From Octopus sinensis (lineage: Eukaryota), in assembly GCF_006345805.1 (NCBI RefSeq), contig NW_021834381.1, forward strand, positions 1 to 49,825: DNA of 49,825 nucleotides, written 5' to 3'. A program made the translations under genes and the position numbers. Below are positions 1 through 49,825 of the stretch, piece by piece. Below the pieces are notes generated by a model. It had not been told where the DNA came from and did no database searches. It worked only from the letters and a program-made list of their open reading frames with translations. Every line of letters begins with the position of its first letter. Position 1 is the stretch's first letter.

Positions 1-49
1 AACTTCTTCAAAAGTTAACAGATACAGCAAAAATGGCTTTTCGATCAAT

Positions 50-500
50 TATATAATAATAATGAAATTATTGTATACAGTGTTCAGGTGCACCACAACT
101 TGTCAGAAAGTGCATATAAAGTATATGCAGTAATGTAGAAATGTCTGGAAAGTGAACAATGTATGAGTCAGATACATGCTTGTGTGTGTATGGAGGGGAG
201 AAAATCAAGTGTAGTATTGGCGAATCTCAGGAAGCATGGAAGTTTTGAAGGATGCAGTGCTCCGACAACTAACAACTGATGCCGGCAGTTTGTTCCATGC
301 TTCAGCAACTCTCAGCGTGAAAAAATGTTTCCTGAAGTCATGGGAGCTGTGCTGTTTTCTTACTTTGTAAATATGTCCACGGGTGTGAGACGGGTGGAGT
401 TTGAAAAGGTGCTCAGAGTTATTGTTTGTACGATGGTTGATAATTTTATGGGTGTCTGCCAAGTCAGCTGCCAGACATTGGAGTTTCAATGTGTCCATGC
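50..500 (-). mobile_element. CR1/L2-clade LINE 3' fragment
   Basis: ORF 205-498 TRGHIYKV...RKHFFTLRVAEAWNKLP..VV...S.ASFK is the CR1 ORF2 C-terminus, followed by a 3'UTR and a short (ATT)n tail. Boundaries approximate. Confidence 0.8.
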
Positions 501-1140
501 CCAGGAACAGCAGTCGATCAAGATCAGGCTGATCAATACCCTATTGAATTTCTGAACACACTTAAACCCACTGGGATGACACTGCATAACTTGACGCTAA
601 TGCTGGATGCTCCTATTATGTTGCTTATGAATCTTGACCCACCTCACCTGTGTAATGGAAGCTGCTTAATTGTTACTTCCATTAAGCCCCATGTCCTCCA
701 GGCAACAATCATAACAGGCAGTCACAAAGAAGAAAATGTCTTCGTTCCAAAAAATTTTTTCATACCTACAGATGTTTCATTTGCATTTAGGATGCTTCAG
801 TTTCCACTCAAACTAAGTTTTGGTATTTCAATTAACAAATCTCAGGATCAATCCCTCAAGGTAGTACATGCTTCTCCCACCACCAACTTTGTTGGTTGCT
901 CACGAGTTTGAAGCAACAATTTATTTGTTTGGACACCAAGTAAAAAATTACACAATATTGTTTACTCTGAAGTGCTTCAAGATTAACAGATTTTCAGTTC
1001 GAAATTCTATTACCATTACAATTTGGATATTTTAAAATAAAATATAGATATTTTGAAATAATTATGAGAATATATCTTTATATTTATTGTTTACTAATCT
1101 GAATTAGAACAGCATTAACCCAGGCAATGCCAGATCATTC
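501..1140 (+). mobile_element. Helitron remnant: C-terminal PIF1-family helicase plus degenerate 3' hairpin
   Basis: ORF 489-911 YPIEFLNTL...PIMLLMNLDPPHLCNG...QFPLKLSFGISINKSQ matches Helitron helicase motifs; aacccaggcaatgccag at about 1117-1133 resembles the 3' terminus of the intact copies in this window. Confidence 0.85.
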
Positions 1141-1142
1141 AA

Positions 1143-1536
1143 CATGACCGATGCCAACCCTGCCAATCCGAACATGACCGATGCCAACCCTGCCGCGAAT
1201 GGCTTCTGTGCCGGTGGCACATAAAATGCACCATCTGAACGTGACTGATGCCAGCACCGCCTTGACTGGCTTCTGTGCCGGTAGCACATAAAAAAAAGCA
1301 CCAACTGATCGTGGCCGATGCCAGAACCCTCTGGCACCTGTGCAGGTGGCACGTAAAAAGCACCCACTACACTCGCGGAGTGGTTGGCGTTAGGAAGGGC
1401 ATCCAGCTGTAGAAACACTGCCAGATCAGACTGGAGCCTGGGGCAGCCCCTGGCTCCCCAGACCCCGGTCGAACCGTCCAACCCGTGCCAGCGCGGAAAA
1501 TGGACGTTAAACGATGATGATGATGATGATGATGAT
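1143..1536 (+). mobile_element. RTE-family LINE 3' end with internal tandem units and (GAT)n tail
   Basis: ggcgttaggaagggcatccagctgtagaaac motif, repeated gtgccggtggcac units and (GAT)n tail; same family as the RT-bearing copy at 33890-35265. Confidence 0.75.
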
Positions 1537-2417
1537 ATATAAATGAAAGAATGGAGTCGAACGACGATTTAACAAAATTCCTTTATCTCGACATATATAT
1601 ATATTGGCTTGTAGATATTGTAGAAGACACTTGCCTAAAGTGCCATGCAGTGGGATTGAACTTGTAACCATGTGTTTGAGAAGTAAACTTCTTACAATAC
1701 AGCCGTGCCATACCTACCTCTATCCATCACAATGAATTATATTTATCCAATACAAGTTATAAAAATGAACACATGTTGTTTTGTTTTTTTTAAATATATT
1801 TTTATTCCAAGAGTACAAAGCTGTTACAATATGTTCGTTGTTTAACATTTAAGATATTTCCACAAAGAAAACTCAAAGTGTTTTCTTTGTGTTTCTCTTT
1901 TATTTGTTTTTGTTTGTTCTTTTTTAATTTGACCGATTTTGTTTTTTGAGTCTCATTAATGTACTGTTTGGTAATAAAAATTAGTTTAAACCTCACAACC
2001 TTCAACGATTTTAGTTTGAACAAATCAACCCTTGCATTTATAAATTTAATGTCTGGTTTTTATTCTATTTGTTCTTGTTTGCTGGATCACTAGGTTACAG
2101 GGATGTAAACAAACTAACATTGGTTGTCAAGTGATGGAAATTGGGGACAGACACAATCGCATACACACAAGTATGTGTGCGCATGTGTGTGAATGTGTGT
2201 GTCAGTGTATGCGTGTGTTTTTGTGTGTGTCAGTGTGTGTGTGTGAGTGTGTGATAAGTGTTAGTGTAGACTAGAATAAATTTGGTAGAGCAGTGAAAGA
2301 CTAGGGTGGGGTTTGGAGAAGGCCAGTTGAGCAAAGACTTCAAGAAATATTGTGGTGATTTGGGAGTACTTCAAATACATTGAGACAAAAAGTTTAACAT
2401 GACAACCACAAGTTGTC

Positions 2418-2560
2418 ACTTAGCGGTTCGGCAAAAGAGACCGATAGAATAAGTACTGGGCTTACAAAGAATAAGTCCCGGGGTCGATTTGCTCGACTAA
2501 ATGCGGTGCTCCAGCATGGCCGCAGTCAAATGACTGAAACAAGTAAAAGAGAAAAGAGAA
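2418..2560 (+). mobile_element. SINE family A, 5'-truncated 3' half
   Basis: Near-identical to the 3' half of the full copies (cacttagcggttcggcaaaagagaccg...gtaaaagag). Confidence 0.8.
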
Positions 2561-3044
2561 AAAGTTGGAATAAGTCCGTATGTTAGTCTGTAAGGGAATA
2601 AGGGAATGTCGTGTAGGTTTACCACAAAAATTATGTGAGAGGTGAGAGAGAGACAGGGAGAGAGGGAGAGAGTATTACCATTGTTGATAAATCAGTTGTC
2701 AATGAGTAGAAGATAGAAAAAGGAGAGACAGACAAAGATGTTACCTCTCAGACAATCATTGAATAAAGAGGGAGTAAGGGATGAAAAAAAATATGTAACG
2801 TCTTGTGAAAAGTGTTTTGAATTTATACACATGCTAAAGTTCAAATAGGTAAGTAGGAATGGAATTTAATCAGTTTATCTTAACTGAATTCCTTTTCACT
2901 TATGATTTTGGCAAATTTGACATATAGCACACATAAATTCAGAGCACAAGTTCTGAGAATAACAGAAAGACACTTGTAAAATCCTAGTTTCAATTTCTGA
3001 TAACACATTTTGTATATTTACACATACACACACCATAAGTGCAT

Positions 3045-3225
3045 CCATACATACATATGAGAACCACTGATATATGGCACGTGTTTGTTATATATATATA
3101 TATATATATTATATAACAAACATTACATATGAGAACCACTGATATATGGCATGTGTTTGTTATATATATATAGTATATATACAAACACATACATATGAGA
3201 ACCACTGATATTTGGCACGTGTTTG

Positions 3226-3261
<36 letters not shown>

Positions 3262-3694
3262 CAAACACGTGCCATATATCAGTGGTTCTCATATGTATGT
3301 GTTTGTTATATATATATATATAACAAACACATGCCATATATCAGTGGTTCTCATATGTATATGTTTGTTATATATATATTATATATTATATAAACAAGCA
3401 CGTGCCATATATCAGTGTTCTCATATGTATGTGTTTTTGTTATATATATATATATAAAACAACCCACTTGCCATATATCAGTGGTTCTCATAGTATGTGT
3501 TTGTTATATATATAATAACAAACACATGCCATATATCAGTGGTTCTCATATGTATATGTTTGTTATATATATATATATATATATATAACAAACACGTGCC
3601 ATATATCAGTGGTTCTCATATGTATGTGTTTGTTATATATATATATATAACAAACACGTGCCATATATCAGTGGTTCTCATATGTATGTGTTTG

Positions 3695-3726
<32 letters not shown>

Positions 3727-3757
3727 CAAACACGTGCCATATATCAGTGGTTCTCAA
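3045..3757. repeat. Minisatellite of about 50-bp units with TAACAAACAC/GTGTTTGTTA ends separated by (TA)n
   Basis: 3 units in one orientation, then 8 in the opposite orientation; core ccatatatcagtggttctca. Confidence 0.9.
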
Positions 3758-3900
3758 CCAGGACACATATGGTCCCTGAGGAGTCATGTAAGATTTTTAG
3801 GGGTTCCAAATAACAAAACAGTAAATTGGAGGTCCACAATAATATTCTAAGAGTCCCTAACAAAAATATTAATTTAGATGTTTGTATTGGTCTTACAAGA
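3745..3900 (+). mobile_element. hAT/Charlie-like non-autonomous element, left end
   Basis: Begins CAGTGGTTCTCAACC, a typical hAT-Charlie terminus; right end not found and right boundary is a guess. Confidence 0.45.
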
Positions 3901-4399
3901 AACAGCTAAGTGTCCTTCTCCAACATTCTACTCAGTTCAACCAACACAAGTCAATGTGTGAAACTATGATCTTACTGCCATGGGTGCAACACCCTAGCGA
4001 CTAAGACATGCTCATATTTTGTTTAAAAGGCTCAAAAAGTGGAAAACTATGAAATGGAAAGTGAAGTTATGTTTAGAATCTCTTTCATCAGTGGGAGATC
4101 AACAAATAGTCAGATGTAATGGATGACTGCATTGTCATTGCCTGTTACGACACCACATTGAGTAGTAAAACATATAAATACAAAAAAACAGTAGGGTACA
4201 AAATAAGTTAACAAATAAATATACAGATAAATATATACAAATAAATAAGCATTCATACAGAAATATATATACACATACACACACACACACATATATATTG
4301 TTATTCTTTCGGATGGTCATAGTTTAGCAATTAAACACACACATTGTATATTTGGTCTTCACTTCAGCTTTATCATTATTTTTGTTTCTTTGTTTCAAA

Positions 4400-4662
4400 G
4401 CGCTTTCGTCTCACACCCTGTGACCTCTTCAACAACTCTCTATCCCATGTGTCTCCTTTTGTTCTGCTTGCTCCAGTTTGTTTTCCTGTGGTATGTATTT
4501 GTATCTGCGCATGCATTTATGGACGCACACAGATACAGACGCAAACGCATGCGCAGATAAAGACACATAGCGCAGAAAGGCAAAATGGAATAAGCAGAAC
4601 AAAAAGGAGACACATTGGATGGAGAGTTGTTGAAGAGGTCACAGGACACGTGATGAAAGAGC
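4400..4662. repeat. Penelope-type repeat with inverted arms of about 65 bp
   Basis: ctgtgacctcttcaacaactctc...ccttttgttctgctt is inverted at about 4590-4660; a related copy lies at about 27790-27860. Confidence 0.6.
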
Positions 4663-4785
4663 TTTGGCAAGCAAGCTGAAGTGAAGTCCGACATATAGTG
4701 TGTGTGCTTATCTGGCAAAATATGTTCATCCCCAGGTACAACAATATCTGTTGCAACACGATTTCACATCAAGAATCTTTATATA

Positions 4786-4851
<66 letters not shown>

Positions 4852-4886
4852 ATATGAATATATGTATGTATGAATATGTATGTATG

Positions 4887-4920
<34 letters not shown>

Positions 4921-5034
4921 GTGTGTGTATATAATACACACATACACACACACGTGTTTATGTAGTTGTTTTGCAAGATTCCTGATGTGAAATCGTGTGT
5001 TGAAATAGATATTGTTATATTTCACGATGGTCAT

Positions 5035-5111
<77 letters not shown>

Positions 5112-5244
5112 ATATATATATATAATATATTATATATATATATATATATACACATACATATATATATATAATATATATATATACACATACATATCCTCTC
5201 TTCTCTTTCGGAGAGGCACAAGCACCTACACGCACACATACACA

Positions 5245-5398
5245 CACGGCAGTAACTTCCACCTACCGAATTCAATCACAAAGCTCCGGTGAGCTCGGGG
5301 CTATAGTGAAAGACCTACCCAAAGTGCCACGCTGTGGGACTGAACCCGAAACCACATAGCTAGGAAGCAAGCTCCCTAACCACACAGCCATGCCCGCG
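5245..5398 (-). mobile_element. SINE family A variant, 5' half
   Basis: Reverse complement gives the ggcatggctgtgtggtt A-box-like and gggttcagtccc B-box-like head. Confidence 0.7.
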
Positions 5399-5456
5399 AC
5401 TATATATATACACACATACATATATATATATATTATATATATATATATACACATAC

Positions 5457-5495
<39 letters not shown>

Positions 5496-6204
5496 ACATA
5501 CATATACATATATATATATATATGTGTATATACATACATACATGCTTTTGAGTGGGTATATATGGTAAAAAGAAGACTAGGCACCATGTTAATGTCAATA
5601 AATTTTAATGACCCATATTTTTCTATCTTCCATTGAACTCTTTCACATGCATTTCTGTGAAGAATCTACTGAAAGACTTAAAGCTTCGGTGAAGGGGGAT
5701 AGTTTTTTTCGTGGGACCCTAAAGAAAATGTAAGCGTTGGGGGTGAAAGTTTTGAGGTAGAAGGGCACCAAAATATTGGATTTCGAGAACTTCATGAATA
5801 CAGATTCTGAATCTTTTTATCTAGGGAAAGGATAAAATTTGGCTTTTCAGGGGAGGAAGTTAGATATCACTTAACCCACTACACTCTTATCTCTCATCAT
5901 TTCTGTAAAACACACACACACACACACATACACACACTCACTCATACACACACACACACACACACATATATTTGACAAATAATGAGGGATGATAGTGTAA
6001 ATAATAGTGCTTTACAGGTGTGGAACCAATAACGACTAAATATATACATTTTATTTATTATTTTGCATATTACTTAATCATTGTTATATGTTTTATCTTA
6101 TATTTAACCTTTTTATAATATGTAATTTTCTAGATGGCATAATTACATTTTTCATTATTGAATTGATAAAAGGTGATTTTTTTCTAATTTATATATATAT
6201 ATAC

Positions 6205-6251
<47 letters not shown>

Positions 6252-6269
6252 GTGTGTGTGTGTGGTTAC

Positions 6270-6616
6270 AGGTGCATGAGTGGCAGTGTGGCAAGTAGCT
6301 TGCTTACCAACTACGTGGTCCCGGGTTAAGTCTCACTGCATGGCACCTTGGGCAAGTGCCCTCTACTATAGCCTTCTACTAAGGCCAAAGCCTTGTGAGT
6401 GGATTTGGTAGACGGAAACTGAAAGAAGACCATCGTATATATATATAATGTTTGTGTGTCTGTGTTTGTCTGCCCCCACCATCGCTTGACAAACAATGTT
6501 GGTGTCTTTATGTCCCTGTAACTTAGCGGTTCAGCAAAATAGATCGCTAGAATAAGTCCTGGGGTTGATTTGTTCGACTAAAGGCAGAGCTCCAGCATGA
6601 CCACACTCAAATGACT
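6270..6616 (+). mobile_element. SINE family A, older copy
   Basis: tRNA-like head, caccttgggcaagtg domain and cagcatg tail, diverged from the young copies. Confidence 0.75.
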
Positions 6617-6960
6617 CTTTGTGCTATACAGAAAATAGCATTATATCAGGGTGGACAGGAGTATCAAGGATGAAGATAAAATGGCAGTGACAGGATGCCA
6701 GAGTGAAACTCTCAAGAAGCAAGTGATGACAGAGAGAGAGTGGGTTCGGAGCAGGGGAGGTATTATGAGAGTGTGAGTGGAGAGCAAGTGATGCTCAGAG
6801 ATTGAGATCGAGGTGAATGTGGCAGGTGATGAATAGGTGTGGCAGTGCAGCTTGATGGGTAATATCAGAGTGGAAGTGTGGGGTAAGGTGAGAGAGAGTG
6901 TTGGTTCATGGATGAAACTTGAAAAACTCAGAGATAATGAGCAAGGCATATATATATGTC

Positions 6961-7215
6961 GAAGGCGGTGAGCTGGTATAAGGCGGTGAGCTGGCAGACA
7001 CATTAGCGCGCCGGGCGAAATGCTTAGCGGTATTTCGTCTGTCGTTACGTTCTGAGTTCAAATTCTGCCGAGGTCAACTTTGCCTTTAATCCTTTCGGGG
7101 TCGATAAATAAAGTACCAGTTTTGCACTGGGGGGGTGGGGGTATAATCGACTCAATCCCTTCGTCTGTCCTTGTTTGTCCCCTCCCTGTTTAGCCTCTTC
7201 TGGGCAGTAAAGAAA
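6961..7215 (+). mobile_element. SINE family B (duplicated 5' tip)
   Basis: aaggcggtgagctgg repeated twice, gagttcaaattc B-box-like motif, ctttgccttt..atcctttcggggtcgataaa..aagtaccag central domain. Confidence 0.8.
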
Positions 7216-7519
7216 TATATATATATATGTCCCCAATTTAACCAATAATTATTCCTCACTTGATTTTTAATGACGGCCAGACTCACACTGAGGGAAACGG
7301 TACTCATTACTTGACTCTGATGCACTTAGACACCTCATTCCATTTCCAAGATGCTCCTCCTCTTCCAGTAACTTTACTTGTCTGTTGTGCTCTTTTAAAT
7401 TTAAACAGATGTCGCAGTCAGCCACGTCTAAGCAATTGCTCGGATTCTGCAAGTATAATACAATAGAACATGTAGTATTTACAGTTGTATATATATTTGA
7501 GAGATGAAGAATTATGTAC

Positions 7520-7630
7520 ATATTTAACATTATTTACATTTGACAGATATTTGTCCTCATCTTGTTTGTTGTTAACACAACGTTTTGGCTGATGTACTCT
7601 CCAGCCTTCATCAGGTGTCCTGGGGGAATT
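7520..7630 (-). mobile_element. Penelope-type pLTR fragment with mutated hammerhead
   Basis: Minus strand GACAC-CUGAUGA-A-GGCUG..CAGCC-AAAA-CG-UU-GUGUU, followed by an AAATGTAAATAATG tail also seen at about 44461-44485. Confidence 0.6.
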
Positions 7631-7649
7631 AGCAAACAAGTTTTCCTCA

Positions 7650-7955
7650 TTCATTACACCGGCAGTGTGCTTTCCAGCAGCATGCTTAAGTTCTTCATGC
7701 AGAATACATGCTCTCTCAAAAGTGCTGACCCCCTCCTTAACCTGCTTCCTCCAGCTGTGGTGATGACGGGCATTGCTCTCCCAGTCAGTCTCCTGCATAT
7801 CACACGCCCTTAATGAGGACTTGAAACCGTCCTTAAATCGCAGCCTTGGTTTCTGCCGGGTCTCTTTCCATTCGCAAGTTCCCCATATAGCATCTGCTTA
7901 GGGATCCTGCTCTCCTTCATTCTAATAGGAGGCCCAGTCCAATGTAACCAGTGCT
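7650..7955 (-). mobile_element. BovB-like RTE ORF2 C-terminal fragment
   Basis: LHWTG...RIPKQMLYGELANGKRP and WESNARHHHSWRKQVKEGVSTFE peptides. Confidence 0.7.
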
Positions 7956-8609
7956 TGTGCATGCATACATATACATACACATATACATACATGCATACAC
8001 TCATACATACATACATGCATGCATGCATGCATACATACATACATACATACATACATACATACATACATACATACATACATACATACACGTCTCAGGGGAA
8101 ACTGTCTAGGTGCAATCCCATGGTCATTATAGATAGGTATATAATAATAAGATTAAGTAAGACCCTGATACTTAATTACATTCATATATATTATTGTTGT
8201 ATATTATTATAGTAGAGAAATATTGTCTTCAACATAAATGAGTTTGGTTTAATATTATTTGAGATATACAGAAATATATTTTGATTGATGTAGATTCTAC
8301 TAAATTATTTTGTTGTTTTTAATTCTAATTGATATGTAGTTCAATGGCTAACAATCATGCTCATAATATAAAGGCATTTGGATTCAGATTTTACTACCCA
8401 GCCATCCTTTCGCACGGAATTTCATCTCCCTTCAAACCACTGGCTCTGATGAGGCTTATACAAGGAACTCGAATTGTTTATACATCAAAAAATGATCTCT
8501 TTCTTTTACTCATCTGGGCCTGAAGATTTTCTTTTTATTTCATTTTGCTGATAACAACCCTAATTATCTACTCCTGATAATTCTTCAGATGTATATGTTT
8601 TAAGTATAT

Positions 8610-8649
<40 letters not shown>

Positions 8650-8652
8650 CAT

Positions 8653-9064
8653 AGCATCCATTCGTGTCCGTTGCCAGCCTCACCTGGCCCCCGTGCCGGT
8701 AGCACGTAAAAGCAGCATCCGTTCGTGTCCATTGCCAGCCTCGCCTGGCCCCCGTGCCGGTAGCACGTAAAAGCAGCATCCGTTCGTGTCCGTTGCCAGC
8801 CTCGCCTGGCTCCCGTGCCGGTAGCACGTAAAAGCACCATCCGTTCGTGGCCGTTTGCCAGCTTTGTCTGGCACCTGTGCAGGTGGCACGTAAAAGCACC
8901 CACTACACTCACGGAGTGGTTGGCGTTAGGAAGGGCATCCAGCCGTAGAAAACACTGCCAAATCTGACTGGGCCTGATGAAGCCTCCCGGCTTCACAGAC
9001 CCCAGTTAAACCGTCCAACCCATGCTAGCATGGAAAACGGACGCTAAATGATGATGATGATGAT
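8653..9064 (+). mobile_element. RTE 3' end with 61-bp tandem units and (GAT)n tail
   Basis: Units start at 8653, 8714, 8775 and 8836; aagggcatccagc motif. Confidence 0.8.
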
Positions 9065-9129
9065 ATATATAATATATATATACATATAAATATATACATA
9101 CATATATATATATATATATACACATATAT

Positions 9130-9300
9130 GGGGAAAAATTCACAAAAAAACAAAAGACGAAGACAGATGGTGTAGACAACAAACAGATGTATTAGTATAA
9201 TGCTTGGAAAGTGAAAAAGTCTTTAACGTTTTGAGCCTATGCTCTTCAACGGAAAGGAATACAGACAGAAACAAGGAGAGAAAATAAAGAATGTGTAGTT
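9130..9300. mobile_element. Penelope-type pLTR family (other copies at about 16795-16985 and 45010-45180)
   Basis: Shared aaaaacaaaaga(c/t)gaagacag...gctcttcaac..aaaggaa sequence, inserted in (TA)n; hammerhead-like core on the minus strand. Confidence 0.55.
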
Positions 9301-9316
9301 ATATATATAAATATAA

Positions 9317-9347
<31 letters not shown>

Positions 9348-9804
9348 AATATATAAACATATATATATAAAATATATACATATATATATATACATATATA
9401 AATATATATATACATATATATATAAACATATATATATTTATATATATATATATATATAAACATATATATATATACACACATAAATAAATATATACATATA
9501 TACACATATATCCATATATACATATGTATATACATATATTTATATATGCATATTATACACATATACATATATACACATATGTCTTTTTACATTTCATATT
9601 CACTAGATATATATATTTCCTAGTTTATAAGGTTTTATTTAATATACATATAGTCATATACTTCTCGTTTATTTAGTTTTTCTTTACTTTATCCCTCCTC
9701 TTTCTATAGGCTACCTCTGACATTATATCCTATAACGTTTTTTTGAAACAATATTAATATTAATATTTCTGTTAAAATGTCTTATTGATGAGTTTCATTT
9801 CTTC

Positions 9805-9893
9805 ACTTTCCCGAAGAGAAGATTACATTGTTTTACACCATTTTATTCCTTTGGAATAATATCAGTGATATCTTCGAAACATGTGTCGGAAGT
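9805..9893 (+). ncRNA. Putative type I hammerhead ribozyme (CCGAAGA core, long stem II)
   Basis: ACUUUC/GGAAGU stem I, CCGAAGA, GAAGAU/AUCUUC stem II, GAAA, ACA-UG-UGU stem III, GUC site. Confidence 0.5.
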
Positions 9894-9967
9894 AAAAGAA
9901 CTTGAATAACACCTGCGTTTAACTCCATTTATTTATATATATATATACACATATGTACATATATATG

Positions 9968-9999
<32 letters not shown>

Positions 10000-10014
10000 T
10001 ATAATATATATAAT

Positions 10015-10079
<65 letters not shown>

Positions 10080-10083
10080 ACAC

Positions 10084-10126
<43 letters not shown>

Positions 10127-10262
10127 CATATACATATTTGCATACACATACACTCACACATACACATATATATATTATTATATATAAATATATATATATA
10201 TATGTAGCCATACACATGCTTACATGCTGATGGACAGACAAATAGATAGAGAAACAAAAGGT

Positions 10263-10533
10263 CTAAACAAAAAATTGTAATTTATTACAAACACTGACCG
10301 TCAGATGGTTCCTGGCGATGGTTTTACAGGAATTGTCGCAGGGATGCCTTAATTGTTCCAAGGTCTGGTAGCTCTCCTCAAATTTCTTTGTGGCTAAGTC
10401 TGTTTGCCCATTAATCAGGTAACAATGTGCCAGCCATATCTGGATATCCACCAAGATATAATGAAGTGAACCAGACTTTGTCATATCATTCTCTGCGTCT
10501 ACCAAAGTATTCATCGCCACTAATAAATTTCCA
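10263..10533 (-). CDS. STAND-TPR gene, last confidently placed exon (ends at stop 10263 or at a donor after 10299)
   Basis: ttatttctAG|TGGAAAT, phase 2; GNLLVAMNTLVDAENDMTKSGSLHYILVDIQIWLAHCYLINGQTDLATKKFEESYQTLEQLRHPCDNSCKTIARNHLT, then either |gtcagt donor or VSVCNKLQFFV-stop. Confidence 0.8.
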
Positions 10534-10703
10534 CTAGAAATAATGAAAAAAAAACATGTAAACAATATATGTAAACAATGTAGCAAAAATATATAATAAA
10601 TCTTTTATCCTTTATTTTTTCAGTCATTTGATTGTGGCCATGCTGAAGCATCACCTGATGAATGATACACACAGACACACACACACACACAGAAAAACAC
10701 ACA

Positions 10704-10784
<81 letters not shown>

Positions 10785-11119
10785 GATGCTCTTCTTTCAG
10801 TTTCCATCTGCCAAATCTACTCACAAGTCTTTGGTTGGCACAAGGCTACGGTAGAAGACACTTGCCCAAAACGCAACATAGTAAGACTGACCCTGAAACC
10901 ATGTGATTGAGAAGTAAGCTTCTTACCACATTGCTACTACATACATACATACATACATATATACATATTATATATATATCCATATATATATATGTATATG
11001 TATATATTGTATATATATATATGTACACATATACATATATGTGTACATACATATATATATATATATTACACATATACATATATATATACATACACACACA
11101 CATTTATACATGTATGTGC

Positions 11120-11500
11120 TGGCATGGCTGTGTGGTACAAAGTTTCCTTTCCAACCACATGGGTCTGGGTTCAATCTCACTGCATGGCACCTTGAGCAGG
11201 TGTCTTCTACTAAAGCATCGGACTGACCAAAGCCTTGTGAGTGGATTTGGTAGATGGAAACTGAAAAAAGCCTGTCGTGTGTGTTTGCGTGCATATGTCT
11301 CTGTGTCTGTGTTTGTCCCCCCCAGCAGTACTTGACAAACCAGTGTTGGTTTGTTTACAACCCCATAACTTAGCAGTTCAGCAAAAAGCAACTTTTAGAG
11401 TAAGTACCAAACTGAGAACCAAAATATGTCCTGGAATCGATTCATTCTTCAAAATGGTGCCCCAGCATGGCCACAGTCTGAAGAGTGAAATAGGTAAAGG
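11120..11500 (+). mobile_element. SINE family A, older copy
   Basis: Head ggcatggctgtgtgg, domain caccttgagcaggtgtc and tail ccagcatggccacagtc. A further 5' half lies on the minus strand at about 10783-10930. Confidence 0.7.
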
Positions 11501-13147
11501 ATAAACGATATTTATAGATAACTTACATTTCATTGCTATCATGTTAAACTGTTGTATGTCCAAATTTGGCCAAACTCATTTTTTTTTTTTTTAATATTTA
11601 ATTTTGCTTGTAATAGGTGGATCTTTTGGTTAAACTATTGTATCTCCAGCTGCTTCAGATGCCATGATATGGAAATTGCATAACAATTTAGCATTTTTCA
11701 AAAGTGCATAAGTCCCACATACGACAATTTTACAAAAATATTTCTGACTGAAAACATCATACATGCATGGAGTTACGATTCTTTGCACCCAACAAAGTAT
11801 TATCATTAAGCTGAAACTGTTGCTAAAGTAAAAAGAAACAGAATGGTGAAACTGGGTTTTTTTTTTTTTCTAAAAAAGCAACGTTTTGGACTTACAACCC
11901 TCTTGCATAATAGCAATGATTTGTTTAGAGTGTTTTCAGTAAAAATATAACTGATATTTAAAACTTAATATTTAATCATATGTGTGTGTGTGTGTTTATA
12001 TATATATATGATAGAAAGAGAAAACTAAAGAGAATTTATGCATTATTGTCTAAGTACCCTTTCATGGGTGTCTAGAGGCAGAAAGATTACAGAATGGATG
12101 AAATACATACAAACCTGGGAAACACGGATTCATAAATCATTTAATTATGATGTATTATATGTGTCTCAGTTATTAATTAATTGTGGATAATTTGTAGGAA
12201 AATTTGTAAAAAGAGAAAATTAATTGTAAAAACAAGAAAAGGAAATGTTTTCTCAAAATGGAAACTTCATCAGTTAACGTACCAAAGTAATTTCTTTAAA
12301 ATGAGTTTTCTAGTTTACAGTATGTTTGTGTGACTCATTTATGGCGAAATTTCCAACAAAAATTTTCCCATGGCAAAAATATTCACAGCAAATTTTCTGG
12401 ACATGCATAAACACACATTTCCTCAGCCCTTTATCATTCAGATTACTTTGTCAAGAGTCATGCTTATATTTTCACATTTTATAAAATTAATCCTGTATTA
12501 TCTCGTAGTTTTGAGATTTTGAAGATGAGATTTTTTATTTTTTTAATGATATTGCAGGATGAGTGCAAGAGGTGGGATCTGGCCAGTTTGAACATAAACC
12601 AGGTTGAATATGTGTGGGCTTGCCCTGTTTTAATGTTAAAGGGTGAAAGAGATGTCAGTAATCAAAATTCTAAAAACATACAAACTACCACACACACCAC
12701 ACACACACAGTTATTTTTCCATAACAAATTCCTACAAAGAAGAGATTTTTTTCACAAAACACCCCCATAAAAAGTCCCATTCATTAGAAATATAGCTAAT
12801 AAACATGGCTTTAATTACTTTTTCAAAATATTGTTTTAAAGAAAAATCATTCAGTTAAAAAAAAAGCCTTACACACCCATTAGAAAAGGTGGGGAAAGAA
12901 ACAAAAGTAAAGGAATAAATAAAAAATAAAAGAAACAAAAAAATAAAGAAATGCCCACTACCAACTTTGGAAGAAACTATAAGGAAATTAAAAAAACCTC
13001 CTCCACTTATAATTGCAAGAAATACTAGCACCACACCTCAAAAATAACAAATACAATAAGTAATAGACACGAAAAGCTTAACTAATGAACAAACACAAAC
13101 AGGAGACCACACAAATATATAACAGGTTAAACAGATGAATACAAAAC

Positions 13148-13545
13148 TGGATGCCCATGGGAACTACAATATGCTGATGATTTTGCTCTTATTGTAGATC
13201 TGAAGCAGAATTGGAGAAGTTCCAGATTTGGAAGCAAAACCTGAAATCAAAGGGCATTAAAGTTAATTTAGCTAAGATTAAAAGTTGTTAGTGAGAAAGG
13301 AGATAAGACTCTCATTCTGGCTGGCAAATGGTCCTCTTCAATATGTAAGAAAGGAGTGAGATGTAATTCCATTCGCTGCACCAAGTGTAAGCTATGGACG
13401 CATAAGAGATGCAGTGGAATCACGGGAAGATTATCAGACAAGGTTGCTTTCGTGTGTGGCAGATGCACAGGAACAGTAAGTACTAAGCGCGCAAGGGACT
13501 TAAACTCTCTCAAATACCCAGGAGGCTCTCTGAGGTAGATTACAC
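13148..13545 (+). mobile_element. RTE LINE internal fragment (RT YADD region plus Cys-rich cluster)
   Basis: ggatgcccatgggaacta..tatgctgatgat (CPWEL.YADD) and RCNSIRCTKCKLWTHKRCSGITGRL...FVCGRCTG. Confidence 0.75.
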
Positions 13546-13659
13546 GAGGAGCAGGTTCCAAGAGAGGTGAATTATAAACGAATAAATAACAACAGATGGA
13601 TATTGTGTCATTTCACTACAGCTGTTTCCAACAAGTTTTTAATTGATTAATGGAGACAT

Positions 13660-13980
13660 TAAGGGGTAAAGACCCCCTTCGGTCATGAATGACCATGGGA
13701 TTGCACCTAGAAAGTTACCCTCCTAGACACAAGTCCGGGCAAGGTTGTTTATGGAAGACCAGCAGTCGCCCATGCATACCAGCCTCCCCTCTCCATGCCA
13801 CCAGTGTTATCCAAGGGAAAGACAAAGGTTGATACAGCTTGGCACCTGTGACGTCGCAACTCATTTCTACAGCTGAGTGAACTGGAGCAACGTGAAATAA
13901 AGTACTTTGCTCAAGAACACAACACGCAGCCCAGTCCGGGATTCGAGCTCACAACCTCACGATCGTAAGCTCGACATTAC
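13660..13980 (-). mobile_element. tRNA-derived SINE with tgttcttgagcaa domain and a distinct tail
   Basis: Head and central domain shared with the 42170-42476 copy; tail ctaggtgcaatcccatggtcatt also occurs at about 8105-8128. Confidence 0.7.
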
Positions 13981-14324
13981 ATCAATAGAAAAAGCCGTTT
14001 GCATCAGGTGAGTACACAAACCCCAACATTCAAAAGCTAATAGAATGTGCACCTTCATGATTCTATGACCCTTGCTGGTCGCAAAATGAATTTGTTAGTG
14101 CATATGGATAGTATTATAGGAGAAGATAACGCAATGTCGTGTGTGGTGTACCTAGGATTTATAGCAATGATGGAAGTCAGAGAACGTTGTAGTGGGGCAT
14201 TGGACTGTGAAGCATCTCATCCCTACAATTAAGATAGAGTTAATTTAATTTATCTTTTAATTCAATTCAACAAGCAGTTTTAAGGTTCAAAACAAAAGAT
14301 AGGGTCACCCAGTTATTTATATAC

Positions 14325-14744
14325 TCTTTACTCTTTTACTTGTTTCAGTCCTTTGACTGTGGCCATGCTGGAGCACCGCCTTTAGTTGAGCAAATCGACC
14401 CCGGGGCTTATTCTTTGTAAGCCCAGTACTTATTCTATCGTTCTCTTTTGCCGAACCGCTAAGTGACGGGGACGTAAACACACCAGCATCGGTTGTCAAG
14501 CAATGCTAGGGGGACAAACACAGACAAACAAACACATACACACACACACACATATATAAATATATATATACATATATACGACAGGCTTCTTTCAGTTTCC
14601 GTCTACCAAATCCACTCACAAGGCATTGGTCGGCCCGGGGCTATAGCAGAAGACACTTGCCCAAGATGCCACGCAGTGGGACTGAACCCGAAACCATGTG
14701 GTTGGTTAGCAAGCTACTTACCACACAGCCACTCCTGCGCCTAT
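14325..14744 (-). mobile_element. SINE family A, full-length young copy
   Basis: ataggcgcaggagtggctgtgtgg head to (gtaaaaga)n tail; near-identical to the 27961, 18306 and 48408 copies. Confidence 0.88.
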
Positions 14745-15537
14745 ATATTTATTTATTTAACAGTCTTCCATATGCCCCCTTTATTCCCAGGAAGATATAG
14801 AACAGGGATGGAGAGTTTGAGATTCTGCAATAGGAGATGGGTATGAAACAAGAAGATTGGTCATCATATCAATAATTAGATAGATAAAAAAAGTATACAA
14901 TGAAAAGCATAGAATAAAATAAAATTATCAGAAAGCAAAAAGGCGAAAGATTATAATTAAAAATTATAATAAAAAATGGGGGTTATAATAAAAGGATTTA
15001 GGTGGTAGTAGAAGCGGAATTGATAGTAACTTTGAAAATAATATTGTAAGAATTACAACGATAAATAAAAAGTAATTAGAAATAGAATAATCGAATAAAT
15101 TTTAAAATAAAATAAAATAAGATATTCCAATAGAATGAGGTAGAATAGCAAGTAAAGGGTAAATTGGAAAAATAACAATAATAATAACAAACCAATCGTA
15201 GAATGAGAGAATATTAATAAGCAAAATTCTATAAATAAGTATAAGATTATGAGATGAATAAAAATATATGAAAATTAATTTATGACATAAAATTTAAAAT
15301 ATATATAATATAATATAATAAAAAATATCAAATACATGTATTAATCATAGTAAGATGATTTGCAATTAATTTTAGTAAGGTGTAAATTCAAAGTAGTATT
15401 ATTAGCATACGACAGTCTACACCCATATCAGCTGTTGGAATATGGTTGAGGTCTAAGAATTTAAGAATTATGTTTCTTATAATGTCAAACCAAATGTTAT
15501 TAACTTTATCTTTATTATTTCTAGGGTTTTGGGGATG

Positions 15538-15575
<38 letters not shown>

Positions 15576-15901
15576 CATTAAATTAGAGATAAAACCACTA
15601 TTAGGCAAATCAAACAGTGAAAAACATAAGCCAATACATAAAATTAATTTTAAAATATTAAAGTTAAAAATTAAAAAATTATTTATATAATTTAAACTTA
15701 TAAATTTTAAAATATATATATACAAATATATATATATATATATATGTATGTATATTTTTATATTTATATATTATTTTGTTTATTAATTTATTATTTATTA
15801 TTATTTAAAAAAAAATTTTTTTATTTATTTATTATTTTTTATATATAAATATCAAAAGTATTAAAAGTTTAATAAAGATAAAGAGTATTCCCTAATATCA
15901 T

Positions 15902-15972
<71 letters not shown>

Positions 15973-16017
15973 ATATTTATTATATAGAAGGAGCTTCTAC
16001 AGGACTAGAACTGTTTC

Positions 16018-16065
16018 ATTCAAGAGAAATCTTCAGGAAGCGCTTCCTGAAGATTTCTCTTGAAT
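16018..16065. repeat. Perfect 48-bp palindrome
   Basis: attcaagagaaatcttcaggaagc|gcttcctgaagatttctcttgaat. Confidence 0.95.
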
Positions 16066-16135
16066 AAATTAATTTTACTCTGCTATGTATTGAGTACCTT
16101 ATTTACTGTGGTTAACCCCGAATCAACCCGGGACC

Positions 16136-16200
<65 letters not shown>

Positions 16201-16209
16201 TTATATATA

Positions 16210-16377
16210 TAAGCAATTAAGGGTTTAGCAACGAATTGCCTTACCGCACACCGAATTTAGAAATAGCAGTCAAAGAGATTATAGCTATTTCTTCTACTAA
16301 AAGGGAGATCTCTTTGACTGCTATTTCTAAATTCGGTGTGCGGTAAGGCAATTCGTTGCTAAACCCTTAATTGCTTA
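16210..16377. repeat. Perfect 70-bp inverted repeat with 28-nt spacer
   Basis: Arms 16210-16279 and 16308-16377 are exact reverse complements by eye. Confidence 0.93.
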
Positions 16378-16730
16378 GTATTACTTAAATTTTCCTCGAA
16401 TGAGGCTTTTACATGCCGAAGACTACTTGGTGTAATTGATAATTATTCCAAATTAATTAATTTCACCCTTCATTGTTACTTATATTTATATATATATATG
16501 TTGTCATATTTTATGAAAAATAAATAATATTTTATAAATTGCCTCTCCATTTTCTAATTCTTTAAATATATGAATATATGAACCATGGTTTATATAGTTA
16601 CCTTATAGTTGAACTTTCAATGGATTGGTAACTAATTAGTTTTTCATTGGATTTTATCATCCCTTAATGAGGTTTATGACTTTTATTTGAATTTATATAT
16701 ATATACATGTTATATATACATATATATATG

Positions 16731-16788
<58 letters not shown>

Positions 16789-17050
16789 ATATATATATAG
16801 TTGCAATTTACAAAAAAAACAAAAGATGAAGACAGGTGTATGAACAACAAACAGGTGTATAATTTGATGCTCAAAAAGTGAGAAAGTCGTTTACATTCGA
16901 GTCTACACTCTTCAACAGAAACGAACAAGAGAAAATAAACAGAGAGCGAATAAAAGAATGCTTTAGTAGCTAGCAGTCGATCATGGTGGCTGATATGTAT
17001 ATATTTCATATATATATGTGTATGTATACATACATACATACATACATACA

Positions 17051-17123
<73 letters not shown>

Positions 17124-17430
17124 CTAGCAGGATCGCCCGGCGTTGCTCGGGTTTGTAAGGGAAATATCTATATAAGCATTTTTAGAGAGTTACTTCCCTT
17201 ATATAACCCGAGCAAAAATCATTAAAAATGCGGAAAAGTTATGGTAAATTTTTTTTTAAATCGTAGATTCATCATAGACGTGCGCTAATACCCAGAAGGG
17301 CTCGATATGAATGACGACTATAAGATACCCGCTTTTGGTTAAACTGCACTGCAAAATGTGAGAGTAGTTAGGAATCTAAATCGGAGGAGACAGAGTCTCA
17401 CACACACAACTTCAATTTTATATATAAAGA
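17124..17430 (-). mobile_element. Non-autonomous Helitron, 307 bp, intact ends
   Basis: Minus strand A|TCTTTATATATAAAA ... CCCGAGCAACGCCGGG hairpin ... CTAG|T. Confidence 0.85.
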
Positions 17431-17673
17431 TTATATAATATATAAGTATAACATATATATAACACATACCTACATACACCACACACACACATATGTGTGT
17501 GTGAGTGTGTGTGTGTGTATACACATATGTATTCAAGTATTTGGATTGTTATTCTACAATACATTGGTTTAATAACTGTTATTTACATAATAATTATTTG
17601 ACATGACAAGTAAATTTCATAGGGTTTTTCTTTAAAATGTTCTATTTGAATATATTTGCAATTTTTTTTCTTT

Positions 17674-17709
<36 letters not shown>

Positions 17710-17914
17710 AACCAGATTCACAATAAGGTCAAGGGAATTAATTAACACCACTCAACACCTGCAAAAGTCAACAGACGTTCCAATGCACATGATGCAAAAT
17801 GACATGCAAAGAGCTGGCTTTGCAGTCAGACATTTCATATTGGCACAAAAAACTCTAAGTGGTTTTATCAACAGCACCAGACCCACTTGCAGAAACAGAA
17901 CAGCTACAGTAACG

Positions 17915-18010
<96 letters not shown>

Positions 18011-18305
18011 AATACTACTACTTCATTAACAACTATGCATAATTAAATTTCACTGACCATGTGCCTGAATGTAGTCTCCTTGGCCAATTCTGTTAGTTAA
18101 GCTGAAATTACTTCTGGGCTTCCATCTTGGAAATGATAGCAGAATGGATGAAGTTAGAAATGGAACTTTTGCATGAGATTGTATTGTTGAAGATTCCATC
18201 ATCCTGGCTAAGAATTCATTCAGTAGCAGACAACGTGTAAACTAATTTATCTTTGTCTTCCGAAAAGAAGCCTTTTCTGTACCCTCAAAATACTAATTTC
18301 GGACA

Positions 18306-18703
18306 GCAGGAGTGGCTGTGTGGTAAGTAGCTTGCTAACCAGCCACATGGTTCCGGGTTCAGTCCCACTGCATGGCATCTTGGGCAAGTGTCTTCTGCTA
18401 TAGCCCCGGGCCAACCAAAGCTTTGTGAGTGGATTTGGTAGACAGAAACTGAAAGAAGCCTGTCGTATATATGTATGTGTGCGTATGTGTTTGTGTGTCT
18501 GTGTTTGTACCCCTAGCATTGCTTGACAACCGATGCTGGTGTGTTTACGTCCCTGTCACTTAGCGGTTCGGCAGAAGAGACCGATAGAATAAGTACTGGG
18601 CTTACAAAGAATAAGTCCCGGGGTCGATTTGCTCAACTAAAGGCGGTGCTCCAGCATGGCCACAGTCAAATGACTGAAACATGTAAAAGAGAGTAAAAGA
18701 GAG
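18306..18703 (+). mobile_element. SINE family A, full-length
   Basis: Same head, body and tail as the 14325 copy. Confidence 0.85.
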
Positions 18704-19088
18704 CAGTTACAGGTAACTGCACCAGTATTCTATATATATAGAAAATGCGGTGTCTGCCTGCTCTTTGGGATAGAGGCCCAGTTACAAGCAGGGATTGCAT
18801 GTGAAACAACTGTTCATTAGCTGGTGCCTCAGTACTTGGAAGAGCACAGTTCAAATGGTTGAGCCAAAAGTATAGCAACTAATATTGATCTCTGGCTTCT
18901 TGCCACCAATGAGAAGTAATATCAATTAGTGTGAAGGTCTCATGTATTGAGAGATGGCATGTGGTCAGTAAGAGTAAGGACTCTCAAGATCATATGGTCT
19001 AGTAAGCCCCCCACTGGTGCCATTCCAAATTGTGGTCTGTTGTGGGTGCTAAATGAAGGCTGTAAGACTATTGGTACAGAGCAGAAAT

Positions 19089-19477
19089 GTGGAGGCGCAA
19101 TGGCCCAGTGGTTAGGGCAGCAGACTCGCGGTCATAGGATCGCGGTTTCGATTCCCAGACCGGGCGTTGTGAGTGTTTATTGAGCGAAAACACCTAAAAG
19201 TTCCACGAGGCTCCGGCAGGGGATGGTGGTGATCCCTGCTGTACTCTTTCACCACAACTTTCTCTCACTCTTACTTCCTGTTTCTGTTGTACCTGTATTT
19301 CAAAGGTCCAGCCTTGTCACTTTCTGTGTCACGCTGAATATCCCCGAGAACTACGTTAAGGGTACACGTGTCTCTGGAGTGCTCAGCCACTTACACGTTA
19401 ATTTCATGAGCAGGCTGTTCCATTGATTCGGATCAACCGGAACCCTCGTCGTCGTAACCGACGGAGTGCTTCCATCC
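19089..19477 (+). mobile_element. SINE family C, full-length with 13-bp TSD
   Basis: tRNA-like head gtggaggcgcaatggcccagtggttaggg...ggtttcgattccc; TSD acagagcagaaat at 19076-19088 and 19478-19490. Confidence 0.9.
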
Positions 19478-20029
19478 ACAGAGCAGAAATGCCCAGTATG
19501 TGCACATATGGCAGCAAAAATCCACTTGTGGGATTTCTACTTTAAGAAAATTTAGAGCCATCAAGAGAGAGAGATGAAAGAAAAGAAACCAAATGAAAAA
19601 GAAATGGGCTGAAGTTAACAAGAGCCACCTCCACAGGTTGTGGCCTCAATGCCATAAAGAACTGTTGAAACCACGTCGTCAGTCCCAGAACTCAACAAAC
19701 AGTTGCTCTCACCTTCCAGTGAGACCCGTCATCATGTTTTTACAGACAAATTATAAGATTTTTTTTTTGTTTTTGTATAATGGAAAACGCAGTAATGTCT
19801 TGTCAATGACAAACTGTAAATGAAAAATGCTAAATAACAAACAGACAAAAATGAGTGAATAAAAAAAAAAAAATACATCAAGATGCAATTTGCAATTCTA
19901 CAAGCTACAACACAAGTAAAACTAATTTTGATAATTTGCACTGGTGCAACAATAACAACAACAACAGCAGCAGCAGCAGCAGCAACAACAACAACAACAA
20001 CAACAATCTTTTCTACTATAGGAACAAGG

Positions 20030-20224
20030 CCTGAAATATTTTTGGGGGGAAGGGGACAAGTTGATTACATTGACCCCAGTGTTTCACTGGTACTTAATTT
20101 ATCAACCCTGAAAGGATGAAAGACATCGTCAACCTCGGCGATATTTGAACTCAGAATGTAAAGACTGACCAAATGCTGCTAAACAATTCGCCCGGCATGC
20201 TAACGATTCTACCAGCTCGCCTCC

Positions 20225-20225
<1 letters not shown>
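20030..20225 (-). mobile_element. SINE family B (other minus-strand copies at about 39830-40030, 40375-40510 and 40745-40940; plus-strand 5' part at 48100-48212)
   Basis: ctggtacttaatttatcaaccctgaaaggatgaaag central domain and head. Confidence 0.75.
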
Positions 20226-20264
<39 letters not shown>

Positions 20265-20448
20265 TAAAAATAATAATAATAATAATAATGCGCTGTTTAC
20301 CTTGATATGAGATCACCATGTCGCGCACATATGGTTGTGATGCATGTGCCTGGTGTACCCTTATCAGACGGGTAGTCATGATGGGTATATTGGGCTTCGC
20401 ATATTTTACCCCAGTGTCACTTTGATGGCATGAACTGCTCTCTCACTC

Positions 20449-20501
<53 letters not shown>

Positions 20502-20962
20502 TAATAAATGTCCTGATGCAGTACCAGGCAGTGGCTCTCATGGCTTCTGATCTTAACTGAAATTACTGGCATTGTGCCAAAGTTTGAAACTAATATTATG
20601 TTCTGATTATGCCCACACTTAAACATGTTCCCTATGAGACCTGTGTGATTTTTTTGTGTGCAACTTGCAGAGGCCACATGATGTGAGACACATACCATAA
20701 AGAAGCAATACATGTGTGTGTGTGAGTGCACGTGCGTGTGTGTGCATGTGTGTGTGTGTTTTAAACACATAGGTGCAAAAAAAGCTGGTAAAAATAGCAC
20801 TCAAATACCAAAATGTAGGGTGAAATACTTCTTTTATTAAAGTCGAAAATATTTTCACAAACTGTTACTCAGAGTTTTATGTGACCGTTCACCAGACACT
20901 TGTGATGTCACAACTGTTTTATCACTGCTGCTTGATGAATAGTCATATGAAGCTCTGAGTAA

Positions 20963-21595
20963 CATCATCATCATTTCACGTCCATCGTCCATGCTGGCAT
21001 GGGTTGGACGGTTTGACCAGGGCTGATAAGCTGAAGGGCTGCACCAGACTCCAGTCTGATTTAGCATGCTTTCTATGACTGGATGTCTTTTCTAACACAA
21101 AGAACTCCAAGAGTGTAATGGGCACTTTTATGTGCCACCAGCACTGGTACCAGTTGCGTGACTCCAATATCTGCCATCACTACAATTTCACTTGGCTCGA
21201 TGGGTCTTCTTCTCAAGCACAGCATATTGCCAAAGGTCTCAGTCATTTGTCAATGCCTCTGTGAGGCCTAACATTCAAAAATTGCTTTTTACGTGCCACT
21301 AGCACAGGTGCCAGTTACGTGACACTAGCATCATCCACATTGCCTTCATGAGGCCCAATGCTTGACAGGTGCTGTTCACATGCCACCAGCAAGGGTGACA
21401 GTTGCCTTCATGAGGCTCAACATTCAAAGGCACTTTTTACGTGCCACCAGCATTGGTGCCAGTTACTTGGGTCCGGCATCGGCCACAACTATGATTTCAC
21501 TTGGCTTGACAGGCCTTCTCAAGCATAGCATATCGCCAATGGTCTTGGTCACTAGTTATTGCTTCTGTGAGGCCCAATGTTCAAAGCTCATGCTA
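20963..21595 (-). mobile_element. RTE 3' end with degenerate tandem units
   Basis: (CAT)n tail, ccatgctggcatgggttggacgg motif and repeated ttttacgtgccac units. Confidence 0.7.
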
Positions 21596-21777
21596 AAAAT
21601 TTGTGAAAAATTTTTTGGCTTTAATAAAATAGTATATATACGGAGCAAATAATCCATGAGAATAAAATAATTCATGAAAAAATAATTTGCGAAGATACCA
21701 CTGACTCTGTTATTATCTGATGTAACAAATGTAAAAATGATAATAACAAGATCAATAATATAGGCAATTGCAGGCCC

Positions 21778-21810
<33 letters not shown>

Positions 21811-21813
<3 letters not shown>

Positions 21814-22725
21814 TTTGGCCTTACCATCGGCCTGAAAAAGACAGAGATCATGGGCCAGGACATCGGAGGGGTCCCCAGCATCAGTGTCGGTGACCACAGC
21901 TTGCAGGTGGTGAACGAGTTCACTTACCTGGGATCGACAGTCTCCAGCAACCTGTCCCTCGAGCCGGAGCTGAACAGATGGATTGGGAAGGCTGCTGCTG
22001 CCATGGCTAAGCTCTCCAGGAGAGTGTGGGAAAACAACATGCTCACAATAACCACCAAGATCGCAGTGTACCGAGCCTGCGTGCTGAGCACCCTACTCTA
22101 CGGCAGCGAGAGCTGGACAACATACACCCGGCAAGAATGCCGCCTCAGCGGCTTCCACATGCGGTGTCTTCGACGGATCCTTGGCATCTCCTGGAAGGAC
22201 TGAGTACCAAACGGAGTCATCCTAGAATAGACTAATATGCCAAGCATGCATGCCCTCCTCGTGCGGAGACGACTGCGCTGGCTCGGACATGTCTGCCACA
22301 TGCAGGACGGTCGCATGCCTAAAGACATCCTGTACAGCGAACTCACCACGGGATCCCGACCCAAGGGACGTCCATAGCTACGATACAGGGATGTGTGCAA
22401 GCGCGACCTGAGGACTGCCAACATCTGTGTGGACACGTGGGAGGTAACAGCTGCTGACCGCTCTGCCTGGCGTCGGACAGTGAGGAAAGGCGTTTCCATG
22501 GCTGAGGAAAGGAGAGCACAGCTGTGGTCGGACAGGTGGGACAGGAGGAGGACAACTGCAGCAACACCCCACACGTACCCATCGATGTTCGTGTGCAGCA
22601 ACTGTACCAGGGACTGCCACTCTAGAATTGGACTGTTCAGTCACAGCAGACGCTGCTCATCATCAAAGTAGGCCCCACCCTTGGCGCGACCCATTGTCTA
22701 TCAAGACAGATGGGAGAAAGAAGAA
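21811..22725 (+). mobile_element. BovB-like RTE LINE, 5'-truncated 3' portion of ORF2 with 3'UTR
   Basis: FTYLGSTVSSNLSLEPELN...YRACVLSTLLYGSESWT...RRILGISWKD, RRRLRWLGHV, and terminal C2H2-like FVCSNCTRDCHSRIGLFSHSRRC; a few in-frame stops. Confidence 0.88.
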
Positions 22726-23419
22726 TATATATATAGGGATGGCATTATTAAAATACATCACAAGTGGCTGCGAATTATCAGCTGTACAGGCAAATTAATA
22801 AAATATATACATAAAATATTAGATATGTACAAATATATACAAGGGCACTACATAAGCACCTACATCGCTAAAATAGAAGTAAAAAATAAACTAAAAGTAC
22901 TACGGTTGATTCATTCGATTAAAAATTCTTCAAGGCAGTGCCCCAGCATGGCCGCAGACTAACGATTAAAACAAGTAAAAAAAATAGAAGACAAAAGCTA
23001 AGTCATGTATGCAACAGAGAAAAGCAGTCTGAGGAACCACAGTGACACAGAACATCCAGGAAGGACCAAAGAGCCATGCATTAGATGTCCAACAAAATAG
23101 CACAGTTCTTACATCGTGTATCCTTGGGAAAAACTGGTAAATACTAAAGAGACACCAGGAATTGTACAACAAAGTCAAACCAAGGTTATGGGAATTTTTA
23201 TGTTTTACGTACCGAAAATGCAGAACTGCACACAACTCAGGAATGCAGAGGTGCAGAAGAAGGATCCTGCATGAAACTGTTGGAAACACAATGACAAAGA
23301 TGATGATGGTCATGATGGTGATGATGAGCAACAATGGTAATTTTATAGATTTTTGAGAAAATGTGAAATAATTTTGTCATTTGGAATAATGCTATTGAAG
23401 TACATCAACATAATAACGG

Positions 23420-23427
23420 TAATAACA

Positions 23428-23463
<36 letters not shown>

Positions 23464-23550
23464 GTGATGGTGGTGGTGGTGGTGGTGGTGGTGGTGGTGG
23501 TGGTGGTAGTGGTGGTGGTGGTGGTGGTTGTGATGATGATGATGATAATT
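23420..23550. repeat. Compound (ATG)n-(GTG)n microsatellite, representative of many SSRs in the window
   Basis: Also (ACT)n(AAT)n at about 17920-18020, (GAT)n at about 26970-27035, (GTA)n at about 41683-41740, (CT)n at about 44185-44281 and many (TA)n, (CA)n and (TACA)n tracts. Confidence 0.95.
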
Positions 23551-24090
23551 TAATTGATGCAGTACCAGGTAGTGGCTCTTATGGCTTTTGATTTTAACTG
23601 ACTGGAAGTGTTATCATCTACATTGTTTTGTCTTGATTTTTAAAAGATGGCCTACAGCAAATATTCTACTCAATACCACAGATTTGCTTGTCAGTTGCTT
23701 GACCTTAACTTGTTGACCATGTCCCTTAGTGTCTGACGATATGTGCATATCTGATCACGAGCAGAAGTAGTGGGGGAGCATCATAGCTATGTGTTGAGAA
23801 GAATTCTTTGAGGTTTGAATGTTTTACCTCTGGAAACATATGTGTTTCATTTCAATATCCTTAAACAACCCTCATTCAGGGACTTTTTGAACAGGACGGA
23901 CTACTCAACCGAGGAAAACTCTTACTGGGTCCACCTGTAAGGTTATGTGCTGTTTATCTTGATATGAGATCACCATGTTGCACAAATATGGTTGTAATGC
24001 ATGTGCCTGATGTACCCTTATCAGACAGGTAGTTATAATGGATATATTGGGTTTCGTATATTTTACCCCAATGTCACTTTAATGGCATTC

Positions 24091-24124
<34 letters not shown>

Positions 24125-25152
24125 TAATAATAATAATCATGTACTTTTTTTGTCTTGGTATAAAAGATGGGCTACAGCAAATATTCTACTCATACCACAG
24201 ATTTGCTTGTCAGTTGCTTGACCTTAACTTGTTGACCATGTCCCTTAGTGTCTGACGATATGTGCATATCTGATCACGAGCAGAAGTAGTGGGGGAGCAT
24301 CATAGCTATGTGTTGAGAAGAATTCTTTGAGGTTTGGAATGTTTTACCTCTGGAAACATATGTGTTTCATTTCAATATCCTAAACAACCCTCATTCAGGG
24401 ACTTTTTGAACAGGACGACTACTCAACCGAGGAAAACTCTTACTTACTGGTCCCACCTGTAAGGTTATGTGCTGTTTATCTGATATGAGATCACCATGTT
24501 GCAACAAATATGGTTGTAATGCATGTGCCTGATGTACCCTTATCAGACAGGTAGTTTTAATGGATATATTGGGTTCGTATATTTACAATGTCACTTTAAT
24601 GGCATTCAATAATAATAAAATACAATAATAATAATATAATAATAATAATCATGTACATTGTTTTGTCTTATAAAAGATGGGCTACAGCAATATTCTGCTC
24701 AATACCACAGATTTGCTTGTCAGTTGTTTGACCTAACCCGTTGAGCATGTCCCTTAGTGGCTGACGATATGTGCATCTCTGATCACGAGCAGAAGAGTGG
24801 GGGAGCATCATAGCCATGTGGTTTGAGAGGGATTCCTTGGAGTTTGAATAGTTCACCTCTGGAAACATGGGTGGTTCTTTCAACATCCTTAAAAACCCTT
24901 ATTTAGGACCGTTTGAGCGGGATGGGCTACTCAACCTAAGAAAATTCTAACTGGCCCCACCTGCAAGGTCATGTGCTGTTTATCTTGATATGAGATCACC
25001 ATGTCGCGCACATATGGTTGTGATGCATGTGCCTGGTGTACCTTTATCAGACGGGTAGTCATGATGGGTATATTGGGCTTCGTATATTTTACCCCAGTGT
25101 CACTTTGATGGCATGAACTGCTCTCTCACTCAATAATAATAATAATAATAAT
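23548..25152. repeat. Three tandem copies of an approximately 510-530-bp interspersed repeat with (AAT)n tail
   Basis: Units begin near 23613, 24137 and 24648; the same element's 3' part occurs at about 20290-20450. Confidence 0.85.
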
Positions 25153-26283
25153 ATTTTTGTCTTTTGCAACAAAGTACTTGAAGAAATTTGATGACTGTAC
25201 AGAAAGAAGATATGGGGTTGGAATTGCAAGTGAAACATGTAAAAAAAGAATAACAAGGCCAATAGATATAATGAAATTGCAATGAAGAAAATTCCCCGAT
25301 AGGGATCCCCATTATTGAAACCTCAAAGCATTTGGACATCTTTCACCATGAGAGCAAGTACCTCCTGCCACCCAAATCTTGTTTTCCTGCTTATATATTC
25401 AGAAGCTGCCTGTTCTGGCAGGCCACATCCATTAATCTCAACCCATCTTTCAACGTATTTTTGGGGATGCAAAAACTCCCGTTCCATTCACAGCATCTTT
25501 TCAAGTGAATCTTGAAGATAATAAAGGTGGGATTGGCCAAAGGGGAAAATATTGCTCTTCAGTCCTTTTCATTTTGTCGACCAAATAACATCTTTTGCCA
25601 CATCTACTGAGCAGACAAAAACTGCCTGCTGCTCTTCCTAGCCAAATGAAAACAGCATAGTGAACCCTACACTGAATTCAGCTGATGGATGGTTCCGTTC
25701 TAACATGCAATTTCACAAGTCAGCAAGGCACCTGTTCCCAGTCTAGGAATATTTATGTATGCCATAATCTCAACACTTGTCCACACCATCAGTTACACCA
25801 TACCCAACCCTGGCCTCAAAAATCTTATGTTAGGCCTCACAGAGGCAATGACAAATGACCAAGGCTTTCGGCAATATGCTGTGTTTGAGAAAAAGACCCA
25901 TTGAGCCAAGTGAAATTGTAGTGATGGCAGATATTGGTGTCATGCAAGTGGTACCAGTGCTGGTGGCACATAAAAGTACCCATTACACTCTTGGAGTTCT
26001 TTGTGGTAGAAAAGACATCCAGACTTCGACAGCAGATGGATCATATGACCTGTGAACTGCATTCTCTCCACAAAAAGCAAAATACTAGATATTCTAGTCT
26101 GGTCGGATGAGAGCTGGAACAAACCCGACACAAGTAGAAATAAAATGGAGGTGATACAGGTATTTACCTTCTTTCATAGAGAGCTCCATTACAGCTGGTT
26201 TCTAGGTAAGACTGACCATCATACTTGCAAACTTGTTCCAGTTCCTATCTACCAGATTTAGACCATATTAAACTCTAAATATT

Positions 26284-26600
26284 TTAGCCAGTGCATCTAT
26301 CCGGTGACCAACAACTTTGATGGATGGCATGGACTAGTTTGTCCAGGTGCTGAGCTGTAACTTCCTTGACATGACCTAAATAACTTTTGGTCATCTCCTC
26401 ATTTTCTATTCCCTTAAATTGGCACTGAATCATCTTGATATCTCCTGTGTCCATCACAATCACACCGGTGTCATCCACATATGCTGACCCAAAATTTCTG
26501 TGTACCAATTTGAGTAGGAACCTCTCAACATGAACTTTTTTCAGCAGTGACTCTATCATCAATCCATAAGTGATGAAGGAGAGTATCTATCATTGAAGGT
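26284..26600 (-). mobile_element. Degenerate R4/Dong-like (RLE) non-LTR fragment
   Basis: KVHVERFLLKLVHRNFGSAYVDD resembles the post-RT K.DV.RLY..R..GGRGL motif; heavily decayed. Confidence 0.4.
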
Positions 26601-26967
26601 GAAACAATGTGAGAAGAAAAGGTCTTAATGGGTGGAAACTGACCCTGACCATTGAGTAGATAGATACCATTTGACATTGCAGTGATTATAGGTTCTGAAG
26701 GCTAGACCAAAACTGGCTGCCCTAAGGACAGTGGCCATCTAATGAAAGTTGACCCTATGAGTGATGTCCCTCGGTACACTGCCTCATGAAGATCACTGCT
26801 AGCTCTCACTGCACATGCAACTGTGTGCTGCCATCTGTTGGCATCTGTTGGCACACTAAAGAAATAGTCTGGGAATAATTTAATACATCCTCATAACTTA
26901 ATAAATAAAAAAAATATAATATAAATGATGATAATGATAATGATGAATATAATATAGTATGATATAA

Positions 26968-27038
<71 letters not shown>

Positions 27039-27067
27039 TATAATATAATAAATGAAGGAATGCTTAC

Positions 27068-27179
27068 ATTCTTAGATGGATCTTAGCTTTGACCAAGTTT
27101 ATCCTATGAAAGTTTACGTGCTTAATACAAGATTCTTTTTGGTACATTTCTGCATCATAAATCTTCTTCAGACTTCTTT
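27068..27179 (-). CDS. STAND-TPR gene exon (TPR-like; absent from ORF track)
   Basis: ttcgttacAG|AAAGA ... AGAAT|gtaagc; phase 1 to 2; RSLKKIYDAEMYQKESCIKHVNFHRINLVKAKIHLR; its phase joins the 29775 exon to the 10533 exon. Confidence 0.82.
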
Positions 27180-27220
27180 CTGTAACGAAATCAGGTTATT
27201 GAAATTGGATTAGTATTAGA

Positions 27221-27251
<31 letters not shown>

Positions 27252-27266
27252 CGTGTGTGTGTGTGT

Positions 27267-27315
<49 letters not shown>

Positions 27316-27539
27316 TGGGTTCTCTTGTCGTGAACAACAAATGAGGACCCAGTAAAATAAAGTATTACTCATGTTCTGTGGACACGAGCGAGTCTCTTGA
27401 GGTCATCTGGTGCCTTGCAAACCTTTTGGTGAATGGGACAAGTTGAGCATTCAGTTTGGTTGAGTGCTTGTGAATCCTTCACAGTGCGTTTTCTTGGGTG
27501 GACAGCAAAACCTGCTTTGCTTCATGTCACAAAACCTCA

Positions 27540-27695
27540 GTGACAGGTAAGGTGGTGGCTTGTTCAAAGCAAAAACTTCAAAGCACTGAGACTTTGGTGC
27601 AAACAGTTCAAGATTCACTCTTTGCAGATGATTGTGCACACATTCTTGAGGACATGCAATGGATTCTAAACAACTTCTCACATGCATGCACAGTT
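27540..27695 (+). mobile_element. BovB-like RT fragment
   Basis: LVQTVQDSLFADDCAHILEDMQWILNNFSHAC (RT FADD motif). Confidence 0.65.
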
Positions 27696-27960
27696 AAGGA
27701 CACACACACACACACACACACACACAGATACTGATGCAAACGCATGCATAGATACGGATATATACATTAAAAAAGACAGAATGAACTAAACAGAACAGGA
27801 GGGGGACACATGGGATGGAAAGTCACTGAAGAGGTCACAGGTGTGTGATGGAACATAAACTAAGAACAGTTATAAACAAGTGTAGAATGAATGTATAGTG
27901 TATGTGTTTATTTAGCAAGAAAACAAAAATGGCTATCCTGAAATATAACAATATATATAT

Positions 27961-28344
27961 TCTTTTACTCGTTTCAGTCATTTGACTGCGGCCATGCTGG
28001 AGCACCGCCTTTAGTCGAGCAAATCAATCCCAGGACTTATTCTTTGTAAGCCCAATACTTATTCTATCAGTCTCTTTTGCCGAACCGCTAAGTGACGGGG
28101 ACGTAAACACACCAGCATCGGTTGTCAAGCAATGCTAGAGGGACAAACACACACACACACACACATACATATATATATACATATATACGACAGGTTTCTT
28201 TCAGTTTCCGTCTACCAAATCCACTCACAAGGCATTGGTCGGCCCGGGGCTATAGCAGAAGACACTTGCCACGCAGTGGGACTGAACCCGGAACCATGTG
28301 GTTGGTTAGCAAGCTACTTGCCACACAGCCACTCCTGCGCCTAT
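27961..28344 (-). mobile_element. SINE family A, full-length young copy
   Basis: Near-identical to 14325-14744 with a small internal deletion. Confidence 0.88.
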
Positions 28345-29627
28345 ATACATACATATATATTGTCAGTCGTTCATATATCTAGAAAAGAGCCATACTCTAA
28401 AACATTAGAGCAGTAATATTTTTTTTTAGGTAGTTAAAAGTTATGGCCAGTCATAGAGTGACCATTGGCTTCACACCTGTAAAGCACTTAGCAGTATAGG
28501 TAACACGTGAAACTCAAATGGCTGAAGGTGCTTAACCTCTCTACCATTACAGGAAGAAATACTTGTATGTAGTGGTCAGTTAGTTTGTAAACAGAAAACA
28601 TGAATGCCCATGGTGCAGGAAGAACAGGCTTATCCCCCATACATCGGATCCAGCCCTGGTGATATTCAAAGAAGTTGCAGTGAGTCTATTTAATGAACAG
28701 GAACTCCAAGTTTGAGTAGGAAATGTTTTAGATGAGGGCATTGACTGAATACCTCTTTTCTGGATTTTAAAAAAGGTCTCCAAGTGTTTTAGGATTCTTG
28801 CCTTCTCTGCTAAACAAAGCTTACATTGCTTGCTCCCATTTATATAAGTCCCCAGTTGTTCAAGGAGCTACCATTTAATTATGTATGGGGTTCATCCCTC
28901 TTTTAAGTGCCACATATGGAACTTAAAAGAGAAAGGACCCCTATACATAATTGAATACTTTTTCATTAGAATTATTAGTTTTCCTGAGCCTATGTATAAA
29001 TGTTAATGTATGTATATTGGTATTAGATATCTTGCTTCAGTTTGTCTCTAAATCTTGTGAATAAGATAGAGATGCTTTATGAGGCATAGGGCAAGTTTTG
29101 TTGGAGCTAAAATTTTGCACAGGAATTGCTTTGTCAGTGATGGTCATACTACCATACTCATCTACAAGTTGATACTCACCATGTATGTATGTATGTCATT
29201 ATTCAGTTTTATTTCAAGATTTCTAGCCAATAGAGAAAGAGCTGGTTTCTAACCTAGATCCAAGGATCCTTCATTGAAATTTGAACATCAACAACAGGAT
29301 ATTTTTGTTTGTATGTATGCATGCATGAATGTATTCGTGTATGTATGTATGTATGTATGTATGTATGTATGTATGTATGTATGCATGTATGTGTGTATGT
29401 ATGTATATGTGCAGATTTGTATGATTTGTTTTATGTATGTATTCTCATGAATATAGTTGCATATCTAGACATGCTCATATATATTTAAATAATAAACTTC
29501 TAGAAAGTTTTACAGATTTTTACAGTTCCAGTGATGGATTGGATCTGTAGTCTTCGAATTAGCGTTCCCCTTACCGATTTTGAGAAGCCTAATTTCTCAA
29601 GATTGGTATGTATGTATGTATGTATGT

Positions 29628-29659
<32 letters not shown>

Positions 29660-29774
29660 TTGTATGTATGTATGTATGTATGTATGTATGTATGTATGTA
29701 TGTATGAATGCATGCATGCATGCCTTGAATGAAGAGGCAGTAGTAGAGATATAAAGTAAACAAATAGCCCTTAC

Positions 29775-29912
29775 TATGCTCTCTTTTCAAGTCGGATTCC
29801 AGGTCAGCAATGTAGCACATAGGTACTACCCATCGGTTCTTCTCCAGAAGATTGTTTTTTAACACTGCCAAAGATTTTTTGTAGAGATCTAAGGCAAAAT
29901 CTTTATAACCTT
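29775..29912 (-). CDS. STAND-TPR gene exon (TPR-like)
   Basis: tttcattcAG|AAGGT ... GCATA|gtaagg; phase 1 to 1; GYKDFALDLYKKSLAVLKNNLLEKNRWVVPMCYIADLESDLKREH. Confidence 0.82.
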
Positions 29913-30060
29913 CTGAATGAAACAAAACAGCAGCAATAAAAATAAAGACAAATAGGATAAAAACAACAACAATGAAAATACAAACACAACTACTATGGAA
30001 ACATCATCATCGTCGTCGTCATCATGTAATGTGTGTTTTTCATGCTGGCATGAGTTGGAT

Positions 30061-30454
30061 GGCGGCGAGCTGGCAGAAACGTTAGCATGCCAGGTGAAAT
30101 GCGTTACGTTGTGAGTTCAAATTCCGCCGAGGTTGACTTTGCCTTTCATCCTTTCGGGGTCGATAAATTAAGTACCAGTTACGCACTGGGGTCGATGTAA
30201 TCGACTTAATACCCATGTCTGTCCTTGTTTGTCCCCTCTGTGTTTAGCCCCTTGTGGGTAATAAAGAAATAGGTATTTCGCCTGCCGCTACATTCTGAGT
30301 TCAAATTCCGCTGAGGTCGACTTTGCCTTTCATCCTTTCAGGGTCGGTTAAATAAGTACCAGTTACACACTGGGGTCGATATAATCGACTTAATCCGTTT
30401 GTCTGTCCTTGTTTGTCCACTCTGTGTTTAGCCCCTTGTGGGTAGTAAAGAAAC
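30061..30454 (+). mobile_element. SINE family B partial dimer nested in an RTE 3' end
   Basis: Two consecutive bodies (about 30061-30273 and 30274-30454); the RTE tail at 30002-30060 resumes at about 30455-30660. Confidence 0.8.
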
Positions 30455-31020
30455 AGGTTTGACTGAAAACTGATAAGCTGGGGACCTGCACCAGATTCCA
30501 GCCTGATTTGGCATGGTTTCTACAGATGGATGCTTTTCCTAATGCCAACCACTCCAAGAATATGGTGGGTGCTTTTTACATGCAACTGGCACAGCTGCCA
30601 ACTATGCAACACTAGCATCAGTCACAACAACGATCTCGCTCAGTTTGATGGGTCTTCTTGATGTTACTTGAAGTCAATTTATTCTTTTCTATTCTAATCT
30701 GGATCTATCTGACCAAACCCAGGGAAACCAGATGTCAATGTTTATATACTCAACTGATCCAATGGCCTCAGTGAACTGGGACTACTAATGTGCATATCAT
30801 AAGTGTTCTTAGCCCTTTATTTAATATCAGGAGCCTGTAATTATATTTATGCATGCAATGGTGTGTATTTATTAATAAAAGTTTGATCCAATGAAAATTA
30901 TCACAATAATTTTGGGAGGATAATCTCAAAATTTGATATTGTTAAATACAGGAAATTCATCAATATAGCTTGAGCAATTGGAATATAGAAAGAGAAGTAA
31001 AAATCACATATTGGACTTAC

Positions 31021-31134
31021 TTAGGTAATATGACCAAGCTAGTGTACTTATGATTATGCCAAAAGTTGGGTGAGATGGGCAGACTGGATCCGCCACTAAT
31101 TCATCTGTAATTGCAATCCCTTTGGCAATAAGGC
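31021..31134 (-). CDS. STAND-TPR gene exon (TPR-like; absent from ORF track)
   Basis: ctattttAG|GCCTT ... CCTAA|gtaagt; phase 1 to 1; open frame LIAKGIAITDELVADPVCPSHPTFGIIISTLAWSYYL, with the HP linker typical of TPR_12-type repeats. Confidence 0.82.
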
Positions 31135-31199
31135 CTAAAATAGATTAGATACAGTATATATTAAACATACACATACATGCATATATTATATATTAATAC

Positions 31200-31239
<40 letters not shown>

Positions 31240-31286
31240 AAGATTTTCCCTTGTAAACTGTTCTTAACATTTCTTATTATCAAAGA

Positions 31287-31441
31287 ATCATCATCATCAT
31301 CATCATCATCATCATTTAACGTCCGCTTTCCATGCTAGCATGGGTTGGACGGTTCAACTGGGGTCTGGGGAGCCCGAAAGCTGCACCAGTCCAGTCAGAT
31401 CTGGCAGTGTTTCTACAGCTGGATGCCCTTCCTAACGCCAA
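31287..31441 (-). mobile_element. Short RTE 3' end
   Basis: (CAT)n tail plus ggatgcccttcctaacgcc motif. Confidence 0.8.
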
Positions 31442-32342
31442 AGAATGTATATATATATATTGTAATATTTTGTGACAACCAGTACCTAACACAACCAAGT
31501 TTTTACATGTTACTTTTGACAATCTTTTTCTAAAAAAGTGAAAACGGTCAAGTAAATAAACATCTTTTAAAATTGCATTTTCAAATCTTCTTTCATATAT
31601 ATATATATACATATATTAATATATTAATAATGCTTAGGGTTTTAACATGTATAGATAAATAGATAGAAACAGATCAATATCTATAGGTCCAAGAATTCCA
31701 CCACACTACTTGATTAGAAATCTGAAATTTATAGCAAATGCAAGCACATGGCCAAGTTTCTTTTAGTCAAACTGGAGGATAGCTCCCAGCCCGCATTTAG
31801 TAGCTATCTCACAGACTTTGGCTTCATTTCTGTTATATTATTTTATATTATTCTACATCAGCTAGATTAATTAGGATTTCTATGGACAAAAAGAAAAAAG
31901 ATCTTGGTTTTCTTATTTTTCTTTTTCTTCTTCTCATTCCACTTTTTGCATCAGCCTTCTTAGTGTTTTTCTTCTAGTTTCTTTCCCCCCGAGTTTTCTC
32001 ATATACAAATGTCCTTGTTTTTAAATATATCCTATGATATGCACTGAGTCTGGAAGATTACTTGGAGATACAAGGCATATATAAATCTGTCAATTTATTT
32101 TGAGCATGAAGCTATTCATGGCTCTTTTGTAAAATGTGTGTATTAAATGATAAATTATATATATAAATTATATAATTAATAAATTATATAATTAATAGAT
32201 TTTTTGGCTAATTTTGAAATTAAATCAGCAGTTTATATTTACTGCTGAGTAAACCGCGCGAGCGTGGTGGATTTTGAAAATTTATAGCATATAGACTCGA
32301 GGCATGTTAATCATCGCCTCGTGGATATATGTTAGTCCTTGG

Positions 32343-32427
32343 CTTTTCTGCTGATGAGGCAATGCCAGTGGTAAATAAATTTATTTATTTACAAAAGATT
32401 GCCGAAACTATGCATAGTCCAGAAAGG
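32343..32427 (+). ncRNA. Type I hammerhead ribozyme, canonical core
   Basis: Stem I CUUUUCUG/CAGAAAGG, CUGAUGA, stem II GGCAAU/AUUGCC, GAAA, palindromic stem III CUAUGCAUAG, GUC site (cleavage after 32419). Confidence 0.85.
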
Positions 32428-32549
32428 AGGGGGTAAACGTTTTTATTTCCATTTCCATTTCAGAATTACAACTATTAGTGGTTTGGAGTTTGGCTGCTCT
32501 TTCTAGTGAGTCGGATGTCCTATTATGGCCATCCCTTATATGTTTGAAT

Positions 32550-32582
<33 letters not shown>

Positions 32583-32588
<6 letters not shown>

Positions 32589-33110
32589 CAAAGCTATCAG
32601 GAGGCGTTCGATGCTTCCTAGGGCTATACAGCGGTGGTGTACCCCCTACTGTCACGTTCTTGTTAGATTGACAGTATACAACCATTCTATCGCCCCACCA
32701 CCGTACATGTCTCTACGAGAGATTTAGAAATTCAATATTTCTTATTTTGATAATCAGTGAATAGACTTCACTGAGTTTACATATATACAATTACAAAGTC
32801 GAGGCAAATATCACCAGCTGACCGGTGTCTGCTACTCTAGGCCGATGAAGGACAATGATCCTGAAACACGGTGTCCCTAGATGCAGTTCCGGCGGCCGGG
32901 GTTGTTTGTCTCCCCTTCGTATATGTATATAAGGACACAGGGAAAAAATGTGTCAAAGCTATCAGGAGGCGTTCGATACTTCCTAGGGCTATACAGCGGT
33001 GGTGTACCCCCTACTGTCACGTTCTTGTTAGATTGACAGTATACAACAATTCTATCGCCCCACCACCGTACATGTCTCTACGAGAGATTTAGAAATTCAA
33101 TATTTCTTAT
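32583..33110 (+). mobile_element. Retrozyme-like or Penelope pLTR partial tandem (365-bp period)
   Basis: 163-bp direct repeats at 32583-32745 and 32948-33110; hammerhead in the unique spacer; (TA)n on both sides. Confidence 0.75.
32836..32881 (+). ncRNA. Minimal type I hammerhead ribozyme (U4C variant)
   Basis: UCUAGG/CCUAGA stem I, CCGAUGA, AGGA/UCCU stem II, GAAA, ACAC-G-GUGU stem III, GUC site (cleavage after 32875). Confidence 0.72.
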
Positions 33111-33419
33111 ATATATATATATATATATATAAATATAAATACATAAATACAAATATATATATATATATAAATTATATATATAAACTAACAAGACACTAAT
33201 CCCTTCAAGAAAACGACCCTGTTTGATATTGATAAGAGGTGTAGGTAGAAGTTCCATATGGTATACTCAGTGCAGATTATGGACATATAAGTGGTATAAT
33301 GGAATAGTAAAAAAGGCTCACAGAGAAATACTTTGTTTGTGGTAGTTGTGTAGGTGTAATAAACACTCAAAGCTTATGAAAAATAGATTTTCTGAAGTGC
33401 TCAGGCAGATCTCTAGAAT

Positions 33420-33890
33420 TAGCAGATGGTTTTTGTTGTCTAAGTGACCTAATTAGCAGTGGAGGAGGATGTTCTGAAAGCTTAATTGCTAGAATAAGAA
33501 CAAGCTGGACAAAGTTAAGAGAAATTTACATCTGTTTGTAACATAAGAGCTTCCAGAGTGAAAGGCAGAATGCATGATGCTTGTGTATGAACAATAATAA
33601 TTCATGGTTGTGAAACTTGGGCCATGAATGTAGAGAACATGTGAAAATTACAAAAAATAAGGCTAGCATTTCCCAATGGATGTGCAATGTTGATATGCGT
33701 GTGCAATGAGGAAAAAATTGGACATTAGAAGCATCAAGTATAGTGTACCCGAGGAAGTCACACTGGTATGGTCATTTGATGCAGACAAATGAGGACAGCT
33801 GCATAGAGAGGTGCTGATCCCTAAATGTGGATGAAATCTGAGGAAGAGGGAGACCGAGGAATATTTGGAATGAACTGGTGAAAACCCTTT
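33420..33890 (+). mobile_element. Old RTE ORF2 C-terminal fragment
   Basis: Decayed homologue of 34520-35000 (GGGCSES..ARI, HG.ETWA, LHWYGH-like segments). Confidence 0.65.
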
Positions 33891-35265
33891 GACAGGGTCC
33901 CCCAATCCCTTATATGGTGGTCAATGTGGAAACTAGGGATAGACAAGTGGTTAGTGAGAGCTGCACAAGCCATGCTCAGGAACACGACCAGTAAGGTGAG
34001 AGTTGGCAACGAGTACAGTGAAGAATTCAGTGTACAAGTAGGGGTGTACCAAGGACTGGTCCTCAGCTCCCCCTTGTTCATCATAGTCCTCCAGGCAATA
34101 ACAGAGGAATTTAGGACAAGCTGCCCCTGGGAGCTCCTCTGTGCTGATGACCTTGTTCTTATAGCTGAATCACAACCAGAACTAGAGAAGTTCCAGGTAT
34201 GGAATTGAAGGGCCTTAGAGTTAACTTAGCAAAAACCAGTCTTAGTAAGCTGGAAGACAGACAAATCACAAATCCCTTCAGGTAGATGACCCTAATCAAC
34301 CTGTAGAAAATGCATAAGTACAAACTCCATAAGATGTACTTGGTGTAAGCTATGGACACATAAGAAGTGCAGCAATATCAGAGGAAGGTTAACAGGGAAA
34401 ATCGCTTTTGTGTGTGGAAGATGTACAGGTAAAATAAACACCGAAAATGCACAGAAAACAGATTCCATCAACTGCCCGGTGGGGGGCAGCTAGAGGTAGT
34501 AGATAGCTTCTGTTATCTAGGTGACCAAGATAGTAGCGGATGTGGATGAGCCAAGAGCGTAGCTATGAAAATAAGATTTGGCTGGGCAAAGTTCAGAGAG
34601 CTCCTATTCTACTGGTAACAAAGGGCCTCTCTCTCTCAGAGTGAAAGGCAATTTGTGTGATGCCTGTATGTGAACAGTTTTATGCTGTATGGCAGTGAAA
34701 TATGGGCTGTGACAGTTGAGGACATGCATAGGTTTGAAAGAAATGAAGCCAGTATGCTTCGTTGGGTGTGTAATATCAGTGTGAATGTTCATAAGAGTGT
34801 AAGCATCTTGAGAGAAAAGTTGATAATAAGAGGCATCAGATGTGGTGTGTAAGAGAGATGACTGCACTGGTATGGTCATGTGATGCATATGGACAAAGAC
34901 CACAGTGTAAAGAAGAGCTGTTCTCTGAGTGTGGAGGGAACCTGGTGTAGAGGTAGACCCAGGAAGACATGGGACGAAGTGGTGAAGCATGATTTTCAAA
35001 CTTTGGGCCTCACAGATGCAATGACTAGTGACTGAGACCTTTGGCAATGTGCTGTGCTCGAGAGGACCAGTTGATCTAAGTGAAATCACAGTCATGGCAG
35101 GTGCTGGTGTCACATTACTGGCATCCACGCCAGTGGGACGTAAAAAGCACCTTTCAAGCGTTCAGCCTCATGGAGACAATGACCAAGACCTTTGGCATTT
35201 TATCATGCTTAAGAAGAAGACCCATCAAACCAAGCAAAACCACAGCCATTGTGACAGATACTAGT
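33890..35265 (+). mobile_element. 5'-truncated RTE LINE (RT domain to 3'UTR)
   Basis: KLGIDKWLVRA...VGVYQGLVLSSPLFIIVLQAITEEF..CPWELLCADDLVL, Cys cluster and LYGSEIWAVT, then a 3'UTR; frameshifted. Confidence 0.85.
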
Positions 35266-35458
35266 GTCACACAAATGGCACCCATGCTGCCTATTTTTAA
35301 TTATTGTCGTTATTGGTATGGGGTTAGGATTAGGTTTTTTATTCATTTGCCTGCTTTCCCCTTTGTGTTAAAGTGAAAACTTGTGGTTTGTCACTTTGAC
35401 TGCTATATACACATATATCTATATATGTACACATATATCTATATATGTACATATATAT

Positions 35459-35760
35459 GTGGAGGCGCAATGGCCTAGTGGTTAGGGCAGCAGACTCGCG
35501 GTCGCAGGATCGTGGTTTCGATTTCCAAACCGGGCGTTGTGAGTGTTTATTGAGCAAAAACACCTAAAAGCTCCATGGGGCTCCGGCAGGGGGTGGTGAT
35601 CCCTGCTGTACTCTTTCACCACTCTTTCTCCCACTCTTTCTTCTGTTGGCCTGCTCGCTTAGCCAGCAGGGTGGCATCATTTGAAGGCTAAAACAATGCG
35701 AATGCATTGTGACCAGCGATGTGTAACAACATCTGATGGTCTGGTCGGTCACGTGATCAC
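35459..35760 (+). mobile_element. SINE with family C head and an alternative body
   Basis: Head identical in type to 19089; body ggcctgctcgcttagccagc...ctggtcggtcacgtgatc, whose 3' part recurs inverted and tandemly at about 36692-36810 and 36837-36955. Confidence 0.8.
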
Positions 35761-35811
35761 ATGACATATATATTGGAACCTCACAGTACGAGTGCTCCAT
35801 TGTATGAGTAA

Positions 35812-36323
35812 CTAGCAGTATCGCCCGACGTTGCTCGGGTTTGTAAGGGAAATAACTATATAAGCATTTTTAGAGAGTTACTTCCCTTATAGATGCCAAT
35901 TTGGGCTTTCTTAGCCATTTCTGTTTTGGTGTCTTCAAGCCATGAAGTTGTTGTTCTAAAAGAACAATGGTCTCCTTGACAACGCTTTACGACGTTAATT
36001 TCCTTAAACTCCCTTCCCCACAGCTTCACGAGGGAGGGAAGAAGGGGGAGAAGCAAACAGGTGCAGGTGTGAGATGGACGCCAACTCCGCCGCCATCGAC
36101 ACACGAAAAATTATGCATTAAAATGGAATAAAAAATTATGTTAAATTATTTTTAAAATCGTAGACTCATCGTAGATGCGCGCTAATACTCAGACGGGCTC
36201 GATATGAATCACGATTATAAGATACCCGAATTTGGTTAAACTGCACTGCAAAATGTGGGAGTAGTTAGAAATCTAAATCGAAGGGGACAGACACTCACAC
36301 AACTACAGTTTTATATATATAGA
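35812..36323 (-). mobile_element. Non-autonomous Helitron, 512 bp, intact ends
   Basis: Minus strand A|TCTATATATATAAAA ... CCCGAGCAACGTCGGG ... CTAG|T; same family as 17124-17430. Confidence 0.85.
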
Positions 36324-36659
36324 TTTGCTGTATGAGCTGAGACTCATGTGAATTTTTGTCTTGAAATATGATCGGAAATCCACAGTACAAGCAAATAAAT
36401 CGTCCCATCTTCTAAGGTGATTCAGTTAATAAAACTAGTTTACATATTTATTTTGCATTCTCCTTTTTATAATTGTCATTTTACTTGTAACTACACCTTT
36501 TCTGTTTCAAAACTCATAAAAAATTATTTTTGAGCGGTTTGGGGTGGGGTGATTCATTCTATTTTAGTTAATTTCAATGGGGAGAATTGATTTCTAAAAT
36601 GTGTAAATTGTAAGACGAGCTCAGTCATGGAACAAATTAAACTCATACTGTAAGGTATC

Positions 36660-36695
<36 letters not shown>

Positions 36696-36806
36696 TTGAT
36701 CACTTGACTGACCAGACCATCAGATGTTGCTACACATCGCTGGTCACAATGCGTTCGCATTGTTTTAGCCTTCGAACGATGCCACCCCGCCGGCTAAGCA
36801 AGCAGG

Positions 36807-36840
<34 letters not shown>

Positions 36841-36951
36841 TTGATCACTTGACTGACCAGACCATCAGATGTTGCTACACATCGCTGGTCACAATGCGTT
36901 CGCATTGTTTTAGCCTTCAAACGACGCCACCCCGCTGGCTAAGCGAGCAGG

Positions 36952-36993
<42 letters not shown>

Positions 36994-37189
36994 AAAATGA
37001 GATAGGGGTTATGAGTGTAACCCACTATGGGATATCATTTATCCAATATACTGCCAGTAAAGTACCCAGAAGGCTAATACATAAATGCTAAGAATTGCAA
37101 TGCAATTAATTCATTTATTGTATTATATGGGCGAAGGTAAAATGTTTTACCTCAAATTACCTCAAATCTATCCCTCCATTTTCTTATTT

Positions 37190-37225
<36 letters not shown>

Positions 37226-37472
37226 GATGATGGGCTTCTTTCAGTTTCTGTCTACCAGTCCAAAGGTGTCACAGAATGGAACCAAACGCTAAATCTTATA
37301 CTCCTTGCTCATGTTTCTTTCTGGATGTCAAACTATGAATGCAAGGAAATAAAACAAATTCAAACTTTTTTACTGCACAGGTTCATATTGAAATGCTAAA
37401 CTGTGGAACCTATTCCCAATATCAACCAAGAATTTGGCCAGAGGACCATCACCAACCGTTGTTCCAATATTT

Positions 37473-37879
37473 CATCATCATCATCATCATCATCGTTTAA
37501 CGTCCGCTTTCCATGCTAGCATGGGTTGGACGGTTCAACTGGGGTCTGGCAAGCCCAAAGGCTGCACCAGGCCAGTTAGATCTGGCAGTGTTTCTACAGC
37601 TGGATGCCCTTCCTAACGCCAACCACTCCGAGAGTGTAGTGGGTGATTTTATGTGCAACCGACACAGGTGCCAGACGAGGCTGGCAGACGGCCACGCTCG
37701 GATGGTGTTTTTTATGTGCCACCGACACAGGTGCCAGACGAGGCTGGCAGACTGCCACGCTCGGATGGTGTTTTTTATGTGCCACCGACACAGGTGCCAG
37801 ACGAGGCTGGCAGATGGCCACGCTCGGATGGTGTTTTTTATGTGCCACCGACACAGGTGCCAGACGAGGCTGGCAGACG
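37473..37879 (-). mobile_element. RTE 3' end with 63-bp tandem units
   Basis: Units at 37651, 37714, 37777 and 37840; (CAT)n tail. Confidence 0.85.
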
Positions 37880-38487
37880 ATTTGTTCTAAATATTTTGTA
37901 GCAGAGACAGACCAAAGTTGAGGATGAGGATTGGTGTAAGAAAACTACTTGTGTACAGTCATGTGTTCCAGATTGAAGAGAACAGCTGAAGAAAGTGGTG
38001 CCAATCAGAAAATTTGGATAGATTGTGTGGAAGAAGCAGGTCAAGGAAGATGTGAAGTGAAGTAGTAAAGAAAGATCTCTGGATGTTGAGTTTTGTAATG
38101 GACTGCGATAAAATCAATATGCTGTGCTTGAGAATTGAAATGTAAAACAGTGGAACCAACTCACGATATCAACAGTGGAATACCAACAACCATTGTTCTA
38201 ACATTTGTTAATCATTTGAAGGAGAGATGAGATCAACCTTGAAGATAAGAACAGTCATAGACGACAACTTTCTGCTATTGCCTATATTATGACAAGTAAC
38301 AAAAATATAGATTTTATATGATAATCTTCAATGTTCTGTACATTGTCTAGACTGAGATTACGCACAAATATACTTTCACAAACCAAAGTTGATCAAAATA
38401 ACTGTATTGTCAGTGAAAGGTAATTGTTTAGTGAAATGATCCACAAATATTACAAAACAAAAAAAATATTAATTTGATATTAATTAC

Positions 38488-38597
38488 CTTGACACATGTA
38501 ATTGTACGCCAAGATGCTTCTACAAAAAGTTTTCGCAAATTTCTCTTCTTTTGCACTTCTGTCATCTATCTCGATTTCGATGGCTGCTTCGCAATAC
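38488..38597 (-). CDS. STAND-TPR gene exon (TPR-like)
   Basis: caacccAG|GTATTG ... CAAG|gtaatt; phase 2 to 1; YCEAAIEIEIDDRSAKEEKFAKTFCRSILAYNYMCQ. Confidence 0.82.
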
Positions 38598-39234
38598 CTG
38601 GGTTGGCAAAAGAATTGGGAATTAATTTTAGAAAAGAAACTGTGAAAAGAAACTAATGTACAAAGATACATTTACTTCTGTTTGATCATATATTACCTGT
38701 GTTTGTATTGCTAAGCTGATCTAAGCTGCAGCAACTCTCACAGACTAATTAAATCTACCACCTTTTGTTACCATATTTCTCTTCAAGTAAACTGATTTTA
38801 TTTCAGTTAATTTTCAAAATAATGAAGGATTTATGAAAATAACTTTCTCATTGTGAAGTTGCTGTTTGGAACATAAAATAACATTTTGATGAAAAATTTT
38901 CATTTAGACCACTTTAAAACAAAAAGTTAGTGTCATATGAAAACGGCTGGTCTCAAGATAGTTAATATCAAAACGCTTCTAAACCATTTATTCTAAGTAT
39001 TTTGTAAATCCAGTTTAGAGGGTTCCCATAATAAAACAAAAACTTCTATTTCATAATGAATCTATTTCCTAAGTTTTACAGTCACAGCTGAGCACATTTC
39101 TCAACACCTTTAGCTTATATTGCAAAGTCAGCAGAGAGCACAAGTTCTAGTGGATGGTATGGTCGAATGTATGGACTGTAGTATAGTATTTTAGCAAACC
39201 CATAAAACAAAACCAAAATCTACTTCAATGAGAC

Positions 39235-39716
39235 TTAACCCTTTTGTTACTATATTTCTGCAGAGATGTTCTGTATTTCTCTCAGTTGCTTTAAATATAA
39301 CAAAGAATTTAGTAAAATAACTTAGTTATCATTCAGCTAGTGTTAGGAACATAAATTGTGACTAAGGTTTGGTGGAAGATTTTAATTCAAAACTTATGAA
39401 AACAAGACATTTGTACTACAGAGCGAGAGGCGGTTTCAGGTGGGTTGGTATCAAAAGAGTTAATGTGGTACCAGCACGAGTGCTTTTAAGCCATTTGTTA
39501 GCATATTTCTGTAGAGATGCTCTGTGTTTCTTTCAATTAATTTTAAATATAACAAAGAATTTTGTAAAATAACTTAGTTATCATTCAGTTAGTGTTAGGA
39601 ACATACATTGTGACTAAGGTTTGGTGGAAGATTTTAATTCAGAACTTATGAAAACAAAACATTTGTCCTACAGAGCCAGAGGCAGTTTCAGGCGGTTTGG
39701 TACCAAAAGGGTCAAA
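39235..39716. mobile_element. Two tandem piggyBac-type MITE copies of about 225 bp
   Basis: TTAA|CCCTTTTG ... CAAAAGAG|TTAA (39235-39463); second, more decayed copy at about 39486-39716; partial copy at about 42620-42722. Confidence 0.6.
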
Positions 39717-40090
39717 CAGAATATGCAGAGGACTGAGGGAAAGATCAAAAGGTCAATCGCCATAATACTTCTTGAATTTATATTGGGATTTAGAGAAGTA
39801 ACATGAAGGGACTGGAATAATATTGGTCTCAAATTTTGGGGCAAGGCCAACAATTTCGGCAGAGAGAATAAGTCAGTTACATACACCCCAGTATTCAACT
39901 GGTACTTATTTTCCTGACTCTTAAAGGTCAAAAAGTAATGTCAGCCTTGGCACAATTTGAACTCAGAATCTACAGATTGATGAAATGCCAGTAAGCATTT
40001 GGCCAGGCATTCTAACAACTCTGTCAGAGAACCGTCTGGGACTAGAATAATATTATTATTTTATCAACAATATATTTTCAAAAATATTAC

Positions 40091-40238
40091 CTGCGGGCAT
40101 CGTTCCAGGAGCCTTTCCAATAAGAGATCATGGCCAATGTAGTATATACGTTGATTATCTTGAAATTATCCTTCAAAGTTTGAAGGGTGCCAAGTGCTTT
40201 CTTGCAAAACTCTTCACCTTTTGAGAGATTCCTGTCAA
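40091..40238 (-). CDS. STAND-TPR gene exon (TPR-like)
   Basis: tgtcttAG|TTGAC ... CGCAG|gtaata; phase 1 to 2; DRNLSKGEEFCKKALGTLQTLKDNFKIINVYTTLAMISYWKGSWNDAR. Confidence 0.85.
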
Positions 40239-41465
40239 CTAAGACAGTAAAAAAGAGTAGAAGAAAGAAAGAAAATTTTAAGCATAATGTGTTCAAGATA
40301 TTGGCAAAACAGGTATAGATATTCTTTTCTACTCCAGGAAATTTGGGGGGAGGGGGCCAGGCAATTAGATCGACACCAGTACGCAACTGGTACTTAATTT
40401 ATCGACCTCAAAAGGATGAAAGGCAAAGTAGACCTTGGTGGAATTTGAACTAAGAATGTAAAGACAGATAAAATACCGCAAAGTATTTCACCTGGCATGC
40501 TAATGTTTCTTCCAGCTCGCTGCCGTAGAGAGAATCTCTTTTTGGTTAGACAAAGTTGAAGATTCTGCATATTTAATTTTCAATTTCAAAAGTTTTTAAT
40601 TCTCTTTTTTTTATTGCATAAAATAAAATTACTAATTTTAAAAATTTTCATTTTGGCAGCCATGTTTAGCATTATTTCTCAAAAAGGAAAGAGAAGATAG
40701 TTCATAATTCGAAAGACATTTCATTTTTTCTTTTTCTTCAAATTTTGGCACAAGGCCAGCAATTCTAGGATATGGGATAAATCGATTACATCAACCCCAA
40801 TGTTTAACTGGTACTTATTTTATTGATCCCAAAAGGATGAAAGACAACCTTAACAGAATTTGAATTCAGAACATACAGACAGACAAAATGCCATTAAGCA
40901 TTTCATCCAGAGTGCTAATGATTCTGTCAGTTTGCCATCTGATGCAGCTAAAATATTATGGTACCAGGCCATCCCACCTTCTAGATGTTTCCAACCAAAG
41001 ATAGCTCAGGATCTTAAATCCAGAGTTTCCCATCACTCACCAAGTCATCTTACACCGCATGTGAGGCACCTGTGCCAGTGACAAGTAAAACAAAGGTGAC
41101 AAGGATATTTCTTTTTGTCTTTTGATTGTACTTAACTCAGGGTTTACCAGCTAAGTTGGAAGGAAGGGGTGTGGTTAGTCTTTTAGTTCCCAAATACTTG
41201 CAGTGAGTGGAGTTTAGTTTCGTTATATATTTCATTTATTTCTGTATGTTTTCATGCTACATAGTTACATAGAAACCTAGCTGGGTAGAGAGAAAGCCAA
41301 TTGTTCTAAAGATTGGTAGCTACAATTGTTAGTTGAGCAAGGCACCTTCAAATACTATCAATATATGAGGGAAACATACCATCAAGAGAGGTTATATAAT
41401 AAATGGTATCAGATATATAAAAATGATATCAGATATATAAAAATGATATCAGACTAAATAATTAC

Positions 41466-41619
41466 CTGAATGCTTAATAAGAGACTGACCGATCTTGTAT
41501 TGAAGGAAAGCTTGTTCCCCTTTGGAGCCGAACAGGCAAGACATATCGTAGCAACACTGGTAAAAGCTGACTGCTCTATTAGGATGCAGAGAAATAATCT
41601 TACCAGCTTTCTCACAGAG
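41466..41619 (-). CDS. STAND-TPR gene exon (start of TPR-like region)
   Basis: ctaaacAG|CTCTGT ... TCAG|gtaatt; phase 0 to 1; LCEKAGKIISLHPNRAVSFYQCCYDMSCLFGSKGEQAFLQYKIGQSLIKHS. Confidence 0.82.
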
Positions 41620-41700
41620 CTGTTTAGAGAGTAATAAAAAGAGAGTAGACATCAGATGAAGAAACAACAATGATAAGAGCAAGTAGTAGTAGTAGTAGTT

Positions 41701-41740
<40 letters not shown>

Positions 41741-42169
41741 CTGTTAATGGTATCTGTTAGGCGAAGTGGTTGATTGGCCTAACTGAGTATTGAGATGCTT
41801 GGATGTTTCACTGATGTGGCTAGTATCCCTACAAGATGGTGATGGTAGTTCCAGGTAAAAAAAAAAAAACTTGCACAGAGAAAATCCCAGATGAATGACG
41901 ATATTGGGAAGGAGTATAAGGTATAGTAGGGGGTGGTGGGATGACAGAAGGATAGATGTATGAGTCTGGAAGTCCAGAGAGGATACAGTACCAATCAGTT
42001 TTGAAAAATTGGCTGGTATCACGTCACAGTACCAGTTCACTGTAGTAGTGGTAAAAAGACAGAGTGAGGAGAGACAGCATGTCTGTGAGCCAAAAGTTAG
42101 AATGAGTTGACAAGTGGCTTTATATGAATTAGTCAAGTGGCCATTATTATTAATTGTGGTGTCCTGTCT

Positions 42170-42476
42170 CACTTGAAGACTCCGCCAGTTACGACGACGA
42201 GGGTCCCAGCTGATACGATCAACGGAACAGCTTGCTCGTGAAATTAACGTGCAAATGGCTGAGCATTCCACAGACACGTGTACCCTTAACGTAGTTCTCG
42301 GGGATAATCAGCGTGACACAGTACAACAAGTACAACTCATTTTTGCCAGCTGAGTGGACTGGAGCAACGTGAAATAAAGTGTCTTGCTCAAGGACACAAC
42401 GCGTCGCCGGGAATCGAACTCACAATCTTACGATCATGAGCCGAATGCCCTAACCACTAAGCCACGCGCCCTCACA
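42170..42476 (-). mobile_element. Mosaic tRNA-derived SINE (gtgtccttgagcaagacac domain with family C tail)
   Basis: Head gagggcgcgtggcttagtggttaggg...gagttcgattccc; tail gaactacgttaagggtacacgtgtc...cctcgtcgtcgtaac. Confidence 0.8.
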
Positions 42477-43252
42477 CTACCATATGAACGCGCCCTGTCT
42501 CACTACCATATGAACAGTAACTTACTTTCAGACACTCCAGTTCACCAAGGAATTAAGAAGTAGCATAACATTTTAAAACTGATGTTCAGCTGTTTAGCTT
42601 ACAAGTGTTTTGCTAACTTGCAGACATGGTGGAGAATTTTATTTCAGAACTTTTGAAAAAAACAGACATTTTTACTACAGAGCCAGAGGCAGTTTCAGGT
42701 GGGTTGATATCAAAAACGGTTAAACTACCAAAATATAACTAACTCAACAAATACTATCGTAACTGTATAACGATGGCCTTCACTCAGACATCTTGACCTC
42801 AATACTTTCTATAACGCTGAAGTTTTACAACTAATATATGATGAGATTTACGCACATGTTTAGTTCTTGCAATTTATCAACTACGAAACTGTTCAGGTCT
42901 CTGCTCTTTCACTCTTATTCCCATCTTACAAATTGTTTTGTCATGACAAAATGATTTTGGGTTGCAAAATATTTTTCTTGATACAAAATGATTTCCTCTG
43001 ACAAAATTCAGTTTTTCTTTCCAGTGCATAGATCTTATATGTTTTTATTTTATATATACATACAACAATCCCTCGACTATTGTGGGTGTTTTGTTCCAAA
43101 ACCACCCCCATGGTAGGGGAAAATCCATGAAATAGAAACAGTACTGTACAGTATTTTTAAAAAATTATTTTATATAATTTGTATATATTTTATTATAAAT
43201 GCAAAACAACACCATGGAGGAATCAATGTAAGCTTAAATAATAATATGCAAT

Positions 43253-43640
43253 GGAAATGGAAGCACTCCGTCGGTTACGACGATGAGGGTTCCGGTTGAT
43301 CCGACCAACGGAACAGCCTGCTCGTGAAATTAACATGTAAGTGGCTGAGCACTCCACAGACACGTGTACCCTTAACATAGTTCTCAGGGATATTGAGCGT
43401 GACACAGAGAGTGACAAAGCCAGCCCCTTGAAATACAGGTACAACAGAAACAGGAAGAAAGAGTGAGAGAAAGTTGTGGTGAAAGAGTACAGCAGGGATC
43501 ACCACCATCCCCTGCCGGAGCATCGTGGAGCTTTAGGTGTTTTCGCTCAATAAACACTCACAACGCCCGGTCTGGGAATCGAAACCGCGATCCTACGACC
43601 GCGAGTCCGCTGCCCTAACCACTGGGCCATTGCACCTCCG
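43253..43640 (-). mobile_element. SINE family C, full-length with 13-bp TSD
   Basis: TSD aataatatgcaat at 43240-43252 and 43641-43653. Confidence 0.9.
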
Positions 43641-43827
43641 AATAATATGCAATAGGTGAACCACAATATGGCATACACACATACATATATATATATATAT
43701 TGATAAAAATGGTAAGACAACAAAAGAATGAAAGAGACCTCAATATTTTGTAAATAGACGAATTTATCTGTAAATGTCATATATTTATATGCAAATGTCA
43801 TTTTTCATAGCATTTTTCTGATGGCCG

Positions 43828-43888
43828 GATAACTGAAGAGATGGCGGCGGGGATTTCCACCTCGGCATCCGAAACTCAGAGTTTTATC
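43828..43888 (+). ncRNA. Putative type I hammerhead ribozyme (CUGAAGA core)
   Basis: GAUAA/UUAUC stem I, CUGAAGA, GAUG/CAUC stem II (extra C before GAAA), ACUC-A-GAGU stem III, GUU site. Confidence 0.55.
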
Positions 43889-44184
43889 ATGGCTACTGAA
43901 TAATTGTCACATAGTACATTTACAGATATATATATATAATTTCTTACAGTTTGTTTTGTGATTTGCTTTTTTTAACAAAAAATGTTTCTGTTATTGTTTG
44001 ATCCTCCTCCTCCTCCTCCTCCTCATTATCATCATCATCATCATCATCATCATCGCTATGACTACAACTATCAACGCAATGCGTCAGTTATATTGTGCAG
44101 CCCCTTCTTCAGGGAGCACAACACTGGTTTCTACTGCTGTGTTTTTCTGTTGATTCTGTTATTAACCTTTCAGTATTCAGATTA

Positions 44185-44215
<31 letters not shown>

Positions 44216-44814
44216 CCTCTCTCTCTCTCTCTCTCCCTCCCTCTCTCTCTCCCTCCTTCTCTCTCTCTCTCTCTCTCTCTCAAATGTAAAGCTTATTTAT
44301 CTACTTTCTCTTGCAACAATCATGGATTATTTTGTAGCTTTGAGATTTTGATGATTCACACAGTTCTATATTCAAGAAGTGAGGAATTATGTACATTGTT
44401 TACATTATTTACATTATTTACATTTGCTGGATAACAAACAAGATGAGGACAAATATCTGTCAAATGTAAATAATGTAAATAATGTTGGATGGTTCAACTG
44501 TTAATTTCTAGAATGATGTTGTAGGGTTGTTGTGAACAGCCAGACCTGGCCAGTCCAAACATAAAACAGGCGGAATATTTTAGCTGGATATGGTCAGCTT
44601 GGATGCTAGTTAGCTAAACAATGAGCAATCACCCAACACAGCAGGACTAAAATTCTATTAAAGAAAGTCTGTCTAATTGCACAAGATGACTTCAGTAACA
44701 AAGAGTCTTCAAAAGCAATGCCAACTTCAAGAATACTCAAAATTTAGCTTACTCATACTCTACAGACTAAAATGAAAGACAGGGAATCATAATTGTCATA
44801 ACTACCAATATCGG

Positions 44815-44975
44815 TGCCAGTGCAGCTGTGTGGTAAGAAGTTTGCTTGCCAGCCACATGGTTCTGGGTTCAGTCCCACTGTGTGGCACCTTGGGCAAGTG
44901 TCTTTTACTGTAGCCTCAGGCCAACCAAAACATTGTGAGTGGATTTGGTAGACGAAAAATGAGAGAAGCCCATTG

Positions 44976-45014
<39 letters not shown>

Positions 45015-45430
45015 GAAATTTACAGAAAAACAAAAGATGAAGACAGGTGTATGAACAACAAACAGGTTTATTAGTTTGACGCTCAGGAAGGTGAGAAAGT
45101 ATTTTACGTTTCAAGCGTACGCTCTTCATCAGAAAGGAACACAAGGAAATGAACAGAGAGAGAATAAAATATCTTGTTGATCAAGCAATGTGTATGTCTT
45201 TGTGTCTGTGCTTGTCTCCCCTACCTCTCCCCCTACACATACATGTGACAAACAGTGTTAGAATGTCATGTATATTGCCATAACTTAGCAGTTCAGTAAA
45301 ATAGACCAATAGAATATTCATCAGGCTTCAAAAAAAAGTCCTGGGGGTGTAATTCACCCAACCAAAGTTCTTGAAGATGGTGCCCCAGCATGGCCATAAT
45401 CTAATAGCTGAAACAAGTAAAGAGTTAAAA
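44815..45430 (+). mobile_element. Old SINE A split by a Penelope-type insertion at about 44980-45180
   Basis: 5' half at about 44815-44975 and 3' half at about 45190-45430 flank (TA)n plus the pLTR-family copy. Confidence 0.6.
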
Positions 45431-45444
45431 AATAAAAGGTAATA

Positions 45445-45860
45445 GGTGCAGGAGTAGTTGTGTGGTAAGAAGCTTGCTTACCAACCACATGGTTCCAAGT
45501 TCAGTACCACTGCGTGGTACCTTGGACAAGTGTCTTCTACTGTAGCCTCAGGCCAACTGAAGCTTTGTGGATTTGTTAGACAAAAACTGAAAGAAGCCTG
45601 TCATTTGTGTGTGTGTGTGTGTGTGTATGTGCATGTATATGTGTGTATGGTTGTGCGTCTGCGTTTGTCTCCCCACCATCACTTGACAACTGATGTTGGT
45701 GTGTTTACATTCCTGTAAATTAGCGGTTCAACAAAAGAGACTGATAAAATAAGTACTGGGCTTACAAAAAATAAGTTCCAAGATCAATTTGTTTGACTAA
45801 AAATGCGGTGCTCCAGCATGGCCGCAGTCAAATGACAGAAACAAATAAAAGAATAAAAGA
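45445..45860 (+). mobile_element. SINE family A, older full-length copy
   Basis: Complete head-to-tail match; its tail ends about 40 nt from the donor of the large exon. Confidence 0.8.
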
Positions 45861-45896
45861 ATCTAAAACTAGAGGAAAGGTAAGAAGATTACTTAC

Positions 45897-46898
45897 AGCA
45901 TAAAGGTTTTGAAAATACAAACAGTCACCATCTGGGCCGTGAAGCACTTTGCCAAACAAAGTTAGAATTGTGTGTTTATGGTCAGCAAGAATATTGTGTA
46001 CCTGTTGAAATTTGTTGTCCTGGAAATAGCTTGCAGCCGTTAGAAATATTTCTCCAGTCATGTGATTAAAATTCAAACGTGCAAGGCATGAGGACCTCAC
46101 ACTGTAGAATGATTGGTTAACTAGCGATTGGTTGACTGGTTGACTGGTTGACTGGTTGTCTGGCCATAACTGGCTGCAAGCTTGTCTGATGACTGGTTGT
46201 AAGCTGTAAGTTTGGTCTTCGTTTTCAATGAGTAATCCTGATTTCTTGATGACATGACTCGGATTTTCTAAGCTGTTTTCGCTGCAGTTAGCCCTTTCAG
46301 CTGCTCTTTGAAGATAGTCATACGAGAACTTGACATCTGAATGAGACAGTATGGCCAGTAATTTTTGAACAGGTTGTGATGTTCTTTTTAACATACCTTT
46401 AATATATTTAAAATATCTATCTGGAATTTCAAATTTTTCAAAACAATCTTCAACACCTTTTTCGTTAGGGAAAAGTGACAATGTTTTAGCAAGTTCGAGT
46501 ATCATTAAAGGGAATCCACAACACCAATCAAGAAGTGTATTAACCAACCCCTCACAGCTAGAAGGCAAATTTGATGAGAACTCACAGTCAAAGAGTTCTC
46601 TCGCTTTTGATTTTCCTAAAGGCAACACCTGGAATTCTTTTGTACAAAGTTCATTGGTCAATAATGGTTCAAGCCCTCGAAACACCAGTATAAAAGTGGT
46701 CTCTGGAAAAGTGATACTGGAATTTCTCATGAACTCGAGTTCTTCAGATCTTTTAGTGGGTAGTAAAGTGTCAAAATGATCGAAAACAATGATATTTCCC
46801 CGTTTTAATTTGCCAAGATTTTGGCAATCAACATAATTTGTTTTACAACAAAAATATTGGACTTCTCTTGATGTCTCTGTCTTGACTACCTTCAGAAC
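45897..46898 (-). CDS. STAND/NB-ARC-TPR gene, 1002-nt exon (Walker B, helical domain, winged helix)
   Basis: Lies in the 370-aa ORF; acceptor tttcAG|GTTCTG and donor TATGCT|gtaagt, phase 0-0; motifs IIVFDHFD (Walker B), VLPLGKSKARELF, WCCGFPLMI (GxP) and YSLQPVIRQ. Confidence 0.92.
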
Positions 46899-47226
46899 CT
46901 GAAAAGAAACAATATAGTAACTGTGTACGTAAATATACATATATGCTTATATATAAATATACATAGCTCTTATTTCTAGCAATTTAGATGGTATTTTTAT
47001 CACCCTTCTTACATTTAGTGACAATTATAATTCTTCTTTTTGGTGAAACATTGCAAACTGCTGTTTATATATATATATATACATATATACATACACACAC
47101 GTATATATACATATATATATGTGTGTGTTTATATATATATATATATAATATTATATATATATATACATACACCACACACATATATATGCATATATATATG
47201 TGTGTGGTTGTGTTAATATATATATA

Positions 47227-47257
<31 letters not shown>

Positions 47258-47258
47258 C

Positions 47259-47307
<49 letters not shown>

Positions 47308-47367
47308 ATATATATATATATATATCACACACATATATGTATATGTATATGCATATATGTGTGTGTG

Positions 47368-47411
<44 letters not shown>

Positions 47412-48039
47412 TAGATCCAGTTCAATTAAGTACTTAAATTGAAGGACCTTGTTAGGACAAACTAATTTGTTCAGTCAGACAATATCAGGTGAGTATCAAA
47501 CGGCTGTACGGCTGATAATTTGCTTACCACTTGTGATAGTATTTTAATAATACCATCCCTATATTTATATATATATGTGTGTGTGTGTATAAATAATTAA
47601 ATATTTACATAGTCAACTGGATTCGCTTGTGCTAATAATGACTAAAAAGTTAGTGATAATTTCATGTAATCATGAATTGTCTTTATTCCATGTTAGTAAG
47701 AGAAAGAATATTTTGTAAAAGAATGAGGAAGTAAATAAATTTCAGGGGAGGTAATCAGTGACTGTCATTATTAGAAGCAGGGGAGGTAATCACACCGCTC
47801 CTATTTTATTTTAAGCTGAACTGATAATATTGAAATGAAAAAGATATAAATTTATGACTGTTTTGGACGGCATCGAAGCACTAACATATATTTCCCCTTT
47901 GATAGCAAAAACAATACACCAAACTGTTCCTCTACCCCATCAGTGTGCACCATCACTGCTTGATTAAATGCTTTTTGAAATGTGTTTTTTATTATTATTA
48001 TTATTATTATTATATTTTATTATTGAGTGAGAGAGCAGT

Positions 48040-48100
<61 letters not shown>

Positions 48101-48407
48101 GGTGGTGAGCTGGCAGAATTGTTAGCATGCCGGGCGAAATGCTTTGTGGCATTTTATCTATCTTTTATGTTCTGAGTTCAAATTTCACCAGGGTCGACTT
48201 TGACTTTCATTCTTTCACAAATTGCATATAGGTTCATGTCTTGGTTTCATTTCACACAAATCCTGTTCCTATTTACTTCTTCTGACCTTAGTATTCTTTT
48301 CATTTTTTGGACTTTGTTTTATGTCTTCTAGGGTCACCAGTAACTCGAGTACCACATTCCACATCACATTTTATATTTCTCCTTGTGATCTTAATGCTGC
48401 AGTTACC

Positions 48408-48809
48408 ATAGGCGCAGGAGTGGCTGTGTGGTAAGTAGCTTGTTTACCAACCACATGGTTCCGGGTTCAGTCCCACTGCGTGGCACCTTGGGAAAGTGTC
48501 TTCTACTGTAGCCTCGGGCCAACCAAAGCCTTGTGAGTGGATTTGGTAGACGGAAACTGAAAGAAGCCCGTCGTATATATGTATATATATATGTGTTTGT
48601 GTGTCTGTGTTTATCCCCCCAGCATCGCTTGATAACTGATGCTGGTGTGTTTATGCCCCCATCACCTAGCGGTTCGGCAAAAGAGACTGATAGAATAAGT
48701 ACTGGGCTTACAAAAGAATAAGTCCCGGGGTCAAGTTGCTCGACTAAAGGTGGTGCTCCAGCATGGCTGCAGTCAAATGACTGAAACAAGTAAAAGAGTA
48801 AAAAGAGAG
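48408..48809 (+). mobile_element. SINE family A, full-length
   Basis: ataggcgcaggagtggctgtgtgg head to gtaaaagag tail. Confidence 0.88.
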
Positions 48810-48824
48810 TATGTCTTCAAATGC

Positions 48825-49184
48825 CTCGCAGTGTTTCGATATCAGCCTGGACAAACCATCCACTTGCCCTATGGCAACTATTCCATTTTGTAATCATCAT
48901 TCAATAATGTAGTGCCTCATCGCTATCATCTATTTGCTGTGTGTAGGTTGACATTCCTATTTTAGAACTGTCTATTAACAGTAGCGGGTGATGGTCAGTT
49001 TGTAGATAGAAACTTCTTCCATGAATAAATTTATGGAATTTTTTTCACATCGAATATGAATTGCTAATGCTTCCTTTTCTATCTGGCTATAGTTCCTTTC
49101 AGCTGATAATAACAATCGTGATGCATGGGCTGTAGTCTTTTTACTCCCATCAGCATATTTGTGTAGAAGCACAGACAAAACAGC
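48825..49184 (-). mobile_element. Ty3/gypsy pol fragment (RNase H)
   Basis: [42 protein letters not shown], then a frameshifted TDH.PLL-like segment. Confidence 0.8.
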
Positions 49185-49395
49185 TAAAATACAACACACA
49201 GAAATGAAAGAGAAAATTAGGAGAGGGTATTACAGGAGAATTAGACTAATTTTAAGCACTGAACATAATGCTAAAAATAAGATAATAGGGATAAACACGC
49301 TAGTTGTACTAGTCATAAACTACGGCTTTGACATAATAAACTGGAAGATTAGTGAATTGAGAAACTTAGAAAAACTACGTAATGGTTTTAGTTGA
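49185..49395 (+). mobile_element. R4/Dong-like non-LTR fragment
   Basis: [30 protein letters not shown]...INYGFDIINWKISELRNL matches the post-RT region of R4/Dong-type elements. Confidence 0.7.
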
Positions 49396-49495
49396 AAATC
49401 CTTTCAACTTCAGTCTCCTGATTGGAATCAAACAAGGGTCAGACAACAGCAGTGACATTAGTGTGACAGTCAACAACAACAAAAGTAAAACTTAC

Positions 49496-49644
49496 TTGCT
49501 TTATTAATTCTGTTTTCCCAACAAAACACAATCCATAAATCTGTATGATCGTAATGTAACTTGTGATAGCCTTCCGCAAATCATCAATCATCTTCTTGTG
49601 ATGTTCCCGGAATAATTCAGGAAGCATTTTGGATTCTGATGAGC
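49496..49644 (-). CDS. STAND/NB-ARC-TPR gene, first exon in window (internal exon, Walker A)
   Basis: Pyrimidine-rich acceptor ttttcttcgtAG, donor AAGCAA|gtaagt; phase 1 to 0; encodes SSESKMLPELFREHHKKMIDDLRKAITSYITIIQIYGLCFVGKTELIKQ with a GxxxxGKT P-loop. Confidence 0.88.
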
Positions 49645-49825
49645 CTACGAAGAAAAGAAAAAAATGTTAGCCAGAGATATATATATATATATACATACAT
49701 GCACACATGTGGTAGGCATACATACATACATACTACATATATATTATATACATACTTGCATACATAATATATATAACATATATATATATTATATATATAT
49801 ATATATATATATTGTGTGTGTGTGT

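Follow-up and report, generated by a model that had tools for sequence, protein, structure and literature searches.

What kind of protein is encoded by LOC115230831 of Octopus sinensis, a minus-strand multi-exon gene carried in RefSeq under the label "uncharacterized protein", and is it an immune sensor? The window analyzed here is one entire scaffold of 49,825 bp, for which the original prediction was a cephalopod-type NLR-like gene with a STAND (NB-ARC-like) NTPase followed by a TPR array. No description of such NB-ARC-TPR sensors was found in the literature on the octopod lineage.

LOC115230831 is a real and intact gene, annotated before but without characterization. All four RefSeq isoforms (P0006, P0007, P0004 and P0003) are recovered from the window without a mismatch once GT-AG introns are removed, confirming a multi-exon gene at this place. 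The protein is approximately 775 residues long. The Octopus vulgaris orthologue is 97% identical and has the same exons, and the proteins of Argonauta (P0008) and of a further relative (P0010, from intron-free contigs of 4-5 kb) align collinearly with it through every exon junction. The nine exons predicted from 49644 down to about 10263 correspond to RefSeq coding exons 1-9, and the phase-1 acceptor (49645/49644) as well as the short-exon donors (31021 and 27068) are the same as in RefSeq. The 3' end, a stop at 10263, was wrong because the donor of exon 9 at 10299 had been read through; this donor is joined to a further coding exon, the tenth (7446-7267), which lies beyond the range reported before. 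The first exon in the window (49496-49644, minus strand as all the others; acceptor ttttcttcgtag/GC, donor CAA/GTAAGT) is coding from 49627 to 49496, corresponds to residues 1-44 of P0006/P0007 and comprises a pre-P-loop helix and the Walker A motif. The large exon 2 (45897-46898, 334 codons) contains the remainder of the NB-ARC-like NOD and a linker, after which the helical arm and the first TPR begin.

The gene had been considered 5'-incomplete, with an effector domain upstream, and this was not borne out. The RefSeq start is an ATG at 49627, within the first exon of the window. At the orthologous locus of O. vulgaris (L022, chromosome OX597836.1) there are two alternative first coding exons, ATGCAAA and ATGGAGACACAACTCG, which supply 2 and 5 codons and one extra base, and no domain-bearing ORF was found in the 24.6 kb upstream. 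The paralogue P0012 and the relative P0010 have their N-termini 40-70 residues ahead of the P-loop, and in all relatives the NB-ARC comes first. At neither end of the protein did Pfam, the relatives or the O. vulgaris locus reveal an effector domain, be it death-fold, TIR, CARD or another. The tiny first exons, the RefSeq start and the starts of P0010 and P0012 together indicate that the product is an NB-ARC-TPR protein without an N-terminal effector domain.

Annotation of the ATPase could not be based on Pfam, in which TPRs are the sole calls above cutoff. The NB-ARC model (PF00931) scores 11.9 bits (E 0.14) over the P-loop only and does not reach its cutoff of 23.5, whereas P0010 and P0012, with 22.4 and 23.0 bits, are slightly below it. 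NB-ARC homology of LOC115230831 is thus established transitively or by profile only. When a family profile of the NOD alone was searched against 177,635 PDB sequences, the best five matches were all STAND proteins, with modest E-values: PH0952 (2.2e-4), NRG1 (4e-4, aligned from the P-loop to GxP), Sr35 (2e-3) and MLA13 (2e-3). Comparison by hhalign with the Pinctada protein P0034, which itself has 43.8 bits to Pfam NB-ARC, gave a probability of 98.2% (E 5e-14) over 284 columns, covering the whole NOD through the winged helix. The full AlphaFold model (pLDDT 70.8) has as its best Foldseek match the STAND-TPR protein PH0952 (6mfv; 753 columns, E 1.2e-9), while the NOD-only model is best matched by NRC4, NRC2, WRR4A, Roq1, RPP1 and CED-4 (TMq 0.48-0.54). 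Profile, hhalign and fold searches thus support the predicted architecture, in which a TPR array follows a STAND NTPase of the NB-ARC (AP-ATPase) type, and no profile search placed the protein in a non-STAND housekeeping family.

All elements named in the original prediction (Walker A, Walker B, GxP, winged helix and TPR-like pairs) are present. The Walker A motif GxxxxGK[ST] reads GLCFVGKT (49534-49511) and is conserved in P0010 and P0012. In Walker B (IIVFDHFD, 46793-46770) the first Asp is present, the second acidic position is His and a further Asp follows at +3; in paralogues the acidic pair is DD, KD or DC. The sensor-1 Arg (RNBS-B) is found in ILVFRG (46679-46677), where ILVFR aligns to LVTSR of NRG1. 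Exon 2 also encodes a PL..eA..LF motif (VLPLGKSKARELF) and the GxP motif CGFPLMI (46517-46509), both aligned to NRG1, Sr35 and MLA13; Gly and Pro of the latter are invariant across the family. A winged helix is predicted in the AlphaFold model, where helices lie on either side of a beta-hairpin (275-285); in alignments it coincides with the winged helices of PH0952 and P0034, and downstream of it exon 2 holds a disordered linker rich in Q, S and N. The MHD position is LQP (46202-46194), and relatives carry VQP, VQE or MLP. Since the second acidic residue of Walker B is His and the MHD His is replaced, nucleotide hydrolysis and ADP locking may be atypical.

The TPR array extends over the following exons, and the AlphaFold model contains 16 paired helices, i.e., 8 helical pairs. 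Exon 3 (41466-41619) encodes TPR-like helices, according to the isoform reconstruction and the model, and exon 4 (40091-40238) encodes the best Pfam TPR_2/TPR_12 unit (residues 458-488). The TPR helices of exon 5 (38488-38597; YCEAAIEIEIDD...MCQG) are conserved in Argonauta P0008 and P0010, and those of exon 6 (31021-31134, 114 nt; HPTFGIIISTLAWSYYLK) include an HPTFGI motif conserved in Argonauta. Exon 7 (29762-29912; LEKNRWVVPMCYIADL) has alternative donors at 29775 (X2/X4) and 29762 (X1/X3), and exon 8 (27068-27179) alternative acceptors at 27179 or 27172; both encode TPR helices. In RefSeq X3/X4 an alternative terminal exon (23237-23276) cuts the array short after exon 8. The last TPR pair (IWLAHCYLINGQTDLATKKFEE) is encoded by exon 9 (10299-10533) and aligns to TPRs of the kinesin-light-chain type. 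Exon 10 (7267-7446) adds a Cys/His- and Glu-rich C-terminal tail of 59 residues and the stop codon; AlphaFold confidence is low over the tail, and its motif V..CD[IL]C..L[KR][ED]HN (here CDICLNLKEHN) is conserved in Argonauta. Pfam TPR_2 is above its cutoff (37.1 bits, cutoff 27) and TPR_12 scores 29.8 bits (cutoff 30.1); the single units score weakly, with three stretches for TPR_2, which fits divergent repeats. The family profile matches the TPRs of kinesin light chain (KLC1) at E 1.4e-13.

LOC115230831 is single-copy, but at least 12 paralogous NOD exons are located on C23:3.88-4.34 Mb and on unplaced contigs; three of 12 are intact and most have stops. The clustered paralogues stand in tandem with many copies disrupted, a pattern that indicates a birth-and-death array. 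Protein identity is 77% to O. bimaculoides and 33% to Argonauta. Compared with O. vulgaris, divergence is 1.4% in coding sequence and 1-5% in introns. The overall dN/dS of 0.70 (32 substitutions) would fit relaxed constraint and diversifying selection equally well; in the NOD it is 1.5 (6 non-synonymous changes and 1 synonymous). Among 1.84 billion representatives, orthologues could be detected only in octopods and two further samples, so that "cephalopod-type" holds for octopods and beyond them only for these two samples. Matches beyond the family were confined to the TPR region, and at E <= 1e-3 the NOD retrieved nothing fungal or bacterial from this set.

How far other explanations account for these data differs. 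That the ATPase is an AAA+ initiator or clamp-loader module (ORC/Cdc6/RuvB-like) fused to TPRs, and not a STAND, is very improbable. Foldseek with the NOD alone does list RuvB, ORC, Cdc6 and RFC, interleaved with NLRs, at E-values of 3e-9 to 1e-6 (RuvB, ORC and Cdc6 similar in this respect to the NLRs), and there are weak P-loop matches to NCBIfam Orc1/Cdc6 and Pfam ATPase_2. Their TM-scores, however, are 0.36-0.41 and below those of the NLRs, the top PDB profile matches are to STAND proteins only, the hhalign match to an NB-ARC protein includes the winged helix, GxP and PL..eA..LF are NB-ARC signatures, and the top full-length fold match is a STAND-TPR protein. We also consider it unlikely that the gene, after duplication from the clustered family, is in decay or under relaxed functional constraint, as a pseudo-ATPase on its way to a pseudogene. 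The dN/dS values, coding divergence near that of introns, the lost second Walker B acidic residue and MHD His, and the stops in most paralogous NOD exons would be compatible with decay. Yet neither O. sinensis nor O. vulgaris shows an interrupted reading frame or a non-canonical splice site in any of the ten exons, the frame is open over large parts in O. bimaculoides, four spliced isoforms are present in RefSeq, and Walker A, GxP, PL..A..LF and many TPR motifs are kept out to Argonauta, P0010 and P0012.

A more serious question is whether a genuine NB-ARC-TPR protein has a role outside immunity, either in trafficking, cilia or the cytoskeleton, for example, where it would be a scaffold or a regulatory switch comparable to nephrocystin-3 and TPR adaptors of the kinesin-light-chain type, or in transcriptional or signaling control, as MalT. 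This is possible, though not what we would expect. The absence of death-fold, TIR, CARD and other effectors from both ends, the closeness of the TPRs to kinesin light chain, the weak P-loop matches to NPHP3_N and the single-copy state of the gene would all suit it. On the other hand, fast evolution (dN/dS about 0.7 and 33% identity within octopods) together with a tandem birth-and-death family is a pattern typical of immune or conflict genes, which argues against a conserved housekeeping scaffold, as does the restriction of orthologues to octopods and the two further samples.

Taken as a whole, LOC115230831 very probably encodes an effector-less NB-ARC-type STAND switch that is followed by a helical arm, by TPR pairs of the kinesin-light-chain kind (about eight) and by a short Cys/His-rich tail. 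The gene is single-copy and fast-evolving and belongs, as a very divergent member, to an NB-ARC-TPR family; the remaining octopus members of this family reside in a birth-and-death tandem cluster. As for its role, an intracellular sensor or adaptor in innate immunity or cell fate would be the most likely one, and an immune or cell-death sensor, as originally predicted, may be envisaged. The switch is built from a P-loop NBD, a GxP-bearing helical domain 1 and a winged helix. Autoinhibition by arm and sensor is proposed because PH0952 has the same NOD-arm-TPR layout: by analogy with solved STAND proteins, the protein at rest would be monomeric, ADP-bound and closed, its arm and TPR sensor folded onto the NOD. 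A peptide or protein bound in the TPR groove could then lift the autoinhibition, allowing nucleotide exchange and oligomerization, and the output may arise when C-terminal tails cluster or a partner is recruited. Tentatively, octopods may possess an unrecognized, Pfam-invisible family of effector-less NB-ARC-TPR switches (the single-copy gene and at least a dozen tandem paralogues), which would be fast-evolving intracellular immune sensors signaling by a novel C-terminal CxxC tail or paired helpers and not by N-terminal death-fold or TIR domains.

Public domain annotation of LOC115230831 lists TPRs only. As NB-ARC-type STAND switches, the gene and its clustered paralogues add candidates to the repertoire of cephalopod innate-immune or cell-fate sensors, and standard Pfam screens for NLR-like genes can overlook entire divergent lineages. 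With no effector and with altered Walker B and MHD motifs, the gene is a useful test case for effector-less STAND signaling. Nothing is overturned: cnidarians, other molluscs, fungi and prokaryotes are all well known to have NB-ARC/NACHT-TPR proteins. The octopus protein is a diverged example of a type already known in animals.

Fungal NB-ARC-TPR NLRs (HET, HeLo, PNP_UDP etc.) and bacterial Avs (nuclease, protease etc.) have N-terminal effectors, and the internal repeats of the former are often highly similar. The predicted likeness to them stands for the order of a STAND NTPase and a TPR-like sensor, and it is weakened by the absent effector. Membership in Avs/AVAST was rejected on the same ground and since no PADLOC family, the Avs models included, matched the octopus protein at E <= 10. 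Membership in the fungal NLRs was rejected as well, with no N-terminal domain and no fungal protein identified among the NOD matches. Nephrocystin-3 (NPHP3) was also rejected: NPHP3_N scores 12.9 bits (cutoff 24.8) over the P-loop only and TPR_NPHP3 is not matched. Bona fide metazoan NLRs combine a NACHT NOD with LRRs at the C-terminus and a death fold or another effector at the N-terminus (PMC3879445); the octopus protein, with an NB-ARC-type NOD, no N-terminal domain and no NACHT or LRR match in Pfam, is not one of them.

PH0952 also has an N-terminal DNA-binding effector. It is a STAND protein of Pyrococcus horikoshii with a TPR sensor (PDB 6mfv; PMC6468293), which shares the NOD-arm-TPR layout and is the top match of both the full-length fold and PDB profile searches; it is, however, archaeal, with only 13% identity, and the two structures superpose poorly overall (TM about 0.3, rmsd 28 A). 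In the NB-ARC of plant NLRs and APAF-1/CED-4 (NRG1, Sr35 and MLA13) the P-loop, RNBS-B Arg, PL..A..LF and GLPL are collinear with the octopus NOD, and plant NLRs and CED-4 (NRC4, Roq1, RPP1) are its top NOD-only fold matches. Unlike these proteins, the octopus sensor is a TPR array and not LRR or WD40, a CC, TIR or CARD effector is absent and the MHD motif is not conserved. Repertoires of NACHT/NB-ARC-TPR proteins are present in Hydra and Acropora (PMC7642931). Compared with such "NLR-like" proteins of molluscs and cnidarians, the octopus protein has no N-terminal death, DED or TIR domain, its MHD His and second Walker B acidic residue are replaced, and its NOD has diverged beyond the reach of Pfam NB-ARC. 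It has a conserved C-terminal CxxC tail of its own. The order of an NB-ARC-type NOD and TPR_12-type repeats is nevertheless the same, as in the NB-ARC domain-containing protein KAK3097977.1 of Pinctada imbricata, and tandem lineage-specific expansion is common to these proteins and the octopus family.

LOC115230831, a gene already annotated but uncharacterised, encodes a very divergent, effector-less NB-ARC-TPR protein. It lies on the minus strand of the window, which is a complete contig of 49,825 bases in an assembly of 2.72 Gb and 13,516 contigs, and is represented in RefSeq by four isoforms of an "uncharacterized protein" (X1, 776 aa; X2, 774 aa; X3, 651 aa; X4, 649 aa). The Octopus protein cluster of the provisional spliced protein includes these O. 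sinensis isoforms along with two models from O. vulgaris, of 782 and 785 aa, placed on a chromosome of 50.6 Mb. All four RefSeq proteins were rebuilt exactly from the window minus strand by a boundary search limited to AG acceptors and GT or GC donors. The coding exons are 49627-49496 (exon 1, with the ATG at 49627 and the exon acceptor at 49644), 46898-45897 (exon 2), 41619-41466 (exon 3), 40238-40091 (exon 4), 38597-38488 (exon 5), 31134-31021 (exon 6), 29912-29775 or 29912-29762 (exon 7), 27179-27068 or 27172-27068 (exon 8), 10533-10299 (exon 9) and 7446-7267 (exon 10, stop codon included), and isoforms X3 and X4 use an alternative last exon at 23276-23237. The splice sites are strong, for example those of exon 1 (acceptor ttttcttcgtag/G, donor CAA/GTAAGT) and exon 2 (acceptor tttcttttcag/G, donor GCT/GTAAGT).

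The original prediction agrees with RefSeq exons 1-9 in the phase-1 acceptor at 49645, the donors at 31021 and 27068 and the count of nine exons. Its 3' end at 10263 has to be moved, as the stop there is reached by reading through the donor at 10299, and exon 10, outside the reported range, was missed. A 26-nt micro-exon ending at 31021, with exons 7 and 8 not joinable in phase, was ruled out by the RefSeq isoforms. The splicing is supported indirectly by two relatives: the O. vulgaris orthologue is built from the same exons, and P0010, a transcript-like sequence of 1195 aa whose coding region runs without introns on Logan contigs of 4-5 kb, can be aligned over the exon junctions with small gaps only. 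A search for exact products of the O. sinensis isoforms and P0001 returned no transcript contigs. The O. bimaculoides orthologue is apparently split into at least two RefSeq gene models on one 37.7-Mb scaffold, P0002 (LOC106878300) with the NOD part and P0054 (LOC106878306) with the C-terminal TPR part.

The ATPase region (NOD) is missed by standard domain screens. Pfam gives the full protein 11.9 bits for NB-ARC, over the P-loop only, and no significant match on single exons; no NOD assignment was obtained for the full protein with Pfam, NCBIfam or PADLOC, and phmmer found no match among PDB sequences. Homologous-protein searches returned Octopus orthologues and TPR-only proteins for two queries and only Logan sequences for a third, with no named NOD relative. 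Phmmer, run exhaustively on 1.84 billion representatives, yielded only 33 matches, and five of these extend over some or all of the ATPase region: P0002 of O. bimaculoides (77-79% identity), P0008 of Argonauta hians (33%), P0010 (23%, E 2e-35, residues 15-715), the Octopus paralogue P0012 (LOC118767588) and the ENA sequence P0024. P0010 (Logan SRR29271470, SRR29271484) and P0012 score 22.4 and 23.0 bits, respectively, for Pfam NB-ARC, just below the cutoff of 23.5.

When the NOD-only family profile A2 was compared with 177,635 PDB sequences, the top five matches were all STAND proteins, namely PH0952 of Pyrococcus horikoshii (2.2e-4), NRG1/At5g66900 (4e-4), Sr35 in two deposited sequences (2e-3) and MLA13 (2e-3); the NRG1 match is collinear over the P-loop, Walker B, the sensor-1 Arg and GxP. 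In hhalign, A2 aligned into the winged helix with the Pinctada imbricata protein P0034, which itself passes Pfam NB-ARC (43.8 bits), at a probability of 98.2% (E 5e-14, 284 columns). The best Foldseek matches of the NOD-only model were NRC4, NRC2, WRR4A, Roq1, NRC3, RPP1 and CED-4 (TMq 0.48-0.54), and RuvB, ORC and Cdc6 appeared at similar E-values with lower TM-scores (0.36-0.41). These three independent lines, the PDB profile, hhalign and the fold, assign the first 300 residues to the STAND NB-ARC clade, and the ATPase originally predicted is thereby upheld. Walker A (GLCFVGKT), sensor 1 (ILVFR), the PL..A..LF motif (VLPLGKSKARELF) and GxP (CGFPLMI, its G and P invariant across the family) are all present. 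In Walker B (IIVFDHFD, 46793-46770) the second acidic residue is His (DH, not DD/DE), and at the MHD position (LQP, 46202-46194) the histidine is replaced. The residues at these two sites are non-canonical for NB-ARC here and variable among paralogues. One may speculate that, with His in Walker B and the MHD histidine lost, hydrolysis is slow or the ADP lock is altered.

The full-length AlphaFold model has a mean pLDDT of 70.8 (NOD mostly 65-86, TPRs mostly 75-90), and its best Foldseek match is the archaeal STAND-TPR protein PH0952 (6mfv; E 1.2e-9, 753 columns). In the model the C-terminal half forms a TPR superhelix of eight helical pairs; by sequence profile it is closest to kinesin light chain (E 1.4e-13). 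TPRs are also the only domains called by Pfam in the full protein (TPR_2 at 37 bits, above cutoff; TPR_12 at 29.8 bits, cutoff 30.1), so that the TPR array proposed earlier is borne out.

The original prediction regarded the gene as 5'-incomplete and placed an effector domain upstream. Only 181 bases separate the exon-1 acceptor from the end of the contig at 49825, and upstream sequence was taken from the orthologous O. vulgaris locus (L022, OX597836.1:25,418,541-25,500,941). The alternative first coding exons annotated there, ATGCAAA/GT (10001-10007) and ATGGAGACACAACTCG/GT (17252-17267), precede the P-loop exon by 14.6 and 7.3 kb and contribute only MQ(S) or METQL(G). No effector-like ORF of at least 90 residues was seen in the 24.6 kb upstream in this locus, as judged by eye; the ORFs of this size are mostly microsatellite read-through and repeat-like fragments. 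RefSeq starts the protein at the ATG at 49627, and P0010 and P0012 start about 40-70 residues ahead of their P-loops. Therefore, the protein begins with the NB-ARC domain, and the proposed upstream effector is not supported.

At the other end, the exon 10 motif VADCDICLNLKEHN has a counterpart, VSQCDLCQSLRDHN, in the Argonauta relative, and because of this recurrence exon 10 is, judged by sequence, not noise. A LINE-like ORF (7418-7897) overlaps its first bases; the idea that exon 10 is an exonised LINE tail was rejected, since the motif is conserved in Argonauta. The C-terminal tail (7267-7446) has a conserved CxxC, which reads CDIC in this protein, CDLC in the Argonauta relative, and CTVC and CIYC in P0010 and P0012; more Cys and His residues come after it, and AlphaFold confidence is low in this part. 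The tail may be a small zinc-binding module.

The introns and flanks are rich in repeats. Non-LTR retrotransposon ORF2 fragments occur in introns at 33882-34208 (+), 21796-22203 (+), 22378-22671 (+) and 7418-7897 (-); one matches Pfam RVT_1 (E 4.6e-7) and the others are LINE-tail-like by eye only. Two similar PHD-finger-like ORFs in different introns, 13272-13538 (+) and 34296-34493 (+), share …CxxCKLWTHKxCSxIxGRL…FVCGRCTG… and presumably derive from one transposable element; one of them adjoins the reverse transcriptase fragment at 33882-34208. A short interspersed repeat with the translation …HLPKVPCSGTEPGTMWLVSKLLTTQPL…, likely a high-copy SINE, is found at least seven times on both strands (6326-6577, 10846-11400, 14478-14846, 18247-18555, 28096-28416, 44753-45019, 48403-48816), and (TA)n and (CA)n microsatellites are unusually frequent in the introns. 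Downstream of the gene there are a Pif1-type helicase fragment (444-911, +; Pif1_2B_dom E 5.9e-11), probably a Helitron remnant, and about 10 copies of a 62-66 bp satellite (3082-3756), which in O. vulgaris has expanded to about 4.8 kb at the orthologous position (L022 75,600-80,400). Intron 1 (49496-46898) is 2.6 kb long in O. sinensis and 8.0 kb in O. vulgaris (L022 24755-32765), a size gap between two very close species that suggests the gain or loss of a large segment, probably a transposon.

The gene is single-copy, because a genome search with its large exon at E ≤ 1e-3 returned that exon alone. Paralogues of the P0012 type, searched with the O. vulgaris LOC118767588 protein, account for at least 12 NOD exons (81-91% identity to this query), which form a tandem cluster at C23:3.88-4.34 Mb, with further loci on contigs C476, C766 and C2724, and more divergent copies are found on C26 (14.04 Mb) and C12701 (loci L002-L013 and L016-L021; C23 cluster, G000:C23:3,886,000-4,340,000). 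The C476, C766 and C2724 loci are identical and may be assembly redundancy. In-frame stops interrupt all but three of the 12 NOD exons examined; the cluster looks like a birth-and-death array, with assembly error a possible source of stops. The paralogues apparently share the exon 1/2 boundary with LOC115230831, giving separate matches for residues 1-62 and 53-405. Horizontal transfer from bacteria or fungi was rejected on this common boundary, the ten GT-AG exons and a NOD without bacterial or fungal match in the phmmer search of the 1.84 billion representatives. Compared with O. vulgaris, the protein is 97% and the introns 95-99% identical; Nei-Gojobori counts of 8.5 synonymous and 23.5 non-synonymous differences give dS 0.018, dN 0.013 and an overall omega of 0.70, and the NOD omega of 1.5 derives from 7 changes. 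Counts this small do not tell relaxed constraint and diversifying selection apart, but strong purifying selection is improbable.

Plant and animal NLRs are among the sources of established STAND behaviour. The model proposed here also follows PH0952 (PMC6468293) and MalT (PMC4381067). By analogy, the protein at rest would be a monomer in a closed, ADP-bound form, kept autoinhibited by its arm and TPR sensor. Once a ligand bound in the TPR groove, the nucleotide could be exchanged and the protein could oligomerise. Because there is no effector domain, the output would come from the clustered Cys/His/Glu-rich C-terminal tail or from a recruited partner. An immune-sensor role is suggested by the family architecture, fast evolution and tandem turnover.

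Full-text literature searches found no description of NB-ARC-TPR genes in octopus or other cephalopods, and LOC115230831 is a starting point for exploring an octopod NB-ARC-TPR family overlooked by standard domain screens. Cnidarians are known to have NACHT/NB-ARC-TPR proteins (PMC7642931), and NACHT is combined with TPRs in several eukaryotes, both animal and non-animal (PMC3879445). In the latter study the term "bona fide NLR" is restricted to NACHT-LRR proteins, and in this sense the LOC115230831 protein does not qualify as one.
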